64,000 bases of DNA from Patescibacteria group bacterium. GTDB lineage: Bacteria > Patescibacteriota > Microgenomatia > JAMCZE01. Positions 1 through 64,000 of the stretch are shown here, in pieces. The number at the start of each line of letters is the position of its first letter. Positions within the stretch are counted from its first letter, which is position 1. The translations under genes were made by a program, and so were the position numbers. Below the pieces are notes generated by a model. The model did not search any database. It was not told where the DNA came from and saw nothing but the letters and a program-made list of their open reading frames with translations. The stretch lies in the NCBI GenBank assembly GCA_023380635.1, contig JAMCRP010000001.1, positions 22,613-86,612 on the forward strand, in the 5' to 3' direction.

Positions 1-797
1 ATCTCCGTCTGGTCGGCCACCGAGAACTTATCCTCGTCATATTTTTTCAGAAGCTCTTTTTTGATATCCGCTTTGACCGTGGCCAGATTAGTGCCGTTGG
101 CCGCTTTGGCGTAAATGGCGTAAAACTTTTTGTCTTCAAGATAAGGGCTGGCTGCCGTGTAGGGGATAAAAACATGTTCGTCCATCGACGGGCCGCCCAG
201 GCCGCCGCCGCCTTTTGGTATCAAAATTCCCACGACCCGGAAAGCCAGGTTGTCGATGCGGATCTTTTTTCCCAGAGCCGAATCAGCGTCGGCAAAGATT
301 TCCGTCGCCACTTTGGAGCCGATGACTGCGACTTTCGCTCCTCTGCCGACATCGGCCTTGGTAAACATTTCTCCCTTATCGATTTCTAGGTTTAAAGTGT
401 TAAAAACATCAGCCGGCCCGCCGACAACTTCGTAGGTTTTGGTATCGGTTTCGCCCTGGGTTTTGGAAAACTGGGCGGTCATCGGCAAGGCAGCCTCAAC
501 TCCCGGAACTCGGCTTACTTTCTGGGCGTCAGTAAGAGTGAATTTAATTCCTCCGATTCCGCCGGCCGCAGCCATGCCGCCGCCACTGCTTAAATCTCCG
601 GGCATAATGTAAATCAGGTTGGTGCCCAGGCTTTCAAACTGCTGACGAATATATTCTTTAAGGCCCAAAGTGAAAGCCGTGAGTAAAACAACCGATAAGA
701 CCCCGATCAAAATACCCAGAGATGTCAAAAAAGTCCGCCCTTTATTGCGGGAAAAATCAAAAAGAGCCGATTTTAAGATAAAACGAAAATAGTTCAT
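1..797 (-). CDS. ABC transporter permease, FtsX/MacB-like; N-terminus at 797, C-terminus runs off the window start
   Basis: Reverse-complement reading frame opens with ATG at 797 (MNYFRFILKSALFDFSRNKGRTFLTSLGILIGV..., TM helix then large periplasmic loop) and has no stop before position 1. Not in the ORF track because it is truncated. Sits downstream of the ABC ATPase and HlyD-like genes on the same strand. Confidence 0.75.
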   Translation of the reverse strand, partial: MNYFRFILKSALFDFSRNKGRTFLTSLGILIGVLSVVLLTAFTLGLKEYIRQQFESLGTNLIYIMPGDLSSGGGMAAAGGIGGIKFTLTDAQKVSRVPGVEAALPMTAQFSKTQGETDTKTYEVVGGPADVFNTLNLEIDKGEMFTKADVGRGAKVAVIGSKVATEIFADADSALGKKIRIDNLAFRVVGILIPKGGGGLGGPSMDEHVFIPYTAASPYLEDKKFYAIYAKAANGTNLATVKADIKKELLKKYDEDKFSVADQTE

Positions 798-810
798 AAA
801 AGAGTAATCA

Positions 811-887
811 CGAATATACAAATCCTATACAAATATACAAATCTACAAATTCGTATATTTGTATATTTGCGGCAATTCGTATATTCG
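811..887. repeat. Nested inverted repeats of the ATACAAAT / ATTTGTAT motif in the 95-bp spacer between the ABC ATPase and permease genes
   Basis: Outer arms cgaatatacaaat (811-823) and attcgtatattcg (875-887) are complementary with one mismatch. Inner arms caaatatacaaat (830-842) and atttgtatatttg (857-869) are perfectly complementary. TATACAAAT occurs three times directly, then three times inverted. Confidence 0.5.
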
Positions 888-892
888 TGAGA

Positions 893-1567
893 TCACTTCT
901 CAATATGTCCATCCCTGATTTTAATAATTCTTCTTGTCTTGGCAGCAATATCCGGTTCATGCGTAACGATCACGATAGTAATTTTTTCTTCTTTATTTAA
1001 TTGGGCCAGCAGTTTCATAATTTCGTCGCCGGTTTTGGTGTCCAGATTGCCTGTCGGCTCATCGGCCAAAACCAGTTTTGGAGACATAATCAGGGCGCGG
1101 GCAATGGCGACCCGTTGCTGTTGGCCGCCGGAAAGTTTATTGGGAAAAGAGCGGGCTTTTTGGGCGATGCCAAAACGCTCCAGAAGGTAGTTTGCTTTAT
1201 CTTCCGGATTATAGGAAAGTTTGTGCCGGGCGTAGACTGCCGGCAGGAGAATATTTTCCAGAACCGTCAGTTTAGGCAAAAGGTTGAATTGTTGGAAAAC
1301 AAAACCGATAAATTCGTTACGCAGCTTGGATAAATTCGTATCCGAAACCCGGGAAATATCCTTATCGTCGATAAAAACTTTCCCGGAGGAGGGGAGGTCG
1401 AGAAGACCGATCAGGTGCATGAGAGTTGATTTACCCGAACCCGAGGGCCCCATAATCGCGCTGAACTCACCGTTTTTAACCGTTAAATTAATATCCTGCA
1501 GGGCCAGAAATTTCTGGTCATCACCGTCGAGGGTGTAGACTTTGGAAACATTTTGCAGCTTGATCAT
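893..1567 (-). CDS. ABC transporter ATP-binding protein (MacB/LolD-like)
   Basis: Walker [13 protein letters not shown] signature [15 protein letters not shown], Walker [14 protein letters not shown]-loop; 224 aa. Confidence 0.9.
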
Positions 1568-2574
1568 TAATCAGTCACCTGGATCCCTTCGGTCAGTCCT
1601 GATTTGACTTCCGTGTCGGTGTCAAAAGTGTCGCCGGTTTCAATGTTTTGTTTGATTCTTTTGCCGTTGGCCATAATCCAGACATATTTTGAGCCGTCAT
1701 CGTTGGATTTAATGTATTTTGTCGGCACCGCAATCACATTTTGAGCCTCTCTGACAATAAAATCGGCATTCCCGGTCATGCCGAGACGGTAAGAATAATC
1801 GGAGTTGGTTACCGGCAGAGTCATTTTTACTTCATAAACAGTGCCGGTTTCGCCGGTCTCTGGCGTAAAGGAAATCGCGGTGATACCCGAAGTGATGGTT
1901 TTGTCAGGATAAGCATCAAGAATGATTTCTCCGCTTTGATTAGCGGCCAGCCTCACCACATCTGCCTGGTCTGCCGAGGCGGAGAAATAGAGGGTGCGAG
2001 GGTTAACAATATCAAATTCCGTCCCTGTGGAAGTAATGTTGGTCCCTGCAGTCGGTACCGGGTCGGAAACAACGATCCCGTCAATTGGTGTCCAGAGGTT
2101 AGAGTATTCAACCGCCAGGTTTTTAATTTCCACATCCGCGACCGTAGAATTAAGGTCAAACTGGGCTTTATCCAGAATTTTCTTCAGGTCGGAAGTTAAT
2201 TGTGAATTATAATTGTCTTTGGCGGTTTCAAAATCCCAACGCTGCGACATATAGGCGTTCAGATATTTTTTCAGGTCGTCCTGGACTCCGCGTTGGTCCA
2301 AAGAGGCCAGGACCTGATACTTTTTGACAGTGTCGCCGGGCTTAACCCCTACCCAGATGAGCTGCCCGGAAGTTTGAAAATGAAGATTGGCGCTTTCGGC
2401 CGCTTTAATACTTCCGGAAAAAGACAGGGTTTCCGAAAGATTTTCCCGCTTAACGGTGTAGAAACTCTTTTTAGGGGTCAGTCTTGGCGCCAGAAGAAAA
2501 AAGTAACCTCCAAAAGCCGCTATGATTAAGACAGCCATAATAAAAAACCAGCGATGCTTGGTGATTTGGCGCAT
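1567..2574 (-). CDS. HlyD/MacA-family periplasmic adaptor (membrane fusion protein) of the ABC efflux operon
   Basis: N-terminal TM anchor, long coiled-coil/beta-barrel-like region, stop overlaps start of the downstream ABC ATPase; 335 aa. Confidence 0.6.
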   Translation of the reverse strand: MRQITKHRWFFIMAVLIIAAFGGYFFLLAPRLTPKKSFYTVKRENLSETLSFSGSIKAAESANLHFQTSGQLIWVGVKPGDTVKKYQVLASLDQRGVQDDLKKYLNAYMSQRWDFETAKDNYNSQLTSDLKKILDKAQFDLNSTVADVEIKNLAVEYSNLWTPIDGIVVSDPVPTAGTNITSTGTEFDIVNPRTLYFSASADQADVVRLAANQSGEIILDAYPDKTITSGITAISFTPETGETGTVYEVKMTLPVTNSDYSYRLGMTGNADFIVREAQNVIAVPTKYIKSNDDGSKYVWIMANGKRIKQNIETGDTFDTDTEVKSGLTEGIQVTD

Positions 2575-2582
2575 AAAGTTAA

Positions 2583-3236
2583 TTACAGCGAGAGTATATC
2601 AGCTTTCAGGGTAGAGAGAACAGGAGAACTGGGGTCAGTGTAAGCTAACACCATGACGGTCGAGCCGGGTTTAAAATCAGCCAATTTGGCAGCGGAGAAA
2701 ATGGTGCCGAGATTCTTTTTCAAAATGGCGCCGGTGAGGTCCACTTTGGTTTCGGGACCGCCGAATTCTTTAACCGTCAGAACATTTTTTTCGTTAGTTT
2801 TAATCGTCCCCACGAGATTATAACGATGAATTTTGACAATAATCTGCCGGGCCGTCATTTCCATATTTCCCGGGTCAATCGTCCCGAAAGCAGCCAGGTC
2901 GTCGCCGTCCTTAAGGTTGCTAAAAGTAATTTCCGCCCGCTTTCCAGCGGTGATCCGGTACAAACTGGTAACTTCGTTGGTAGTAATAGTGCGGTCGCCT
3001 TCAGTAGTCGAAATGACAATTGAGGCGGCCCCGACGGATTTAATTTTGCCGGTATAAGTTCTTTTCAGATCACCGGAGAGTTTATTGACCAGTTTGTTAA
3101 CCTGGTCCTGGATTTCCTGAGAGCGGGCGGAAGAAGTAGCGGAGGGAGAAGGAGTCGCCGTCGCCGCTAAAGCGCTGCGGCTAAATAAAATATAAGATAG
3201 AAAGATTAAGAATAATAAGCTGGCTAGTTTCTTCAT
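2583..3236 (-). CDS. Secreted hypothetical protein (signal peptide)
   Basis: N-terminal MKKLASLLFLIFLSYILFSRSALA signal-like sequence; ORF 217 aa; no recognisable catalytic motif. Confidence 0.5.
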   Translation of the reverse strand: MKKLASLLFLIFLSYILFSRSALAATATPSPSATSSARSQEIQDQVNKLVNKLSGDLKRTYTGKIKSVGAASIVISTTEGDRTITTNEVTSLYRITAGKRAEITFSNLKDGDDLAAFGTIDPGNMEMTARQIIVKIHRYNLVGTIKTNEKNVLTVKEFGGPETKVDLTGAILKKNLGTIFSAAKLADFKPGSTVMVLAYTDPSSPVLSTLKADILSL

Positions 3237-3700
3237 TACTGAGCAATTTCTAAAGTAACATTACGCCGGATGACAGCCGAGTTTGTTTGATTAGCAAAGG
3301 CCGTAACCGAAAGGTTATTTTCTCCCTCTTCCAATTTTATTGTTGTCTTAAAATTTCCGGAGGCGTCAGCGGAGGCGATTTTTTCGTCAGCGTTGGAAAA
3401 GACGACAACGGAGGCGACCGGAACGGTTTTTCCGGAAACGGAAAGGTTGGCTTCGGAGGTAGAAATGTTATCGTTTATCTGGTCCAAAGACAAAGCCAGG
3501 CCTGTCGCCCCGGAAACTTCCGGTTGTGCAGCTGATGTCGCAGCGATTTGTGGTTGCGGTTTAGTAAAGATCTGGTCCGGGGTTTTACCGATAGCGGGTA
3601 AAAATTTTTGGAAGGCGAAATAACCGCCTGCAGCGAGGACGCCGGCGGACAAACCAATGACGATAGTGATTATTTTTTCGCGGTTCACAGCCGGCGCCAT
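3236..3700 (-). CDS. Membrane-anchored hypothetical protein
   Basis: Single N-terminal TM helix followed by a Ser/Thr/Ala-rich beta-rich domain; 154 aa; 1-nt overlap with downstream gene. Confidence 0.45.
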   Translation of the reverse strand: MAPAVNREKIITIVIGLSAGVLAAGGYFAFQKFLPAIGKTPDQIFTKPQPQIAATSAAQPEVSGATGLALSLDQINDNISTSEANLSVSGKTVPVASVVVFSNADEKIASADASGNFKTTIKLEEGENNLSVTAFANQTNSAVIRRNVTLEIAQ

Positions 3701-3758
3701 TCTATGATACAGTTAAGTCTCTTGTCAACAAGCTTCATTGGGTTAAAATGCAGCTGAT

Positions 3759-4235
3759 ATGGAAATTAGTTTAAGTAAAGGTGACATAAAAATTAAAGGA
3801 AAAAATTCCCCGGCGTTAGTCAGTAATGCCAAGTTATCGGTGGGGGAGTTTGTTGTCCCCGGGCCGGGAGAGTTTGAAATTAACGGGGTGGATGTGGTCG
3901 GGGTGGCGGTCGATTCCCGGACGATCTACCGGGTCAATGTTGATAATGTTTTAGTAGTCTATCTGGATAACCTGGATCGGAAACTGACTGAGCAGGAGAG
4001 TAATCAAATTGGGCCGGCGAATGTTTTGCTAATTCCGGTGGAGACTCTCAGTGCTGACGCGGCCGCGGAAGTGGTTGCCCAACTTGAGCCCCAGATAGTG
4101 GTGCCCATCGGAAACAGTGAAAACCGGGCAAAATTTTTGAAACAAATGGGGACAGAACAGGCTGTCGCCCAAGCGAAACTAGTTACTTCTGCCGAAAAAC
4201 TGCCGGAGACCACGACAGTAGTCGTACTTGAATAA
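3759..4235 (+). CDS. Hypothetical protein; weak resemblance to a degenerate metallo-beta-lactamase-fold fragment; translationally coupled to dnaB
   Basis: 158-aa ORF whose stop abuts the dnaB ATG at 4236. No HxHxDH motif, so if MBL-like it is inactive. Confidence 0.4.
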   Translation: MEISLSKGDIKIKGKNSPALVSNAKLSVGEFVVPGPGEFEINGVDVVGVAVDSRTIYRVNVDNVLVVYLDNLDRKLTEQESNQIGPANVLLIPVETLSADAAAEVVAQLEPQIVVPIGNSENRAKFLKQMGTEQAVAQAKLVTSAEKLPETTTVVVLE

Positions 4236-5561
4236 ATGGCCGATCCCAAAATTCCTCCTCATAGCCTGGAGGCAGAACAGTCTGTCCTCGGGGCAATATT
4301 AATTGACAAAAATGCCATTGTCGAAGTGGCCGGTTTTTTGCGCCCCGAGCATTTTTATGAAGACCGCCACGGACAAATTTTCTCGGCGATGCTGGCCCTT
4401 TACGAAGAACGTCGCCCGATTGATCTTCTGACTTTAACCGAAAAACTGAAAGGCCTGAAAACCTATAAAGATGTCGGCGGCTCAACCTATCTGACGGAAC
4501 TGACGGCCGTGGTTCCCACTTCGGCTCATGTGGAAGAGTACGGCAAAATCATCCGGGAACTTTGTGCTAAACGCCAGCTTATAGCGGCTTCGGCGGCTGT
4601 GACCGAACTTTCCTTTGATTCCGGAAAAAATCTGCAGGATGTTTTGGACCAGGCGGAATCAAAAATCTTTAGCATTTCTCAGGAGAACCTGGAGCGCAAT
4701 TTTGTTTCAATGAAAGATATTCTGACCCGGAGTTTTGACCGGCTGGATGAGATTCAAAAGCGAGGAGCGGGTCTTCGGGGAGTGCCGACTGGCTGGAAAG
4801 ATCTGGATGATGTGTTAGCCGGGTTTCAGGAAAGCAATTTGGTCATTCTGGCGGCTCGGCCCGGCATCGGTAAAACAGCTTTTCTGTTAAACATCGCTCA
4901 GCATGTGGCGGTGAAGGAAAAAATGCCGGTGGGGGTCTTTTCCTTGGAAATGAGCCAAGAGGAACTGGGCGACAGGCTCTTGGTCATGCAGGCCGGTATC
5001 GACGCCTGGAAACTCAAGACCGGAAAACTGGACGATGAGGATTTAGACAAACTGCAGGACGCGATGGGAGTTTTGGCTGAAGCCCCCGTTTTTATTGATG
5101 ACACGCCGGGCATAACTCTCATGGAAATGCGCACCAAAGCGCGCCGGCTCCAGATGGAACACGGATTAAAACTACTGTTAGTAGACTATTTGCAACTGGT
5201 TAACCCAGGACGCAGTCTCGAGTCCCGGGTCCAAGAGGTGTCAATTGTTTCCCAGGCTCTAAAAAACCTCGCTAGAGAGCTACGCATTCCTGTCATTTCT
5301 GCTTCGCAGTTGAATAGGCAAGTAGAGGCGCGTGGCTCCAAAAAACCGCAACTGGCGGATCTGCGGGAATCGGGATCAATCGAACAAGACGCGGATGTGG
5401 TGATGTTTTTATATCGCGGCGAAGAAACCAAAGACCTGGCCCCGGGAGACAAAATTCCGACTACCTTATCAATCGATAAACACCGCAACGGGGCGCTTCG
5501 CGAAATAAATTACATGTTTAACGGGGCGATGATGCAGTTTAAGCTTTTAGCCAAGACCTAA
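4236..5561 (+). CDS. dnaB: Replicative DNA helicase DnaB
   Basis: N-terminal DnaB domain (HSLEAEQSVLGAIL), Walker A ARPGIGKTAF, SLEMS, Walker B LLLVDYLQL, ISASQLNR and ADLRESGSIEQDAD motifs; 441 aa. Confidence 0.95.
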   Translation: MADPKIPPHSLEAEQSVLGAILIDKNAIVEVAGFLRPEHFYEDRHGQIFSAMLALYEERRPIDLLTLTEKLKGLKTYKDVGGSTYLTELTAVVPTSAHVEEYGKIIRELCAKRQLIAASAAVTELSFDSGKNLQDVLDQAESKIFSISQENLERNFVSMKDILTRSFDRLDEIQKRGAGLRGVPTGWKDLDDVLAGFQESNLVILAARPGIGKTAFLLNIAQHVAVKEKMPVGVFSLEMSQEELGDRLLVMQAGIDAWKLKTGKLDDEDLDKLQDAMGVLAEAPVFIDDTPGITLMEMRTKARRLQMEHGLKLLLVDYLQLVNPGRSLESRVQEVSIVSQALKNLARELRIPVISASQLNRQVEARGSKKPQLADLRESGSIEQDADVVMFLYRGEETKDLAPGDKIPTTLSIDKHRNGALREINYMFNGAMMQFKLLAKT

Positions 5562-5577
5562 GTAGAAAAATATTTTG

Positions 5578-5662
5578 TGGCGCGGGAGGGAGTCGAACCC
5601 TCACAGCCTATTATGGCTACCAGTTTTTGAGACTGGCTTGTCTACCATTCCAACACCGCGCC
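5578..5662 (-). tRNA. tRNA-Leu (anticodon CAA), type II tRNA with long variable arm; CCA not encoded
   Basis: Reverse complement GGCGCGGTGTTGGAATGGTAGACAAGCCAGTCTCAAAAACTGGTAGCCATAATAGGCTGTGAGGGTTCGACTCCCTCCCGCGCCA. 7-bp acceptor stem GGCGCGG/CCGCGCC. Anticodon stem CCAGT/ACTGG with loop CTCAAAA. T-arm GAGGG-TTCGACT-CCCTC. Confidence 0.8.
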
Positions 5663-5725
5663 AAGTATACCTAATTATAGCATTCTTATAGTCTCTCTCT
5701 AACATATAAATCCTATCATTCGAGC

Positions 5726-6172
5726 ATGCCCGAGAAACCGAGTGAGCTGCCAAAAAATCTCAATAAAGCTCAGGAAACTTTCTTAACGCAGAAAACGCCG
5801 CCCCAATATGTCAAAACGCGGCCGGGACCCGGAGGAAAGCCCTTGTCCTATGTAGAAATAGGCTATGTGGTCAACCTGCTTAACCAGGCTTTTGGCTGGG
5901 ACTGGGATTTTCAGATCTGGGAGCAGGAAATCGGCAAAAAACAGGTTTGGGTGCGGGGAGAACTCACGGTCCGGATAAACGATAAACAGATCACCAAAGC
6001 CCAATACGGCGGGGCAGATATCAAGTTTAACCGGGCCACCGGGGAAGCGATTAGCATTGCCGACGATCTTAAAGCCGCCGCCTCCGATTGCCTAAAAAAA
6101 TGTGCCTCGCTTCTTGGTGTGGCCGGGGACATTTACTGGAAGGATCTGGATACTTGGAGCTCCGAAGAGTAG
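5726..6172 (+). CDS. Rad52/Rad22-family single-strand annealing protein (N-terminal annealing domain only)
   Basis: PQYVKTRPGPGGKPLSYVEIGYVVNLLNQAFGWDWDFQI aligns to the Rad52 core LGPEYISSRxGGGxxKVCYIEGxRVINLANExFGYNGW. Downstream GxxxxxxxGEAISIADDLKAAASDCLKKCASLLG matches the Rad52 GVSEG...KEAVTDGLKRALRSFG region; 148 aa. Confidence 0.6.
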   Translation: MPEKPSELPKNLNKAQETFLTQKTPPQYVKTRPGPGGKPLSYVEIGYVVNLLNQAFGWDWDFQIWEQEIGKKQVWVRGELTVRINDKQITKAQYGGADIKFNRATGEAISIADDLKAAASDCLKKCASLLGVAGDIYWKDLDTWSSEE

Positions 6173-6300
6173 ATTTGACGGGTCCTGTCTGCTCGACCAC
6201 CCTTAAGGCGCTCAACCGCTAAGCTTGCGTACTCCAGTAGTCGTGCGCTCGCCGCTCAGTTTCGCGTTTAAGGCATCTGTCTCGCTGCCACCCGTCAAAT
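6173..6300. other. ~130-nt intergenic element closed by a 12-bp inverted repeat (gatttgacgggt ... acccgtcaaatc); candidate structured RNA or attachment-site remnant
   Basis: atttgacgggt at 6173-6183 and acccgtcaaat at ~6289-6299 are perfectly complementary. Interior has imperfect direct repeats (tgtctgctcg / tgtctcgctg; ttaaggcgc / ttaaggcat). No ORF. Confidence 0.3.
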
Positions 6301-6316
6301 CTGATAAAATATAATT

Positions 6317-7267
6317 ATGACGTTGGAAGATATCTATCTGCTGGGTTTAAAAATGGCGATTGCCGCAGATCCCCGTGGCAAGGCGGGGGTGGAGAAATAT
6401 TTGGCCCGTATCAAAAAGGAATATGAAGAACTGCCGGAAAAACAGAAGAAATATTTTGATAAAGAAAACTTAGTTAATCCCTATGTTGACTCCCGGATCC
6501 TTCTTGGTAACAGAAATAAAGTTATTAAAAAAATTTTAGTTGGCATCGATATTTATACTGGTGAAGTAGTTTTGGCAGATCGGCTGGGCGGAGTTGATTT
6601 ATTAATTTCTCATCATCCTGAAGGTGAGAGTTGGTCGGCGCTTCATGAGGTTATGGATTTGAATGTGGATATTTTAGGAAGTTATGGCGTGCCGGTAAAT
6701 GTGGCCGAACATTTGCTGGGCGAGCGAATGGGTGAGGTTCGCCGCCGTATTTCACCGGCCAATCATCAGCAGAATGTTGATGCTGCCAGGCTTTTGGGCT
6801 TTGCGATGATGTGCGCCCATACTTTTACTGATAATTTAGTCTATGACTTTTTAAAGAAATTGTTTGAGAAAGAAAAACCGGAAACCGTTGGCGAAGTCGT
6901 TGATCTTTTGATGACGATTCCAGAGTACCAGGAAGCTACCCGCGGTAAAGCTGGGCCGATGATTTTTGTGGGCGATGCGAAGAAACGGGCAGGTAAGGTG
7001 GCTCCGATTGAGATCACCGGCGGAACAGAAGGGTCGCCGCAAATTTACGAAAAACTGGCCCAGGCTGGAGTAGGGACCATTGTGGGTATGCATGCCTCGG
7101 AGGAACATCGCAAAGAGTCGGAAAAGTATCATGTGAACATGGTTGTCGCCGGGCACATAAGCTCGGATTCGCTAGGCATGAATTTATTCCTTGACGAAAT
7201 AGAGCGTCAGGGTGTACAAATAGTGCCGTGCTCGGGGTTAATCCGGGTAAAGCGTAATAGTAAGTAA
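6317..7267 (+). CDS. Nif3-family (DUF34) dinuclear metal-centre protein
   Basis: ILVGIDIYTGEVVLADRLGGVDLLISHHPE matches the Nif3/YbgI N-terminal motif (GVD..ISHHP). C-terminal VVAGHISSD matches the Nif3 AAGHHATE region; 316 aa. Confidence 0.5.
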   Translation: MTLEDIYLLGLKMAIAADPRGKAGVEKYLARIKKEYEELPEKQKKYFDKENLVNPYVDSRILLGNRNKVIKKILVGIDIYTGEVVLADRLGGVDLLISHHPEGESWSALHEVMDLNVDILGSYGVPVNVAEHLLGERMGEVRRRISPANHQQNVDAARLLGFAMMCAHTFTDNLVYDFLKKLFEKEKPETVGEVVDLLMTIPEYQEATRGKAGPMIFVGDAKKRAGKVAPIEITGGTEGSPQIYEKLAQAGVGTIVGMHASEEHRKESEKYHVNMVVAGHISSDSLGMNLFLDEIERQGVQIVPCSGLIRVKRNSK

Positions 7268-7278
7268 TAGTAAATAGT

Positions 7279-7854
7279 ATGGCCATGATTGGGGTGACTG
7301 AGTTGCGGTCAGGGACCGTCTTCGAGGATCCGTTAGTCGGAAACGGACCTTGGGTCGTGCTTAAGTACGAGCATGTCAAAATGGGCCGGGGAACGGCAAC
7401 CATCAAAGTAAAAATCCGCAATTTAAAAACGGGGACCACGATCGAAAAGGCTTTTATTAACGGGGCTCGGGTTTCCGAGGTAATTCTGGAAAAGAAGCGC
7501 GGGCAGTACCTCTACCGTGACGGTGCCAATTTAGTTTTTATGGAACCCTCAACTTACGAACAGTTTGAGACCCCTCAGGATCTGGTCGGCGAGGCAGCAA
7601 AATTTCTTAAAGAGGGTACCGAGGTAGACCTAAAAATGTATGAAGGCCAAGCGCTTTCCGTCTCCTTACCGCTAAAAATGAAGTTTGAAATTACCGACAC
7701 CGAACCGGGTTATAAAGGCAACTCAGTGACTAATATCTACAAAGACGCGGTTCTTGAAACCGGCGCCCGCATTAAAGTTCCCATGTTTGTTAATCAGGGA
7801 GAAATGGTCGTGGTAAATACCGATTCAGGAGAATACGTCGAACGGGCTAAGTAA
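7279..7854 (+). CDS. efp: Elongation factor P
   Basis: Typical EF-P N-terminus (ELRSGTVFEDPLVGNGPWVVLKYEHVKMGRGTATIKVKIRNLKTG), three OB/KOW-like domains, 191 aa. Confidence 0.9.
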   Translation: MAMIGVTELRSGTVFEDPLVGNGPWVVLKYEHVKMGRGTATIKVKIRNLKTGTTIEKAFINGARVSEVILEKKRGQYLYRDGANLVFMEPSTYEQFETPQDLVGEAAKFLKEGTEVDLKMYEGQALSVSLPLKMKFEITDTEPGYKGNSVTNIYKDAVLETGARIKVPMFVNQGEMVVVNTDSGEYVERAK

Positions 7855-8344
7855 GGCTCCAAAGCAGGAAAGCTCCGGCCACCGCCACCTGAGAAATTAC
7901 TCCCCATGGGGCCATAAGCCGTGCGTCAAACCAGAGATCGTGGATATAGTGCTGGAATTTGTAAACACCTTTGGAAACGGGATTGTCAAAGCGGGGAAAA
8001 ATATACGGTGCTTCCAGAAGATCAGGAGACTGGGCCACCAAGATCGCGATAAAGAAATACGCCGGATCAACAGATGGTCCCCGAAGAAGATAAAAGGCGG
8101 CGGCAGCAACAAAACCAAGGATAATATCAGCCGAAGTTTCCAGAGCAATCCGCTGGTGACTCTTGTTCTTATTGGTCATAATGTCCCAATGGGGAACCTT
8201 GTCCAAAAGCAGGTGAGAAGTAAAAACGAGCGGTAGACCAATGGCGGGATTAGTGACTTTGGAAACGATAGCCGCAGCAATTATCGAGTGCGCCGTTAGC
8301 GTCATCTTTTTAAGTTGTTTTTTTAGTATAGCAGCCCTTGTCAA
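7847..8344 (-). CDS. Hypothetical integral membrane protein
   Basis: 165-aa ORF with 3-4 predicted TM helices; start may be the internal Met (MTLTAHSII). No motif recognised. Confidence 0.4.
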   Translation of the reverse strand: MTRAAILKKQLKKMTLTAHSIIAAAIVSKVTNPAIGLPLVFTSHLLLDKVPHWDIMTNKNKSHQRIALETSADIILGFVAAAAFYLLRGPSVDPAYFFIAILVAQSPDLLEAPYIFPRFDNPVSKGVYKFQHYIHDLWFDARLMAPWGVISQVAVAGAFLLWSLT

Positions 8345-8369
8345 TTTCTGCCAGGTTTGTTAATCTTAT

Positions 8370-9668
8370 TTGGGCCCGTATTTGGGGCCTAATATTTTGC
8401 TTAAGATGGCCCGGGCTTTGAAGAATATTACTTTTTTTCAAGTTCTGAAGATCGATGCCTTTCGTAACCTCTGGCTTTCCCAACTGCTATCTCAGGTGTT
8501 TTTAAATCTGCTCTTTTTCTCCCTCATGATCCGAATTTATGAAATTACCCGGAGCAATTCCGCCGTTTCGGTTGTTGTCCTGCTGGTGACAATCCCTAAC
8601 ATTTTTTTGGGAGCCTTAGCCGGCGTTCTGGTAGACCATTGGGGGCGCAAGCCGGTAATGTTTTTCTCCCATTTCCTGCGCGTTCTGGCGGTGCTGGCGT
8701 TTCTGGTCTCGGCAGAAACAATTGGCTGGCTTTACTCCCTGGTTTTTTTAATTAGTATTATTACCCAGTTTTTCTTCCCGGCGGAAGCGGGAACGATCCA
8801 TGAAGTGGTTAAGGATCAAAAACTCCTCTTAACGGCTAACAGCCTTTTTTCCGTGACTTTTTTTGCTTCGGTAATTGTGGGTAATGTTTTGGCCGGACCG
8901 TTTCTGCAGCTTTTCGGGCCGCAGTGGACATTCATGGTCGTGGCGATGGCTTTTTTAGTTGCCTCGGTTTTCACCAGCAGACTTCCGGGAAAACCGGTTT
9001 GGGAATTTACTCAAACCCACCGGGAATTGGATTTTGCCAAACTTTTCAGCGACTTTCTGGTAGGTTTGGATTATCTTTATCATAATCCGGTTGTCCGGCG
9101 GGGAATTTATCTTTTAGGAGCCTCTCAGATTACCATCGGGATCCTAGGGGTCATTGCTCCGGGGTTTGCAGACCAGGTTTTACATTTGCCGGTCACAGAT
9201 GTTTCGCTTTTGGTCATGGCTCCGGCGGCCGCCGGGATGGTATTGGGGGCGGTTTCCATCGGTCAATTTATGGGTGGCTTTAAACGGGAAAACCTGATTC
9301 AGGGCGGCTTTTTAGCGGCAGCGCTGGTCTTGATAATTTATTCTCTGGTGGATAAATTGGCTGGCCCGACGGGTTTACCGGTAATTCCGATCAGTCTGGT
9401 AATTCTTCTGACCCTTGGTTTTACCAATGCTTTTTTAGATATTCCGGTCAACACCTTAATTCAGGAAAATACGCCTCCCGAGATTCGCTCCCGGGTTTAC
9501 GGAGTAGTTTCTTCAGTGATTGGTCTGGCCGGAGTGGTGCCGATTGTCCTGTCCGGAGCCTTGGCGGATGTTATCGGCGTACGGTTTGTGATGATGTTTA
9601 CCGGCATAATCCTTTTGATCCTGGCGATAAAGTATAATAGAGAAACTTATGCTTCCAGTTCTTCTTAG
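8370..9668 (+). CDS. MFS-family transporter
   Basis: About 12 hydrophobic helices, MFS-like GxLxDRxGRKP motif (GALAGVLVDHWGRKP); 432 aa. Start possibly at the internal Met at 8406. Confidence 0.7.
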   Translation: MGPYLGPNILLKMARALKNITFFQVLKIDAFRNLWLSQLLSQVFLNLLFFSLMIRIYEITRSNSAVSVVVLLVTIPNIFLGALAGVLVDHWGRKPVMFFSHFLRVLAVLAFLVSAETIGWLYSLVFLISIITQFFFPAEAGTIHEVVKDQKLLLTANSLFSVTFFASVIVGNVLAGPFLQLFGPQWTFMVVAMAFLVASVFTSRLPGKPVWEFTQTHRELDFAKLFSDFLVGLDYLYHNPVVRRGIYLLGASQITIGILGVIAPGFADQVLHLPVTDVSLLVMAPAAAGMVLGAVSIGQFMGGFKRENLIQGGFLAAALVLIIYSLVDKLAGPTGLPVIPISLVILLTLGFTNAFLDIPVNTLIQENTPPEIRSRVYGVVSSVIGLAGVVPIVLSGALADVIGVRFVMMFTGIILLILAIKYNRETYASSSS

Positions 9669-10680
9669 GGTCGGCCCGGTCACTATTTACAGCTTTGGGG
9701 TTTTTTTAAGCCTGGCGGTTCTTTTGGCCTCATTTCTGGTTTGGAAGCAGGCCCGCAAAAAGGGTCTGCCGGAAGAAAAAGTTTTCGACACTTTTATTTT
9801 AACCATTTTTGTCGCCATAATCTTTGCCCGGCTGGGCTATGTTTTTTCCCACTGGGAGGTGTTCGGGGCAGATCCGTCGCGGATTTTTCTGTTTAATCAT
9901 TACGCCGGGCTGTCTTTTCCCTGGGGTTTTGCCGGAGGATTAGTCGCCGCCATGGTAAGCTCGCACATTTTAGAATTGGAAAGCCTTCTGATTCTGGATT
10001 ATTTTGCTCTGGCTTTCTCCTGGGCGGTTACCGTCGGCTGGGCAGGGTGTTTTCTTGACGGTTGTTTGGTGGGCGCCCCGAAATATCTTCTCCCGGCAAT
10101 GCTGGTTATTTTTGCCGCCATTGCCGCACTCCTTTTGGCTCTTAACTATAAAATTAATGCTAGCCCCAAATTGGTTGATTTAGCGCGTCGCCCCGGGCTT
10201 TTTATGTCTTCCTACTTGATTTTTTTCCTGAGTTCATTTTTAATACTTGGTGAAGCTACTGGCAGCGCGGAAAAGGTTATTTACCTGGCGATAATTGCTG
10301 TTAGCGGCATTGTCTTTATGGTCAAGTTTCCTGCATCGGTATTAAAACAGATTAAAACCTACCTCGAAGAGAAACACCGCGACGCGGAACACCGGCTGCA
10401 TGATCTTAAAAAAGAAGATCCGTTCGCGGATAATTCCCGGCTCTTGGATCGGGCATCGGAGGATACGGAAGCAGCAGCCAAGGCCGGACATGAACGCGTC
10501 GCCGCCATGCAACAGCAATTAAACCTCGTGATGGTTTCGACCCGCAAGGCTCTGACAAAGATTAAAATCGGTAAATACGGCATCTGCGAAGGCTGCGGCA
10601 AGATGATTGATACGGACCGTTTGGCCGCTATGCCGACAGCCACCCTTTGTTTATCCTGCGAAAAGAAGCGGGAGCGCTAA
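9649..10680 (+). CDS. Fusion protein: Lgt-like (prolipoprotein diacylglyceryl transferase family) membrane domain + C-terminal DksA/TraR C4 zinc-finger domain
   Basis: N-terminus VGPVTIYSFGVFLSLAVLLASFLV...IFARLGYVFSHW resembles Lgt (IGPVALHWYGL...GGRIGYVL). Lgt signature G-R-x-G-N region is degenerate (GWAGCFLDGCLVG). C-terminus RKALTKIKIGKYGICEGCGKMIDTDRLAAMPTATLCLSCEKK is a DksA/TraR CxxC-x17-CxxC finger; 343 aa. Confidence 0.55.
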   Translation: MLPVLLRVGPVTIYSFGVFLSLAVLLASFLVWKQARKKGLPEEKVFDTFILTIFVAIIFARLGYVFSHWEVFGADPSRIFLFNHYAGLSFPWGFAGGLVAAMVSSHILELESLLILDYFALAFSWAVTVGWAGCFLDGCLVGAPKYLLPAMLVIFAAIAALLLALNYKINASPKLVDLARRPGLFMSSYLIFFLSSFLILGEATGSAEKVIYLAIIAVSGIVFMVKFPASVLKQIKTYLEEKHRDAEHRLHDLKKEDPFADNSRLLDRASEDTEAAAKAGHERVAAMQQQLNLVMVSTRKALTKIKIGKYGICEGCGKMIDTDRLAAMPTATLCLSCEKKRER

Positions 10681-11414
10681 TGTCTCCACGAATTATCTTC
10701 GAAGACGACGCACTTCTGGTGATTGATAAACCTGCGGGAGTGGTAGTTAACCGGGCGGAAACAGCCGCGAAATCAGAGACGATTCAGGATTTCGCGGAAT
10801 TTAAAATTTTAAATTTAAAATTTAAAATTGTAACGGAAATAGAAAAGGAGTTTGCCAGCCGGGCGGGTATTGTCCATCGGTTAGATAAAGACACTTCAGG
10901 TGTACTGGTAATCGCCAAGACTCCCCAGGCATTCGAGAACTTAAAGAATCAATTTAAAAACCGGGAAACGACCAAAAAGTACCTGGCCCTGGTTCACGGG
11001 GAAGTCTATCCCGCCGCTGGCACGATAAAAGCCCCAATTGAACGCAATCCCTTTAACCGGATGCATTTTGGTGTTTTTCCCGGAGGAAGAAAGGCGGAAA
11101 CGAAATATCGGATGCTTAACTATCTTAAGGATCTTAAGAATTTTAAGTTCACTTACCTCGAATGCGAACCGAAAACGGGCCGAACTCATCAAATTCGGGT
11201 TCATTTAAAATACCTCAACCATCCCCTCGTTTCTGATCCGATTTACGCAGGAAGAAAACAGTCGAAACAGGATCTAACCTGGTGTCCGCGGCTTTTTTTA
11301 CACGCCGCTTCACTGACTTTTCGTCATCCGGTAACGGACGAAGTGATGTCATTTTCTTTGCCGCTGCCTTCCGATCTTCAGAGTGCATTAGATAAGCTGG
11401 TCAAAGTAGACTAA
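10647..11414 (+). CDS. RluA-family pseudouridine synthase
   Basis: Catalytic motif HRLDKDTSGVLVIAKT, LVHG, and GRTHQIRVHL motif; 255 aa. Contains AT-rich tandem repeat aatttaaaattttaaatttaaaatttaaaatt (10800-10830) encoding EFKILNLKFKIV. Confidence 0.85.
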   Translation: MFILRKEAGALMSPRIIFEDDALLVIDKPAGVVVNRAETAAKSETIQDFAEFKILNLKFKIVTEIEKEFASRAGIVHRLDKDTSGVLVIAKTPQAFENLKNQFKNRETTKKYLALVHGEVYPAAGTIKAPIERNPFNRMHFGVFPGGRKAETKYRMLNYLKDLKNFKFTYLECEPKTGRTHQIRVHLKYLNHPLVSDPIYAGRKQSKQDLTWCPRLFLHAASLTFRHPVTDEVMSFSLPLPSDLQSALDKLVKVD

Positions 11415-11439
11415 TGAGATAAATTTGGTTTAGAATAAA

Positions 11440-13116
11440 TTGATGGTATCTCTGTTGGTAGTTTTCCTGGTGGCTTTTTTAGGCGCCTGGGTTGCCAAGA
11501 AACTTAATCAGCCTGTTTTAACCGGTTATCTTCTGGCCGGTTTAATTTCGACAATTATCCTCGGTCCGGTTTTCCAGACAGCGGATCTTAACGAACTGGC
11601 AGATCTGGGGCTGGCTTTTTTAATGTTTGTCGTGGGGATGGAATTTTCTTTCCGCAGGCTTAGCCGGGTGCGCAATATTGCCGTTTTCGGAGCTATTATC
11701 CAGATGGTTCTAACGACCATAATTTTCTCCTTCTTTACCGGATCGATCCTTACCGGCGTAGTGTTTTCTCTGTCATCGACGGCGATTGTCGTGAAGCTGC
11801 TGTCGGAAAGGGGAGAGCTCGATACGCTCCCGTCGGAAATTATGGTTGGCTGGCTTTTGGTTCAGGATCTGGCGGTCGTGCCGATTTTAACCGTTTTGCC
11901 CGCCATATCCGTGGGCGGTTCGCTTAACTCGATGGTTTCCGCCCTGACTTTTTCGCTTCTTAAGGCAGCGGTTTTACTGTACCTCGTTTTAATTCTCGGC
12001 AAAAAGATTGTGCCCAGGCTTTTAACCAAGGTAGCAGAAACCGGCAGTCGGGAAGTGCTTCTAATTGCTGTTGTAGGGCTGGTCTTGCTTTCGGCAGCAG
12101 TAACCAGTTATTTTGGTCTGTCTTTTGCTCTCGGGGCGTTTCTGGCCGGGCTATTAATTGCTGAGGGAGCTTCGCAGCACGCGATTTTCAGCGAGATCCG
12201 GCCCCTGCGGGATGTGTTTGCCGTGGTCTTTTTTGTGACGCTCGGGGTTTTGGTTTCGCCGCAGTTTTTGGCAGCTAATTGGTTAATGGTTCTTAAATTT
12301 ACCCTCTTGGTAATTCTTGTAAAGTTTGTCGTCAGCCTGGCGGTAACTCTGTTTTTCAAATACCATTTAAAAACGGCTTTACAGGTTGGTTTATCTTTAA
12401 CTCAGGTAGGAGAATTTGCTTTTGTGGTGGCTCGCCTCGGGCTTTCCGGAAGTTTGATAGACCAAAACACCTACTCTTTAATTCTGGCGGTGACAATTTT
12501 AACAATGATGGTGACACCCTGGCAGCTTGGTTTAGCGGTGTCCGTTTATGAAGATCTGCGAAAACTGGCAGCGCGCTGGTCGCCCCGGCTCTACGACCTT
12601 TTATTCTCCAGTTTTGATCATTACCGCAAGGAACATTCGGAAGTGGAACTTTCCGATCATGTGGTCATTTGCGGCCACGGCCGGGTAGGAAAACATATCA
12701 CGAGAATTCTGGCTATGGCCGGCGTGCCCTATGTCGTGGTGGACTATAATCACAATGTTACTTCGGAACTGGCAGCAACCGGGGTCCCCACAGTTTTGGG
12801 TGATCCGACCGACCGGGAAGTCCTGGCTTTTTCCGGTATCGGTCGGGCGAAAGCAGTCATGGTGGCAGTGCCGGACCGTTATTCTCAGGAATTAATTATT
12901 GAAAACGCCTTGAACCTTCGCCCGGGCGTCGCGATTGTCTGCCGGTCGCACTTTGAAGAAGACCACCGGCGGCTCTACGCTTTGGGGGCCACGGCGGTGG
13001 TTTCGCCGGAGCTTGAAGCCGGGCTGTCCATGAGCCACCGGGTCCTGGACTCTCTGGGAGTAGACAAGGTGCGGACAGCAACTTATCTTAAGCAAGCGAG
13101 AAGAGAAGTACAGTAA
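11440..13116 (+). CDS. Kef-type (CPA2) cation/proton antiporter with C-terminal RCK/TrkA-N domain
   Basis: About 12-13 TM helices, then a Rossmann motif VVICGHGRVGKHITRIL typical of KefB/KefC RCK domains; 558 aa. Confidence 0.8.
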   Translation: MMVSLLVVFLVAFLGAWVAKKLNQPVLTGYLLAGLISTIILGPVFQTADLNELADLGLAFLMFVVGMEFSFRRLSRVRNIAVFGAIIQMVLTTIIFSFFTGSILTGVVFSLSSTAIVVKLLSERGELDTLPSEIMVGWLLVQDLAVVPILTVLPAISVGGSLNSMVSALTFSLLKAAVLLYLVLILGKKIVPRLLTKVAETGSREVLLIAVVGLVLLSAAVTSYFGLSFALGAFLAGLLIAEGASQHAIFSEIRPLRDVFAVVFFVTLGVLVSPQFLAANWLMVLKFTLLVILVKFVVSLAVTLFFKYHLKTALQVGLSLTQVGEFAFVVARLGLSGSLIDQNTYSLILAVTILTMMVTPWQLGLAVSVYEDLRKLAARWSPRLYDLLFSSFDHYRKEHSEVELSDHVVICGHGRVGKHITRILAMAGVPYVVVDYNHNVTSELAATGVPTVLGDPTDREVLAFSGIGRAKAVMVAVPDRYSQELIIENALNLRPGVAIVCRSHFEEDHRRLYALGATAVVSPELEAGLSMSHRVLDSLGVDKVRTATYLKQARREVQ

Positions 13117-13123
13117 CAATGAA

Positions 13124-13148
13124 AATTTTCAATTGTAAATTGAAAATT
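13124..13148. promoter_or_regulatory. Perfect 11-bp inverted repeat (aattttcaatt gta aattgaaaatt) 8 bp upstream of the RNHCP-gene start codon; candidate operator
   Basis: Arms at 13124-13134 and 13138-13148 are exact reverse complements separated by 3 bp. Sits between the kef stop (13116) and ATG at 13156, overlapping the expected RBS/-10 region. Confidence 0.4.
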
Positions 13149-13155
13149 ACTGAGG

Positions 13156-13470
13156 ATGCCTAAATTTATTGCCAGGAATGACCCGTTCGTTTGCGAACAC
13201 TGCCGTAAAAAGGTAGAACCAATTAAATATGGCGGTTCTTACCGCAACCACTGCCCATACTGTCTTTGGAGCAAGCACGTGGATAGCGATATGCCCGGCG
13301 ACCGGGCCAATTCCTGCCAGGGTTTAATGGAACCCGTGGCCGTTACCACCCGGCGTACCGGGGAATTTGTCTTAACCCACCGCTGCGTCAAATGCGGCTT
13401 TGAACGCTTTAACCGGATTGCAGGCGACGATGATTTTGCTAAAATAACGGAGTTAAGTACCAGGCACTAA
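13156..13470 (+). CDS. RNHCP-domain protein (small Cys-rich zinc-ribbon-like protein)
   Basis: Contains the eponymous RNHCPYC motif plus CEHC and CVKCG Cys pairs; 104 aa. Confidence 0.6.
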   Translation: MPKFIARNDPFVCEHCRKKVEPIKYGGSYRNHCPYCLWSKHVDSDMPGDRANSCQGLMEPVAVTTRRTGEFVLTHRCVKCGFERFNRIAGDDDFAKITELSTRH

Positions 13471-13605
13471 GATGAACCTTAGTTTCGGTCCCGAAAAAAC
13501 CCGCAGGAGATTCGGGGAGAACATGAAATTTCTGACCGGACGAAGAAAGGGCCGGTTAAAGCTGAACGAGATTGCTTCGCAAAAGCCGTAATGCCATAAT
13601 ATGGC

Positions 13606-14814
13606 GTGTTTAAATTTGAAATTACCGCTTCAGATAAACGCGCCCGGGTTGGAAAACTAACCACGCCTCATGGAGTAGTGGAGACCCCTGTTTTTTTGCC
13701 GGTCGGAACACAGGCCAGTGTCAAATCTCTGACTCCGGAAGATCTCGAAAAAATCGGAACCCAAATGATCCTGGCCAACACTTATCATTTATATCTTCGC
13801 CCGGGAGCGGATGCGGTATCCAAGATGGGGGGACTGCATGAGTTTATGCACTGGGACCGGCCAATTCTGACAGATTCGGGCGGGTTTCAGGTTTTCAGTT
13901 TGGGTTTTGGCATTGAACACCAGGTCGGCAAAATGATTGACCTGTTTGCCAAGGACATGGTTTTGGGAGAAACAATCGCGGTTGATCCCAAAGAACTGGT
14001 GGTGCGGACCAAACTGTGCAAAATTGAAGAAGACGGCCCGACTTTTCAGTCGCATATTGACGGGACAGTGCACTTCTTTTCGCCGGAAATTTCGGTGGAA
14101 ACTCAGCAGAAACTAGGCTCAGATTTTATTGTCGCTTTGGATGAATGTACCAGCCCATTACATGACTACGAATACACCCAGCTTTCAATGAAAAGAAGCC
14201 ATCGCTGGGAATTAAGATCACTTAATCATATGCGATCCTTTGCTAAAGCTCGGGATGGCCTTTCACAGGCCATGTTTGGCGTCATACAAGGAGGCCCGTT
14301 TGAAGATTTGCGGATCGAATCGGCTAAATTTGTTTCGGAGAATGATTTTTTTGGTGTCGGGGTTGGCGGAGCCCTGGTTTCCAAGGCAAAAATGAAAGAA
14401 ATTCTTGACTGGATTCACCCGCATTTACATCCGGGAAAACCCCGGCATTTGCTGGGTATCGGGACAGTAGACGATATTTTTGAGGGAGTTGAGCGGGGAG
14501 TCGATATTTTTGACTGTGTTCACCCGACCCGGATCGCCCGGATGGGCTGGCTGCTGGTTAAAAACGGCACGGTAGATATCAATAAAAGTATTTATTCTTT
14601 AGACAAAAAATCTATAGAGGAGGGGTGTAATTGTTATACTTGCCAAAATTATTCCCGGGCGTACCTTCATCATTTATTCCGTGCTAGAGAACTATTGGCT
14701 TATCGTTTGGCGACAATTCATAATTTGTACTTCATGGACCAGCTGATGAAGAAAATCCGGAAGGCCATTCGTGAAAAAAGGTTTGCAAAACTGAAAGCGG
14801 ATTGGCTACAATAA
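13606..14814 (+). CDS. tgt: Queuine tRNA-ribosyltransferase
   Basis: ETPVFLPVGTQASVK, ILANTYHLYLRPG, LTDSGGFQVFSL, and zinc site CxCxxC...H (CNCYTCQNYSRAYLHHL); GTG start; 402 aa. Confidence 0.9.
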   Translation: MFKFEITASDKRARVGKLTTPHGVVETPVFLPVGTQASVKSLTPEDLEKIGTQMILANTYHLYLRPGADAVSKMGGLHEFMHWDRPILTDSGGFQVFSLGFGIEHQVGKMIDLFAKDMVLGETIAVDPKELVVRTKLCKIEEDGPTFQSHIDGTVHFFSPEISVETQQKLGSDFIVALDECTSPLHDYEYTQLSMKRSHRWELRSLNHMRSFAKARDGLSQAMFGVIQGGPFEDLRIESAKFVSENDFFGVGVGGALVSKAKMKEILDWIHPHLHPGKPRHLLGIGTVDDIFEGVERGVDIFDCVHPTRIARMGWLLVKNGTVDINKSIYSLDKKSIEEGCNCYTCQNYSRAYLHHLFRARELLAYRLATIHNLYFMDQLMKKIRKAIREKRFAKLKADWLQ

Positions 14815-14822
14815 AGGAATAA

Positions 14823-15761
14823 ATGAGACGCAGATCTGCCCATCGGCGCAAAGGGGGGAATTTTTATGGTGGCCTAATCCTTCTGTTAATTCTCGGTGGC
14901 TTGGCTTTAGGCGTTTGGAAAGCCCTGCCACTATTGCCATCGCTTCTAAAAGGAACTCATACTCATTATGATCGCATCAATATTGTTCTTGGAGGTCGGC
15001 AGACGGTTTTGGTTTCCTATAACCAGATCGGTAAATCCGCTGTTGTCGTCAAATTGCCGGGTGATTTATATCTTACGGAAGTGATTCATGGCTACGGGCA
15101 ATATAAAGTTTCTTCGGTTTATCCGGCAGGAGAATTGGACCATCGCGGAGGGGAAACTCTGGCCGGAACAGTGCAGGAATATCTGGGCGTGCCGGTTGAC
15201 GGTTATTATTACACAAACCGAACTCTGGGAGACCTTAAGACCTTTTTTCTTTCGCCGGAGTTTCTATTTGAGGCCAAATCAAATATCAGTCTTTTAGACC
15301 GGCTCGAACTGGCAATCGACCTTGCCGGGGTGCGTTTTGACAAGATACAATCTGTCGATTTGGAAAAAGTGGCTTCGCCGTTAGTGTTGGCTGACGGCTC
15401 GACAGCGATCAGTTTAGAAAAAGAAGAGGTAGATAGCGCCCTTTCAGGGATGTTTTCTGAAAGCCGCCTGCAGGATGAAAATTTGCGGGTCGAAGTTATT
15501 AACACGACCGAAGCCACCGGACTGGGCAGCCGGGCCCAACGACTGCTTTCCAATATCGGGTTAACGGTGGTTAATGTCGACAGCCGGGAACCGGCTTTGC
15601 CCACCTGCCAAATTCAAGCAGACAGCACCGCGTTTTCTTCGCTCACCGTCAGCCGGATTGCTGCTATTTACGGGTGTAAAATAGAAAAGAAAGACGACGG
15701 CAGCCGGGCGGCAGTGACCGTTATGCTGGGCCAAAATTACGCTGATTATTTAACAAAATGA
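14823..15761 (+). CDS. LytR-CpsA-Psr (LCP) family cell-envelope protein
   Basis: N-terminal basic segment plus TM, LCP-like core (INIVLGGRQ...VVVKLPGDLYL) and C-terminal LytR_C-like region; 312 aa. Confidence 0.5.
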   Translation: MRRRSAHRRKGGNFYGGLILLLILGGLALGVWKALPLLPSLLKGTHTHYDRINIVLGGRQTVLVSYNQIGKSAVVVKLPGDLYLTEVIHGYGQYKVSSVYPAGELDHRGGETLAGTVQEYLGVPVDGYYYTNRTLGDLKTFFLSPEFLFEAKSNISLLDRLELAIDLAGVRFDKIQSVDLEKVASPLVLADGSTAISLEKEEVDSALSGMFSESRLQDENLRVEVINTTEATGLGSRAQRLLSNIGLTVVNVDSREPALPTCQIQADSTAFSSLTVSRIAAIYGCKIEKKDDGSRAAVTVMLGQNYADYLTK

Positions 15762-15890
15762 ATATAATCCTGATATTTGCGATAATTTTTATGCTCTCCG
15801 GTGTCCTGGCTTGGCGGAGCTTAGGAGATTTGCACGCTCCGGAAATTATCGAGAAGATTAAGAAACGAAAGGGCAGTTTGTTCGGCGTAA

Positions 15891-16685
15891 TTAAGTTGCC
15901 TCAGGTTCCTCGTCAGCGTGAAGTTTAGAAGTAATCGAACTCTCATCATCTTCCGTTTCTGTAACCGGCGGCGTTTCGGTTAATAGTTCGTCACGAATAA
16001 AGCTGAAATAATCCTGGTTGCTTCCGACGAACGAGGGCGTGTCGGCAAACTTTTTGACCCTGGAGAGTTCCCGGATAAAAATAATTAGCTGGCTTTTGGA
16101 AACGGATTTTACCAGAGCGGTATAGCGGTTGCCGCCTTTAATCAAAATTCCCAGGCGGTGGCCCAGGTCATCGGGCAGAGAACCAAGATAGTTTGCTTCG
16201 ATGTCGGTGGCCACAACCGTGTGTCGTTTGCATTCCAAATGAACCTGGTCTGCCTGGTTGAGTCTCAGCAAAGTCCGCATGGGTGCCAGATTCACCAGGG
16301 CGACTAACTTGGTGCGGCCCGGCTCTTCCAGAAAATTGGGTGAAGAGCTGATGGTAACCGTGGGAGTGCAGGCGGGATGGGGAGTTTTTTTAGACGGGGT
16401 TGTTGAGAGCGCCCGGGACAGGTTGCGGGTGGCGATGGAATCGTAGCGGTCAATTTTTAAAACTTTCCGAAAGATTGTAGCGGCTTTTTTATTGTCACCA
16501 AGCTCCAAATAAGCTTTCCCCAGACGGTTGAGGCAGTCAACATCAGCTTCGTTATCCTTTTCCTTAAGTATCCGGGTGTTGAGGTCAACAGCGAGTTTCC
16601 AGTCATTACAGAGGGCGGCCTTGATAGCGTCGTCGCAGAGGTTGGTCATGCAGTAAATAAACTTAAGGAATTGTAGGGGATACAT
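15891..16685 (-). CDS. TPR-like repeat hypothetical protein with acidic C-terminus
   Basis: Track ORF 15891-16919 extends over the yebC start. Plausible start is the Met at 16685 (MYPLQFLKF...). TPR-like helices (LGKAYLELGDNKKAATIFRKVLKIDRYD). Confidence 0.4.
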   Translation of the reverse strand: MYPLQFLKFIYCMTNLCDDAIKAALCNDWKLAVDLNTRILKEKDNEADVDCLNRLGKAYLELGDNKKAATIFRKVLKIDRYDSIATRNLSRALSTTPSKKTPHPACTPTVTISSSPNFLEEPGRTKLVALVNLAPMRTLLRLNQADQVHLECKRHTVVATDIEANYLGSLPDDLGHRLGILIKGGNRYTALVKSVSKSQLIIFIRELSRVKKFADTPSFVGSNQDYFSFIRDELLTETPPVTETEDDESSITSKLHADEEPEAT

Positions 16686-16719
16686 TGTAAAAGTCAAGAG
16701 ATCATAGGATAATATCGGT

Positions 16720-17406
16720 ATGTCCGGACACTCAAAATGGGCCACAATTAAAAGAGACAAGGGCGCTAATGACGCCAAACGTGGCGCGGCTTTTACTAAG
16801 CTGGGCAACGCGATTTCCATCGCTGTCCGGCAGGGTGGAGGCGTTGACCCGAACTTTAACTTCCGGTTGCGGCTGGCCATCGACAAAGCTCGGGCAGCTA
16901 ACATGCCCAAGGAAAACATTCAGCGGGCAATCGATAAAGGGGCCGGAAAAGGGGAAGGAGCAGCTCTGACAGAAGCGGTTTTTGAAGGTTTTGGCCCAGG
17001 CGGGGCAGCTGTAATAGTTGAAGCGGTTTCGGATAATAACACCCGCACTGCGTCGGAAATCCGCAACCTTTTTAATAAACATGGCGGCAATCTGGGCACG
17101 CCCGGGTCAGTTTCCTATCTTTTTACCCGGGTAGGGGAAATTGAAGCGGATAACGGCGAAGCGGTGTTTGAAAAGGCGGTCGAAGCCGGAGCTCTCGATG
17201 TGGAGGACAATTTCGTCTATACTAGTCCTGAGGACTTGCACCAGGTTAGTGAAGCTTTGGGTAAATCAGGGAGCTTGGTATTCCGGCCGAATAAGGAAAC
17301 CATGGTAGAGGTGGCTGATGAAGAAACGAAGTCAAAGTTAAATAATTTATTGGAGGCCCTGGACAGCTTAGATGATGTCCAGGAAATTTATGTCAACGCC
17401 CGATAA
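16720..17406 (+). CDS. yebC: YebC/PmpR-family transcriptional regulator
   Basis: MSGHSKWATIKRDKGANDAKRGAAFTKLGNAISIAVRQGGGVDPNFNFRLRLAIDKARAANMPKENIQRAI is the canonical YebC N-terminus; 228 aa. Confidence 0.9.
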   Translation: MSGHSKWATIKRDKGANDAKRGAAFTKLGNAISIAVRQGGGVDPNFNFRLRLAIDKARAANMPKENIQRAIDKGAGKGEGAALTEAVFEGFGPGGAAVIVEAVSDNNTRTASEIRNLFNKHGGNLGTPGSVSYLFTRVGEIEADNGEAVFEKAVEAGALDVEDNFVYTSPEDLHQVSEALGKSGSLVFRPNKETMVEVADEETKSKLNNLLEALDSLDDVQEIYVNAR

Positions 17407-17614
17407 AAAAACGGAAACATTCATTGAAGGTTGGGATAAATTGTATGTTCCGCCCGAACCTGGCAGCTTGCGCGAAAAGTTTTATAAATTGTGGAAAAAA
17501 GAACCAAAAAGTAAAGAACCTGAGCCTCAGGCGACGCACCCTGATACGCTAGTGCCTCCCGTTGAAACTCCGGCGATGCGCAACTGGTCAGAAAGCAGTG
17601 AAAGGGAAATTTAG
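17390..17614 (+). CDS. Small Pro/Lys-rich hypothetical protein between yebC and ruvC
   Basis: ORF 17372-17614 (80 aa) overlapping the yebC 3' end; start uncertain; no motif. Could be non-coding. Confidence 0.25.
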   Translation: MSTPDKKTETFIEGWDKLYVPPEPGSLREKFYKLWKKEPKSKEPEPQATHPDTLVPPVETPAMRNWSESSEREI

Positions 17615-17617
17615 CTT

Positions 17618-18133
17618 ATGTTAATTCTTGGTATTGATCCCGGCACGGCCCGTTTGGGTTACGGTTTAATCAGAAATGGTAAGGCCGATGCCTTGACCTT
17701 TGTAGATGCCGGCTGTCTGGAAACCTCATTGGAAACACCGATGCCCGAGCGGCTGTTATATCTTCAGGGAGAAATTGGTAAAATTCTGGCCAAACACAAA
17801 CCGGATGTTTTGGCGATCGAAGCGCTGTTTTTTGGCATTAACGCCAAAACCGCCATTGCTGTCGGGCAGGCGAGAGGGGTGGTTTTGGCCGAGGCGGCCA
17901 GATATAAAATCCCCGTTTTTGAATACCAAGGACTGTCTGTCAAGTTTGCCATTACGGGATTCGGCCGGGCCAAGAAGAAGGAGATTCAGGAAGGAGTCCG
18001 GCAAATTCTTAAAATGGATAAAATTATTAAGCCTGACGATGCGGCTGACGGGCTGGCGATAGCGATTACCCACCACATTAAACAGAGCATGAAGCGTCAA
18101 GCGGAAAGCGTCAAGAAAAAAACTAAACACTAA
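17618..18133 (+). CDS. ruvC: Crossover junction endodeoxyribonuclease RuvC
   Basis: MLILGIDPGTARLGYGLI (catalytic Asp in GIDPG), LAIEALFF, and C-terminal acidic DDAADGLAIAITH motif; 171 aa; follows yebC as in the classical yebC-ruvC arrangement. Confidence 0.85.
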   Translation: MLILGIDPGTARLGYGLIRNGKADALTFVDAGCLETSLETPMPERLLYLQGEIGKILAKHKPDVLAIEALFFGINAKTAIAVGQARGVVLAEAARYKIPVFEYQGLSVKFAITGFGRAKKKEIQEGVRQILKMDKIIKPDDAADGLAIAITHHIKQSMKRQAESVKKKTKH

Positions 18134-18158
18134 GCGCTTCCCGCTAAACGCTTGAAGT

Positions 18159-18992
18159 ATGTCAAAGCGCCAAAAGTTTGTCATTGCGACTTTCGTTTTG
18201 CTTGCGGGAATTATTTTGAGCCGGGCTGGTCTGGGAGTTTTTTTGCAGTGGCGTTTCCGGGTCGTTTTATTTGCTTTAGCCTCGATTGCCGTCACCATCT
18301 GGGCTCTTAAGGACGAGGACTTTAATGGGGTAGAGTGGCTGACTTTACCGATCCTGCCGGCAATGTTCGCTCTGGGCTCGGCCCTGGCCTTTCCGCTTTT
18401 ACCGTCGGGTTTCGATACGATTGCCACTGTTTCCGTTTCTTCAGATACTAGCATGCTTTTGTCTTTGGCGGTAAGACTTTTATTTCTGGCTGGTTTCGTG
18501 GTGGGGTATTATGCCAGCATTTTAACGGCTAACATCTATAATGTTGCTGCTATCCGAAATATTCAATTGCTACGGGTAGCGCACTCTATTGGTTTCCTGG
18601 TGACCGTCGCCTCGGCTCTGCTGCTTTATATTGTCCTGTTTTCGTTTCACTTAAGCGGTTTTCTGGATTTCTTTTTTGTGATGCTTATTTCCGGTCCGCT
18701 GATTTTCCAGGCGGTTTGGAGCGCCACTCTTGAAGAGAAGATCGGGGAGAGAACTATAAATTATTCTTTTATTGCTACGATCATTCTTGGCGAGGTGGCC
18801 TGGATTTTGTCTTTCTGGCCGGTCGGGATCTCTATTGTCGCTCTTTTTCTGACGGCCATTTTTTACGAAATGGTGGGCATCATCCAGTACCATTTTGATG
18901 AAAGATTAAACCGGCGCATCGCTAATGAATTTGTTTTTGTGGCTGTTTTTGTTTTTCTGATCACAATTTTTGCGGCCCAATGGGGCGGATAG
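18159..18992 (+). CDS. Hypothetical polytopic membrane protein
   Basis: 277 aa, about 7 hydrophobic helices; no motif recognised. Confidence 0.45.
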   Translation: MSKRQKFVIATFVLLAGIILSRAGLGVFLQWRFRVVLFALASIAVTIWALKDEDFNGVEWLTLPILPAMFALGSALAFPLLPSGFDTIATVSVSSDTSMLLSLAVRLLFLAGFVVGYYASILTANIYNVAAIRNIQLLRVAHSIGFLVTVASALLLYIVLFSFHLSGFLDFFFVMLISGPLIFQAVWSATLEEKIGERTINYSFIATIILGEVAWILSFWPVGISIVALFLTAIFYEMVGIIQYHFDERLNRRIANEFVFVAVFVFLITIFAAQWGG

Positions 18993-19923
18993 GAGAGTGA
19001 GAGAAACAAAAACTATAGGACCAAGCTGAGGCTAGCGGGGATATTCTTTCACGAGGTTGTGCTCCTATTTTTCACAGATATCAAACTATATCACCTCGGT
19101 CGCTTCGCTTCTCGGTGCAAGCAGTGAGGTCCGCAAAAAACCCGAAAGCTACGCTCGGTTTTACGACTATAGGGCCTTGCTACGCTCCAAAGTTATGCCT
19201 TATTTAACTATTAATCTAGGTTTTATTGAGCACAAAACAAAATAGCGGAGCGTAACACGGCGCTAGATCTTACCGCGCCCTCAACTCTGGTTCTTACACT
19301 GCAGAGGCAAAACGGAAGAAGACAGGCTCGAAATAACGAAATTAGCCCGTATTGACGCTCTATTCTTTGCGGGAATAATAAAGGCCAAATTGCATATTAT
19401 TACGCTCAAAAGTTAACGATTAGTGCATTGTTAGGCTCCAAAGTAGAGTAGCGCCCGTAGCCCTCTTCCAGATAAAGGCTCGATAATGGCTTTCGTTTTA
19501 AGCATCTTAAGATACTTAAGTTTCTTATGTGATCTTCCATTAGAGAACAGTGGCGACGGACTTAAAACCATTAGAGAGGTTCTCTTCTTTTCTTTTCTTT
19601 TCTTTAATTGTCTCTAAATAGTTAATGCCTTAAAGGAACCTTTTCTCTTGACGCCGGCACCCGGGAGCAGTAAAGTGATTATGTCGTAAATTGTATCTTT
19701 AACGACGCGACCGAAGCTGGGGTCTGGGGGAAGTGGTTCCTGGGCCTCATAGGTCTGGCGCATTAAGGATGGCAAATGTTTATAATTATTCCTGTGGGTC
19801 TGACAATTAATTTCTTATTATTCCCCAGATTTCTGGACCTGGTTGTTCCCTACTATAGGGTGACATTTCCGGCACGGGTGAGAAAAATATCTTGTTATAA
19901 CAGGCTAAAATTAATGCTTCACT
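18993..19923. other. ORF-free ~0.93 kb region (no ORF of 60 aa or more except one implausible 62-aa frame) with short repeats; candidate ncRNA, degraded element or recombination (dif-like) site upstream of the Xer recombinase
   Basis: Motifs ctatagg (3x), gctacgctc (2x), ccattagaga (2x), (cttttc)n tract at ~19585-19605. Coding density elsewhere in the window is above 90 percent. Confidence 0.35.
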
Positions 19924-20856
19924 ATGACTAGTGACAAACTCCTGGTGGAGTACATCACTGACTTTCTGGAGTACTGCGAGCTTGACCGGAGCCTGAGCCC
20001 TTTAACCGTTAAGATGTATGGCTACTACTTAGGCAGCTTTGCGGGCTGGTTGGCTTCCCAGGATAAGCCGCTTCGGCCAAACCAATTATCTGAAGATATC
20101 ATTCGGGAATACCGGCTTTACCTAAGCCGCTATGTGAACCCGATTAAAGGACCGCTGGCCAAGAACACCCAGAATTATTTTCTGATTGCTTTAAGAGCCT
20201 TTCTAAGGTTCCTGACGAAAAAAAATGTTGAAACTCTGGCCCCGGATCTGATTGAACTGGGAAAAAACCGGGACCGGCAAATAAAGTTTTTGACCCGCGA
20301 CCATCTTAATCAGATGTTAGTCCAGCCGGATACTTCAAAGTCTGAGGGTTTGCGGGACCGGGCCATTATGGAATTATTATTCAGTACTGGTTTGCGTGTC
20401 AGCGAACTGACAAAACTGGACCGGGACAAAATCAATCTGGATACCCGGGAATTTGGCATTATTGGCAAAGGCGGCCGGGCCCGGGTGGTATTTATATCTA
20501 CTGCCGCCGCTGAAAGCCTTTCTAGGTACCTTACAACGCGTCAGGATCAGGCACGCCCGTTATTCATACGATATTCGGGTAAACGGGACGAAACTGACGG
20601 CGGAAACAAGATGCGGTTAACCCCCCGGTCTGTCGAAAGGATGATTGCTAAGTATGTCCGGCTGGCCAAAATTCCGGTGGCCGCCACGCCGCACACTTTG
20701 CGCCATACTTTTGCCACGGATCTTCTAAGTAATGGTGCGGATTTACGATCGGTACAAGAAATGTTGGGCCACAAGAATGTGGCGACCACGCAGATTTATA
20801 CCCATGTGACCAATAAAAAACTTAAGGAGATTCATGAGCAGTTCCACGGAAAGTGA
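19924..20856 (+). CDS. Tyrosine recombinase, XerC/XerD family
   Basis: N-terminal SAM-like core-binding domain; catalytic R...HTLRHTFATDLL...LGHKNVATTQIYTHV (R-H-R-Y signature); 310 aa. Confidence 0.85.
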   Translation: MTSDKLLVEYITDFLEYCELDRSLSPLTVKMYGYYLGSFAGWLASQDKPLRPNQLSEDIIREYRLYLSRYVNPIKGPLAKNTQNYFLIALRAFLRFLTKKNVETLAPDLIELGKNRDRQIKFLTRDHLNQMLVQPDTSKSEGLRDRAIMELLFSTGLRVSELTKLDRDKINLDTREFGIIGKGGRARVVFISTAAAESLSRYLTTRQDQARPLFIRYSGKRDETDGGNKMRLTPRSVERMIAKYVRLAKIPVAATPHTLRHTFATDLLSNGADLRSVQEMLGHKNVATTQIYTHVTNKKLKEIHEQFHGK

Positions 20857-21606
20857 CTACCTCGTTTCGTAGCTTAATGTGACCGTGACGGAAATTTCCG
20901 AAGTTCCGGGTTCGATTTGGGTCGGAACAGACGGAGCAGTTCCGCCGCCCAAACCAACCGCCTTGTCCATGTACAATGGCTGGGGAGTGGCCGTATTGCC
21001 TTCGGAAACATTAATCAGACGGCCCAAAGTGATGCCGGATTCCCCCGCAATTTCGGCAGCTTTCTTCTCGGCGTTATCAATGGCCAGCTTTCTGGCCTGC
21101 GCGCGATAGGTTTCCGGATTATCAACCGTAAACTGTAACCCGCCAACCGTGTTGGCACCGTTGGTTGTCCCGGCGTCGATAACCTGATTAATCTTGCCGA
21201 AATCCCGAACTTTGACCTCAATATTCACATCAATTGTGTATCCGGTAATTCTCTGCGGCTTGGAATTATAGTCGTAATCGGGACGAAGGTTGTAGTTGGT
21301 CGTTTGAATGTCGCTCTCCCCTATCCCCAACTTTTTCACAGCCGCCGAAATATTATTAATGGTTTGGTTAGCTTGGCTTTGGACTTGGGATACCGAACTA
21401 CCAGAGGTGGTAAAGCCGAGGTTAACTTGGGCCACATCCGGTTTGGCTAAAACTTTGCCGTCGGCGGAAACGGTAAACGGTGCCGGCTGGGCCGTGGTAA
21501 TCGAACTAACCGATAACGGTAAACCCGGGCCGAATTTGCCGTAAATGAAAAGACCCAGGAAAAGCAGAATAATAGTGGCTAAAGCGGTTTTCAGACTTTC
21601 GGACAC
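20857..21606 (-). CDS. SIMPL-domain (DUF541, YggE-like) periplasmic/secreted protein
   Basis: N-terminal TM/signal, then ITGYTIDVNIEVKVRDFGKINQVID and C-terminal GTSEISVTVTLSYE typical of SIMPL/26-kDa periplasmic immunogenic protein family; 249 aa. Confidence 0.7.
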   Translation of the reverse strand: MSESLKTALATIILLFLGLFIYGKFGPGLPLSVSSITTAQPAPFTVSADGKVLAKPDVAQVNLGFTTSGSSVSQVQSQANQTINNISAAVKKLGIGESDIQTTNYNLRPDYDYNSKPQRITGYTIDVNIEVKVRDFGKINQVIDAGTTNGANTVGGLQFTVDNPETYRAQARKLAIDNAEKKAAEIAGESGITLGRLINVSEGNTATPQPLYMDKAVGLGGGTAPSVPTQIEPGTSEISVTVTLSYETR

Positions 21607-21672
21607 GGATATAGATTAGCTGTCTATAGAGGGGGGTGTCAAGACCGGGGTTCGGCTTCCAGTGAAAGCATA

Positions 21673-24159
21673 TTATTTTTCCAGCGTGGCGACGGCAGCG
21701 AGATGGTCGCTACTATCAGAAAACCTCATCAGGATAACACCCTGGGTGGCTCGGGATAAGCGGGGAACGGAAACGAGCGGCAGTTTAATCACAATCCCCT
21801 TGGCCGAAGTCAGGATCAGCTGGTCGATATTATCGTCGATGGCTCGGGCGGTGACGAGTTTTCCGGTTTTGGGGGTAATCTGCATCGCCTTAACTCCCAT
21901 TCCCCCGCGACCCTGTTTGGGAAACTGCTTCATTTCGGTGCGTTTGCCGATGCCTTTTTCCGAAACTACCAGAAGATCGCCGTCGTGGGCACATTCCATG
22001 CCGACCACATAATCCTCCTTGGCTAATTTAATTCCCCGGACGCCGATGGTGTCCCGGCCCTGCGGTTTGGCCTGTTTTTCGGCAAAACGAATGGATTTGC
22101 CGTCGTGGGTTACCAGAATAATTTCGTCATTACCTGAAGTCAGCTTGGCCCAAACCAGCTCGTCGTTATCTTCCAGCTTTATGGCGGTTAGGCCGTTTTT
22201 ACGGATGTTGGCAAAATCTTCAATGGGGGTTTTCTTAACCGTACCGCGGCGGGTAGCCAGAAAAACATACTTGGGGGCGTTGGGGATATTTGGGGTGTTG
22301 GGATATGACAGGACTGATTGGACGGCCTCCCCCTGGGCGGTGTTAATAATATTAACGATGGCCTGGCCTTTGGCAGTTCTGCCCGCTTCCGGCAGTTCGT
22401 AAACTTTTGTCTGATAAACTTTCCCTTTGTTGGTAAAGAAAAGGATATTGTCGTGGGCGCTGGCAGACACCAGGTGCTCAATTTCGTCTTCTTCTTTGGT
22501 AGCCATGCCGGTAACGCCTTTGCCGCCCCGCGCCTGGGCGCGGTAGGAGCTGGGCGATAATCGCTTCACATAGCCGGTTTTAGTCAGAGTAACGACCATG
22601 GGGTCATTGGGAACCAGATCTTCTTCGCTAAACTCTCCGACCTTGCCTTTGATAACTTTGGTACGACGCTCGTCGCCGTATTTCTCTTTTAATTTCTGCA
22701 GTTCGTCTTTAATTACTTTGCGAATTTTTTCCGGATGGGCCAATAAATCTTCCAGATAAGCGATTGTCTCGCGCACCATTGCCAATTCGTCTTCAATCTT
22801 TTGCCTCTCGAGAGCGGCCAGACGGCGTAGCTGCATGTCCAAAATGGCTGTGGCCTGAATGTCGGTCAGTTTGTATTTTGCCATTAATTTCGTTTTGGCG
22901 TCTTCGGCGCTGGCGGCTTTTTTAATTAAGTCGATGACTTCGTCGATGTGGTCGACCGCAATTTTTAATCCTTCCAGAATATGCTCCCGGGCTTTGGCTT
23001 CCTTCAGTTCGAATTGGCTTCGGCGGGTGACGACATTCTGGCGGTGCTTTAAGAATTCCTCCAGAATCATTTTCAGAGTCAGGGTTTGCGGCGTCTGGTC
23101 GACCAGAGCAACGATATTGACCGGATAGGAAGTTTGTAATTCGGTATGCTTAAATAAATTATTAAGCACTGCCTGCGGTCTGGCGTCCCGTTTTAGTTCA
23201 ATATAAATCCTCATTCCGCGCCGATCGGATTCATCGCGCAGGTCAGAAATTCCTTCAATCTTTTTGTCCTTGACCAGATCGGCAATCCGGGCGACCAGGT
23301 CAGCTTTATTAATCTGATAAGGAATTTCTGTAACGATAATGGCGGATTTGCCGTTGCTCTGCTCTTCAATCTCGGTTCGCGCGCGAACCACAATTTTGCC
23401 TTTGCCGGTGCCGTAAGCCGCCAGGATTTCCTTCTGGTCGTAAATTATGCCGCCCGTGGGAAAATCCGGGCCTTTGATAAACTGGACCAGATCTTCAACA
23501 GTCGTATTTTCTTCACCCTTATCAATTAAAAAGCAGATGGCGTCGACCACTTCGCCCAGGTTATGCGGCGGGATTTTAGTGGCCATACCCACAGCAATGC
23601 CGTCAGCGCCCATTAACAATAAGTTAGGCAGCAAGGCCGGAAGATAGACCGGCTCGACATCGGTGTTCGAGTAGTTGGGAATAAAGTCGACAGTTTCCTT
23701 TTCAATGTCCGCCAAAAGGGCGTCGGAAACGGCAGCCATGCGGGCCTCGGTGTAGCGCATTGCGGCCGGCGGATCGCCGTCTACTGACCCAAAGTTACCT
23801 TGACCGTCAATCAGCGGATACCTTAAGGAAAAGTCCTGCGCCATACGCACTAGCGCGTCGTAGACCGGAATGTCCCCATGGGGATGGTAGTTTTTTAGTA
23901 CCTCGCCTACAACCGCGGCCGATTTGGCATGTTTACTGCTATGGTGCAGACCAATTTTGTGCATCGCGTAAATGATCCGGCGGTGCACCGGTTTCAGGCC
24001 GTCACGGACATCAGGTAAGGCGCGGCTGACAATAACCGACATGGCGTAATCGAGGTATGCCGATTCCATTTCCGAGGTGATTTCAGAAGAAAGAATCTTG
24101 CCGATTTTCGGATCGAATTTTTCTAGTTCTTCGTTTTTGTGGTTATCCTGTTCGTCCAT
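21673..24159 (-). CDS. gyrA: DNA gyrase subunit A
   Basis: [33 protein letters not shown] (catalytic Tyr region), QRLxxL motif, C-terminal beta-pinwheel repeats; 828 aa. Confidence 0.95.
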
Positions 24160-24250
24160 TTTTTTGCAAAAAAATTACCCTTTCGGGACATCTATATTCT
24201 ACCATTTTTGAAGCCGCGCAACAACTGTTTAGAGGTCTTTCTAAAGCGAA

Positions 24251-26248
24251 TTAAACTATTAGTCCAGCCAGAAGCAGCGCTACAATGTTTGCCACCTTGA
24301 TCATCGGATTGATCGCTGGGCCCGCGGTATCTTTGTAGGGATCCCCGACTGTATCGCCAGTGACCGCGGCTTGATGCGCCGGACTCTTTTTGCCGCCATA
24401 ATTACCGGCTTCGATATATTTTTTGGCATTGTCCCAGGCTGCCCCGCCGGTCGTCATGGAAACGGCCACAAAAATACCGGTGACAATGGCGCCGACTAGG
24501 ACCCCTCCCAAGGCGACGGGTCCCAGCAGAAAGCCGACGGCAACAGGTACGACCACCGGAATCAGAGCCGGAACCAGCATCTGTTTAATCGCGGCGCCGG
24601 TGACGATAGAAACAGCTTTGCCATACTGCGGTTTTTCCGTGCCCTTCATGATGCCCTTGATTTCTTTAAACTGTCGCCTAATCTCCGTAACAATGGTGCC
24701 CGCAGCAATCCCGACTGACTCCATAAGCAGGGCTCCAAAAAAGTAAGTCATGGCTCCACCCAGGAACAGGCCGATTAAAACTTTGGGGTCAGTCAAAGAG
24801 AAAACCAGGGGCATAGCTGTCCGGATCGCCACTTCCTGAACATAGGCGCCAAATAAAACCAAAGCTGCTAAAGCAGCTGACCCAATCGCATAGCCCTTCG
24901 TGACGGCCTTGGTCGTGTTTCCCACGGCGTCTAAAGCGTCGGTGACATTTCTGACTTTTTCCGGCAGCCCGGCCATTTCGGCAATGCCGCCGGCGTTATC
25001 GGTGATCGGGCCAAAAGCGTCAATGGCCACGACAATACCGGTAAGAGATAACATTGCGGTGGCTGCGACGGCGACGCCGTATAAATTAGCCAGATAATAC
25101 GAGAGCAAAATAGCCACGCAAATGACGATAACCGGCGCGGCGGTGGATTTCATGGAGACGGCCAGGCCGGCAATAATATTGGTTCCGTGACCGGAGTTAC
25201 TGGCGGCGGCAATTCCCTTCACACTGCCATAGTTTTTGGAAGTGTAAAACTCGGTAATCACAACCATGGCAGCAGTGACGCCGATACCAATAAGCGCGGC
25301 AAAATACAAATTAACCCAAGGAAAAAGGGCATTGTCGGCCATCAAATAGGCAGTCAGCGGCAAAAAAGCCAACGCCGAAAAGACCGCGGCGGCAATTAAA
25401 CCTTTATACAAAGCGCCCATAATGCTACGCTTTTTGCCCAGAGAGACAAAGAAAGTGGCAATAATGGAGCCGAAAATAGAAACGGCGCCGATTAACAAAG
25501 GATACAAAGAGGAAACCGGATAATGCGGAAAAACCAAATTACCAAGTAGAAGTGTGGCCACCATGGTGACCACATAAGTTTCAAACAGATCCGCCGCCAT
25601 GCCGGCACAGTCGCCGACATTGTCGCCGACATTGTCCGCAATGACACCCGGGTTTCGTGGATCGTCTTCGGGAATCCCCGCTTCGATTTTGCCTACCATG
25701 TCCGTGCCGACATCAGCCGCTTTAGTAAAGATTCCCCCGCCGATCCGGGCAAAAATGGAAATTAATGACGCGCCAAAACCCAAGGCGGCCAATTTTTCAT
25801 TACCGCCCGGTAAGACAAGGACCGTACTAACCGCGAGCAAAGCTAAACCGGCGACCATTAAACCGGTGACCGATCCCCCATCAAAGCCGACTTTAAGAGC
25901 CGCGCCCAAACCTTTGGTGGCGGCCTGAGCTGTACGGCTGTTGGATCTGACGGAAACACTCATGCCAACGATGCCGGAGGTGGCGGATAAGACCGCTCCA
26001 ATCAAGAAAGCGATCGCTGCAAACGGGCCATACAAATAATAAAGTATTGCTAAGACCAGTAGAGCGACGACGGCGACAACAGAGTATTGTTTCTTGAGGT
26101 AGGCGTTGGCCCCTTCCAAAATAGCCTGAGAAATTTCCTGCATTTTCACAGTGCCGGCCGGGAGGGCTAAAATCCGATTAATCTGCCAGAGGGCGTAAGC
26201 AACGGCCAAAAATCCGGCCCCGAAAGAAGCATAAATCAGATTTTGCAT
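24251..26248 (-). CDS. hppA: Membrane-bound proton/sodium-translocating pyrophosphatase (V-PPase)
   Basis: 16-helix membrane protein with [38 protein letters not shown], and [11 protein letters not shown] motifs; 665 aa. Confidence 0.9.
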
Positions 26249-26292
26249 AACTGCTTACGATTATATATATGGGGTTTAGCCGTTTGCAAGGG

Positions 26293-28227
<1,935 letters not shown>

Positions 28228-28237
28228 TCATATTTTA

Positions 28238-28789
28238 CTATTTTAGGAAGAGATTTTCCAGAGTTAAACGGACATTGGTGTTGGCCTGTAAATACTTTTT
28301 TGCCTTCAGTAATTGCCGCAAGTGTTTGGTGCCGGAAGCGACAATTAAAGTGTCAATAAGGGCTATCGCCTCACCCCGATTTTTGACGGTTTCAGCCCAT
28401 TTCGAACCATTGCCAAAGTTATAACTCTCGATCCAATCGAGAATCTGTTTTTCCTGGTTACTGATCTTACCAGCCCTCCTGTCGGTACTGATATTAATGA
28501 TTAAACATCGGGAAGTGACAGTTAGTAGCAACTGGTCTTCGTTTTCGGCAAGAAGAATAATTTCAGTTCCCGCCGGAGGTTCCTCCAGAGTTTTTAAAAA
28601 GGCATTCTGGGCTTCTTCAGTAAGATTCTGGGCGTTTTCGACAATAACTGATTGGCCGGTACTGATAAGGCCTTCCAGTTCCCGGATCTCCCCCACTCCG
28701 GTCGGGTTGACAATCAAACCGTCTGGAAAAATCTCTTTCGCTTTGGTCAGCCGGCTTCGGCTGTTTCCTCCGGTAATCAAAACACTCAC
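28238..28789 (-). CDS. holB: DNA polymerase III delta-prime-like clamp-loader subunit (short form)
   Basis: AFLKTLEEPP and SRC motif (TVTSRCLIIN) diagnostic of clamp-loader gamma/delta-prime; no intact Walker A; only 183 aa. Confidence 0.55.
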   Translation of the reverse strand: MSVLITGGNSRSRLTKAKEIFPDGLIVNPTGVGEIRELEGLISTGQSVIVENAQNLTEEAQNAFLKTLEEPPAGTEIILLAENEDQLLLTVTSRCLIINISTDRRAGKISNQEKQILDWIESYNFGNGSKWAETVKNRGEAIALIDTLIVASGTKHLRQLLKAKKYLQANTNVRLTLENLFLK

Positions 28790-28804
28790 GGGGCAATTTT
28801 ATCA

Positions 28805-31072
28805 TTAATCCGAAGGGGTTAGTTCGGTCCAGGAATAGGATGGCCGGGAAAGAATGTTTTGATAGATTGTCAGATACTTTGGCTGGTAAATCCACCGTTC
28901 TGCCGGAAGACTGTTGTCACTGACGGCACGATTCAGGCCCAGATCGGAGTTGCCAAAAGCCAGGAGCGAACCGTTGCCGACCAAAGCTCCTAACCCTGCA
29001 CCGTCATCAAAGCTGCCAGGGAAAAGATACACGCCGTCCAGCTGTGACACTGAAGGACTGAGGGTTAAATTTCCTGGATTAAAGGCGTCCGGATTATTTT
29101 GGACAAAGATTATTGAGGAGTTGCCGGTCCCGGTTGTAATATTCTTATTAACAGTTAACGAGCCGTTAATGAAAACAATAATCCGCATGTTTGCTGGAAT
29201 GGTTTTTGCGGTATCGATCGTTTGGGAGTTCGAAATTTTCCACGGGACGATAACCTGAACTGTGTCGGTTTTATCGGCCATTGCTTGGCTCAAGACGCTG
29301 TTGAGATTATCGTTGCTAGTGCCCCAAAAACGGTAGCGATTATTTCCAGAAATGATCGGATCAGCATTGCCAATTGGATACTCGTATCCCCAGACATCAA
29401 ACAAATCGGTTAGAGCTTTTAGGCTGGGAATGCCGGCGTTTTTGAGAACGGTGGCCATTAGGGTTGGGTAATTGGCCTCATTCTTATTGAGCGCACTCGA
29501 ATTGCTTAAGATGTTCATGCCGGGCAAAATCCCGTTTTGGGAGATCCAGCCGTTGCCGCCTGAGCCATAGTTGATGGTCAGATCTTTTGTTTCCACAATC
29601 CCGGCGCTGTTGGGCGGCGGGACGCATTTGCCAGAGTAGCAGGCAACGCCCGAGCCGCAGTTATGGTTGCAGGCGCCGCAGTTTTGCGGGTCATTATTTA
29701 AGTCTGTGCAGGTGCCTGAGCAGATAACTTGACCTGTTCCAGGACAAAAACAAATATTATTAGTGCATGTTGAAGGGGACGGGCAACCCGGGGGGCACTC
29801 TCCGCCGCAGCCGTTATAACCACATTGCTTTCCGGAACAGTAACTAATTCTGGGATCAACAGCGTTACAAGTGTTGGTGTTCCAGGTACCACCATAAATG
29901 CTAGTGCAGGACATAATGCCCGTAACATTACAGGTCCCAAAAGTCTTATAACAGTAGGTGGTGTCAGTTAAGCCGCAGTTGGGGTGTTGCGTAATTGGGG
30001 CGCCGCAACCCTGGTCATAACAGGTTTGGTTACCGGTAGCCTGAGAGCCGCATTGCGGGCAGCCGGTAATCGTTCCGCAGTAGACAGGAATACCGTTACA
30101 GGTATAGTGGGCATAAAAACCGATGCTGGTGCAGGATTGCGGCGGGCTGGCCCACCATTCCCAATAGTAGGGGTAAGGGGTGCCGCAACTGGCAGTTACT
30201 GTCGAATCCTGCTGGTAATATTGCGGCGGACTGTAGCCCGCCCAGGTTATGAAGGTACCGGCTGCTGCGGTAAAAGTAGAGGACCAATTGCCAGCGCCAT
30301 CAACCGGTGCAGTAGCAATATAGTTCCACTGATAATTGGGAGAGCCATAGTCGTAAAGATAAACAGAGCCGTGTGGGGTACCCGGGCCGCCAGAAAGATA
30401 TTCATGTCCTCCAAGGGTAATTGGTTGGCGAAGATTAAAATAGCTGTTCGTGTTAGTAATTTTCCAGCCATCTGTTTGATTAAGGTTATTCATTCCCCAG
30501 CCGGAAACGGTATTGTTGGTTAAGGGAGAGCTAAAGTTAGTGTTCAAGTGAAAATAGAAACTGACGCTCCGCATGGCATAGCCGTTTCCGTTAACCCAAG
30601 TGTCGCAGCCCACAAGATCTACATATTGGTAACCTTCACCGCCTAAATCGCTGCCATCATAAATTGCGGCATAGCCCACCGCTGAAGTGCCATAAGTGCT
30701 GTCAGTGCAGGTTATGAGATCTTTAGTGGCGTTGTAGCCGTTGCCCCAGTATGGAAAATAACCTGTCAGCGACCAGCCGAACTGGCCGCGCATGTTTGAA
30801 TAACTTGGCGGATTTGCATTTGGGCCCTGATAGTTAATGATAACATTGGCGTCTTTGATATTATTTCCGTTGCCACCGGAACTTAAATACCAATCGCCGT
30901 CAGAGACCTGAACAGTGAGAGAATAGACCGTGCTGCCGTCAGCGATTGGTGTCGTGTCGCTAATTCCCGCGTAACGAACAACCGGATAAAAAGCCCGGAC
31001 TGCTTGGGCGCCCTTGGTCAAAAATCCCAGGGCCAAAACAAGGAGTAATAAAAATTTAAGAGCTGATTTCAT
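28805..31072 (-). CDS. Large secreted cysteine-rich surface protein with Stig1-like DPxNCGxC repeats
   Basis: Signal peptide MKSALKFLLLLVLALGFLTKGAQA. Gly/Asn/Tyr/Trp-rich N-terminal region. Central Cys-rich block with repeated CGxC/CxxGxC units (e.g. TDLNNDPQNCGACNHNCGSGVACYSGKC). Asn/Ser-rich C-terminal region; 755 aa. Confidence 0.6.
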   Translation of the reverse strand: MKSALKFLLLLVLALGFLTKGAQAVRAFYPVVRYAGISDTTPIADGSTVYSLTVQVSDGDWYLSSGGNGNNIKDANVIINYQGPNANPPSYSNMRGQFGWSLTGYFPYWGNGYNATKDLITCTDSTYGTSAVGYAAIYDGSDLGGEGYQYVDLVGCDTWVNGNGYAMRSVSFYFHLNTNFSSPLTNNTVSGWGMNNLNQTDGWKITNTNSYFNLRQPITLGGHEYLSGGPGTPHGSVYLYDYGSPNYQWNYIATAPVDGAGNWSSTFTAAAGTFITWAGYSPPQYYQQDSTVTASCGTPYPYYWEWWASPPQSCTSIGFYAHYTCNGIPVYCGTITGCPQCGSQATGNQTCYDQGCGAPITQHPNCGLTDTTYCYKTFGTCNVTGIMSCTSIYGGTWNTNTCNAVDPRISYCSGKQCGYNGCGGECPPGCPSPSTCTNNICFCPGTGQVICSGTCTDLNNDPQNCGACNHNCGSGVACYSGKCVPPPNSAGIVETKDLTINYGSGGNGWISQNGILPGMNILSNSSALNKNEANYPTLMATVLKNAGIPSLKALTDLFDVWGYEYPIGNADPIISGNNRYRFWGTSNDNLNSVLSQAMADKTDTVQVIVPWKISNSQTIDTAKTIPANMRIIVFINGSLTVNKNITTGTGNSSIIFVQNNPDAFNPGNLTLSPSVSQLDGVYLFPGSFDDGAGLGALVGNGSLLAFGNSDLGLNRAVSDNSLPAERWIYQPKYLTIYQNILSRPSYSWTELTPSD

Positions 31073-31772
31073 ACTTTTTCAAAACCTGCTGATACCAATC
31101 GATGAAAGTTTTTCCTAAGCCGGGATTTTGGTCGGTGATGACATTAATCTGATAACCAGTTGGCGACGGTACTAACCCGGGGGTGTAGGACGGGTCTTTA
31201 CCTATAACGGTGATTTTTTGTTCGGAATCATCAATTGGGGCGTTGGGGTTTGCTTTGAGAGTTTCTGCTGCTTTTTGGGCGTCAGCTTCTTTGCCAGCCG
31301 GAAAAGAAATAATCCGAAAGGTAGTATAGCCTTCTATTTTTTGGCGAGCGTCCTGAACCAGTTGCTGATCGTAAGTGAATATTCGGGCCAAAGCCGGGTC
31401 AGTAATGACTTTTCCTTCCGCAGTAAAGGCGCCGGACTTTTCGGCCTCTTGTTTAACTTGGTTCAAGTCAATTTTAAGATTAGGTGCTTCAGCCTCGAGA
31501 ATTTTTCGCTGCTGAACGCGGCTTTTGGCAATGAATTCCAAGGCTTCTTTACTGGGTTTTGCCGACCCTGAGCCGGTCTGAACAGGCTTTTGGAGCAATT
31601 CTTCCAGTTTTTCTGCCTGGGCCAGTTCGTCGGCGGAGACGGTAATTTTCTTTTTGGTAATATTTGTAATTGGCGGCCTTAAGGCACCTCTTTTATAAAG
31701 CACAATCCCCGCCCCTATGCCCGCGACCAAAATAATAATTATTAAGATTATCGGGAGCTTTTTAATTTTCAT
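31056..31772 (-). CDS. Membrane-anchored hypothetical protein (N-terminal TM, extracytoplasmic helical domain)
   Basis: MKIKKLPIILIIIILVAGIGAGIVLY anchor; 238 aa; overlaps flanking genes by a few nt, suggesting co-transcription with the surface-protein genes. Confidence 0.5.
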   Translation of the reverse strand: MKIKKLPIILIIIILVAGIGAGIVLYKRGALRPPITNITKKKITVSADELAQAEKLEELLQKPVQTGSGSAKPSKEALEFIAKSRVQQRKILEAEAPNLKIDLNQVKQEAEKSGAFTAEGKVITDPALARIFTYDQQLVQDARQKIEGYTTFRIISFPAGKEADAQKAAETLKANPNAPIDDSEQKITVIGKDPSYTPGLVPSPTGYQINVITDQNPGLGKTFIDWYQQVLKKYEISS

Positions 31773-33761
31773 TTAGTTTTTTAAATCAATAAAACAGTTA
31801 GAGGTACAACGGTCGGAAATGTTACTCCCCACCACTGTACCATAGACATCGCCCCCTTGCACCTGCCACCAGGGGGGCGGTACCACCTGGATATTGGCCG
31901 TGGTGGCTGAGCACTGGGAGCCGCCGTTAGTTAAGGTGGCCGTGGCGCTAATGTTGGCCGTTTGGGGGCTGGTGACTTTGACGGCCGAAACGATGGCCGT
32001 GGGGTTAGCCGACGGGTCATCGACAGTAATGGCCCCAGTATTGGAAGAAACCCAGTTAATTGAACTAACCGTGGCCGGGCCGGTAATGACCGGAATAGCC
32101 GTAATGCTCCCCTTTCTGTTGAAGTAGAAGGGATTAGGAATGGTAGGGTTTAAAGTCAGGGTACAGGTGGGACTGATAACGGTGATGGGGGCTGTTACCG
32201 GGGTGGAAGCGGTGCAAGTTCCTCCCCCGACAGCCAGGGTGGCTGTCACCGTTACCGTCGTGCTGCCGGCGTAGTTGGCGTGAATGGTGGCCGGGTTGGT
32301 GGTCGGAGTGGTAATCGTGGCGGCGGCCCCGGAGGTCGGGGTCCAGGAAAAAGTCGCGGCCTGCCCGGCAGGAAGAGTGTTTAAAGTCGTGGAAATGGTG
32401 CGATCCTGACTGACATAAAAAGTGCCGGAAGGACTTAAAACCGGGGTGGTTAAAGTGCAGGTAGGGGCCGCGACGGTGACACAAACAGTGTTGGAACAGG
32501 TATTGGTTCCGGGAGAAAGCGGGGCTGAGGCCGTAAAGCAGGTTTGGCCCACGGTCGTCGCACTGGCCCGGATAGTTACAGTACTACCAGTCGTCCCTCC
32601 GGTAAAGTCAGCTGAGGTTCCGGAAGTCCGGGTCCAGGTAATCGTTCCCAGCGTACCGCCGCTGGCGGCAAAATTAGCCGTCAAAGTCCCGGTGTTACCT
32701 AACTGAAAGGGGCTAGGAACATTCGTGGAAATGGTATTGCTAGCGCAAGTGGCCGGAGCCGGAGCGGAAACGGTGATTTGTTTAGCACTGCCGAGGCCAC
32801 AATAGCTCCAGCCGGTGGGATACCCAAAAGGGTTACCGGTGCACCGGCCGTAAGACGCGGCGGAGTTCACCCGGTTGTAGCCTTGGCAATAAACCCAGTA
32901 GGTCCCGGGATTTTGGAAAGTAAGTTGGGTGTTAACGGGGTTAGTCAGTTTAAGGCTGGTATTGGTGGTACTGCCGACCGTGCCATAGGGGCCACTGGCA
33001 TTGTTAGTGGAAGTGGGGCTGGTCCACAGATCGATCATGGTAGCCCCGTTAGCCGGGGTGTTAGTAAAAGTAACCGGCGTGCCGGTAGTGGCTGTTGCCG
33101 GTCCGGACACGGTGCAGGTGGGGTTACAGTAGACAGGCTGGTTACAGGCATCAGCACAGTTACTGATTTCGTTACAGGAACCAGCCGGAACACAGGAACC
33201 GTCAGCCGGGACCCAAAGACATTGTCCCCAGGCAACATCGCCATATTGCTGTAAAGTGGGGTCGCTGTGGACGGCCCGGGGCGGGCTGCCGGGATTGTTG
33301 TAAATATCCTTACACATGGCTTCAGTCCCCACATTTTCCGGCAAAAGGCAAACCGGGGTCCCGTTTAGGTCCAAGGGGTCGCGCCATTCGTGGTTTAAAT
33401 TTGTTCCGGCCGGCGGGCAGGATAGCCCGCTGCAGCCTGCAGAAGGTTGTAAAGTGCATTTTCCGGTACAAACACTGGTCGTGCCGCTACACATTTGCTT
33501 AGCTTCGGTATTAGTATCGCAGTAATAGATTTCTTGACCGCAGAAAGCATTTCCAACAGTACACTTAGAGGAAATTTGAACCCAACCTCCATTAGTAGAA
33601 CAGCCACTGCCGTAATATTCTCCACCAGAACAGGAGTCACAAGTCCAACTTGAGTAACTTTGAAATTGGCAGCCGGCAAGCACGATATTTTTAGAAAAGA
33701 GAAAAAGAAAGCCTATCAATACAAAGGCAAATATAGCTAAAACTAACCGGCGAAGAGCCAT
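31773..33761 (-). CDS. Large secreted Cys- and Thr/Ser/Gly-rich surface protein (paralog A of the gene at 47477-49453)
   Basis: N-terminal TM/signal, Cys-rich N-domain, long Thr/Gly/Ser-rich Ig-like repeats with PTCTLT junctions, conserved C-terminus PPPWWQVQGGDVYGTVVGSNIS; 662 aa; residues ~94-428 identical to paralog B. Confidence 0.6.
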   Translation of the reverse strand: MALRRLVLAIFAFVLIGFLFLFSKNIVLAGCQFQSYSSWTCDSCSGGEYYGSGCSTNGGWVQISSKCTVGNAFCGQEIYYCDTNTEAKQMCSGTTSVCTGKCTLQPSAGCSGLSCPPAGTNLNHEWRDPLDLNGTPVCLLPENVGTEAMCKDIYNNPGSPPRAVHSDPTLQQYGDVAWGQCLWVPADGSCVPAGSCNEISNCADACNQPVYCNPTCTVSGPATATTGTPVTFTNTPANGATMIDLWTSPTSTNNASGPYGTVGSTTNTSLKLTNPVNTQLTFQNPGTYWVYCQGYNRVNSAASYGRCTGNPFGYPTGWSYCGLGSAKQITVSAPAPATCASNTISTNVPSPFQLGNTGTLTANFAASGGTLGTITWTRTSGTSADFTGGTTGSTVTIRASATTVGQTCFTASAPLSPGTNTCSNTVCVTVAAPTCTLTTPVLSPSGTFYVSQDRTISTTLNTLPAGQAATFSWTPTSGAAATITTPTTNPATIHANYAGSTTVTVTATLAVGGGTCTASTPVTAPITVISPTCTLTLNPTIPNPFYFNRKGSITAIPVITGPATVSSINWVSSNTGAITVDDPSANPTAIVSAVKVTSPQTANISATATLTNGGSQCSATTANIQVVPPPWWQVQGGDVYGTVVGSNISDRCTSNCFIDLKN
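32473..33479. repeat. ~1007-bp tract exactly identical to 48177-49183 (offset 15704 bp) within the paralogous surface-protein genes
   Basis: Track ORFs 32422-32706/48126-48410, 32778-33254/48482-48958 and 33035-33334/48739-49038 translate identically. Manual alignment shows exact identity from 32473/48177 to 33479/49183. Flanks are ~80 percent identical on one side and diverge within ~30 bp on the other. Confidence 0.8.
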
Positions 33762-33807
33762 TAATTCAGATTAGCCTTTTTACTCCCCGGCCGTCAAGAG
33801 GATTTAT

Positions 33808-34398
33808 TTATTTCTTGGAAGACAAGTTCTGAAGGCTTTGAGCGGCTTTAACAAAAGCGAGATGATCGGGCATGGGCTTGTTTCCATCCAGGACGGTTCG
33901 CTGTTCCCAGTGAACTCCTCCGTCGACTGAGGACCAAATGCCAAAACCGGTATTAAAAGAAGGATAGACGCCCATAACATAAATGTCTTTTCCCAAAGCG
34001 ACACCGTCTTTAAAGAAACCTATGGCTTCCCCTTTAATCCCCGGGGTCGGGTCTTTGGTTTCGCTCAGAGATGTCCGGTACCATTGCTGAGAGCCTATTT
34101 CCCGTACTAAAACCGATCCCGGAAAGCTGCCGGCAGGATCGTTAGAGTTAAGCATCATAATTTCCGTCCTATGAGTCAGATCTTGAATCTTTTTTCCGCC
34201 ATACAAATGGGCGAGATCTTCGGGCTTATTGCCGGGTAGAGGGACGTACGCGCCAAAAACGGTGACATTCACGGTTTTAGCTTCAAGTTCTTGTGCGGGC
34301 AGAGAATGAACGACAGCTGCACCGCCAATGGCCATCCCGGTAGCAACACCAGCTATGACCCCGGTCTTAGCAAGTTTGTCTCTAGTTTCTTGCCCCAT
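33808..34398 (-). CDS. Membrane-anchored hypothetical protein with a BNR/Asp-box-like motif (SSVDGGVHW)
   Basis: N-terminal TM (GVIAGVATGMAIGGAAVV); S-x-D-G-G-x-x-W near C-terminus; 196 aa. Confidence 0.45.
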   Translation of the reverse strand: MGQETRDKLAKTGVIAGVATGMAIGGAAVVHSLPAQELEAKTVNVTVFGAYVPLPGNKPEDLAHLYGGKKIQDLTHRTEIMMLNSNDPAGSFPGSVLVREIGSQQWYRTSLSETKDPTPGIKGEAIGFFKDGVALGKDIYVMGVYPSFNTGFGIWSSVDGGVHWEQRTVLDGNKPMPDHLAFVKAAQSLQNLSSKK

Positions 34399-34448
34399 AG
34401 TTTTAATAATAAATTATAAGCATACTTTGTTTTATGTGTCAAGTATTT

Positions 34449-35417
34449 TTAATAACCCACGCACTGGAAAGCTGACGCGGAAGTTAACAGACGCTCAACT
34501 TCCTTAGGACTTTTGTCATAAAGTTTCCCCAAGCGGGTAAAGAGTTCTTCGGCGGGCATGCGATGGCCAAGACGGTTGGCCGGGTCTTCCCGGACCCAAT
34601 TTCGGTTGCTGTTAACCATGGCGGCAAAAAGATGCGGTTTATCCGGCTGGTTGAATTGCGCTGCGGCAGCGCGGAAAGCTTCGGCTCCGGCGTCATAATC
34701 AAAAGACCCGGTACTGTTAAGGCGGCAACCCTTAAATTTTGGGGTTTTGATCTCCGGGGTAAAAGCGTGGCTCGCCTCCAACTCGGCAAAGCGGGCGGTA
34801 GATTCTTCCATTCCCTGCCAAGGTTGGCCTTTCCATTCCAGTTCGATCAGTTCGTGAGTCCATTCATGGATAATCTGACCGGGGCTGCCCAGTTCTACCC
34901 GTCCGAAATATTTAAAGCCCCACCCCCCATCATTAATGCGGACAATATTAATATTCGGCAAAGTGCTTTCCAGGTATTGTGGCTCAACTCCCAAGCGCAA
35001 AAAAGTAAAAACTCCCACATAAGCGTCGGCCCGGACATAGCCCTTTTCTTCTTCAGTCCAGGGAATAATCTTTGCTCCTCCGAGGCTCGGAGCATTTTCA
35101 AAGGGCAGCTTGGCGACAATTTCCCGGGCAATCTGGTCAAAGCGGTCAAACTCTTCCATGCCGACAGCCGCCTGAGCTGTGGCCCGAATGTTTTTCTCCG
35201 GCTGGCTCTCGGGAAGCGGTGGTAATTCTACCGGAGATATTTCTGCAGCCGGAGGCAGATTTGGCTGGTCATGGGAGAGAAAACGGCTAAGGAAATTGAT
35301 GGCCGGTCTGGCCATAAAAGCTGTTCCCGCAGTAATAATAAGGGCTGACAAGCCCAGTTCTACTTTGCGTTTAGTGGCTTTTCCCAAGCCAAATTCCGCT
35401 GGCGACGCATCATTCAT
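34449..35417 (-). CDS. Putative secreted/membrane-anchored zinc metallopeptidase-like protein (HExxH motif)
   Basis: IHEWTHELIE contains HExxH; N-terminal hydrophobic anchor (LGLSALIITAGTAFMA); 322 aa; divergently oriented to pilB. Confidence 0.5.
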   Translation of the reverse strand: MNDASPAEFGLGKATKRKVELGLSALIITAGTAFMARPAINFLSRFLSHDQPNLPPAAEISPVELPPLPESQPEKNIRATAQAAVGMEEFDRFDQIAREIVAKLPFENAPSLGGAKIIPWTEEEKGYVRADAYVGVFTFLRLGVEPQYLESTLPNINIVRINDGGWGFKYFGRVELGSPGQIIHEWTHELIELEWKGQPWQGMEESTARFAELEASHAFTPEIKTPKFKGCRLNSTGSFDYDAGAEAFRAAAAQFNQPDKPHLFAAMVNSNRNWVREDPANRLGHRMPAEELFTRLGKLYDKSPKEVERLLTSASAFQCVGY

Positions 35418-35491
35418 AGCTGGTTCTTTCCATCTTACACCCTTTTTCCCGCTTTGACAGGGGTTTAAGAAACATAGTACATTAATAGTGT

Positions 35492-37243
35492 ATGCCCGAT
35501 ACTGCCCAGGTACCGGTAGATGGTGCCGCTTCCCAGAACCGCTCGATTGAGGATGTCCTTTTTGAGAACAAACTGATTACGCCCGACCAGTTAAATCTGG
35601 TCAAGCTGGAATCGGTTAATTCCGGCAAACCCATCGAACAGATTCTGAAAGACCATGGCTTTGCCTCCAGCCAGGACATTATTAAAGCCCGTTCGGAAGT
35701 TCTGGGGATTCCCTACGCTGATCTTTCCGCCAAGGCAATTTTGCCGGAAGTTTTAGGTTTGGTGCCGGAAACTGTGGCCCGGCGCTATCAGGCGGTGCCG
35801 TTCCAGCTGGACCAGTCCGGGGAAACGCTGTCAGTGGCCATGGCCGACCCGCTGGATATTAACGCCATTTCCTTTCTGGAGAAAAAAACCGGTAAGAAAA
35901 TCCGGCCGTTCCTGTCCGCTCCGGAAATTATCAAATCCCTGGTCGACGAACGCTATAACCAGAACTTAACGACGGAAGTGTCGGCGGCTTTGGAGGAAGC
36001 CCCGACGGTGGGTGAATCTGCCGGAGCGGATCTTAGCAAAGTGGAAGGAATTATCCGGGACGCGCCGGTAGCCAAAATCGCTTCTTCCCTTTTGGATTTT
36101 GCCATCAAGTCCCGGGCTTCGGATATCCATATTGAACCTCTGGAGACTCACACCCGGGTGCGTTACCGCATTGACGGTATTCTTTACGAGAAGCTGGTTC
36201 TGCCTTCCCGGATCCACGACGCTCTGGTTTCCCGCATAAAAATTATGTCGGAGCTCAAAATTGACGAAAAAAGGGTGCCTCAAGATGGCCGGTTTAATTA
36301 TAAAAGCGGCGGCAACGAAGTCGATGTCCGGGTGTCAACGCTGCCGACAGCTTTCGGCGAGAAAGTGGTCATGCGGCTATTGCGCAAAAGCGGCGGTGTT
36401 CCCACCTTGCAGGATTTAGGATTGCGCGGCCTGGCGCTTAAAAATCTGGAAACGGCCATTTTGCGTCCTCACGGGATTATTATTGTCTGCGGGCCGACCG
36501 GTTCCGGGAAAACCACGACTTTATACTCCGTTTTGTCGAAAATTAATTCCACTAAAGTAAATATCGTTACTTTGGAAGATCCGGTTGAATACCAAATTGG
36601 CGGGGTCAACCAGGTGCAGATTAACCCGGCCGCGGGACTGACTTTTGCCACCGGGCTGCGGTCGTTTTTACGCCAGGATCCTAATGTTATTCTTGTCGGT
36701 GAAATCCGGGACGGCGAAACGACCGATCTGGCCATTCAGGCTGCCCTGACGGGTCATCTGGTCTTCTCGACTTTGCACACCAGCAATGCTTCCGGAGCTA
36801 TTCCCCGCCTTTTGGATCTGGGCGGCGAGGCGTTTCTTCTGGCTTCATCCATGAACGCCATGGTCGGTCAAAGAATTTTGCGTAAAATCTGTCCCAAGTG
36901 CAAAGAGCCTTATGAACCGCCGGAAATTATGGCCAACGACATCCGCACGGTTTTAGGCAAATACCTCACTCCCGATAAACTGGTTAACGGCAAACTGATG
37001 CTTTATAAAGGCAAGGGTTGTTCGGAATGCGGCGACTCCGGGTTTTTGGGCCGGGTGGGAATTTTTGAAGTCTTACCGGTGACGGATAAAATTGCCAAAC
37101 TGGTCTTGACCCGGGCGGACGCGGGAGAAATTGAAAGACAGGCTGTGGAAGAAGGCATGATGCCGATGAAAGTTGATGGGTACCTTAAGGCCGTTGAGGG
37201 AGTAACGACAATTGAAGAAGTGCTGCGCGTAGCGCAAGACTAA
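35492..37243 (+). CDS. pilB: Type IV pilus assembly ATPase PilB (GspE family)
   Basis: N-terminal GSPII domain, Walker A VCGPTGSGKTTTLYS, Asp box, Walker B, tetracysteine motif CPKC...CSEC; 583 aa. Confidence 0.9.
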   Translation: MPDTAQVPVDGAASQNRSIEDVLFENKLITPDQLNLVKLESVNSGKPIEQILKDHGFASSQDIIKARSEVLGIPYADLSAKAILPEVLGLVPETVARRYQAVPFQLDQSGETLSVAMADPLDINAISFLEKKTGKKIRPFLSAPEIIKSLVDERYNQNLTTEVSAALEEAPTVGESAGADLSKVEGIIRDAPVAKIASSLLDFAIKSRASDIHIEPLETHTRVRYRIDGILYEKLVLPSRIHDALVSRIKIMSELKIDEKRVPQDGRFNYKSGGNEVDVRVSTLPTAFGEKVVMRLLRKSGGVPTLQDLGLRGLALKNLETAILRPHGIIIVCGPTGSGKTTTLYSVLSKINSTKVNIVTLEDPVEYQIGGVNQVQINPAAGLTFATGLRSFLRQDPNVILVGEIRDGETTDLAIQAALTGHLVFSTLHTSNASGAIPRLLDLGGEAFLLASSMNAMVGQRILRKICPKCKEPYEPPEIMANDIRTVLGKYLTPDKLVNGKLMLYKGKGCSECGDSGFLGRVGIFEVLPVTDKIAKLVLTRADAGEIERQAVEEGMMPMKVDGYLKAVEGVTTIEEVLRVAQD

Positions 37244-37244
37244 A

Positions 37245-38312
37245 ATGACAATACAATCACTTTTACAAACTACAATTGACCGGAACGCTTCGGATTTACA
37301 TTTAATTTCGGGTTATCCGTCTACAATCCGGATTGACGGCAATCTCCTCCCTTTGCAACCGGAACCGCTTTCTGACACTGATATCGCCCAAATGCTTTCC
37401 GTCTTTTTAACTCCTGACCAAAAAAAGATTTTTGAACAGAACCACGAACTGGATTTTGGCTACACTTTCGGTAAAGGCAGGTTCCGGATTAATACCTACT
37501 ACCAGAAAGGAGCGCCGGCAGTCGCTTTCCGGTTAATCCCGCTAAGCGTTCGTAAAATCGACGAACTGAACTTGCACCCGGCCTGCCACGATCTGGCGGC
37601 GTTAAAACAGGGTTTTGTCCTGGTGACCGGGCCGACAGGCCACGGTAAGTCCACAACCATTGCTGCCATCATTGAGGAAATTAACGAAAATTTTGGCGGC
37701 CACATTCTGACCGTTGAAGACCCGATCGAGTATATTTTCTCTCCGGCCAAGGCAATTGTTTCTCAGAGAGAAGTCGGCGGTGACACCCATTCCTGGAATA
37801 ATGCCTTGCGGGCAGCTCTTCGCGAAGACCCGAATGTGGTGTTTATCGGGGAAATGCGGGATTTCGAAACAATTGAGGCGGCTTTGACGATCGCCGAGAC
37901 CGGGCATCTGGTTTTTGCTACGCTGCACACCAACTCTGCCGCCCAGTCTATCGACCGGGTGGTGTCCGTTTTTCCGGAAGCCCAACAGGCGCAGGTGCGG
38001 CTTCAGCTTTCCAATACGCTGGAAGCAATTATTTCTCAGCGGCTGGTGCCGATGGTAAGTTCCGGCCGGGTTCCGGCGATGGAAGTGCTTCTGGGTTCTT
38101 CGGCGGTCCGGTCGGTGATCCGGGAAGGCAAAACCCATCTGCTGGATAACATTATCCAGACTTCTATGGACGCCGGAATGTGTACTATGGATATGTCCCT
38201 GGCCCGCCTGGCCGCCGCCGGCAAAATTTCCTACGAGACAGCCCTGGCCTATGCCAATTCTCCTGAAGACCTGAACGGAATTATCAAGAGTAAATCAGTA
38301 ACGGGTTTGTAA
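37245..38312 (+). CDS. pilT: Type IV pilus retraction ATPase PilT
   Basis: Walker A LVTGPTGHGKSTT, GEMRD, AETGHLVFATLHTNSAAQ; 355 aa. Confidence 0.9.
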   Translation: MTIQSLLQTTIDRNASDLHLISGYPSTIRIDGNLLPLQPEPLSDTDIAQMLSVFLTPDQKKIFEQNHELDFGYTFGKGRFRINTYYQKGAPAVAFRLIPLSVRKIDELNLHPACHDLAALKQGFVLVTGPTGHGKSTTIAAIIEEINENFGGHILTVEDPIEYIFSPAKAIVSQREVGGDTHSWNNALRAALREDPNVVFIGEMRDFETIEAALTIAETGHLVFATLHTNSAAQSIDRVVSVFPEAQQAQVRLQLSNTLEAIISQRLVPMVSSGRVPAMEVLLGSSAVRSVIREGKTHLLDNIIQTSMDAGMCTMDMSLARLAAAGKISYETALAYANSPEDLNGIIKSKSVTGL

Positions 38313-38320
38313 AGCCTACT

Positions 38321-39532
38321 ATGAAACAGTTCACCTATCGCATTCGCAAGCCTGACGGGGTGATTGCTACCGGGGTAATTGAAAGCGTTTCTCCGCAGAC
38401 AGCAGCCCGGACTCTTCAGGAGCGTAAATACCTGGTCTTAAACATCGCCGAAAAACGCAGCTGGGATATAAATAGTATTCTGGGCAGTTTTGGCCAAAAA
38501 GCCTCTTCCCGGGAAATCGCCCAGTTTACCCGGCTGCTGGCAACAATGCTTTCGACCGGATTACCGCTGACCGACGCTCTTTCCAATCTGGTAAGCCAGG
38601 CAAAAAACGGCTATTTTCGGGAAGTACTGCAGACAATCATGCATGATGTCCAGGGGGGCGTGGCTCTTTCCGAAGCCATGAACCGTCACCCCAAGGTCTT
38701 TAATGATCTTTATGTCAATCTGGTGAAAGCCGGCGAAGCTTCGGGAAAGGTTGATGAGGCTCTGGCCAAACTGGCGGACACCCTTGAATCCAATCTGGAT
38801 TTTCAGTCCAAGGTTAAAGGGGCCATGATCTACCCGGCAGTGGTGACGGTCGCCATGACCGGCATTGGCTTCTTTATGATCACCAATATCATCCCCCAAA
38901 TCGCTAATGTTTATAAAGAATTCGGGGCCGACTTGCCTCTTCCCACCCGGATTCTGATCGGGATTGCAAATTTTATTACCAATTACACTATTATCGTTGC
39001 CGCGATAATCGGCCTGATTTACTACACTTTCCGGACCCTGAAGAAAAATCCTTCCAGCGAATATTTGATTAACAATTTCTTTTTTAAAATCCCGATTTTC
39101 GGGCCGTTGTCCTGGGAAGTCAATTTGGCGGTGGTCTGCCGGACTTTGGGCACTCTTCTGGCTTCGGGAGTCGCTATTTTAGATGCTTTGCGGATTGTTT
39201 CCAAAACCGTCGGGAATAATTCCTTGCGTTCCGGACTGGTCGAGGCGGCAGCGATGGTGGAAAAAGGCTTGCCTCTTTCTTTGGCTTTGCGGCGCAACGA
39301 AAATTTTCCCATTATGATGTCGCAGCTGATTGCCATCGGCGAAGAAACCGGTACTCTGGATAAAAGTCTGGAGAGGCTCTCAAAATTTTACCAGGACTCG
39401 GCTGAGGTGAAAGTAAAGGCTCTCACGACTCTTCTTGAACCGATAATGATTCTTTTAATGGGCGGCATGGTGGCCGGGTTGGCTCTTGCCGTCTTGTTGC
39501 CAATGTTTAATCTTGTTAATGTTATTAAATAA
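38321..39532 (+). CDS. pilC: Type IV pilus inner-membrane platform protein PilC (GspF family)
   Basis: Two GspF repeats each with a TM segment, conserved LLEPIMILLMGGMVAGLA C-terminus; 403 aa. Confidence 0.9.
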   Translation: MKQFTYRIRKPDGVIATGVIESVSPQTAARTLQERKYLVLNIAEKRSWDINSILGSFGQKASSREIAQFTRLLATMLSTGLPLTDALSNLVSQAKNGYFREVLQTIMHDVQGGVALSEAMNRHPKVFNDLYVNLVKAGEASGKVDEALAKLADTLESNLDFQSKVKGAMIYPAVVTVAMTGIGFFMITNIIPQIANVYKEFGADLPLPTRILIGIANFITNYTIIVAAIIGLIYYTFRTLKKNPSSEYLINNFFFKIPIFGPLSWEVNLAVVCRTLGTLLASGVAILDALRIVSKTVGNNSLRSGLVEAAAMVEKGLPLSLALRRNENFPIMMSQLIAIGEETGTLDKSLERLSKFYQDSAEVKVKALTTLLEPIMILLMGGMVAGLALAVLLPMFNLVNVIK

Positions 39533-39545
39533 AGGAGGTGAAATT

Positions 39546-40025
39546 ATGAAGCAAAGAGGTTTTACTTTAATTGAACTCATGGTAGTAATCTCGGTAATTG
39601 CGATTCTTTCGACGATTGCCCTGTTTGGTTTAAATAAAGCTCAGGCCAGTGCCAGGGATTCTTCCCGGCAACAGATTATGAATGGGATAAGAACTGCTCT
39701 GGAGAGATATTACGGTGACAACCAATTTTATCCGGGACCAGGGGGTGTCGGATATCAATGGAGCGGGGCCTCCGATAGCCCAATAGACACGCTGGTTACA
39801 GGAAAATACCTGGTAATCCCTCCGAAGGATCCTTGTAAAAACGGCACTACAATTCCGAGCACGGGAACGATGGGCGCTTCAGACTGCGCCCCGACAGCTT
39901 ACGCCTATACAGCCACGCAGGCAGACGGAAGCGCGTGTACCACCGCGGATAAAAACTGCACTAAATATACTTTGACTTTAACAAAAGAGGCCGGAGGGAC
40001 CAGCATATTTGTTAGTCCGCAATAA
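39546..40025 (+). CDS. Type IV pilin (prepilin, class III signal) paralog 1
   Basis: MKQRGFTLIELMVVISVIAIL: leader ending in G, then FTLIE with Glu+5. RBS aggagg 8 nt upstream. Track ORF starts earlier at 39486 but the Met at 39546 fits the prepilin leader. Confidence 0.8.
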   Translation: MKQRGFTLIELMVVISVIAILSTIALFGLNKAQASARDSSRQQIMNGIRTALERYYGDNQFYPGPGGVGYQWSGASDSPIDTLVTGKYLVIPPKDPCKNGTTIPSTGTMGASDCAPTAYAYTATQADGSACTTADKNCTKYTLTLTKEAGGTSIFVSPQ

Positions 40026-40028
40026 AGC

Positions 40029-40448
40029 GTGAGGAGAGGGTTTAGTTTAATCGAGATAATGATTGTAGTAGCAGTCGTGGCTCTCTTGGCCACGATTGCC
40101 TTGTTTTCTTTCCGGATCGTCTTGGCTCAGAGTCGGGATGCCAAACGGGCGGCCATCATGCATGATCTGCAGTTCGCCCAGGAACTTTACAAAATCCGCA
40201 ACGAGGAGTATTACTCGACGATTAACACTTTCTGCGGAGTTTACACAGCCTTGGTTAGCGGCAACTATATTACCTATACCCCGGTTGACCCCGGGACCCA
40301 ATCCCCGATCTGCTCTTCAGCCGATGGCGGTAATCCCTTAATCGACAACGCCCTTTATTATTATGTAGCGACGCCGTCTTCGGGAACCTACCTGTTGAAA
40401 TTAGGCAAAGAAGCTGGCGGTTCTGGGGACTTTTTCAGCCCGCAATGA
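40029..40448 (+). CDS. Type IV pilin paralog 2
   Basis: GTG start; [28 protein letters not shown] prepilin N-terminus; 139 aa. Confidence 0.75.
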   Translation: MRRGFSLIEIMIVVAVVALLATIALFSFRIVLAQSRDAKRAAIMHDLQFAQELYKIRNEEYYSTINTFCGVYTALVSGNYITYTPVDPGTQSPICSSADGGNPLIDNALYYYVATPSSGTYLLKLGKEAGGSGDFFSPQ

Positions 40449-40858
40449 AAAAGGGTTTTACCTTGGTTGAATTAATGGTGGTAATTGTGGTGATTTCGAT
40501 TTTAGCCACAATCGGGGTTGTCTCCTTTACCCGGGTTCAGAAGCAGGCCCGGGACAGCAAGAGAAAATCGGAACTGACGGCAATCCAGACGGCCCTTCTG
40601 GCTTTTTTTACCGAAAGAAGAGCCTATCCCGACGGGCTTTCCGAACTTGTCCCGGATTATATTTCCAGTGTGCCGGCAGCGCCGAAAGGAGCGACAGGCA
40701 CCAATCTTGACTACACCTATGTTGTTGACAGCACCCATTTCAAGTATGCCCTGTGCGTTGACCTGGAAACGGCCGGGGCCGGCATGATGCTGAAGGTCGA
40801 CACCCATAACACTACGGGCCGGGAGATGCCCGACGCGCCCTGTGAAATCGATTTTTAG
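40445..40858 (+). CDS. Type IV pilin paralog 3
   Basis: MKKGFTLVELMVVIVVISILATIGVVSF; C-terminal disulfide loop C...C; 137 aa. Confidence 0.8.
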   Translation: MKKGFTLVELMVVIVVISILATIGVVSFTRVQKQARDSKRKSELTAIQTALLAFFTERRAYPDGLSELVPDYISSVPAAPKGATGTNLDYTYVVDSTHFKYALCVDLETAGAGMMLKVDTHNTTGREMPDAPCEIDF

Positions 40859-40868
40859 GGTACGGCCC

Positions 40869-40946
40869 TTGACAAGCGGATTTTTTTATTTCACTATGAA
40901 TACATAGTGGAAAACCTAAAGCCGCCCTCACTAAGGTTATGGCGGC
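40869..40946 (+). promoter_or_regulatory. Candidate promoter (TTGACA ... TATGAAT) plus two hairpins in the leader of pilin paralog 4
   Basis: TTGACA at 40869-40874, TATGAA at 40895-40900 (spacing ~20 bp). Palindrome cactatg-aata-catagtg (40892-40909). gccgcc-N14-ggcggc (40921-40946). Followed by GGGGGG RBS and ATG 40963. Confidence 0.35.
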
Positions 40947-40962
40947 CGAAGGGGGGTGAATC

Positions 40963-41439
40963 ATGATTAAACTGCCTAATAAAAGTAAAAAAGGTTTCAC
41001 CCTGGTCGAGTTGATGATCGTTATCACGGTTATCGCCATTCTGGCAACGATTGCGGTAGTGTCTTTCACCCGGGTGCAGAAACAGGCGCGGGATACGAAG
41101 AGGAAGGCAGAAGTGAAGTCTCTTCAGACTGCCCTTCAAGCTTATTACACCGAGCATCAGGCCTACCCGATTTCAACGACGGCAATTACAACTGAGGACG
41201 TGAATACCGTGTTAACAGGACTATCTCCGGACTATATGTCGTCTTTGCCGATTGCTCCTTTGGGGTCAACGGGTAACTATCAAAAATACACTTACATCAC
41301 GACCGATGACGGGTTTAGATACGCTATTTGTGTGGACCTAGAGACGGCGGCTGTCGGACAAGAACTTTGGGTTGTAAATACCCAAAATTCAGCCGGTGAA
41401 GGTATTGCTGACGCTGCTGGTGCTTGTGTACCCAAGTAA
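40963..41439 (+). CDS. Type IV pilin paralog 4 (likely the major pilin: own promoter-like region and strong terminator)
   Basis: MIKLPNKSKKGFTLVELMIVITVIAILATIAVVSF; ~70 percent nt identity to paralog 3 over the N-terminal half; C-terminal Cys pair; 158 aa. Confidence 0.8.
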   Translation: MIKLPNKSKKGFTLVELMIVITVIAILATIAVVSFTRVQKQARDTKRKAEVKSLQTALQAYYTEHQAYPISTTAITTEDVNTVLTGLSPDYMSSLPIAPLGSTGNYQKYTYITTDDGFRYAICVDLETAAVGQELWVVNTQNSAGEGIADAAGACVPK

Positions 41440-41441
41440 TT

Positions 41442-41497
41442 CTTTACTCGCGCGAGTAAAGAAGCAAAAAACCCTGCCCTAACCGGTGGGGTTTTTG
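41442..41497 (+). terminator. Rho-independent terminator(s) after the pilin array
   Basis: Perfect palindrome tttactcgcgcgagtaaa (41443-41460), then aaaaaccctgcc-ctaacc-ggtggggttttt (A-tract, 12-bp stem with two G-U pairs, T-tract), likely bidirectional. Confidence 0.6.
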
Positions 41498-41510
41498 GTA
41501 GTATTAGACC

Positions 41511-42281
41511 ATGAGAGAAATAGGAGAAATTGGGTTGATTGGGATATTTGGATTAATCATCGGCAGTTTTCTCAATGTCCTAATCTGGCGGCTAAATGAC
41601 CCGAAAGCGCCGAAATTTTGGCAGGGGCGAAGCATCTGTCCTCAGTGCAAACACCAGATCGCCTGGTTTGACAACCTTCCCCTGCTCTCCTATCTGCTGC
41701 TGCGAGGTCGTTGCCGCTCCTGCAAAAAGCCGATTAGTTGGCAATATCCCCTGGTCGAATTTTTGACAGGGATTTTTTTTGTTTTGGCGTGGGTTTTGAC
41801 GCCCGGATTGGGGATATTGGGGAAATTGGGGGTGTTGGGTATCGCTGCAGCTCTGGAAGTAATTTTCTTTTCCGATTTAATTTATGGCTTTATCCCCGAT
41901 GAAATGCTTTTGGTCATTGGAATTTTAAAATTGATTGAAAATTGGAAATTGAAAAATGAAAATTGGGGCTTAGATTTTCTAGCAGGATTAATTGCCATGC
42001 TATTGTTCTACCTAATTTATAAAATAACCAAAGAACGCGGCTTGGGTTTTGGGGATGTTAAATTTGCTTTTCTGATGGGCTTTCTACTCGGTTGGCCGAA
42101 AATTGCTGTGGGTTTGTGGGTGGCTTTTGTCTCTGGCGGTCTGGTGGCGATAATTTTATTGGCGTTGCGCCGGACAAAACTTTCTGCCACAATGGCTCTA
42201 GGGCCATTTTTGGTAATTGGCACTTTCTTTGCTGCCCTATGGACAAATACCGTTCTTACCATTCTCGGGCTTACACCCTGA
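41511..42281 (+). CDS. pilD: Prepilin peptidase PilD (A24 family, with N-terminal zinc-finger)
   Basis: CPQCKHQIAWFDNLPLLSYLLLRGRCRSCKKPI tetracysteine motif, GFGDVKF catalytic Asp region, 7-8 TM; 256 aa. Confidence 0.85.
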   Translation: MREIGEIGLIGIFGLIIGSFLNVLIWRLNDPKAPKFWQGRSICPQCKHQIAWFDNLPLLSYLLLRGRCRSCKKPISWQYPLVEFLTGIFFVLAWVLTPGLGILGKLGVLGIAAALEVIFFSDLIYGFIPDEMLLVIGILKLIENWKLKNENWGLDFLAGLIAMLLFYLIYKITKERGLGFGDVKFAFLMGFLLGWPKIAVGLWVAFVSGGLVAIILLALRRTKLSATMALGPFLVIGTFFAALWTNTVLTILGLTP

Positions 42282-42805
42282 TCGAACTGCTGATCTCTTT
42301 AGCCATCATGGCCATAATCGGGGTGCTGGCTTTTTACGGCATTCAAGATTTCAATGTTAACCAGGCGGTGTCCGATGCTCAGCATAACTTTATTTCTGAT
42401 CTGCGGGCCACGCAAAACCAGGCGGCTCTCGGAGCAGACGGAGTCAATTTTAAGACGGTGTGGGTAAACACCGGTTCTCCGGATCAGTACACGATTTCTT
42501 ATACCGTTCCTCTTTCAAATAATCTGGTTTCTGTAACTAAAATACTCCCGACCGGAGTCACGGTTTCGGCTCCCAATCCGGCAAATTTTACGGTTTGTTT
42601 GGCCAACCCCAAGCTGACCGGATATACCACCGGACAATGCGGCAACTGTGCCGTAGCTGGTTCAGAAGCGTTTTTTGCTTGCAACAACGGGACGAAAGTT
42701 GATAGTAACTATCTGGATGTGACCTTCTCCCGGGGCTCGGTTTCCAAAACTGTCCGCATCGAAGGCAATGGTATGGATATCAGCAGAATATATGCGCTCG
42801 ACTAG
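42239..42805 (+). CDS. Minor pilin / pseudopilin with atypical prepilin cleavage site (…SRA|YTLIELL)
   Basis: Track ORF begins at 42092 inside pilD. First in-frame ATG after that is 42239 (MDKYRSYHSRAYTLIELLISLAIMAIIG). Hydrophobic prepilin-type N-terminus with Glu at +5; 188 aa from this start. Confidence 0.5.
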   Translation: MDKYRSYHSRAYTLIELLISLAIMAIIGVLAFYGIQDFNVNQAVSDAQHNFISDLRATQNQAALGADGVNFKTVWVNTGSPDQYTISYTVPLSNNLVSVTKILPTGVTVSAPNPANFTVCLANPKLTGYTTGQCGNCAVAGSEAFFACNNGTKVDSNYLDVTFSRGSVSKTVRIEGNGMDISRIYALD

Positions 42806-43238
42806 AGGCATGACCCTTATCGAAACCATCCTCGCCCTTTTAGTGCTGGCGGCCGTGACTTCGGCGGTAATCCTGCTTTTGACCCAGATTATGGCCCTAA
42901 CCACTTCCGCCCGGCTGCGAAATACCGCTACAGCGATGGCGGAACAAAACCTGGAGAAAATCAGGAGCTTTTATCAGGTTAATTTTTGGATGAATCTGGC
43001 TAACAAAGGCTCTTCCGGCGGAACCTGCTATATTGATACTGCCGGAATTTTAAATTTAGACACCGGAGCGACTTGTGTGACGGATTGCAGCAGTTTGGGC
43101 AGCAACGGTTTTCGCCAAAATGTAAAGTTGACGACCGATTCTGGCCTTAGCCGGGTTCAGGTCGATTCGTCGGTCTGGTGGCAGGACAAGGGGGCTTGTC
43201 AGCACCTTACCTCCACGACTTATTATTTTAATTACTGA
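42792..43238 (+). CDS. Minor pilin / pseudopilin
   Basis: MRSTRGMTLIETILALLVLAAVTSAVILL: leader ending in G, Met+1, Glu+5; start at the internal Met of the track ORF 42768-43238. Confidence 0.55.
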   Translation: MRSTRGMTLIETILALLVLAAVTSAVILLLTQIMALTTSARLRNTATAMAEQNLEKIRSFYQVNFWMNLANKGSSGGTCYIDTAGILNLDTGATCVTDCSSLGSNGFRQNVKLTTDSGLSRVQVDSSVWWQDKGACQHLTSTTYYFNY

Positions 43239-43798
43239 TGCGTAAGGGCTTTACTCTGATCGAAATTATTGTCGTTATCGCCGTTTTCGGCGTTTTAATG
43301 CTAGCCGGAACAAGTTTTTTAATATCAGTTATCCGTAATGCCAATCAGGTGCGGATTCAAAACGATGTCCGCCAGACGGCCAGTCAAATTATGGAAGACA
43401 TTGCTTCGGAAATGCGTTCGGCGACAGATGTCACTTTCTCGTCCGGCTTAACGCAGAATGTTTTGACTATCACTAATACCACGATTGTGCCAAGCAGAAC
43501 AGTGGTATATACAGCTTATAATACCGGGAAACTGACGAAAACAGTTAATAGCGGAGCGCCGTTGGATTTTACTTCGGATAATAATGACACCACTTCTCAA
43601 AGCGAGGCGGTTGTTTTGGATACTTCTGCTGTTTCCTGTGATGACAGCCTTCATGCGGCCAAGGGTCTGCAGGTGGTTGTGGGGACTAACCTGGCTACTG
43701 ATATTACCCTGACTCTTCAGCAGGCAACGAAATATGTCACTCCCGATTTTTGTGCCCGAATCCAGCTTAAAAATACCCTGGTGCCAAGACGGTACTAG
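43238..43798 (+). CDS. Minor pilin (GspJ/PilW-like)
   Basis: MRKGFTLIEIIVVIAVFGVLMLAGTSF prepilin N-terminus; 186 aa. Confidence 0.65.
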   Translation: MRKGFTLIEIIVVIAVFGVLMLAGTSFLISVIRNANQVRIQNDVRQTASQIMEDIASEMRSATDVTFSSGLTQNVLTITNTTIVPSRTVVYTAYNTGKLTKTVNSGAPLDFTSDNNDTTSQSEAVVLDTSAVSCDDSLHAAKGLQVVVGTNLATDITLTLQQATKYVTPDFCARIQLKNTLVPRRY

Positions 43799-43834
43799 AC
43801 GATGCGGCAAATTTTACGCTATCATGTACTTAAG

Positions 43835-44698
43835 ATGATAAAAACCAGGCGCGGGCAGGTGATGGTTTTAGTCCTCCTTTTGTCCCTGATGGGACTGACA
43901 GTCGGTTTGGCCACCGCTTCCAGGTCGCTGTCCGATTTAAAACAGATCTCTTATGTTGATCAGGGCACCAAAGCTTTTGCCGGAGCGGAAGCCGGGTTGG
44001 AATATGTTTTAAACATGTTGGGCAATGTGTCGACTCTTGACCCGACTTGGTGTACGAGCGACCAATCGATCTCCTCTACTGACTTGAGTATTACCGGGGT
44101 TAAAAGCCTGACTTATCGGGTTTGTTCCCACACCGCTAATCAGACAATTTATCCCAACTTGGCCAAGGATAATGTAATGCAAATCAATTACAACAATGTT
44201 AGCAACACAAAACTTTTTACGATTTTTTGGAAATCACCGGCGGCAATTGAGGCAATTCGGGTGGATAAATCGAACCTTATTACCCGGTATGCTTATAACC
44301 CTTATAATCCTACGGGGAGCATAGTGGCTAATAATCTGCTGAGTTCTTATTCGACCGGTGATGTCATTAACTGTCCGTCGAGTTGTCTAAATGGAGTTCC
44401 GGATTCCGGAAGCTACACCAGTTGCAGCGGCGGTTCTAACAGTTCAAATGCTATTCCCTATGTGCCTAACGACCAGTTTCTGCGGATAAAAGCGCTTTAT
44501 TCATCGACCCCGGTGGTTATTTGTGCGGTTAATTCGGGAAACAGCGCGGTGAATATGCCTGAGGCTTATACCGTTATCACCATGACGGCCACAACGGATA
44601 ACGGTACGGTTAAAAGACTGCAGGTGACAAAGTTGCCTCCGGCTCTTCCTTCCATTTTTGATTACGCGATTTATTCCGGCGGACAAATAGCCAAGTAA
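43835..44698 (+). CDS. PilX-like pilus assembly protein (PilX N-terminal domain)
   Basis: MIKTRRGQVMVLVLLLSLMGLTVGLATASRSLSDL resembles the PilX_N consensus (RGxALVxVLLLLxxLTLLGLAAxRSS); 287 aa from the Met at 43835 (track ORF starts at 43802). Confidence 0.5.
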   Translation: MIKTRRGQVMVLVLLLSLMGLTVGLATASRSLSDLKQISYVDQGTKAFAGAEAGLEYVLNMLGNVSTLDPTWCTSDQSISSTDLSITGVKSLTYRVCSHTANQTIYPNLAKDNVMQINYNNVSNTKLFTIFWKSPAAIEAIRVDKSNLITRYAYNPYNPTGSIVANNLLSSYSTGDVINCPSSCLNGVPDSGSYTSCSGGSNSSNAIPYVPNDQFLRIKALYSSTPVVICAVNSGNSAVNMPEAYTVITMTATTDNGTVKRLQVTKLPPALPSIFDYAIYSGGQIAK

Positions 44699-44713
44699 CA
44701 GTTATTCCTGCCC

Positions 44714-45751
44714 ATGAAATTTCAATCTCATATCGGTTTAGACATTGGTTCTCAGGGGATTAAACTGGTCCAGCTTTCAGTTTCCGGCCCGGATAAATTT
44801 TCTCTTTCAGCCATTGGCCAGATTAACACCCCGCCGGTTGGCGCCAATCAGGTGGAAGCCAATGAAGCTAAAGTCGAGACAATCAAAAAGCTTTTGCACG
44901 ATAGCCACGCCGGGAGTCGTCAGGCAGTCATCTCTCTTCCCGAATCCCAAGTTTATACCCGGGTAATCGAAATGCCAAGAATGTCGGAAGCGGAATTGGC
45001 GCAGGCGATTCGCTGGCAGGCGGAGCAGTATATTCCCGTACCCCTGTCCGATGTAGTTTTAAAACACCAACTGCTATCGGGTTCTGACGAGAGTGACAGT
45101 CCGGACGCGAAATGTAATGTCTTATTAATTGCCGCGCCTAATTTACTCTTAAATAGTTATGTCAGCCTTCTTTCCCGGGCCGGCTTGGAAACCGTGGCCA
45201 TCGAAACGGAGATTTTAGCCGTGGCCCGCGCCTTAGTTGGTGCGGACGCTTTTTCCCCCACTTCCCTGCTGGTACACATGGGGGCGGAAACGACAACCCT
45301 GTCAATTATTTCCCGCGGGAATTTGTCGTTAACCCAAAGTATTTCCACCGGCGGCATGGCTATTTCCCGGGCGGTCGCCTCGAGTCTGGGGCTGGAAATT
45401 AATCAGGCGGAAGAATACAAACGCTCTTACGGGATGGACGAAACCAAGCTGGAAGGCAAAGTTGTGACGGCGATCAAACCGATGATTGATTTAGTTCTGG
45501 CAGAGATCAAAAAAGTGCTGGCGTTTTACGAAACCCACGGCTTCAAAGATCCGGTAAAACGGGTGGTACTTTCCGGCGGCACGGCTCTTCTACCCGGCTT
45601 GGTGGGTTATCTGAGCGTTAATCTGGAAGTCGAGGTTCAGGTTGGTAATCCCTTCCTGAGTGTAAATCTTTCTGACAAGCAGCGCCAGGAGCTTGGCGAA
45701 AACGGTCCGCTTTACGCTACTGCTGTCGGACTGGCTCAAAAACAGACATGA
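44714..45751 (+). CDS. pilM: Type IV pilus assembly protein PilM (actin-like ATPase fold)
   Basis: IGLDIGSQGIKLVQL N-terminal motif and FtsA/actin-like fold signatures (LSGGTALLPGL); 345 aa. Confidence 0.8.
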   Translation: MKFQSHIGLDIGSQGIKLVQLSVSGPDKFSLSAIGQINTPPVGANQVEANEAKVETIKKLLHDSHAGSRQAVISLPESQVYTRVIEMPRMSEAELAQAIRWQAEQYIPVPLSDVVLKHQLLSGSDESDSPDAKCNVLLIAAPNLLLNSYVSLLSRAGLETVAIETEILAVARALVGADAFSPTSLLVHMGAETTTLSIISRGNLSLTQSISTGGMAISRAVASSLGLEINQAEEYKRSYGMDETKLEGKVVTAIKPMIDLVLAEIKKVLAFYETHGFKDPVKRVVLSGGTALLPGLVGYLSVNLEVEVQVGNPFLSVNLSDKQRQELGENGPLYATAVGLAQKQT

Positions 45752-46290
45752 TTGATATTAATCTCCTGCCACCGCAAAACGTGCTCTCACAAAAAGAGAA
45801 AATCCTACGAAGTCAACTGACTGTCGCGGCTATTATCGGAGGCGTGGTGACGGCTCTAGTTTTAGGGTCATTAGCTCTGATCAACGCTTACTACTCTGCC
45901 CGCCTGTCAGCGGTCGCGGCCCGACGGACCAGTCTCACGGCGCAGTTTAATGCTGTTCAAAAAACCGCTCTGGATTTGCGCCTGATTAAGGATAAAATAG
46001 CCGGAATTAATTCCATCAAAACTTCCCAGACGCAATTTCCTCCGATTCTGGATGATCTAACAGCCCTGTTTTCCGGAGGTTTTCAGCTAACCCAGCTTTC
46101 TGTTGATCAAACGCAAAAGACCAGCTTTGCCGGAATAACCGCCGGGCCGGAGTCTTTTAACACCCTGCTGGGTCGGATTATTGCCGGTCGGGATGCAAAC
46201 AAGTACGGGCAAATCGAACTTTCCGGCTTACGGGAAAACAAGGACAAGACTTTGAGTTTTTCAATTCAGATGCTTTATGAAAACAAATAA
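45748..46290 (+). CDS. pilN: Type IV pilus assembly protein PilN
   Basis: MIDINLLPP... start typical of PilN, single TM then coiled coil; 4-nt overlap with pilM; 180 aa. Confidence 0.65.
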   Translation: MIDINLLPPQNVLSQKEKILRSQLTVAAIIGGVVTALVLGSLALINAYYSARLSAVAARRTSLTAQFNAVQKTALDLRLIKDKIAGINSIKTSQTQFPPILDDLTALFSGGFQLTQLSVDQTQKTSFAGITAGPESFNTLLGRIIAGRDANKYGQIELSGLRENKDKTLSFSIQMLYENK

Positions 46291-46981
46291 TAGCCTGGAT
46301 TTGAAAAAAATTAGGCCTTATTTTTTCTTCATTTTCCTTTTTGTGGTTTTTGCCGCCGAGCTTGGGGTTCTGGTGATCTTTGCTCCGTCGTTGTATTCGA
46401 CAATTCTTTCGGCCCGGGCGTCTTTGGCCGCACAGACGGCGGAAGTCAACACTCTTTCTGACCTAGTGACAGCTCTTAACCAGACAGACCCCGCTAATTT
46501 AGCGGCTCTGCAAAAGAAAGTGACGGCTGCTTTGCCGGATGAGAAAAAAACTGCCGGGGTGGTGACGGGCTTAACTCGCCTGGCTTCGAGTTCCGGAGTG
46601 GTGGTTAACAGCCTGGAATTTTCCCCGGGACTGATTTCTACCGGTTCAGCAACGGCGGTCGTGACAAATACTTCCGGCGAAATAGTCTTAGGTGGCGGTG
46701 TTAAAGCCATTCCGGCCCAGTTGACGGTTACGGCTGATGTTCCGGCTGTCTCTCGTTTTTTGGCGGACTTGGCCAAATCCAGCCAGATGATCGGGGTAAC
46801 CAGCGTTGAATACACTCATTCCGGTCCCAAGACAAGCACCGCCCTGGGACTTTTACTTTATTTTCAACCGCCAAAAGAAGGGGCCGTTACTCCCAAACAA
46901 GTTCAGCCTTTAACTTCCCAGGAGGTTGGTTTAGCCCAGAGTTTGCCGCAGGAGGATATTTTTACTGTTGCGCCAGAGTAA
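46277..46981 (+). CDS. PilO-like pilus assembly protein
   Basis: Single TM, coiled-coil then beta-rich periplasmic-type domain, positioned after pilN; 234 aa. Confidence 0.5.
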   Translation: MKTNNSLDLKKIRPYFFFIFLFVVFAAELGVLVIFAPSLYSTILSARASLAAQTAEVNTLSDLVTALNQTDPANLAALQKKVTAALPDEKKTAGVVTGLTRLASSSGVVVNSLEFSPGLISTGSATAVVTNTSGEIVLGGGVKAIPAQLTVTADVPAVSRFLADLAKSSQMIGVTSVEYTHSGPKTSTALGLLLYFQPPKEGAVTPKQVQPLTSQEVGLAQSLPQEDIFTVAPE

Positions 46982-47195
46982 CATTAACCCTGGTGTTTTG
47001 TTTCACGGCCAAAATACGCACCAGGTCGCGGATGGCTTTAATAATCCGGCCGCCCTTACCAATGACTTTGCCCATGTCCGGTTGAGCCACGGTCAGATTT
47101 AAATTTACAAAGCCTTCATTGTTGATTTCTTCCACGGCCACGGCTTCCGGCTCATCAACGATATTTTTAACCAGATATTCTAAAAGGTCTTTCAT
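46962..47195 (-). CDS. KH-domain RNA-binding protein (YlqC/UPF0109 family)
   Basis: VIGKGGRIIKAIRDLV (GxxG KH loop); immediately downstream of rpsP as in many bacteria; 77 aa. Confidence 0.8.
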   Translation of the reverse strand: MKDLLEYLVKNIVDEPEAVAVEEINNEGFVNLNLTVAQPDMGKVIGKGGRIIKAIRDLVRILAVKQNTRVNVTLAQQ

Positions 47196-47434
47196 TATTT
47201 AGCGTTTTTCCTTAGAAGAGCTTCGACAGTAGCAGTGGGTTTGGCGCCAACGGACAACCAGTAATCAACCCTCTCTTTTTTCAGTTCCAGTTTGTTGTCA
47301 GGGCTATGCGGATCATAGGTTCCCACAATTTCCCGGGCTTTCCCGTCTCTTTTGAGGTGTTCATCAATGGCAATAAGACGGTAAACGGGGTTTCCGGTTT
47401 TGCCAAATCTGGATAGTCTAAGTTTTACAGCCAT
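47195..47434 (-). CDS. rpsP: 30S ribosomal protein S16
   Basis: MAVKLRLSRFGKTGNPVYRLIAIDEHLKRDGKAREIVGTYDP is canonical S16; 79 aa. Confidence 0.9.
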   Translation of the reverse strand: MAVKLRLSRFGKTGNPVYRLIAIDEHLKRDGKAREIVGTYDPHSPDNKLELKKERVDYWLSVGAKPTATVEALLRKNAK

Positions 47435-47476
47435 GGAGTGATTTTACTATTTCCGCAGCCTTGATGCAATCACCGT

Positions 47477-49453
47477 CTAGTTTTTCAAATTAATATAGCA
47501 GTTAGATGAACAGGAAGGTGAAATGTTACTCCCCACCACTGTACCATAGACATCGCCCCCTTGCACCTGCCACCAGGGGGGCGGTACCACCTGGATATTG
47601 GCCGTGGTGGCTGAGCACTGGGCACCGCCGGGGGTTAAAGTGGCGGTGGCGGTCACGGCGGCTGTTTGGGGGCTAGTCACTTTGACGGCGGAAACGATCG
47701 TGGTCGGGTCAGCGGCGGGGTTATCGATCGTAATCGCGCCGGGGTTGGAAGAGACCCACTGAACGGTTCTTGACTGGATAGGGCCGGTGACCACAATATT
47801 AGCCGTGATACTCCCCTTGCGGTTAAAGTAAAACGGATTGGGAATGGTCGGACTTAGGGTCATAGTGCAGGTGGGGTTAACCACCGTAATGGGGCTGGCA
47901 ACCGGGGTCGTAGCGGTGCAGGTGTTTCCTCCGACATTAAGCGTGGCGGTGACGGTGACGGCCGTGCTGCCGGCGTAATTAGCGTGGATGGTAGCTGGAT
48001 TGGTTGTGGGGGTGGTAATGGTGGCAGCGGCTCCAGAGGTCGGAGTCCAGGAAAAAGTCGCGGCCTGTCCGAGAGGGTTGGTGGTTAAAACGGAAGAAAT
48101 GCTGCGGTCCTGGCCGGTGTAAAAAGTGTCGGACGGATTTAAAACCGGCGGGGTTAAAGTGCAGGTGGGGGCAGCCACGGTGACACAAACAGTGTTGGAA
48201 CAGGTATTGGTTCCGGGAGAAAGCGGGGCTGAGGCCGTAAAGCAGGTTTGGCCCACGGTCGTCGCACTGGCCCGGATAGTTACAGTACTACCAGTCGTCC
48301 CTCCGGTAAAGTCAGCTGAGGTTCCGGAAGTCCGGGTCCAGGTAATCGTTCCCAGCGTACCGCCGCTGGCGGCAAAATTAGCCGTCAAAGTCCCGGTGTT
48401 ACCTAACTGAAAGGGGCTAGGAACATTCGTGGAAATGGTATTGCTAGCGCAAGTGGCCGGAGCCGGAGCGGAAACGGTGATTTGTTTAGCACTGCCGAGG
48501 CCACAATAGCTCCAGCCGGTGGGATACCCAAAAGGGTTACCGGTGCACCGGCCGTAAGACGCGGCGGAGTTCACCCGGTTGTAGCCTTGGCAATAAACCC
48601 AGTAGGTCCCGGGATTTTGGAAAGTAAGTTGGGTGTTAACGGGGTTAGTCAGTTTAAGGCTGGTATTGGTGGTACTGCCGACCGTGCCATAGGGGCCACT
48701 GGCATTGTTAGTGGAAGTGGGGCTGGTCCACAGATCGATCATGGTAGCCCCGTTAGCCGGGGTGTTAGTAAAAGTAACCGGCGTGCCGGTAGTGGCTGTT
48801 GCCGGTCCGGACACGGTGCAGGTGGGGTTACAGTAGACAGGCTGGTTACAGGCATCAGCACAGTTACTGATTTCGTTACAGGAACCAGCCGGAACACAGG
48901 AACCGTCAGCCGGGACCCAAAGACATTGTCCCCAGGCAACATCGCCATATTGCTGTAAAGTGGGGTCGCTGTGGACGGCCCGGGGCGGGCTGCCGGGATT
49001 GTTGTAAATATCCTTACACATGGCTTCAGTCCCCACATTTTCCGGCAAAAGGCAAACCGGGGTCCCGTTTAGGTCCAAGGGGTCGCGCCATTCGTGGTTT
49101 AAATTTGTTCCGGCCGGCGGGCAGGATAGCCCGCTGCAGCCTGCAGAAGGTTGTAAAGTGCATTTTCCGGTACAAACACTGGTGGTCCCGCTGCACATCT
49201 GTTTGGCTTCTGCCGGACTACCACATTGATAAGTTTGTGAATAGTTACACGATTCTCCAGCACTACAACCGTCATGAATAGTGACACTTGAGTTACTGAC
49301 GCTACATGATCCTCCTACGGGACAGACTCCGCCACCACAAGCAAACCAATCATTAGTCATGGTACAGCCCGCAAAGACTTGGTTGTGCAGAAGAGGAAGA
49401 GTAAAAAGAAGTGATAACCAAATAAAAACAAAAATGGCGACTTTTTGCCCCAC
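47477..49453 (-). CDS. Large secreted Cys- and Thr/Ser/Gly-rich surface protein (paralog B of the gene at 31773-33761)
   Basis: 658 aa; N-terminal hydrophobic segment; central 335 aa identical to paralog A; C-terminal third ~80 percent identical including the PPPWWQVQGGDVYGTVVGSNIS terminus. Confidence 0.6.
   Translation of the reverse strand: MGQKVAIFVFIWLSLLFTLPLLHNQVFAGCTMTNDWFACGGGVCPVGGSCSVSNSSVTIHDGCSAGESCNYSQTYQCGSPAEAKQMCSGTTSVCTGKCTLQPSAGCSGLSCPPAGTNLNHEWRDPLDLNGTPVCLLPENVGTEAMCKDIYNNPGSPPRAVHSDPTLQQYGDVAWGQCLWVPADGSCVPAGSCNEISNCADACNQPVYCNPTCTVSGPATATTGTPVTFTNTPANGATMIDLWTSPTSTNNASGPYGTVGSTTNTSLKLTNPVNTQLTFQNPGTYWVYCQGYNRVNSAASYGRCTGNPFGYPTGWSYCGLGSAKQITVSAPAPATCASNTISTNVPSPFQLGNTGTLTANFAASGGTLGTITWTRTSGTSADFTGGTTGSTVTIRASATTVGQTCFTASAPLSPGTNTCSNTVCVTVAAPTCTLTPPVLNPSDTFYTGQDRSISSVLTTNPLGQAATFSWTPTSGAAATITTPTTNPATIHANYAGSTAVTVTATLNVGGNTCTATTPVASPITVVNPTCTMTLSPTIPNPFYFNRKGSITANIVVTGPIQSRTVQWVSSNPGAITIDNPAADPTTIVSAVKVTSPQTAAVTATATLTPGGAQCSATTANIQVVPPPWWQVQGGDVYGTVVGSNISPSCSSNCYINLKN
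48177..49183. repeat. Second copy of the exact ~1007-bp repeat (see 32473-33479)
   Basis: Same evidence as for the first copy. Confidence 0.8.
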
Positions 49454-49495
49454 AATTTTAGAATAGAACCCAGGCTGATGGTTGTCAATTGAGGG

Positions 49496-49813
49496 TTAGT
49501 GGCTAGTATCGTCAGTCCCTGGCTGAATAACGAAGTAGAAATTGTCTGTGGACAGCTCATGGCGGCAACTTGTTTTGACAGAAGCATTGCCATAAAGATC
49601 CTTTGCTGCCCCACTGACAGTTAGTTTTTCTAAATCTGAGCAACTGGAAAAATCAGTTGAGGTTGGGCTGCTAGTCGGCATAGGAGAAACAGATTGCCGA
49701 CCATACTCAACTCCAGCTCGAAGTGTAAAAGGTAAACCAAGAAGTAAGGCGATAAGAATAATATCGCGAACAAACCGCGCATTTTTGTAAGGCCGAAATT
49801 CGGGCGATTTCAT
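49496..49813 (-). CDS. Small membrane/secreted hypothetical protein
   Basis: 105 aa, N-terminal TM (IILIALLLGLPFTL), Ser/Thr-rich; no motif. Confidence 0.35.
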   Translation of the reverse strand: MKSPEFRPYKNARFVRDIILIALLLGLPFTLRAGVEYGRQSVSPMPTSSPTSTDFSSCSDLEKLTVSGAAKDLYGNASVKTSCRHELSTDNFYFVIQPGTDDTSH

Positions 49814-49823
49814 ACCCTATAGT

Positions 49824-51047
49824 TTAATTTGGTTTGGCTGGTTTGTCAAATTCTCCACTAATGTATTTTTGGCATTTCTTCTGAAATAGTTCCAAATATT
49901 CCGGAGCCGCAGCTAAAGATTGATCCTGCATAACTAGTTGTTCGAAATTAGGATCACTTTCACGGCGATCCTGATTATACTTTCTCTCTAATTTTCCATT
50001 GTAGTCGCCATGAACGGCGACGCTGGTAATTAAACGCACGACATCTGTCTCTGGTTCTTTGTCTTGAATCCGGCCAAGGACCAGCAGTAGTTTTGAGTCT
50101 GGTTGGTGGTCAGAAGCCCCGATCGCATTGGCGGCAACAGATCTAATTAGCGTCATTGCTAAATGAATTTCCCGCCCATATTTATCTTCGTGGCCCATAT
50201 TCGCATCGTGTAGTTTGTTCTGATCCAGAAAACTGCTGGATGGCTGAAGAAGACTATGGAGTGGTCCTTCTTCCGTTCCCACATCTACCAAGCTGTTGAT
50301 AGTTTGCGAATAATTTTGTTTGAGCTGTTTTTCGTCAAAGTAAATATCTCCGACAATCCCCGCCGGGATTTTTTCCAGCCAGTTACCATTAAAACCAAGA
50401 ATCTTGTCCCCGCCTGGGAAAAATTGAAAGTAGTCAAAGAATTTTTCCGGTAGATCCGAAGGAATTTGTGGTGTTTTGCCGTCACGAAAATCAGTCGGGT
50501 TAAGTTTGTCAGAGAGAAGTCGGTTAACCGCCCAAAATCCTGGCCAAAGCTCGTTAAACATCTTTTGCAAGGTTTCGTTGGCCTCGATATTGTTATGGTA
50601 AGCCACCAGTTCATTAATAATTGTTTCTCTGTCCAAGTTATTGACGGCGGTTTTGCCATCTAGATTTTTCAGTCGGTTGACGCCGCTTTCGAGCCGTTCC
50701 AAATATAACCGATCTGGGCCGGGTTTGCGGCCAAAAACCACTTGGGCCCTGGATCGGATAGCAGCGAAGGTTTTAGAGTCACTGATTTGTAATTTTTTGG
50801 CATCGTCATCAAGCAGGTCGGGGTTTAGGGGGATTTCGGCCGGCGGAAATAATGATTCTAATTGATCTGCCAATTGGCCTTGAAGACTAATTCCGCCAGC
50901 CGCTACGGCAAGAGTCGACAGGAACATAATACCCATGAATTTTCGTCGGCTCATTGCGGCTGGGCCTAATTCTGGGAGTTTTTCAGGAGGTTCGATCAGT
51001 CCAGTCGAGAAGTTTTGTAGCTCCTGGCTCGAATTACCGTCTGGCAT
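49824..51047 (-). CDS. Hypothetical exported protein with twin-arginine-like signal (SRRKFMGIMFLSTLAVAAGG)
   Basis: 407-aa ORF. Probable true start at the Met at 50954 (MSRRKF...), giving an RR motif followed by a hydrophobic stretch. No catalytic motif recognised. Confidence 0.45.
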   Translation of the reverse strand: MPDGNSSQELQNFSTGLIEPPEKLPELGPAAMSRRKFMGIMFLSTLAVAAGGISLQGQLADQLESLFPPAEIPLNPDLLDDDAKKLQISDSKTFAAIRSRAQVVFGRKPGPDRLYLERLESGVNRLKNLDGKTAVNNLDRETIINELVAYHNNIEANETLQKMFNELWPGFWAVNRLLSDKLNPTDFRDGKTPQIPSDLPEKFFDYFQFFPGGDKILGFNGNWLEKIPAGIVGDIYFDEKQLKQNYSQTINSLVDVGTEEGPLHSLLQPSSSFLDQNKLHDANMGHEDKYGREIHLAMTLIRSVAANAIGASDHQPDSKLLLVLGRIQDKEPETDVVRLITSVAVHGDYNGKLERKYNQDRRESDPNFEQLVMQDQSLAAAPEYLELFQKKCQKYISGEFDKPAKPN

Positions 51048-51132
51048 TTCAATCGATTCTCCTGCTATTTTGTAGGGATGTCAACTTTCCCAACATTGGA
51101 AGGCGGAAAATTGGTTGAAAAGATTTTGTTTA

Positions 51133-51816
51133 TTACTTTAAGGTCTCAAGAGCAATCCTAGCAGCCTCCTGCTCAGCTTCCTGCTTACTCTTGCCTGTGC
51201 CCCGGGCCAGTTCGCGTCTGCCGGCTTTCACGGCAATGGTAAAGGTTTTGTCATGATCCGGCCCAGTCTCGGAAATCATTTCGTAAGCCGGAGCAACCTT
51301 CTCCTTGTTTTGAATCACTTCCTGAAGCTTGCTCTTGTAGTCATAGATACTACGGTCCGCAGTGAGCTTATCCATTTGGGAAAAGAGGTGTTTTTCCAAA
51401 AAAGTCTTTGCGGCCGGTAAGCCCTGGTCCAAATAAATCGCGCCCAGCACGGCTTCAAAAGTATTGGCCAAAAGAGACAAATTTTCCCGGCCACCGCCGT
51501 GTTCTTCGCCCTTGCTGATTAAAAGGAAATCGCCGTAATGCAGCTCTCTGGCCAGCTTACCCAAAGTTTCCGTGCGGACAATTGCCGAGCGGAGATTGGT
51601 TAATTTTCCTTCCGGATACTTCGGAAATTTCCGATAAAGTTCTGTTGAAGTCAGAACCTGGAGAACGCTGTCGCCCAGAAATTCCAGTCGTTCGTTGGAT
51701 TCCTTAAATTGTGGGTTTTCGTTTAAATATGAACGATGAATCAGAGCGCCTTCAAGCAGAGACTTGTTAGTAAACTTAATACCCAGTATTGTTTCTAGGC
51801 TTGATAAATCTGGCAT
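51133..51816 (-). CDS. rnc: Ribonuclease III
   Basis: RNase III signature ERLEFLGDSVL, catalytic E in FEAVLGAIYLD region, C-terminal dsRBD (GPDHDKTFTIAV...GKSKQEAEQEAA); 227 aa. Confidence 0.9.
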   Translation of the reverse strand: MPDLSSLETILGIKFTNKSLLEGALIHRSYLNENPQFKESNERLEFLGDSVLQVLTSTELYRKFPKYPEGKLTNLRSAIVRTETLGKLARELHYGDFLLISKGEEHGGGRENLSLLANTFEAVLGAIYLDQGLPAAKTFLEKHLFSQMDKLTADRSIYDYKSKLQEVIQNKEKVAPAYEMISETGPDHDKTFTIAVKAGRRELARGTGKSKQEAEQEAARIALETLK

Positions 51817-51821
51817 TCAAA

Positions 51822-52442
51822 TTAGTCCTTGTGGTCTTCAATATAATCAAGAATGTCTCCCACCGTTTTCATTTTATTCCCTTTTTCAAACTCCAGGCCC
51901 AAATCTCTTTCCAGCCTGGCCAAAAGATCGGCAATTTCCAAATCGGTAGCGTTTAGATCCGCACGAAGATCTGCTTCGGGAGTAACATTTTTCTGATCCG
52001 CGCCCAGATTATCAGCAATAATTTTAAGCGTCCGGGCGGGCGAAACCAAAACTTTGCCTAAGGCTCCGTTTACAAATGCCGGAGAATTCTCCCCGCCGAA
52101 TTCTTTCGCCAGTTCCACGGCCTCATCGATAACTACCTTAGACGGTTCCGTCGGAGCCAACAGCAGTTCGTAAACTCCCAGGCGCAAAATCGCCAGATCG
52201 ACGGGATTAATTCTATCAATAGCAAATTCGGGAGCGGCTTCGGAAATGGTCTTATCGATAGAATCAAGGTGTGTCAGGATCTGTTGGGCCAAGTCAGAGT
52301 CCACTTTCTGCGGGTGAAATCCGCGAGCAAAAAGTTCCTGGACGGCTTTCTGGCGTTTAAGATGGCGCGGGTCTAAAGCACTCTTCATGATCTGGCTCCA
52401 CAGAACTTGCAAGCCATGTGAGGAAGTTTGGGTTTTTGGCAT
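51822..52442 (-). CDS. nusB: Transcription antitermination factor NusB fused to a C-terminal acyl-carrier-protein-like domain
   Basis: NusB core (RHLKRQKAVQELFA...AILRLGVYELL...VVIDEAVELAKEFGGENSPAFVNGALGKV). C-terminal 65 aa LRADLNATDLEIADLLARLERDLGLEFEK...TVGDILDYIEDH aligns with ACP ([21 protein letters not shown]...AIDYI), with Thr replacing the phosphopantetheine Ser; 206 aa. Confidence 0.75.
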   Translation of the reverse strand: MPKTQTSSHGLQVLWSQIMKSALDPRHLKRQKAVQELFARGFHPQKVDSDLAQQILTHLDSIDKTISEAAPEFAIDRINPVDLAILRLGVYELLLAPTEPSKVVIDEAVELAKEFGGENSPAFVNGALGKVLVSPARTLKIIADNLGADQKNVTPEADLRADLNATDLEIADLLARLERDLGLEFEKGNKMKTVGDILDYIEDHKD

Positions 52443-52543
52443 TTCGGGCAGGTGATTAGAGAGGCCAGCCTAAGAGTTAAGGCAGCGCGTCTTTTTCCCT
52501 GTCGTTTGCGTGATAGTTTGCGTTTAGGTAAGGGTGTCATGTT

Positions 52544-54526
52544 TTAATTACTGGCGATATTAATTTTACTTTCCTCAAGAAGCTGACGCAAGAGAGGAAA
52601 ATTTTCCAGGTTTAAAGTAACTTTTTGGGCAAGCTGGTTGGTTCTTTCGATTAAATCCAGATCAGAGAAATCGGCGATCCTGAGATCCCAGCGGCCATGC
52701 TGGGCGGTACCGAACCGCTGGCCTGGTCCCCGGAACCGCAGGTCTATTTCCGCCAGCTCCATGCCATTATTAATTTTCTCCAGATTTTTCAGCCGCTTTA
52801 CGGCGTATTCAGATTCGTTTTCCGTAAACAACAGGCAGTAAGATTGTCTATCGGCCCGTCCGACCCGGCCGCGCAGCTGGTGCAGCTGGGCCAATCCAAA
52901 ACGATCGGCAGCTTCAATAACCATAATCGTGGCTGTCGGAATATCAATTCCCACCTCGACAACGGGCGTGGCGACCAGGATGTCCAGTTTTCCCCGGCGA
53001 AAATCCTCCAGCACTTTATCTTTTTCTTTTGGCTTCATCCGGCCATGCAATAACCCCAGTTTAAGGTCAGGAAATACATTTTTCGACAGATAGTCGTATT
53101 CGGTTTTGGCCGATTTGACGGTTTGCAGGGTTTCCGACTCTTCGATTAGCGGGCAAACGATAAACGCCTGGGTTTTTTGTTGTTTGATCCATTCATAGGC
53201 AGCCTTCCGCTTATGTTTGGGGACAACCCAGGTTTTAACCGGCAGCCGGTTTTTGGGCAGCTCGTCAAGGACGGACAAATTCAGATCGCCATACAAAGTC
53301 AGAGCAATTGTCCTGGGAATGGGGGTAGCGGTCATGGTCAGAATGTGAGGATTAATCCCCTTCTCGGCCAATTTGGCCCTTTGAGAAACGCCAAAGCGAT
53401 GTTGTTCGTCAATAACTATCAGGCCTAACTTTTTAAAATTAAGGTCATCAGAGAGCAGAGCGTGGGTGCCGACAATTATCCCTTTGTTTTGATAATCTTT
53501 TTTGCTGCCGGTAGCAATGCCGACATCCATCCCGAGCTTTCTAAGGGTTTCGTAGTGCTGGTTAGCCAAAATTTCCGTCGGGGCCATTAAGGCGGCCTGA
53601 AAACCGTTCAAAGTGGTTGCCAGCATGGCCAGGGCCGCCACAACAGTTTTGCCGGAGCCGACATCACCTTGAAGCAGCCGGTTCATTGGTCTGGCAGACG
53701 CCAGATCCTGGTAAATTTCGTTAACTACTTTTTTCTGAGCGGCGGTCAGTTCAAAAGGCAGCCTGGCAGTAAGAGCTGTCAGGTCTTTTCGCACGCCGAC
53801 AATTTCCAATTTGTTGCCAACTTGTTTTTTTTGAAGTTCGTCCCGGCGGACCTTGGCTTGAACCTGAGCCAACAACAGCTCGTCAAAGGCCAATCGTTTT
53901 TTTGCTTCCTCCGCCTGTTTCAAGTTATCCGGAAAGTGAACTTTGATGATGGCTTCTTGCAGCGGCATCAGTCCGTTTTCCTCCAGGACTACTTTTGGTA
54001 AATACTCATTAATCTTCCCGACTTCTCTGATATTCTCAAGTAAAGTATGAATCTTTCCCCTCAGCCACTTGCTTGATATCCCTTCCGTTTCCGGATAGAC
54101 GGGCACCAGTCGGCCGGTGTGAATCGCTCCTTTGCCGGGGTAAATAACTTCGTACTGCGGAGCCGTCAGCTGGAGTTTATGGTTATTTTTCTCTACTTTG
54201 CCGGAGAGCGAGACATAGTCGTCCTTATGCAAAACCCGGGTCAAAAATCTTTGGTTAAACCACAAGATGTCAAGTGTTCCGGTGTCATCCTGAATTTTTG
54301 CCTGTTGGAGCATGAACCCGTTTTTGGTGTAAACATTTTTAATTTCCAGAATTTTCCCCTGAACTGTTACCGTTTCCCCTTCCTGAAGATTCGCAATTTT
54401 GGAAATAAGCGAAAAGTCTTCATAACGGGAGGGAAGATGGTAGAGAAGATCTCTGGCCGTTCTAATTCCTAACTTTTCCAGCTTTCGGGCGTATGCCGGG
54501 CCAACACCCGGGATCTTGTTGTTCAT
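52544..54526 (-). CDS. recG: ATP-dependent DNA helicase RecG
   Basis: Wedge domain, then SF2 helicase motifs LLQGDVGSGKTVVA (I), IDEQHRFGV (II), TATPIPRT (III), HGRMK, and QLRGRVGR (VI); 660 aa. Confidence 0.9.
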   Translation of the reverse strand: MNNKIPGVGPAYARKLEKLGIRTARDLLYHLPSRYEDFSLISKIANLQEGETVTVQGKILEIKNVYTKNGFMLQQAKIQDDTGTLDILWFNQRFLTRVLHKDDYVSLSGKVEKNNHKLQLTAPQYEVIYPGKGAIHTGRLVPVYPETEGISSKWLRGKIHTLLENIREVGKINEYLPKVVLEENGLMPLQEAIIKVHFPDNLKQAEEAKKRLAFDELLLAQVQAKVRRDELQKKQVGNKLEIVGVRKDLTALTARLPFELTAAQKKVVNEIYQDLASARPMNRLLQGDVGSGKTVVAALAMLATTLNGFQAALMAPTEILANQHYETLRKLGMDVGIATGSKKDYQNKGIIVGTHALLSDDLNFKKLGLIVIDEQHRFGVSQRAKLAEKGINPHILTMTATPIPRTIALTLYGDLNLSVLDELPKNRLPVKTWVVPKHKRKAAYEWIKQQKTQAFIVCPLIEESETLQTVKSAKTEYDYLSKNVFPDLKLGLLHGRMKPKEKDKVLEDFRRGKLDILVATPVVEVGIDIPTATIMVIEAADRFGLAQLHQLRGRVGRADRQSYCLLFTENESEYAVKRLKNLEKINNGMELAEIDLRFRGPGQRFGTAQHGRWDLRIADFSDLDLIERTNQLAQKVTLNLENFPLLRQLLEESKINIASN

Positions 54527-54636
54527 ACCCGAATTCTACCGCAAAGAGAACAGGGGTAAAAGCGAAGTGGCGATTAGAGCCAGCGAAGAGACAATCACGA
54601 TAACCTTCCAAATCCATTGATGCTTGCGAAATAAGT

Positions 54637-55782
54637 TCATATTATTTTGATAAACTTCTTTTTACCAATGCGGTAGGTTCCGGGGAGGATTTTATCACTT
54701 TCCAGCTTTTTTCCGTCAACTTCAATGGCGCCTTGATCAACCAGCCGTTTCCATTCGGACTTGCTGGCGACAATACCCTTACTCACTAAATCTTCTACCG
54801 ATTCAGCCTTAATCTCTTCCACTTCCCCAATTTCGCCTTTCTGAAAAGTTTTCTCCCAAGCGCTTTGGGCTTTGTCCGCGGCTTGTTTACTGTGTAGTTC
54901 GCTAACAATTTCGTGCGCCAGTTCTTTCTTTAAAACCATCGGATTCTCCCCACTTTCAAGGCGTTTTTTGATTTCCCCGACTTTCTCCATCGGTAAATCG
55001 GTGGCCAAAGTGAAGTACTGAATAATAAGGTCGTCTTTAAGAGACATCACTTTTCCAAACATCTCTTCTGGACTGTCATCGAGCCAGATGGCGTTGCCCC
55101 AGCTTTTGCTCATTTTTCGCCCGTCAGTGCCCTCCAAGTAACCCGTGACTAAAACAAACGACTCTTTGTTGCGGAAGTCTTTCTGGAGCACGCGCCCAGC
55201 CTGCATATTAAAAGTTTGGTCCGGGCCGCCAATCTGGATGTCGGTATCCAGGTGGTAGCTGTCGTAGCCTTGCATGACAGGATAAATAACTTCATCAAGG
55301 CGTACGGAACCACCAGAAGCAAGGCGTTTCTTAATCAGTTCCCGGCTAATAAAATCATTTAAAGAGTAATGTCTGATCAGCTCGACAATTTCCTCAAAGC
55401 GGAGATTTTTTAGCCACTCGCTGTTGTGGTGCAATTCAATTTTAGAAAAATCAACCAGCTTTTCCGCTTGAGCTTTATAGTCTTTGAAGTTTTTCTGGAT
55501 TTGTTCTTTGGTTAAAACCGGCCGTTCTGATTCCTTATCGGAGGTATCGCCGATAAGGGCCGTAAAATCCCCAATAATAAAGGTAACATGGTGGCCTAGT
55601 TCGACAAACGTCTGGAGTCTGCGAAGTGGGACAGCGTTGCCAATATGAATATGAACTGCGGTCGGATCGATTCCGAAGTAAACGTTAAGTTTCTTGCCGG
55701 AACGCAAAGCTTTCTCTAACGTTTCCTTATTGGAAATGATATTCTCTACTCCACGGCTAAGCAGCTCATCAATTTTATCCAT
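54637..55782 (-). CDS. tyrS: Tyrosine--tRNA ligase
   Basis: GIDPTAVHIHIGNAVPL (HIGH-type motif present as HIGN), KMSKS motif (KMSKSWGNAI), C-terminal S4-like domain; 381 aa. Confidence 0.9.
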   Translation of the reverse strand: MDKIDELLSRGVENIISNKETLEKALRSGKKLNVYFGIDPTAVHIHIGNAVPLRRLQTFVELGHHVTFIIGDFTALIGDTSDKESERPVLTKEQIQKNFKDYKAQAEKLVDFSKIELHHNSEWLKNLRFEEIVELIRHYSLNDFISRELIKKRLASGGSVRLDEVIYPVMQGYDSYHLDTDIQIGGPDQTFNMQAGRVLQKDFRNKESFVLVTGYLEGTDGRKMSKSWGNAIWLDDSPEEMFGKVMSLKDDLIIQYFTLATDLPMEKVGEIKKRLESGENPMVLKKELAHEIVSELHSKQAADKAQSAWEKTFQKGEIGEVEEIKAESVEDLVSKGIVASKSEWKRLVDQGAIEVDGKKLESDKILPGTYRIGKKKFIKII

Positions 55783-55841
55783 AGGCTTATCATAGAGGCT
55801 AGTTTTGTTTTTGGCAAGATTTTGTTAAACTAGGACATCAT

Positions 55842-58403
55842 ATGTGGCTGCGAAAATTGCGGCGAATGTGGTATAACCCCGCTGAACGCTTGAGGCTGCT
55901 GGCTTATCTTTCCGGTGGTATCTTTGCGGCAATTATTGCAGGAACGATTCTGACGGCGATAGTCTTTGCAGTTTTTTCCCTCAACCTCCCCGATCCGAAC
56001 AAAGTCATCCGCCATGATGGTTTTTCGACAATTATTACTGACCGTAATGGCAAGACGCTTTATGATGTTTACGGCGACCAGAACCGGATCCCTCTGGAAT
56101 TAAAAGATATTCCCAAATATCTTCAAGAGGCGACTATCTCCGTAGAGGACAAGAATTTTTATCAGCATCAGGGTTTTAGTCTCACTGGTATAGCTCGCTC
56201 GGCCATAGGGATTGTGACTTTTCAGGGAATTTCCGGCGGTTCGACTTTGACCCAGCAACTGGTGAAAAATGTTCTTCTTTCACCGGAACAGACGATCTTC
56301 CGGAAAATTAAGGAAGTAATTCTGGCCAGTCAGATCGAGAAAAAATTCACCAAAGACCAAATTCTTCAGATGTATCTTAACGAAGCACCATACGGCGGAG
56401 CCACCTACGGCGTCGAGTCGGCCTCCAAATATTATTTTGGCAAAAGCGCCAAAGATCTCGACCTGGTGGAAGCCGCCATTTTGGCTGGTCTTCCCCAGCA
56501 ACCGTCTTATTACGATCCTTTCGGAGCTCATCCGAAGGCCTATGTTGACCGGGCCGGTCATGTTTTGCGGCGAATGCGGGAAGATGGCTACATTACGGCT
56601 CAGCAGGAAACCGATGCGGACAAACAGCTGGATTCGGTTCAATTTGCCACTCAGTCAGGAACGATCAAGGCACCACATTTTGTCTTTTATGTTAAAGACG
56701 AATTGGTTAAACGCTTCGGTGAGCAGATGGTGGAGTCCGGCGGTCTGAAGGTAACTACCTCATTGGATTATGACCTGGAACAACAGGTGGAACAAATCGT
56801 CAATGAAGAAGTCAAAAAAATTAAGCCGCTAAAAGTGAGCAACGGCGCGGCGGTGGTGATGAACCCTCAGACCGGAGAGATATTGGCCATGGACGGCTCT
56901 TATGATTATTTCGACAAGGATTACGGCAGTTTTAATGTGGCTACTGCCTTGCGGCAACCGGGTTCTTCCGGCAAACCGTTTATTTACGCGACGGCTTTCC
57001 AGAAAAATTACACTCCGGCGACACTTCTTATGGATGTCAAAACTTCTTTTCCTTCAGGCGACCCCACGAAACCAGACTACACTCCGGAAAATTATGATCT
57101 GAAATACCGCGGTCCCATGCAGCTGCGCTTTGCCCTGGGCAATTCCATTAATACCATTGCCGTGAAACTGACCGCCCTGCTCGGGCTAAAAGACATTATG
57201 ACCAACGGTTATAATGCCGGGATTTCTACTTGGGAGCCAACGGCAGACAATATGAAAAATGTCGGTCTTTCTTTGGCGCTGGGCGGCCGAGAGGTAAAGT
57301 TATTAGATCTCACGGATGCCTATGGAGTTTTTGCCAATGGCGGAACCCGGATAGACCCCGTGGCCATTCTGAAAGTGACCGACTCGAAGGGCAAAGTGCT
57401 TTACGAATACAAGCCGGTGACCGGGAAAAGAGTTTTCTCTCCGGAAGTGAGTTTTTTGATTTCCCACATTCTTTCAGATAATAACGCCCGGAAAGATACT
57501 TTCGGCGCGGTGAACCTTTTACAGATACCGGGTAAAACGGTGGCAGTAAAAACCGGAACGACGGATCAGAAAAGAGACAACTGGACAGTGGGCTATGATC
57601 CGGGACATATTGTGGCCGGGGTTTGGGTGGGCAACAATGATAATTCCATTATGGCCCCAGCCATAACCAGTGGGGTCACCGGGGCCGCTCCTATCTGGAA
57701 CCGGATTATGAAAGCGGCTCTGGCGGATATCCCCCGGACAGAATTTAAAGTGCCGGATGATGTGACTGCGGTAACGATCGACGCCCTTTCGGGGGGGTTG
57801 CCGCACGACTCTGATCCGACCAGAAGCGAATACTTTATTAGAGGCACGGAGCCCGTTTCGCAGGGATCAATCTATAAGAAACTGAAAATTTCCAAGTCAA
57901 ATGGCAAACTGGCAAACGATTTGGAAATTAAAACCGGAAATTATGACGAGAAGGAATTTATTGTTTTTTCGGAAAACGATCCGGTGTCTGAGGCGGGCAA
58001 AAACCGCTGGCAGGAAGCCATCAACGCCTGGGTGGACGCCAACCACAAAGACGATCAAAAGTATCATCCGCCGACAGACACTTCCGATGCCGACCAAAAT
58101 ACGGTGAAAGTCAACTGGAACGGCCCGGCTGACCATGAGCGGGTTAACACTAATGATGTCCACCTGACGGCCAAGGCCTACTCGATGCGCGACATTGTCA
58201 ATTTTACGGTGACGATTAACGGGACGGTGAAGATTAATAAAAGCTCCGACACGATTGATGACACGGTTCACCTGGATAACGGAAAGTACGATATAATTTA
58301 TAAAGCTTCGGATTCTGCCGGCAATTCCGGGCAGACGGAAATTAATATCGGAGTGAATCAGGATTGGGACGCGCCTACCGCTAGCTCTTCGGGGACACCT
58401 TAA
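55842..58403 (+). CDS. Class A penicillin-binding protein (PBP1A: glycosyltransferase + transpeptidase) with C-terminal Ig-like extension
   Basis: GT51 motifs (EDKNFYQHQG, GGSTLTQQL, RKIKE), transpeptidase SSGKPF (SxxK), SLN-like, KTGTT; N-terminal TM; about 190-aa C-terminal beta-rich tail; 853 aa. Confidence 0.85.
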   Translation: MWLRKLRRMWYNPAERLRLLAYLSGGIFAAIIAGTILTAIVFAVFSLNLPDPNKVIRHDGFSTIITDRNGKTLYDVYGDQNRIPLELKDIPKYLQEATISVEDKNFYQHQGFSLTGIARSAIGIVTFQGISGGSTLTQQLVKNVLLSPEQTIFRKIKEVILASQIEKKFTKDQILQMYLNEAPYGGATYGVESASKYYFGKSAKDLDLVEAAILAGLPQQPSYYDPFGAHPKAYVDRAGHVLRRMREDGYITAQQETDADKQLDSVQFATQSGTIKAPHFVFYVKDELVKRFGEQMVESGGLKVTTSLDYDLEQQVEQIVNEEVKKIKPLKVSNGAAVVMNPQTGEILAMDGSYDYFDKDYGSFNVATALRQPGSSGKPFIYATAFQKNYTPATLLMDVKTSFPSGDPTKPDYTPENYDLKYRGPMQLRFALGNSINTIAVKLTALLGLKDIMTNGYNAGISTWEPTADNMKNVGLSLALGGREVKLLDLTDAYGVFANGGTRIDPVAILKVTDSKGKVLYEYKPVTGKRVFSPEVSFLISHILSDNNARKDTFGAVNLLQIPGKTVAVKTGTTDQKRDNWTVGYDPGHIVAGVWVGNNDNSIMAPAITSGVTGAAPIWNRIMKAALADIPRTEFKVPDDVTAVTIDALSGGLPHDSDPTRSEYFIRGTEPVSQGSIYKKLKISKSNGKLANDLEIKTGNYDEKEFIVFSENDPVSEAGKNRWQEAINAWVDANHKDDQKYHPPTDTSDADQNTVKVNWNGPADHERVNTNDVHLTAKAYSMRDIVNFTVTINGTVKINKSSDTIDDTVHLDNGKYDIIYKASDSAGNSGQTEINIGVNQDWDAPTASSSGTP

Positions 58404-60372
58404 GTTTTTCTTTAAGGCTTTTCAGGATTTTAGTTTTAACTTCTGCCACCTCTTTATCAGTGAGGTTTTTAGTCGGGTCAAGGTAGGTGATCCGGAAAGT
58501 TTTGCTGCTTTCGTGTTGGTCAATCATCTCAACACTGGAAACTAGTTTATTTTCTTTAATAATATCAACTACTTCCCCGACCAAAACTTTATCGGGAATG
58601 ACCAGCGACACATCTTCGATCACCGGCGGATATTTGGAAATCGGAGAATACACTTTATTAGTGTTGGCAGTTTTGTACAAAATATCTCTGTTTAAACTCC
58701 AATAAGTAGTTCGGGAATTAATGCCAAATTTCGCCAACAATCTCGGGTGAATTTCAAAAATAAATCCGATTGTCTTCTTTTCGATTTGAACCCAGGCTGT
58801 CCTCCCCGGATGGGTCCAACTATCCGGCTCAGCAGGAACTATTTCAAAATCAATACCAAGTTGATCAAGGACATTCTCGATAATTCCTTTAGCCTGATAA
58901 AATTTTTCTCCGGAAAGAATGGCATCAACCCAGAGTTCCTCCGTAGCTTTGTCGCAGGAATCTCCTCGATATATTTTTCCCATTTCGTATAGTCTGATGT
59001 CTGAAAAATTAGGAAGGTTAAGTTTTAAAGATTCGAGTAAATTTCCAATAAGCACTGGCCGCAGATATTCATATTCTTTGGAAATGGGATTGTCGACACG
59101 TAAAGTTTTACTTGGATTTATCCCCAATTTATTTAATTGCTCTTCAGAAATTAAAGAGTAAGAATATATTTCGCTGTACCCGGCGCCCTTGAGAATTTGT
59201 TTAATTTGATAGTCAAAATCGTAGTCGTGGACGTAGGCGACCTTGGTGGTGGGTACCGGCGAAGCTGGTAAGGTTTTAGGGAAACTGTTATAGCCGATCA
59301 TTCGCCCGACCTCTTCAACCAAATCCTCTTCAATGTGCAAATCATTTCTGAAAGTCGGAATTTCAATGGAGTACATTGTTCCATTGCTCAATTGTCTCAT
59401 TGCTGTTTTCAGTTCCAGACTTTCCCAAATCTCCTTGGCTTTTTCCGGTTTGACCGGGATGCCCAATACTCTTTCCAGATGTTCGTGGCTAACTTCCACT
59501 GTCCAGGACGGGAACGGTTTTTCAGGCACATCCATTAAGGGTGAAGCCACTTCTCCGCCGGCTAATTCGAGTATCAGTTCCAGGGCTTTTAGGACAGCTT
59601 TGGTAGTACCATTTGGGTCAACGCCCCGTTCTGAGACCGCCGAAGAATCACTGCGCAGCCCCAGGGCTTGGGAAACCCGCCGGGTCAGAACCGGATCGCA
59701 GACAATGGAATGCAGTAAAACATTTTTTGTTTCGGCACTGACCGCCGTATTTTCGCCGCCTTTTAGTGGAGGCAGGTCAATTACCCGGCCAAGATCTTTA
59801 ATGACAATGGCGTCCTTTGGTAGACGATAATTAATACCATCTAAACTACGAAACTCCTCTCCGCCCTTAGCTAACTCTACTGACATGGTGTGGCCGCGGA
59901 TTTTATCGTAATCGAAAACATGGAGGGGATTGCCATAAAGCCAAAGGACATAGTTGGTAATATCGACGAGATTGTTAATCGGCCGCAAACCAATCTGTTT
60001 AATTCTTTTTTGCAGCCATTCTGGCGAACTTTTTACTTTAACGTTTCGAATAATCACGGTCGAGGTCTTCGGGCAAATTTTTAAATCCTCTTTATACTTT
60101 ATCTCGAGCGGATTCTTCACCTTGTCTGGTGGCGCTATCAGTTTTGGGGCGGTATATTTTGTTCCTGTAGCCGCGGCAACTTCCCGGGCGATGCCCGTGA
60201 TACTCATCCAGTCTCCCCTGTTTGGTGTCACTTCCGGGTCAAAAATAATGTCCCCTTCAACCTCCCTCCAAGTTTCAATAGTTAGTCCGACTTCCGACAT
60301 CCGCTCCGCGAGTTTCGGAAACGGCATTTTGATGTCGACGTATTCTTTCAACCAACTAAGCGGTATTAGCAT
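58381..60372 (-). CDS. pheT: Phenylalanine--tRNA ligase beta subunit (short form lacking the N-terminal tRNA-binding domain)
   Basis: B3/B4 and B5 domains, C-terminal FDX-ACB-like domain; positioned directly after pheS; 663 aa. Confidence 0.9.
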   Translation of the reverse strand: MLIPLSWLKEYVDIKMPFPKLAERMSEVGLTIETWREVEGDIIFDPEVTPNRGDWMSITGIAREVAAATGTKYTAPKLIAPPDKVKNPLEIKYKEDLKICPKTSTVIIRNVKVKSSPEWLQKRIKQIGLRPINNLVDITNYVLWLYGNPLHVFDYDKIRGHTMSVELAKGGEEFRSLDGINYRLPKDAIVIKDLGRVIDLPPLKGGENTAVSAETKNVLLHSIVCDPVLTRRVSQALGLRSDSSAVSERGVDPNGTTKAVLKALELILELAGGEVASPLMDVPEKPFPSWTVEVSHEHLERVLGIPVKPEKAKEIWESLELKTAMRQLSNGTMYSIEIPTFRNDLHIEEDLVEEVGRMIGYNSFPKTLPASPVPTTKVAYVHDYDFDYQIKQILKGAGYSEIYSYSLISEEQLNKLGINPSKTLRVDNPISKEYEYLRPVLIGNLLESLKLNLPNFSDIRLYEMGKIYRGDSCDKATEELWVDAILSGEKFYQAKGIIENVLDQLGIDFEIVPAEPDSWTHPGRTAWVQIEKKTIGFIFEIHPRLLAKFGINSRTTYWSLNRDILYKTANTNKVYSPISKYPPVIEDVSLVIPDKVLVGEVVDIIKENKLVSSVEMIDQHESSKTFRITYLDPTKNLTDKEVAEVKTKILKSLKEKLKVSPKS

Positions 60373-60373
60373 A

Positions 60374-61387
60374 TTAGAATTGTTTCAAAATCCGTAAATC
60401 AGGATTAGTCAAGGCGCGAATGTCGTCTATTTGAAATCGCATAAGGGCCAGGCGGGTCAGACCCATACCAAAAGCAAACCCCGACCACTCTTTGGGATCT
60501 ATTCCTGCCATTCTAAGAACATTGGGGTGTACCATTCCCGCGCCTAGGATTTCCATCCAAGAACCATTCGGTCGTTTCGCCACAACTTCAATTCCTGGCT
60601 CAACGAAGGAGAAATTTGTAGTCCAAACTTTGTACTCTATTCCGGGTAGTAACCCCTGCAGGACATAATCAAGCGTTCCAAGTAGATGGGTCATGTTAAT
60701 ACCTTTATCAATAGCAAATCCTTCAAACTGCCAGAATTCGTAAGAGTGAGTGGCATCTAAATCATCAACACGAAAACATTTTCCGGGAACAAGGACACGC
60801 ATTGGGGGCTTTGTTTTCTCATATACACGTGACTGCATGTTGGTAGTTTGGGTTCGTAGAACCATTTCTCCGGGTTGAATTTTACTGTTGCGGCAATCGA
60901 GATAAAAAGATGCTTGGGTGTCTCGTGAGGGCGCATTTTTGGGCATATTAGCTCTTTCAAAATTATACAAATCACTTTCAATCTCCGGTCCCATAACGAC
61001 CTGATAACCTAGTTTATTGGTGATTTTAATAACTTCATTTAAAATTTGAGTCAATGGATGTAAGTGGCCTTCCGGAGGGTATATCGCCGGGGCCGTGACA
61101 TCCAGCCATTCGGTTTTGGCGATGTTGGCCTCTTTGTGTTTTTGCAGGGTTGTTCCCTGCGAAGCTAAAGCATCTTCAATGGCGTTTTTGACTTCGTTGG
61201 CAAACCGGCCCACGATAGCCCGCTCCCCTTCCGGCAAGGAGGGGATCGATTTCATTATTAAGGTCAGCTTGCCCTTGGATTTGCCCAGATATTCCACCCG
61301 GATTTCTTCCAGGGTGGCGCTATCTTGAGCCGTCAAAATCTGGGCCAAAGCCTCGTTTTTGATGTCTATAAGTTTATCTTGCACCAT
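60374..61387 (-). CDS. pheS: Phenylalanine--tRNA ligase alpha subunit
   Basis: Class II motifs (motif 2 FRVDDLDATHSYEFWQFEG region, motif 3 GFAFGMGLTRLAL); 337 aa. Confidence 0.9.
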   Translation of the reverse strand: MVQDKLIDIKNEALAQILTAQDSATLEEIRVEYLGKSKGKLTLIMKSIPSLPEGERAIVGRFANEVKNAIEDALASQGTTLQKHKEANIAKTEWLDVTAPAIYPPEGHLHPLTQILNEVIKITNKLGYQVVMGPEIESDLYNFERANMPKNAPSRDTQASFYLDCRNSKIQPGEMVLRTQTTNMQSRVYEKTKPPMRVLVPGKCFRVDDLDATHSYEFWQFEGFAIDKGINMTHLLGTLDYVLQGLLPGIEYKVWTTNFSFVEPGIEVVAKRPNGSWMEILGAGMVHPNVLRMAGIDPKEWSGFAFGMGLTRLALMRFQIDDIRALTNPDLRILKQF

Positions 61388-61586
61388 TTGATTTTATATT
61401 ATCTTCTTTGTTCACCGCAACGGGTTGGTGTCCCAACGGACACCATATAGAAAGCCGCCGGGCGGTAATCTCTAGGCTTTCCTTAGAGACGGCAGTTTGC
61501 CGAGCCGCTAGGTCAGATAGATGACATTTAGTACATGTTTCCGGACAACGAGCCTTAGTCCTCATATAATCACCCCCTTTACCACT

Positions 61587-61610
61587 AAAAAACCCCGCTT
61601 CTGCGGGGCT
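61587..61610 (-). terminator. Rho-independent terminator on the minus strand between the rplT-region genes and the pheS leader
   Basis: Plus-strand aaaaaa-ccccgc-ttct-gcgggg, read on the minus strand as GC stem plus U6. A second copy of the gaagcggggtt motif lies 40 nt upstream in transcript sense (61636-61648). Confidence 0.55.
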
Positions 61611-61684
61611 ATTAACGTTTTCTTTTACGTTAATCTAACCCCGCTTCCGCGAAGTAAAGAAGAACGCAAAAAAAAGTTTGCTTG

Positions 61685-62149
61685 TCATGTGTTTCTAATA
61701 CTATGCCGCCGTTTTCTTTTTGTCAACCTCTCTTTTTTATTTTCCTTTTTCTCCTTTGGGACTCTAGACATCAATTCGAAAACATGTATCCCGCAGCTTT
61801 GGGCAAAACTGCGAACACTGTTTGAGTGACACCTGACTGTGGCTGCGTCTTCAAACATTAATCTTCTAATTTCGACAACATCGCTGGCACTATATAGCCG
61901 GGCGTCATAGTTATAGATCTTCCGGCCTTTAAATCTGGTGATTTTTACTGTTTCAACTTCAGAGTCCAGCATTTGTCCATAACGGGCGATAGTGCCGGGA
62001 GTAATTCCATGACCGAATCTAATGGCGAGATCCACGGCAGTGGCTGGTTTTTCTTCCGGGTCTTCTCTTACCGGTATTTTTAACCCGGAAACGGGATCAA
62101 GGAAAACTTTACTGGTTGCGGGAATTTCAGCAGTCAAATGCTTAGCCAA
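61685..62149 (-). CDS. Hypothetical protein inserted between rplT and pheS; basic Lys/Arg-rich C-terminus; possible KilA-N/ORF6N-like DNA-binding fold (weak)
   Basis: 154-aa ORF overlapping the rplT start by 8 nt; no firm motif. Weak resemblance of KIPVRED...AVDLAIRFGHG to phage Bro-N/KilA-N-type domains. Confidence 0.4.
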   Translation of the reverse strand: MAKHLTAEIPATSKVFLDPVSGLKIPVREDPEEKPATAVDLAIRFGHGITPGTIARYGQMLDSEVETVKITRFKGRKIYNYDARLYSASDVVEIRRLMFEDAATVRCHSNSVRSFAQSCGIHVFELMSRVPKEKKENKKERLTKRKRRHSIRNT

Positions 62150-62486
62150 TTTTTTTAATTAGTTCCGCAAAAGCTTGGGGTTGTTCGGTGGCCAATTGAG
62201 CCATAACCTTACGGTCGAGATCGATTTTAGCGACCTTTAGTTTATGAATGAAAGTGCTGTAGCTTAGGCCGTTGAGTTTCAGAGATTCGTTAATATGAAG
62301 AATCCAGTCGCGGCGCATAACGCCTTTTTTGTCTTTGCGTCCGGCATAAGCGTATTGCCCGGCATGTAAGACTGCCTCTTTAGCTTTACGCACCAGGCGA
62401 TGACGGGTCATCCAGTAACCCTTGGCCTGGCTTTTAAGCTTTTTGTGCTTTGCGTGGGAAGTTAATCCCCTTTTGACTCTGGCCAT
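62142..62486 (-). CDS. rplT: 50S ribosomal protein L20
   Basis: MARVKRGLTSHAKHKKLKSQAKGYWMTRHRLVRKAKEAVLHAGQYAYAGRKDKK is canonical L20; 114 aa. Confidence 0.9.
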   Translation of the reverse strand: MARVKRGLTSHAKHKKLKSQAKGYWMTRHRLVRKAKEAVLHAGQYAYAGRKDKKGVMRRDWILHINESLKLNGLSYSTFIHKLKVAKIDLDRKVMAQLATEQPQAFAELIKKIG

Positions 62487-62615
62487 ATTTTTTTAAATTC
62501 AGCTTGATTTTATCAACTATCGGCCTAAACCTCAAGTAGTGATTGTAGGCTCTGGCGGACATCTCCGCCGCCCTTTGCCCGGCGTCTTTTTTGAAATTTA
62601 CAAAGAAACGGCGCA

Positions 62616-62810
62616 TTAGACTGCGAGTAATTTCTTAAGTTTTTTTTCTAAAACACCAACGACCTGAATGGGAACTTTACCGCGCCTGATGTTGGCGCGG
62701 CTCTTGGTCGCCTTCAAATGTCGCTGGCCGATCTTGCGGCGCATTATTTTTCCGTTCGCGGAAACCTTAAAGCGGTCCCTGACGGTCTTGGACATTTTCA
62801 TTTTTGGCAT
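62616..62810 (-). CDS. rpmI: 50S ribosomal protein L35
   Basis: MPKMKMSKTVRDRFKVSANGKIMRRKIGQRHLKATKS is canonical L35; 64 aa. Confidence 0.85.
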   Translation of the reverse strand: MPKMKMSKTVRDRFKVSANGKIMRRKIGQRHLKATKSRANIRRGKVPIQVVGVLEKKLKKLLAV

Positions 62811-62812
62811 AG

Positions 62813-63325
62813 CTACTTAATAGGACTAAAGGTGATAACTAACTGTTTACCTTCAAACTTCGCTTCGCGTTCCACTCTGGCTTTGTCTTTCAGGACTTCT
62901 TTAAACTGGGCAAAAATTTTATGTCCGAATTCAGGGTGGGCTAACTGACGCCCCGAAAACTTAATGCTTATTTTAACATTAAAACCTTCCGCCAGGAAGT
63001 CGGCAGTTTTTCTGATCCTGGCCTCAACATCAGCTGAAGCGGCAAACGGACTGCCGACCCGAATTTCTTTCGTGCCTGTCCCTCTTTGGCCTTTTCTGGC
63101 TTCCGCTTCTTTCTTCTGTTCCTGATATAAAAACTTTTTATAGTCGATGATCTTTGCTACTGGCGGGTTGGCGGCTTCTCCGATTAAAACCAAGTCAGAC
63201 CCTTGACCCAAAGCGTAGTCCAGGGCTTCTTCCCGACTAAAAATCCCCACCTGTTTGCCTTCTTCTGAGATTAGGCGCACTTGGGGGACGGTTATTTGGC
63301 TGTTAACTTTGTACTGTTTTAGCAA
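62813..63325 (-). CDS. infC: Translation initiation factor IF-3
   Basis: VRLISEEGKQVGIFSREEALDYALGQGSDLVLIGEAANPPVAKIIDYKKFLYQ N-domain and C-domain VKEIRVGSPFAASADVEARI; true start may be a non-ATG codon slightly upstream; 170 aa. Confidence 0.85.
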   Translation of the reverse strand: MLKQYKVNSQITVPQVRLISEEGKQVGIFSREEALDYALGQGSDLVLIGEAANPPVAKIIDYKKFLYQEQKKEAEARKGQRGTGTKEIRVGSPFAASADVEARIRKTADFLAEGFNVKISIKFSGRQLAHPEFGHKIFAQFKEVLKDKARVEREAKFEGKQLVITFSPIK

Positions 63326-64000
63326 TTTTTTTCTCTTTGATTTCTATTTTAAGGTCTTCCAGGAACTTTTTCAATGGCAGACTTCCCAGGTCACCTTTGT
63401 CTCTGGAGCGTACGGACACGGTTTTTTCCTCTACTTCCTTGTCTCCAATTACCAGCATATACGGCACTTTTTGCATCTGGGCGTCGCGGATTTTTGCCCC
63501 TAATTTCTCGGATCTGTCGTCCAGTTCAGCCCTGACACCGACCGATTCTAAAGCGACTTTAACGGACCGGGCGTAGTCCAGGTGTCTATCGGCTATCGGA
63601 AGTACTTCTGCCTGCACCGGCGCCAGCCAGGTTGGCAAATTTCCGGATAGGTGTTCCAGCATTATGCCAACAAACCTTTCCAGTGAGCCATATATCACGC
63701 GGTGAATCACTGCAGGTGTCTTTTGAGAACCATTTGCGGCCGAATATTTGAGGTTAAAACGCAACGGCATTTGAAAGTCGAGTTGAATTGTTCCCGTTTG
63801 CCACTCGCGTCCCAAGGCGTCTTTCATTAGAATATCGATTTTTGGTCCGTAGAAAGCACCTTCGTTTTCGCCGATGAAATACTCATGGCCGGAATCCTTG
63901 ACGATCTTTTCCAATATTGCCTCGGCTTTGTCCCAAACCTTAGGATCGCCCATCAAATCGTCCGGCCTGGTGCCCAAGCGAAAACGATATTCCATACCAA
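63303..64000 (-). CDS. thrS: Threonine--tRNA ligase, C-terminal part (catalytic core end + anticodon-binding domain); N-terminus beyond window end
   Basis: Class II motif 3 region (GSLERFVGIMLEH), anticodon-binding domain (VLPIADRHLDYARSVKVALESVGVRAELDD...YMLVIGDKEV); frame open to 64000. Confidence 0.85.
   Translation of the reverse strand, partial: GMEYRFRLGTRPDDLMGDPKVWDKAEAILEKIVKDSGHEYFIGENEGAFYGPKIDILMKDALGREWQTGTIQLDFQMPLRFNLKYSAANGSQKTPAVIHRVIYGSLERFVGIMLEHLSGNLPTWLAPVQAEVLPIADRHLDYARSVKVALESVGVRAELDDRSEKLGAKIRDAQMQKVPYMLVIGDKEVEEKTVSVRSRDKGDLGSLPLKKFLEDLKIEIKEKKIAKTVQS

Follow-up and report, generated by a model that had tools for sequence, protein, structure and literature searches.

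Gene conversion between paralogous surface-protein genes is well documented in pathogens. Neisseria pilE/pilS, Borrelia vlsE and Mycoplasma genitalium MgPa each comprise one expression site and several truncated, promoterless donors, often with a dedicated cis element. Concerted evolution of the tufA/tufB type has reportedly been described in enterobacteria, and gene conversion at tuf is RecA-dependent. Patescibacteria, which have tiny genomes with few repeats, are thought to rely on pili and surface proteins for attachment to host cells, and a full-text literature search returned no report of gene conversion among surface-protein paralogs in this group. In Helicobacter pylori, adhesin paralogs of the bab (babA/babB/babC) and sab type exchange segments by intragenomic homologous recombination (PMC4552749). 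Here, we analyze a 64-kb stretch of Patescibacteria DNA (the window) in which two genes, A and B, flank a type IV pilus operon. Both genes are intact, and we consider it probable that they are old paralogs under purifying selection that have undergone recent gene conversion (concerted evolution).

Like A and B, the bab and sab genes are adhesin-type paralogs, expressed from separate loci, that form chimeric genes with tracts of identity inside diverged sequence. The bab genes share their 5' and 3' ends and are specific in the middle, whereas A and B share the middle and are specific at the N-terminus. Further differences are that no CT-repeat phase switch is seen in A or B, that the protein families are unrelated, and that the A/B host is a monoderm-type member of the Patescibacteria rather than a pathogen. 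In the tuf pair, too, gene conversion keeps two functional copies alike although they are widely separated on the chromosome, but there the whole gene for a core housekeeping protein is homogenised, as opposed to one module of an accessory near-orphan gene. With pilE/pilS, vlsE and MgPa, the A/B pair would have in common non-reciprocal recombination acting on a surface-protein gene, yet it shows neither truncated promoterless donors nor a dedicated cis element.

Two intact genes on either side of a pilus operon

Gene A (31773..33761, minus strand; NCBI MCL4397472.1, locus tag M1403_00335) encodes 662 amino acids, and gene B (47477..49453, minus strand; MCL4397492.1, M1403_00435) encodes 658. 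Our description of A is based on its open reading frame and translation, an exact cluster look-up, and an architecture drawn from homologues and a domain model. Each gene has a start codon (GTG in B), encodes a signal peptide and ends in a true stop (TAA in A, TAG in B). They lie as direct repeats 15,704 bp apart on one contig, and exact look-up places both on the same 559,045-bp NCBI contig. Cysteine makes up 5.1-5.2% and threonine 16% of both translations, which agrees with the description of ~660-residue secreted Cys/Thr-rich proteins in an earlier, sequence-only reading of this DNA; its word "giant" does not suit proteins of 660 residues. Both are probably secreted, presumably to the cell surface, and may have a role in host attachment. 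A promoter-like site (49460..49488, minus strand; TTGACA-17-TATTCT) ends 6 nt ahead of the GTG start of B, and a weaker one was read by eye for A.

The two proteins are 83% identical overall. In both, a signal peptide is followed by a Cys-rich region, an Ig-like sandwich, three Big_2-like repeats and, at the C-terminus, the motif WWQxxGGDVY (WWQVQGGDVY in A). A full-length AlphaFold model of A has a pLDDT of 39.9 and is unusable, and neither protein reaches any Pfam threshold. Repeats of homologues that align to A 343-640 pass the Big_2 (PF02368) cut-off of 22.8 bits, with 65.9 bits in P0003, 55.1 in P0007 and 28.6 in P0011. Together with P0008 and P0009, these are Patescibacteria surface proteins that have Big_2 Ig repeats and, at the C-terminus, a WWQxxGDV motif. 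They share with A and B a Cys-rich N-terminal region with an 'AEAK..C' motif, Ig-like repeats and a C-terminus of the form WWQV.GGDVY...C..NCYI[DN]L; A and B differ from them in having an additional Ig-like sandwich and additional repeats. In searches for orthologues, a word-based search of 5.8 billion proteins recovered only the pair itself, an exhaustive HMMER search of 1.84 billion representatives gave nothing beyond weak domain-level matches, and none were found among GTDB genomes or JGI metagenomes. A and B are lineage-specific near-orphans.

The type IV pilus operon (35492..46981, plus strand) sits between the two copies, as the sequence-only reading had it. It encodes PilB, PilT, PilC, four pilins, PilD, minor pilins, a PilX-like protein and PilM, along with a likely PilN and a PilO-like protein (weak PilO match). 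The stretch that the direct repeats enclose also holds genes for a KH-domain protein and ribosomal protein S16 (rpsP; 46962..47434, minus strand). Gene A belongs to a block of five genes (28805..35417, minus strand; 755-aa, 238-aa, A, 196-aa and 322-aa products) between a holB-like gene and pilB, and B to a block of three (47477..51047, minus strand; B, 105-aa and 407-aa products) between rpsP and rnc. The only syntenic relative recovered, L001, shares the pilus operon and the neighbouring genes and lacks both blocks, so that it carries neither A nor B; L002 was too short to be used in this comparison. None of five homologue contexts contains pilus genes nearby, and we set aside a conserved functional link between A/B and the pilus on that count (0/5). 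Duplication of a three-gene cassette (322-aa/196-aa/A and 407-aa/105-aa/B) is not established: the 322-aa and 407-aa proteins share a weak 45-aa similarity (E=7e-4), and the 196-aa and 105-aa proteins share none. The 407-aa protein is an ORFan, for which the word-based search of 5.8 billion proteins returned no match other than itself.

Exact tracts within diverged genes

Self-BLASTN aligns 31774-33506 with 47478-49210 at 91.0% identity, the sole repeat in the 64-kb window. All 160 mismatches across the 1733 aligned nt fall outside a 1007-bp tract, 32473..33479 in A (minus strand; codons 95-429) and 48177..49183 in B (minus strand; codons 91-425), which is the longest exact run at the fixed offset of 15704. 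The base-for-base identity reported earlier for these intervals is confirmed (0/1007 positions differ), with no scattered differences when the two genes are compared pairwise. The tract encodes the latter half of the Cys-rich region, the Ig-like domain and Big_2-like repeat 1, and by Nei-Gojobori counts contains 0 differences in 251 synonymous and 754 nonsynonymous sites. The next longest exact runs are of 103 bp and 23 bp. When mismatches were shuffled over the 726 non-core nt, the longest run was at most 53 bp in 20,000 trials; analytically, P is about 1e-9 for a run of at least 104 and falls to about 1e-106 at 1007.

The 103-bp tract lies at the genes' 3' ends (31816..31918 in A and 47520..47622 in B, both minus strand) and encodes ...TTANIQVVPPPWWQVQGGDVYGTVVGSNIS. 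It was missing from the sequence-only reading's list.

Between the tracts, A and B differ at 22% of bases. This diverged segment, 31919..32472 in A (minus strand) and 47623-48176 in B, encodes Big_2-like repeats 2 and 3; its identity is 65-86%, its mismatches are chiefly at third codon positions, and its per-window pS values are 0.40, 0.61, 0.67, 0.59 and 0.26. Over the C-terminal 233 codons, dS is 0.77, dN 0.14 and dN/dS 0.18 (Nei-Gojobori), and local dS in homologous sequence adjoining the core reaches 1.1-1.7. Identity at the nucleotide level here is 78%, close to the ~80% given earlier for the C-terminal third. By codon position, mismatches number 91, 39 and 24 at positions 3, 1 and 2 (59% at position 3), lack base-specific bias, and comprise 82 transitions and 78 transversions. 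The 22% divergence, its concentration at third positions and these dS and dN/dS values indicate that the copies are old, that both are under purifying selection, and that the middle was homogenised very recently. Homology is limited to coding sequence and stops at the stop codons. Read-through of the stops into an in-frame downstream ORF was considered and rejected: A stops at TAA and B at TAG, and the homology goes no further.

Upstream of the core, the N-terminal segments (33480..33761 in A, minus strand; 49184-49453 in B) encode the signal peptide and first Cys-rich stretch, and nucleotide homology runs only ~27 nt into them. Over the N-terminal 97 codons dS is saturated and dN is 0.67. The description of the N-termini as unrelated holds insofar as the first ~85 aa of A and B, compared alone, are not significantly similar (BLASTP E=0.08). 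It does not hold for their layout: a signal peptide, an 'AGC' site and a Cys pattern are common to the N-termini of A, B, P0008 and P0011, and from these shared features those of A and B are probably very diverged homologues. GC3 is 0.59-0.65 in the homologous part and 0.35 in the N-termini, against 0.51 ± 0.05 in the window's genes, a contrast that is only suggestive of GC-biased conversion, given the small samples and the confounding effect of amino-acid composition.

Weighing explanations for the shared tract

An exact 1007-bp repeat is longer than short-read k-mers, so its resolution requires scaffolding logic, and assemblers merge near-identical paths, by which a few true A/B differences could be lost. 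The genes might then be real while the tract is not truly identical (through a popped bubble or consensus) or the flanks are mispaired across it, an account we consider unlikely. Evidence on this point comes from an independent k=31 de Bruijn assembly (Logan) of SRA run SRR10278331, a run not mentioned in the literature searched. All four unique-to-repeat junctions are present in it, on three contigs that are 100% identical to the window. SRR10278331_5504 ends at 49154, 30 nt into copy B of the 1007-bp tract; SRR10278331_100793 ends at 33450, 30 nt into copy A, and at 47549, 30 nt into copy B of the 103-bp tract; and SRR10278331_7200 starts at 31845, 30 nt into copy A of that tract. All four ends thus reach into an identical tract by exactly k-1 = 30 nt. 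The graph therefore branches where the metagenome-assembled genome puts the start of the repeat, which makes chimerism or misjoining in the assembly very unlikely. Contig _100793, at 14,100 bp (47549-33450+1), runs from the 5' end of A through the pilus operon and rpsP to the 3' end of B, linking them physically. The alternative pairing of flanks would move the pilus operon and rpsP off the chromosome onto a 15.7-kb circle and disrupt the holB-pilB and rpsP-rnc neighbourhoods of L001. The repeat is therefore present in the sequenced DNA, and the earlier suggestion of a collapsed or chimeric assembly is largely refuted. Bubble-popping could have hidden single-base differences in the tract, so that its perfect identity may be slightly overstated; since only sparse differences can be concealed in this way, the two copies of the tract would in any case be much closer to each other than the 22%-diverged flanks are. 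The partial proteins expected from the Logan core and C-terminal unitigs had no exact match, but even a cut gene that is listed in L010 went unmatched, so this lack of matches carries no weight.

Three further accounts take the repeat as real. Surface-type proteins next to a pilus locus, with non-reciprocal transfer between copies, recall the programmed variation of Neisseria pilE/pilS or Borrelia vlsE, in which a silent donor feeds an expressed gene, and the sequence-only reading had proposed that one copy acts as a donor cassette. Both copies are complete genes, however, with signal peptide, start and stop, a dN/dS of 0.18 and, in B, a promoter-like site of its own, and a silent donor is accordingly not supported. 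Moreover, the window holds only two copies, the word-based search of 5.8 billion proteins gave no further homologue, the transferred part is the conserved middle rather than a variable segment within conserved flanks, and no G-quadruplex (G4) motif occurs in or near either gene; we regard programmed variation as highly improbable. Two initially different genes could instead each have gained the same ~1-kb module by lateral transfer or duplicative insertion, as the lack of significant similarity between N-terminal parts compared alone and the location of A and B within lineage-specific blocks missing from L001 might suggest. Yet homology extends 700 nt 3' of the core at a graded 65-91% identity with a signature of purifying selection, so the genes were already paralogs along most of their length; core codon usage matches the genome's preferred codons, and relatives of the core elsewhere amount to weak domain-level matches among 1.84 billion representatives. 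Recent acquisition of the module is thus very unlikely. Selection on the nucleotide sequence itself, for instance on an embedded RNA or regulatory element, has nothing in its favour beyond the identity, finds no Rfam match in the tract region, and fits poorly with 1007 changeless nt beside saturated synonymous sites in the same frame; it is almost certainly not the cause. Two other candidates were rejected: a diversity-generating retroelement, as most ORFs between 28.2 and 51.8 kb were scanned and gave no Pfam/NCBIfam reverse-transcriptase match and the mismatches are of all types rather than confined to adenines, and G4-driven variation, as neither gene has a G4 motif within or beside it.

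Probable gene conversion and its implications

Recent gene conversion between paralogs, as the sequence-only reading proposed, best accounts for the absence of differences in 251 synonymous sites next to sequence with a dS of 0.77. Two homologous copies occur in one genome, the identity of the tract is significantly above that of adjoining homologous sequence, and the four junctions of the k=31 assembly show the repeat to be real; coding-only homology that ends at the stops, and branching of the independent assembly at the tract boundaries, agree with this reading. In the mechanism we propose, homologous recombination, putatively of the RecA type, would have overwritten ~1 kb of one gene with the sequence of the other in a non-reciprocal transfer, wiping out every difference over codons 95-429. 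The 103-bp 3' patch may have been homogenised along with it, through patchy heteroduplex repair, or on another occasion. As the tract reaches within 27 nt of the end of nucleotide homology, its 5' limit was probably set by loss of homology. In the remaining homologous part, identity drops with distance from the two exact tracts, a gradient suggesting that conversion has recurred with varying end points and that the central module is still evolving in concert. Sequence specific to each copy would persist in the N-terminal ~90 residues and the two distal Ig-like repeats. Genes for RuvC and RecG in the window show that late recombination functions are available; no recA was seen in its 64 kb, and that gene may lie outside.

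This is probably ordinary gene conversion in a little-studied lineage, and no new class of mechanism. It offers a worked example of how a true repeat can be told from an assembly artefact by means of an independent public assembly. A bolder idea, which we think improbable, is that the pair forms a two-slot shuffling system for episymbiont attachment proteins, coupled to repeat-driven amplification of the pilus operon. If so, a shared and continually homogenised stalk module would keep both genes competent for recombination, partner specificity could be changed by swapping the N-terminal Cys-rich heads and distal repeats peculiar to each copy, and the 1-kb direct repeats would permit RecA-mediated tandem amplification of the enclosed operon, with deletion of the repeat-bounded interval blocked by the presence of rpsP inside it. 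Short of that, gene conversion here would mean that accessory surface genes are subject to active homologous recombination in such a small, repeat-poor genome, and it marks this near-orphan, lineage-specific pair beside a pilus operon as a candidate for studies of host interaction.

Exact tracts within two diverged paralogs

Gene A (31773-33761, minus strand; 662 aa, MCL4397472.1, M1403_00335) and gene B (47477-49453, minus strand; 658 aa from a GTG start, MCL4397492.1, M1403_00435) lie on one 559,045-bp NCBI contig of a 'Patescibacteria group bacterium' MAG. Alignment of the window to itself with a shift of 15704 bears out the ~1 kb tract described in the sequence-only reading: 32473-33479 and 48177-49183 agree at every one of 1007 bp, a stretch hereafter called the core. 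Self-BLASTN returns a single repeated pair in the 64-kb window (31774-33506 versus 47478-49210, 91.0% identity), with 160 mismatches per 1733 aligned bases and none inside the core. The next-longest exact runs are one of 103 bp (31816-31918 and 47520-47622), missing from that reading's list, followed by one of just 23 bp. In 20,000 trials that redistributed the mismatches at random among the 726 positions outside the core, no run was longer than 53 bp; the analytic probability of a run of at least 104 bp is ~1e-9, and of 1007 bp ~1e-106. Homology between the genes ends at their stop codons (TAA in A, TAG in B). On the 5' side, nucleotide homology is lost 27 nt past the core, so that this tract probably extended to the limit of usable homology.

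Nei-Gojobori counts on a codon alignment of A and B indicate that the core and its flanks differ sharply in age. In the core (335 codons), dS and dN are both 0 (0 differences at 251 synonymous and 0 at 754 nonsynonymous sites; dN/dS not applicable), with an upper 95% bound that we calculate as 3 changes per 251 synonymous sites, or dS <0.012, less than 2% of the flank value. In the C-terminal segment (233 codons), dS is 0.77, dN 0.14 and dN/dS 0.18, and 91 of 154 mismatches fall at codon position 3; in the N-terminal segment (97 codons), dS is saturated, dN is 0.67 and dN/dS is not estimable. A and B are therefore old duplicates, both under purifying selection, and the identity of the core is very recent. 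Similarity between the genes declines with distance from either exact tract, with C-terminal pS per 40-codon window of 0.40, 0.61, 0.67, 0.59, 0.26 and 0.29, a pattern that would fit several conversions differing in age and end points. GC3 is 0.59-0.65 in the mutually homologous parts of A and B and 0.35 in their copy-specific N-terminal parts, against an average of 0.51 ± 0.05 for genes of the window; this contrast might reflect GC-biased conversion, or merely amino-acid composition.

Repeat junctions in an independent assembly

Four window proteins were looked up in Logan, an independent assembly, and led to three contigs of SRA run SRR10278331, all gapless and 100% identical to the window; the 407-aa neighbor of B is also on record there. 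Each of the four contig ends near the repeats lies 30 nt into an identical tract. Contig _5504 (19,165 bp) stops at 49154, in core copy B, whose boundary is 49183. Contig _100793 (14,100 bp, equal to 47549-33450+1) runs from 33450, in core copy A (boundary 33479), to 47549, in the B copy of the 103-bp tract, and _7200 (12,167 bp) has its end at 31845, in the A copy of that tract. We take Logan's de Bruijn graph to use k=31, so that 30 nt is k-1, and contigs ending there show the behavior of such a graph at a true branch point. All four unique-to-repeat junctions are therefore present in the reads, and the graph branches coincide exactly with the tract boundaries of the MAG.

These junctions make a chimeric assembly, or a misjoin across the repeat, very unlikely. 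Contig _100793 joins the 5' end of A, the entire pilus operon, rpsP and the 3' end of B in one molecule, and the 103-bp tract is within the span of single reads; inference is needed only for pairing across the 1007-bp core. The alternative pairing of flanks would move the pilus operon and rpsP off the chromosome onto a 15.7-kb circle, and would contradict the holB-pilB and rpsP-rnc adjacency of L001 (CAYPLU010000007.1), a contig from the only syntenic relative recovered. The suggestion of a collapsed or chimeric repeat is thus largely refuted. The assembler may have merged a small number of genuine differences within the core, which would soften the phrase 'base for base' and leave the conclusion unchanged.

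A near-orphan family beside a conserved pilus operon

Both proteins open with a hydrophobic signal sequence ending AGC and are rich in cysteine (5%) and threonine (16%); at ~660 aa each, they are not the giant proteins they had been called. Neither scores above any Pfam or NCBIfam threshold, and an exhaustive HMMER search of 1.84 billion representatives returned only 16 matches, the best besides B at E = 4e-12. Among these homologs, P0008 and P0011 have in common with A and B the Cys-rich N-terminal region (motif C.[TS].AEAK..C) and the C-terminus WWQV.GGDVY...C..NCYI[DN]L. Repeats in P0003, P0007 and P0011 that align to A 343-640 exceed the Big_2 threshold, and P0005, P0006, P0010, P0015 and P0016 match A 205-338. 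A full-length model of A was too poor for use; residues 205-338, modeled with homologs, give a beta sandwich (pLDDT 76.9) that is closest in the PDB to V-type immunoglobulin domains (TM ~0.5), a predicted generic Ig-like fold. Codons 95-429 form the core, which contains the Ig-like sandwich flanked by the second half of the Cys-rich region and by the first Big_2-like repeat. By sequence, the earlier description of unrelated N-termini is nearly true (BLASTP of the 85 N-terminal residues alone, E = 0.08), yet the cysteine pattern suggests a distant common origin.

Two genes downstream of A lies a gene for a 755-aa secreted Cys-rich protein (28805-31072, minus strand). Over its C-terminal ~130 aa it resembles the C-terminal domain that long-form relatives of A and B carry after WWQ..GDV (tblastn E=1e-4 against P0009 on its contig). 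Since A and B terminate 25 aa past this motif, this genome seems to divide the long form over two separate genes.

As the sequence-only reading had noted, A and B bracket a type IV pilus operon, encoding PilB, PilT, PilC, four pilins, PilD, minor pilins, a PilX-like protein, PilM and a PilO-like protein. Within the same interval, the minus strand carries rpsP and the gene for a KH-domain protein. L001 (amino-acid identity 84% for GyrB, 66% for PilB, 58% for PilC) keeps the same order of gyrB, a holB-like gene, pilB through pilO, KH, rpsP and rnc. It has nothing in place of a five-gene block at 28805-35417 (755-aa, 238-aa, A, 196-aa and 322-aa genes) or a three-gene block at 47477-51047 (B, 105-aa and 407-aa genes). 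A and B are therefore parts of lineage-specific accessory blocks on both sides of a conserved operon, and this one comparison would be compatible with gain here or loss there. Five family homologs whose contexts we examined have no pilus genes nearby, so the family as a whole does not keep this adjacency, and to tie the genes functionally to the pilus is only a guess.

Other features of the region can be recorded here. Positions 1-20024 of L001 are labeled 'uncultured Gammaproteobacteria bacterium' yet are syntenic gene for gene with the window, and the bin is probably mislabeled. The tandem array of four pilin genes at 39486-41439 (plus strand), which carry prepilin N-methylation motifs, corresponds to two main matching stretches in L001 (11305-11772 and 11835-12323); the pilin set may have expanded in this genome. 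Upstream of A, we read by eye a HEWTH (HExxH) motif in the 322-aa membrane-anchored protein (34449-35417, minus strand) and a BNR-like SVDGGVHW motif in the 196-aa protein (33808-34398, minus strand); neither has a Pfam or NCBIfam match. The 238-aa gene starts in frame directly after the TAA of A (…DLKN*MKIKK…; 31772-31775). We rejected read-through, as B ends in TAG with no counterpart ORF, and regard this as tight gene packing. Between a membrane-protein gene and a XerC/D-like recombinase gene, the 930 bp at 18993-19923 contain no ORF longer than 62 aa, and no Rfam family matches them credibly. Sigma-70-like -35/-10 pairs precede pilB (35454-35483), B (49460-49488; TTGACA-17-TATTCT, ending 6 nt upstream of the start codon), the 105-aa gene (49821-49849) and the 407-aa gene (51056-51084); for A, a weaker site, TTGACG-18-TAATCT, was read by eye. 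In pilB, B and the 105-aa and 407-aa genes the -10 hexamer ends just 6-8 nt before the start codon, suggesting leaderless transcripts, one of which would begin at a GTG.

Probable gene conversion between the paralogs

With a core dS of 0 against 0.77 in the flank, and with real junctions, the proposal of recent gene conversion is supported, and RecA-type conversion between two paralogs, both probably expressed, is the best-supported reading of the sequence. The window encodes RuvC and RecG; recA was not seen within its 64 kb. The idea that one copy is a silent donor cassette is rejected: it fails every defining feature, and both copies look functional, each with an uninterrupted frame, low dN/dS and a signal peptide. 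A DGR and G4-driven variation were also excluded, and no Rfam family overlaps the core. As direct repeats, the tracts could in addition recombine to delete the 15.7-kb interval or to duplicate it in tandem; a deletion should be lethal, since rpsP would be lost with it, and a duplication would be possible.

Concerted evolution of the tufA/tufB type provides the general model for such exchange. The closest well-studied parallel is the bab/sab adhesins of Helicobacter pylori, where intragenomic recombination between loci yields chimeric genes (PMC4552749). The geometry is reversed: bab genes share their ends and differ in the middle, whereas A and B share the middle. In our full-text literature search, no paper described conversion between paralogs in Patescibacteria. 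Conversion is ordinary among bacterial surface genes, and what we describe is a known phenomenon in an unusual lineage and a near-orphan gene family; its added value lies in that lineage, in the place of the genes beside a pilus operon, and in the clean independent check of the repeat.

Follow-up and report, generated by a model that had tools for sequence, protein, structure and literature searches.

A NusB protein joined to an acyl carrier protein-like domain without the attachment serine in Microgenomatia

One gene in the 64-kb window, our term for the whole 64,000-nucleotide stretch of DNA analyzed here from Microgenomatia, a class of the Candidate Phyla Radiation (CPR), encodes a short NusB followed in the same polypeptide by a complete acyl carrier protein (ACP)-like domain from which the phosphopantetheine attachment serine has been lost. 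We consider it likely that this domain is a relic AcpP that is unable to carry acyl groups and has been kept as an accessory domain of NusB, a role suggested by conservation, gene order and structure prediction. An earlier note on this DNA had proposed a relic or ACP-mimicking tail in which the serine is replaced by threonine; the relic half of that interpretation is well supported, but the Ser-to-Thr detail is not.

Gene model, operon and NusB domain

The ORF list of the window contains an uninterrupted ORF on the minus strand at 51822..52442. The earlier note was right to describe it as a single fused frame but placed the start, at 52442, too far upstream; the first residue of every aligned homologue corresponds to M19 (MKTALDPRH), whose ATG (52388–52386) overlaps the TGA stop of rpmF (52387–52385) as ATGA. 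The preceding 18-codon 5' extension (52389..52442, minus strand) lies inside rpmF in another frame and is absent from homologues. Judged from these comparisons, codons 52389–52442 are almost certainly untranslated and ATG 52388 is the true start. On the basis of the homologue starts and the overlap with the rpmF stop, the corrected nusB::ACP-like gene covers 51822..52388 (minus strand; 188 codons plus stop) and therefore encodes a 188-aa protein, in which NusB takes up residues 1–115 and the ACP-like domain residues 116–188.

The neighboring genes lie on the same strand. Upstream, rpmF (ribosomal protein L32; 52385..52540, minus strand; PF01783, E 1.7e-13) is translationally coupled to nusB by the ATGA overlap, while rnc (RNase III; 51133..51816, minus strand; Pfam Ribonucleas_3_3 and dsrm) starts 5 nt past the nusB::ACP stop. 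The upstream member of this conserved cluster is recG (52544..54526, minus strand; Pfam RecG_wedge, DEAD and Helicase_C), which ends 3 nt before rpmF and occupies the same place in three further loci (L001, L002 and L087). We take recG…rpsP–khpA–trmD to be part of the comparison with Bacillus subtilis. As for acpP of Escherichia coli and acpA of B. subtilis, the ACP module of the window lies downstream of rpmF and upstream of rnc; E. coli has rpmF–plsX–fabHDG–acpP (reference gene order), and the B. subtilis operon acpA–rnc–smc–ftsY (PMC4838370) gives acpA the same operon partner, rnc, that nusB::ACP has here. That operon was the only part of a longer B. subtilis order, fapR–plsX–fabD–fabG–acpA–rnc, to be confirmed, with no paper found for the whole. 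The window yielded no second ACP-like ORF, and among the ~60 of its ORFs that were scanned there were no Pfam matches to fatty-acid synthesis (FAS) proteins or AcpS; the free acpP or acpS for which the earlier note had suggested looking in the genome was thus not found among the ORFs scanned in the 64-kb window. An Rfam scan of the window returned one tRNA only and no rRNA leader or BoxA context.

The NusB domain (residues 1–115; 52044..52388, minus strand) was recognized by PF01029 (E 1.9e-24, 87 bits against a cutoff of 23.1) and by TIGR01951 (92.5 bits against 88.35). These matches above cutoff uphold the identification as NusB made at the outset, but not the conventional length of ~140 aa assigned with it; at 115 residues compared to ~139 in E. 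coli, the domain is shortened in mid-protein and not truncated at its C-terminus. Foldseek searches with the AF2 model matched this all-helical part to 1eyv, 1tzt, 3d3c and 3r2c (target TM 0.66–0.74), NusB structures that, unlike the window protein, have no extra C-terminal domain. The motifs DLAILRL..YEL, IDEAVELAK.FG and FVNGxL are kept as in NusB from E. coli, Aquifex and Mycobacterium tuberculosis. The invariant F20 keeps an aromatic side chain at the position of E. coli Y18, and the basic residues K2, R8, H9 and R12 are likewise invariant at the N-terminus of a domain that is acidic overall (pI 5.3). NusB is the partner of NusE/S10 on BoxA RNA, and the window copy is apparently a short, functional member.

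Such a frame could also stem from a frameshift, a faulty assembly or the mistaken joining of two genes, and the two parts are indeed separate genes in many relatives, while some long-read contigs of the family are full of frameshifts, as in L088. The window ORF, however, is uninterrupted, and an identical 188-aa protein is present in an independent public data set. Moreover, in-frame homologues with the same domain junction form ~80 clusters (44–73% identity) from different samples. The NusB–ACP fusion is real, its match lying far beyond chance and not being an assembly artefact, and we regard the chance of an error as negligible. A frameshifted separate ORF, which the earlier note had set against a fusion, proved informative instead, the module being a true separate and coupled gene in many relatives.

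An ACP fold and its lost attachment site

The ACP-like four-helix domain (residues 116–188; 51825..52043, minus strand) follows the last NusB helix via a two-residue linker, Ser-Pro. PF00550, the PP-binding family against which the earlier note had proposed to check the tail, matched above its cutoff of 20.8 bits both in the whole protein (25.0 bits) and in the tail alone (27.8 bits), and a phmmer search of the tail against the PDB reached E 4.4e-11 for Aquifex AcpP (2ehs). The proposed ACP homology is thereby supported, but its extent was underestimated as helices II–III; of the 77 ACP residues the tail aligns to 5–73, a stretch that takes in helices I–IV. Foldseek matched the four-helix bundle to 5h9h, 8jfh, 4ihf and 2x2b (target TM 0.8–0.87, rmsd 0.9–1.6 Å). 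The tail resembles AcpP in its complete four-helix fold (35–40% identity to bacterial AcpPs, rmsd ~1 Å) and in the acidic residues of helix II that correspond to D38, E41 and E47, and differs from it in having Asp for the phosphopantetheine-bearing serine, a fused NusB and no FAS genes nearby. None of the NCBIfam ACP models scored above cutoff for the tail, the best being NF002148 (56.4 against 71) and TIGR00517 (45.2 against 70.45).

At the attachment site, MAFFT, with the ACPs of E. coli and B. subtilis included, and pairwise HMMER alignments both set DLNATDLE against DLGADSLD. They agree in placing Asp149 (codon 51942–51944) at the position of E. coli ACP Ser36 and Thr148 opposite Asp35 (both codons together, 51942..51947, minus strand). 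The substitution first read as Ser-to-Thr was thus off by one in register, the serine site being held by Asp149 here and by Pro or Ala in 118 of 120 stand-alone relatives (P in 107, A in 11, S in one and L in one). Within the fusion family, position 149 is D in 58 sequences, E in six, N in five, Q in four, S in two and P in two, and position 148 is T in 62, S in eight and G in three. Mean pairwise identity is 47% for the tail and 60% for the NusB domain. Conservation peaks at DLNATDLEIADL..LE, and E151 and D154 are invariant. The tail is acidic (pI 4.5, net charge about −7). The attachment serine is lost in the window ACP domain and the module is therefore unable to act as an acyl carrier.

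A working carrier would call for phosphopantetheine on Thr148 or a nearby hydroxyl residue, with acyl or other groups shuttled from there, which we judge very improbable. The domain is near-canonical apart from the serine, Thr or Ser occupies position 148 in 70 of 79 fusion-clade sequences, and in three Chloroflexota-type fusions the Ser site itself is occupied by Thr; Thr148, however, aligns with Asp35 rather than Ser36, and position 148 is G, K, D, T, Q or N in the stand-alone relatives, whose Ser site is Pro or Ala, and no hydroxyl residue is conserved family-wide. The S36T form of E. coli ACP is not known to be modified. Scanning of the window revealed neither a PPTase nor an ACP-dependent enzyme, and Patescibacteria have been reported to be without fatty-acid biosynthesis (PMC9938205). 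We also weighed Thr148 as a displaced site of attachment and discarded it, since the wider family does not conserve this position.

Distribution in Microgenomatia and fusions outside CPR

We surveyed 82 related loci for the order rpmF–nusB–(ACP-like)–rnc and found it in every one, with rpmF directly upstream in 80 and rnc downstream in all 82. Whether orthologous NusB proteins carry the same tail, a question raised in the earlier note, has a mixed answer: the module is fused to NusB in four of the related loci, encoded by a separate small gene after nusB in 21 and absent from 57. Neither the 21 stand-alone nor the four fused Microgenomatia copies at these loci have Ser at the attachment site. 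Each separate gene starts at an ATG of its own, which frequently overlaps the stop codon of nusB as ATGA. In L046 the nusB and ACP-like genes are in frame with a single stop codon between them, so a fusion is mechanically easy. In a rough tree of NusB, fused forms are spread over several branches, and both states exist within Amesbacteria, where L004, L020 and L069 are fused and L047 and L053 separate. The module is present in Woese-, Davies-, Ames- and Blackburnbacteria, with degenerate and shortened fused tails in L020 and L069. In the 57 loci without it, NusB is otherwise very similar (~65% identity), and the module is therefore dispensable and possibly heading for loss. The nearest distinct relative of the window protein is only 73% identical to it, a distance at which saturation of synonymous sites is to be expected.

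Outside CPR, at least 50 protein clusters combine PF01029 and PF00550. The DSL motif was intact in 48 of the 51 fusions checked, and Thr stood exactly at the Ser site in three. Their gene contexts include rpmF–fabD–fabG–asp23–nusB::acp, yceD–fabD–fabG–nusB::acp on a 1.96-Mb contig and, in L089, rpmF–plsX–asp23–nusB::acp–rnc; L088 was left out, its contig being riddled with fragmented genes. One locus with a Ser-containing fusion was placed taxonomically, in the Tepidiformaceae (Chloroflexota), as the FtsK of the 1.96-Mb contig clusters with a Tepidiformaceae protein. JGI labels the intact-DSL fusions ‘transcription antitermination factor NusB/acyl carrier protein’, and we found no papers on these proteins. 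The L089 protein (P0300) has a NusB part without the FVNG motif, possibly by deletion or error.

The window protein shares with the intact-DSL fusions an N-terminal NusB and a C-terminal ACP in one polypeptide as well as an ACP motif starting with DLNA, and its gene, like that of L089, has rpmF upstream and rnc directly downstream. It departs from them in reading TDL for DSL, with Asp at the Ser site, in a linker of two residues compared to roughly 25–40 (22 residues modeled as disordered in the fusion P0458) and in having no fab genes nearby, whereas the intact-DSL genes lie behind fabD–fabG or plsX. Synteny and domain order suggest a link of the CPR module to Chloroflexota. The DSL fusions in FAS clusters and the serine-less copies that occupy the matching slot of rpmF–nusB–X–rnc in Microgenomatia lend good support to the relic of a NusB–ACP gene association that the earlier note had envisaged, and the module probably descends from acpP.

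These patterns suggest how the window gene may have arisen. Ancestrally, acpP would have lain between nusB and rnc, in the order rpmF–(plsX/fabD/fabG)–(asp23)–nusB–acpP–rnc, an arrangement that survives in FAS-proficient bacteria, one of them in Chloroflexota (Tepidiformaceae), with the ACP often fused via a disordered linker. In Microgenomatia, the neighboring fab and plsX genes are absent from the cluster; the serine was lost, giving way to Asp in the window clade and to Pro or Ala in stand-alone copies. Purifying selection may have preserved the module as a small gene whose translation is coupled to that of nusB, and in several branches it was fused to NusB, with a predicted rigid packing in the window lineage.

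Predicted packing and possible role of the module

The earlier note had called for an AlphaFold model of the full protein, which came out at pLDDT 93 and pTM 0.87, with pLDDT above 85 throughout the tail. A Chloroflexota-type fusion, P0458, modeled likewise as a control, reached a pTM of 0.57 and had a disordered linker (residues 145–166, pLDDT below 50). The ACP-like domain is accordingly predicted to be rigidly packed on NusB in the window lineage, while a flexible tether with no docking is predicted for the control. A search for NusB residues that track presence or absence of the module gave no clear interface signal; differences at positions 62 and 79 were weak and confounded by phylogeny. 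An ACP-mimicking protein-interaction module, the other possibility named at the outset, is compatible with the invariant E151 and D154 and with the predicted rigid packing.

Most likely, the module would serve as a permanent accessory domain, either stabilizing NusB or offering its acidic ACP helix II, with the invariant E151 and D154, for a partner to dock on. We would place this in the work of NusB in rRNA antitermination and ribosome biogenesis, within the rpmF–nusB–rnc operon. The module may have a role in antitermination, and unfused NusB and ACP-like pairs may associate physically.

Adjacency alone can yield fusions by stop-codon loss without a functional link, and the tail could be functionless, an acpP orphaned beside nusB after FAS loss, fused by such an event and now drifting to deletion. 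The absence of the module from 57 of 82 loci, the shortened tails of L020 and L069, the single stop codon in L046 and the missing co-variation in NusB would all fit. We nevertheless hold it unlikely. The tail retains its 47% mean identity, with several invariant positions, over ~80 clusters and is modeled with the profile of a well-folded domain; the module persists in four named groups, its separate genes have intact starts and translational coupling to nusB, and it has been fused in several branches. Furthermore, AF2 docks the domain in the window protein but not in the Chloroflexota control.

Charge might indicate a different function, in which the acidic domain is an intrachain regulator of NusB and covers its basic N-terminal or RNA-binding (or S10-binding) surface as a nucleic-acid or partner mimic until displaced. 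The net charge and pI of the tail, the invariant helix II acidic residues, the invariant K2, R8, H9 and R12 and the predicted rigid packing are in line with this, but the NusB domain is itself acidic overall and nothing compensates for the module in the lineages that lack it, making such regulation, in our assessment, distinctly improbable. An accessory domain thus remains the reading that we favor.

More broadly, the functional partnership of NusB and ACP may be an old one, dating to the lineage that led to Chloroflexota and CPR, with ACP taking part in NusB-dependent rRNA transcription or ribosome biogenesis in a way that requires no acyl carrying. We put this forward tentatively, as possible but well short of probable. 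If true, FAS-proficient members could couple this rRNA process to the status of lipid synthesis through acylation of the tethered holo-ACP. Such a partnership would explain the Chloroflexota fusion. It would also account for an ACP without the serine having stayed in CPR after FAS was lost, in translational coupling with NusB and repeatedly fused to it.

Precedents for ACPs acting in ways other than as carriers come from eukaryotic organelles. In the MALSU1–L0R8F8–mtACP module, ACP is a structural component in assembly of the mitoribosome large subunit and not a carrier; unlike the window ACP, this module is mediated by an LYR protein and depends on acyl-phosphopantetheine. Closer in kind is the mitochondrial ACP of Plasmodium, which has no phosphopantetheine, was kept after FASII loss, was concluded to have a protein-binding role and, in the synthesis of Fe–S clusters, binds Isd11–Nfs1 (eLife 2021, PMC8547962). 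The window protein resembles it in having an ACP fold without a modifiable serine, the absence of FAS being drawn here from the phylum literature and the window only. It differs in that its linked partner is NusB and its role is a putative one, making this a functional analogy and not membership. No LYR-family (Isd11-type) partner was seen in the window.

The literature searched held nothing relevant on a NusB–ACP link, either in CPR or as a fusion. NusB is among the most conserved transcription factors and ACP among the best-connected bacterial proteins. Chance adjacency alone is hard to square with the combined pattern of DSL fusions in FAS operons, serine-less copies in CPR, fusion in several branches and predicted integration of the two domains. 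The shared gene order rpmF–…–nusB–acp–rnc is a character relevant to the kinship that has been proposed between CPR and Chloroflexota. Even as a slowly decaying relic, the module would still document a path by which genome reduction leaves a core metabolic protein orphaned and then merges it into the gene beside it. As a retained accessory domain, it would be a bacterial counterpart to the Plasmodium ACP kept after the loss of fatty-acid synthesis, and it raises the question of a role for ACP in rRNA synthesis or ribosome assembly.

Gene model and domain architecture

The ORF at 51822..52442 on the minus strand, which the earlier note had described as a NusB fused to an acyl carrier protein (ACP)-like tail, is indeed uninterrupted, but its start lies further downstream. 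The first ATG falls within the preceding gene, rpmF (52385..52540, minus strand; PF01783). Because Met19 (MKTALDPRH) corresponds to the first residue in all ~80 homologue clusters and the ATG at 52388–52386 overlaps the rpmF stop as ATGA, we assign the nusB::ACP-like gene to 51822–52388 (minus strand), with a true product of 188 aa. It belongs to a tight co-directional cluster of recG, rpmF, nusB::ACP-like gene and rnc, with 3 nt between the end of recG and rpmF and rnc starting 5 nt past the stop codon of the fusion. After rnc, the window contains three ORFs without Pfam match (47477-51047, minus strand; 407, 105 and 658 aa) at the place of rpsP–KH(khpA) in the related loci L001, L002 and L087, with trmD next in L001 and L002; here, the conserved run of ribosomal genes is either broken up or replaced. 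In the same three relatives, the nusB operon also adjoins a type IV pilus-like cluster, which is complete in the window (35492-46981, plus strand) and comprises two T2SSE ATPases, a PilC-like protein, several prepilin-type N-methylation proteins, a prepilin peptidase and PilM. This cluster and a DNA polymerase III delta'-like gene flank four consecutive ORFs without Pfam match (28805-34398, minus strand; 755, 238, 662 and 196 aa). Further features include a 343-aa ORF (9649-10680, plus strand) with an unusual pairing of Lgt (prolipoprotein diacylglyceryl transferase; residues 3–188) and a C-terminal DksA/TraR-type C4 zinc finger (308–343). A Rad52/Rad22-family single-strand annealing protein gene (5726–6172, plus strand), adjoining a tRNA gene (5578–5662, minus strand) and dnaB, and a tyrosine recombinase (19924–20856) are, together with the tRNA gene, possible mobile-element remnants.

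The NusB domain matched PF01029 in Pfam (E = 1.9e-24) and exceeded the NCBIfam cutoff for TIGR01951. The tail alone scored 27.8 bits against PF00550 (PP-binding; cutoff 20.8), the Pfam match that the earlier note had proposed looking for, and reached E values down to 2e-15 with several NCBIfam ACP models, yet stayed under their curated cutoffs. Against solved structures, phmmer returned only ACPs for the 73-residue tail, led by Aquifex AcpP (E = 4.4e-11), in an alignment spanning ACP residues 5–73 and, with them, the entire fold. Foldseek, run on an AlphaFold2 model derived from 79 family members (pLDDT 93, pTM 0.87), paired the N-terminal part with NusB structures at a TM of about 0.7 and the C-terminal part with ACP structures at about 0.85 (rmsd 0.9–1.6 Å). 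These data bear out the proposed fusion of NusB to a complete ACP fold as real and far beyond chance, and many independent in-frame homologues exclude an assembly artefact.

As a control, we modelled a Chloroflexota-type NusB::ACP fusion, P0458, by the same procedure. Its model contained a disordered linker (residues 145–166, pLDDT below 50) and had a pTM of 0.57, consistent with two well-folded domains without defined mutual orientation, as expected of a tethered mobile carrier. In contrast, only Ser-Pro separates the last NusB helix (102–114) from ACP helix I (117–128) in the window protein, and the two domains are predicted to pack rigidly. Domains of 115 and 73 residues can reach a pTM of 0.87 only if their relative orientation is confidently fixed, so such an orientation is predicted here; the low value of the control indicates that docking of ACP onto NusB is not an AlphaFold default.

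Attachment site and distribution in Microgenomatia

MAFFT alignment with the E. coli and B. subtilis ACPs, in agreement with HMMER pairwise alignments, set DLNATDLE of the tail opposite DLGADSLD, with Asp149 at the place of the phosphopantetheine serine and Thr148 opposite Asp35. The Ser-to-Thr replacement suggested earlier was off by one residue in its register. That the tail still works as a carrier through Thr148 is very unlikely given this alignment with Asp35 and the missing conservation of the position in the wider family. Across the 79-member fusion family, the serine site is occupied by Asp (58), Glu (6), Asn (5), Gln (4), Ser (2) or Pro (2), E151 and D154 (opposite E. coli D38 and E41) are invariant, and E160 (opposite E47) is present in 77. 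Mean pairwise identity is 47% for the tail versus 60% for the NusB domain, with the loop and helix II segment as the most conserved part of the tail (pI 4.5). This conservation indicates purifying selection on the tail, whose profile fits a folded, constrained domain rather than a decaying remnant.

To judge by source names, the family occurs in Microgenomates, Gottesmanbacteria, Amesbacteria and Daviesbacteria. In 82 related loci, we scanned the ORFs of all six frames with HMMs for both domains and with the L32 and RNase III of the window. All 82 have rnc directly after either nusB or the ACP-like module, and rpmF lies directly upstream of nusB in 80. Whether related NusB proteins share the tail, as the earlier note had asked, has a divided answer: the module is fused in frame in four loci, as in the ~80 in-frame clusters, forms a separate ORF of 77–89 aa directly after nusB in 21 and is absent from 57, mostly from Levybacteria and similar. 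Its position between nusB and rnc is conserved, while coupled, fused and absent states exist. Separate genes start at an ATG of their own that often overlaps the nusB stop; at L046 (4986-5585), both genes share a frame with a lone stop codon between them and are one point mutation short of fusion. Amesbacteria include both fused (L004, L020 and L069) and separate (L047 and L053) cases, and the clade of the window protein contains the unfused L043 alongside the fusion. At least 12 state changes are required on a rough neighbor-joining tree of the NusB domain, suggesting that fusion took place in several branches and that the module was lost many times.

Neither the window protein nor any locus copy, fused or separate, among the 82 loci has a modifiable serine. 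The 120 best stand-alone homologues carry Pro (107), Ala (11), Ser (1) or Leu (1) at the site, and 119 retain Asp at the equivalent of E41. Serine loss therefore predates the fusion and characterises the Microgenomatia family as a whole.

Canonical fusions in fatty-acid-synthesis clusters

Exhaustive HMMER searching with the tail, with matches screened by the NusB HMM, revealed NusB–ACP proteins outside CPR that carry the canonical DDLNADSLDLVELI motif. A search seeded by one canonical fusion yielded at least 50 clusters (231–296 aa) with PF01029 and PF00550, several labelled by JGI as ‘transcription antitermination factor NusB/acyl carrier protein’. Examples of this family are loci L084–L086 and L089–L092 and proteins P0272, P0390 and P0441–P0490. 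DSL is kept in 48 of 51 canonical-type fusions checked, with DTL in three. The Chloroflexota-type fusions P0488, P0490 and P0494 (273–281 aa) read DDLNADTLEHDEVI, with Thr exactly at the serine site and a divergent helix II, and may have lost carrier function independently, for a second time. At the seven loci, the fusion genes sit in fatty-acid-synthesis (FAS) clusters directly behind fabD–fabG or plsX, ordered rpmF–fabD–fabG–asp23–nusB::acp (L084–L086, L091 and L092), yceD–fabD–fabG–nusB::acp–tatAC (L090) or rpmF–plsX–asp23–nusB::acp–rnc with a large ORF behind it (L089). One of these clusters lies in a Chloroflexota genome; FtsK on the 1.96 Mb contig of L090 shares a ≥90% identity cluster with a Tepidiformaceae bacterium protein. 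If the fusion is the only AcpP of such an organism, fatty-acid synthesis there would run on a transcription-factor-tethered ACP.

The E. coli reference order is rpmF–plsX–fabH–fabD–fabG–acpP, and acpA–rnc–smc–ftsY form an operon in B. subtilis (PMC4838370). Judged by gene order, the Microgenomatia arrangement rpmF–nusB–[ACP-like]–rnc appears to be such a FAS cluster minus plsX and the fab genes, with the ACP-like module in the place of acpP. Fatty-acid biosynthesis is reported absent in Patescibacteria (PMC9938205). We found no second ACP-like ORF in the 64-kb window, and none of the ~60 ORFs scanned there matched a FAS or phosphopantetheinyl-transferase domain.

A putative accessory domain of NusB

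We infer that the FAS acpP of the rpmF…rnc gene cluster lives on, orphaned, as this module, which no longer carries acyl groups and is kept for some action with NusB. In general terms, the likely reading is a relic that has ceased to be a carrier and was kept as a module associated with NusB; any specific partner is doubtful, and an ancient functional partnership of ACP and NusB is rather improbable. A functionless relic is the serious rival: the module was lost from most sister lineages, overlapping genes fuse easily by mechanism and a search for NusB residues co-varying with module presence found none. Against it stand the conservation of the tail, the persistence of the module in several candidate phyla, repeated fusion and the predicted structural integration with NusB. 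An autoinhibitory or mimic domain is possible.

As a retained module, the tail would most likely act as a constitutive accessory domain that stabilises the short CPR NusB and/or presents the acidic ACP recognition helix for docking. The setting would be NusB–S10/BoxA-dependent rRNA transcription and ribosome biogenesis, as the operon neighbours L32, NusB and RNase III all serve that process. As a precedent, mitochondrial ACP acts in mitoribosome assembly as part of a module with MALSU1 and L0R8F8. For retention without phosphopantetheine after FASII loss, the precedent is Plasmodium mitochondrial ACP, kept since it binds a different partner, Isd11–Nfs1 (PMC8547962). Full-text literature searches turned up no paper on NusB fused to ACP or on serine-less ACPs of CPR bacteria. 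The architecture is already in public databases, auto-labelled by JGI, and NusB and carrier-less retained ACPs are each of known kinds; the evolutionary pattern behind NusB–ACP fusion is unexpectedly broad.
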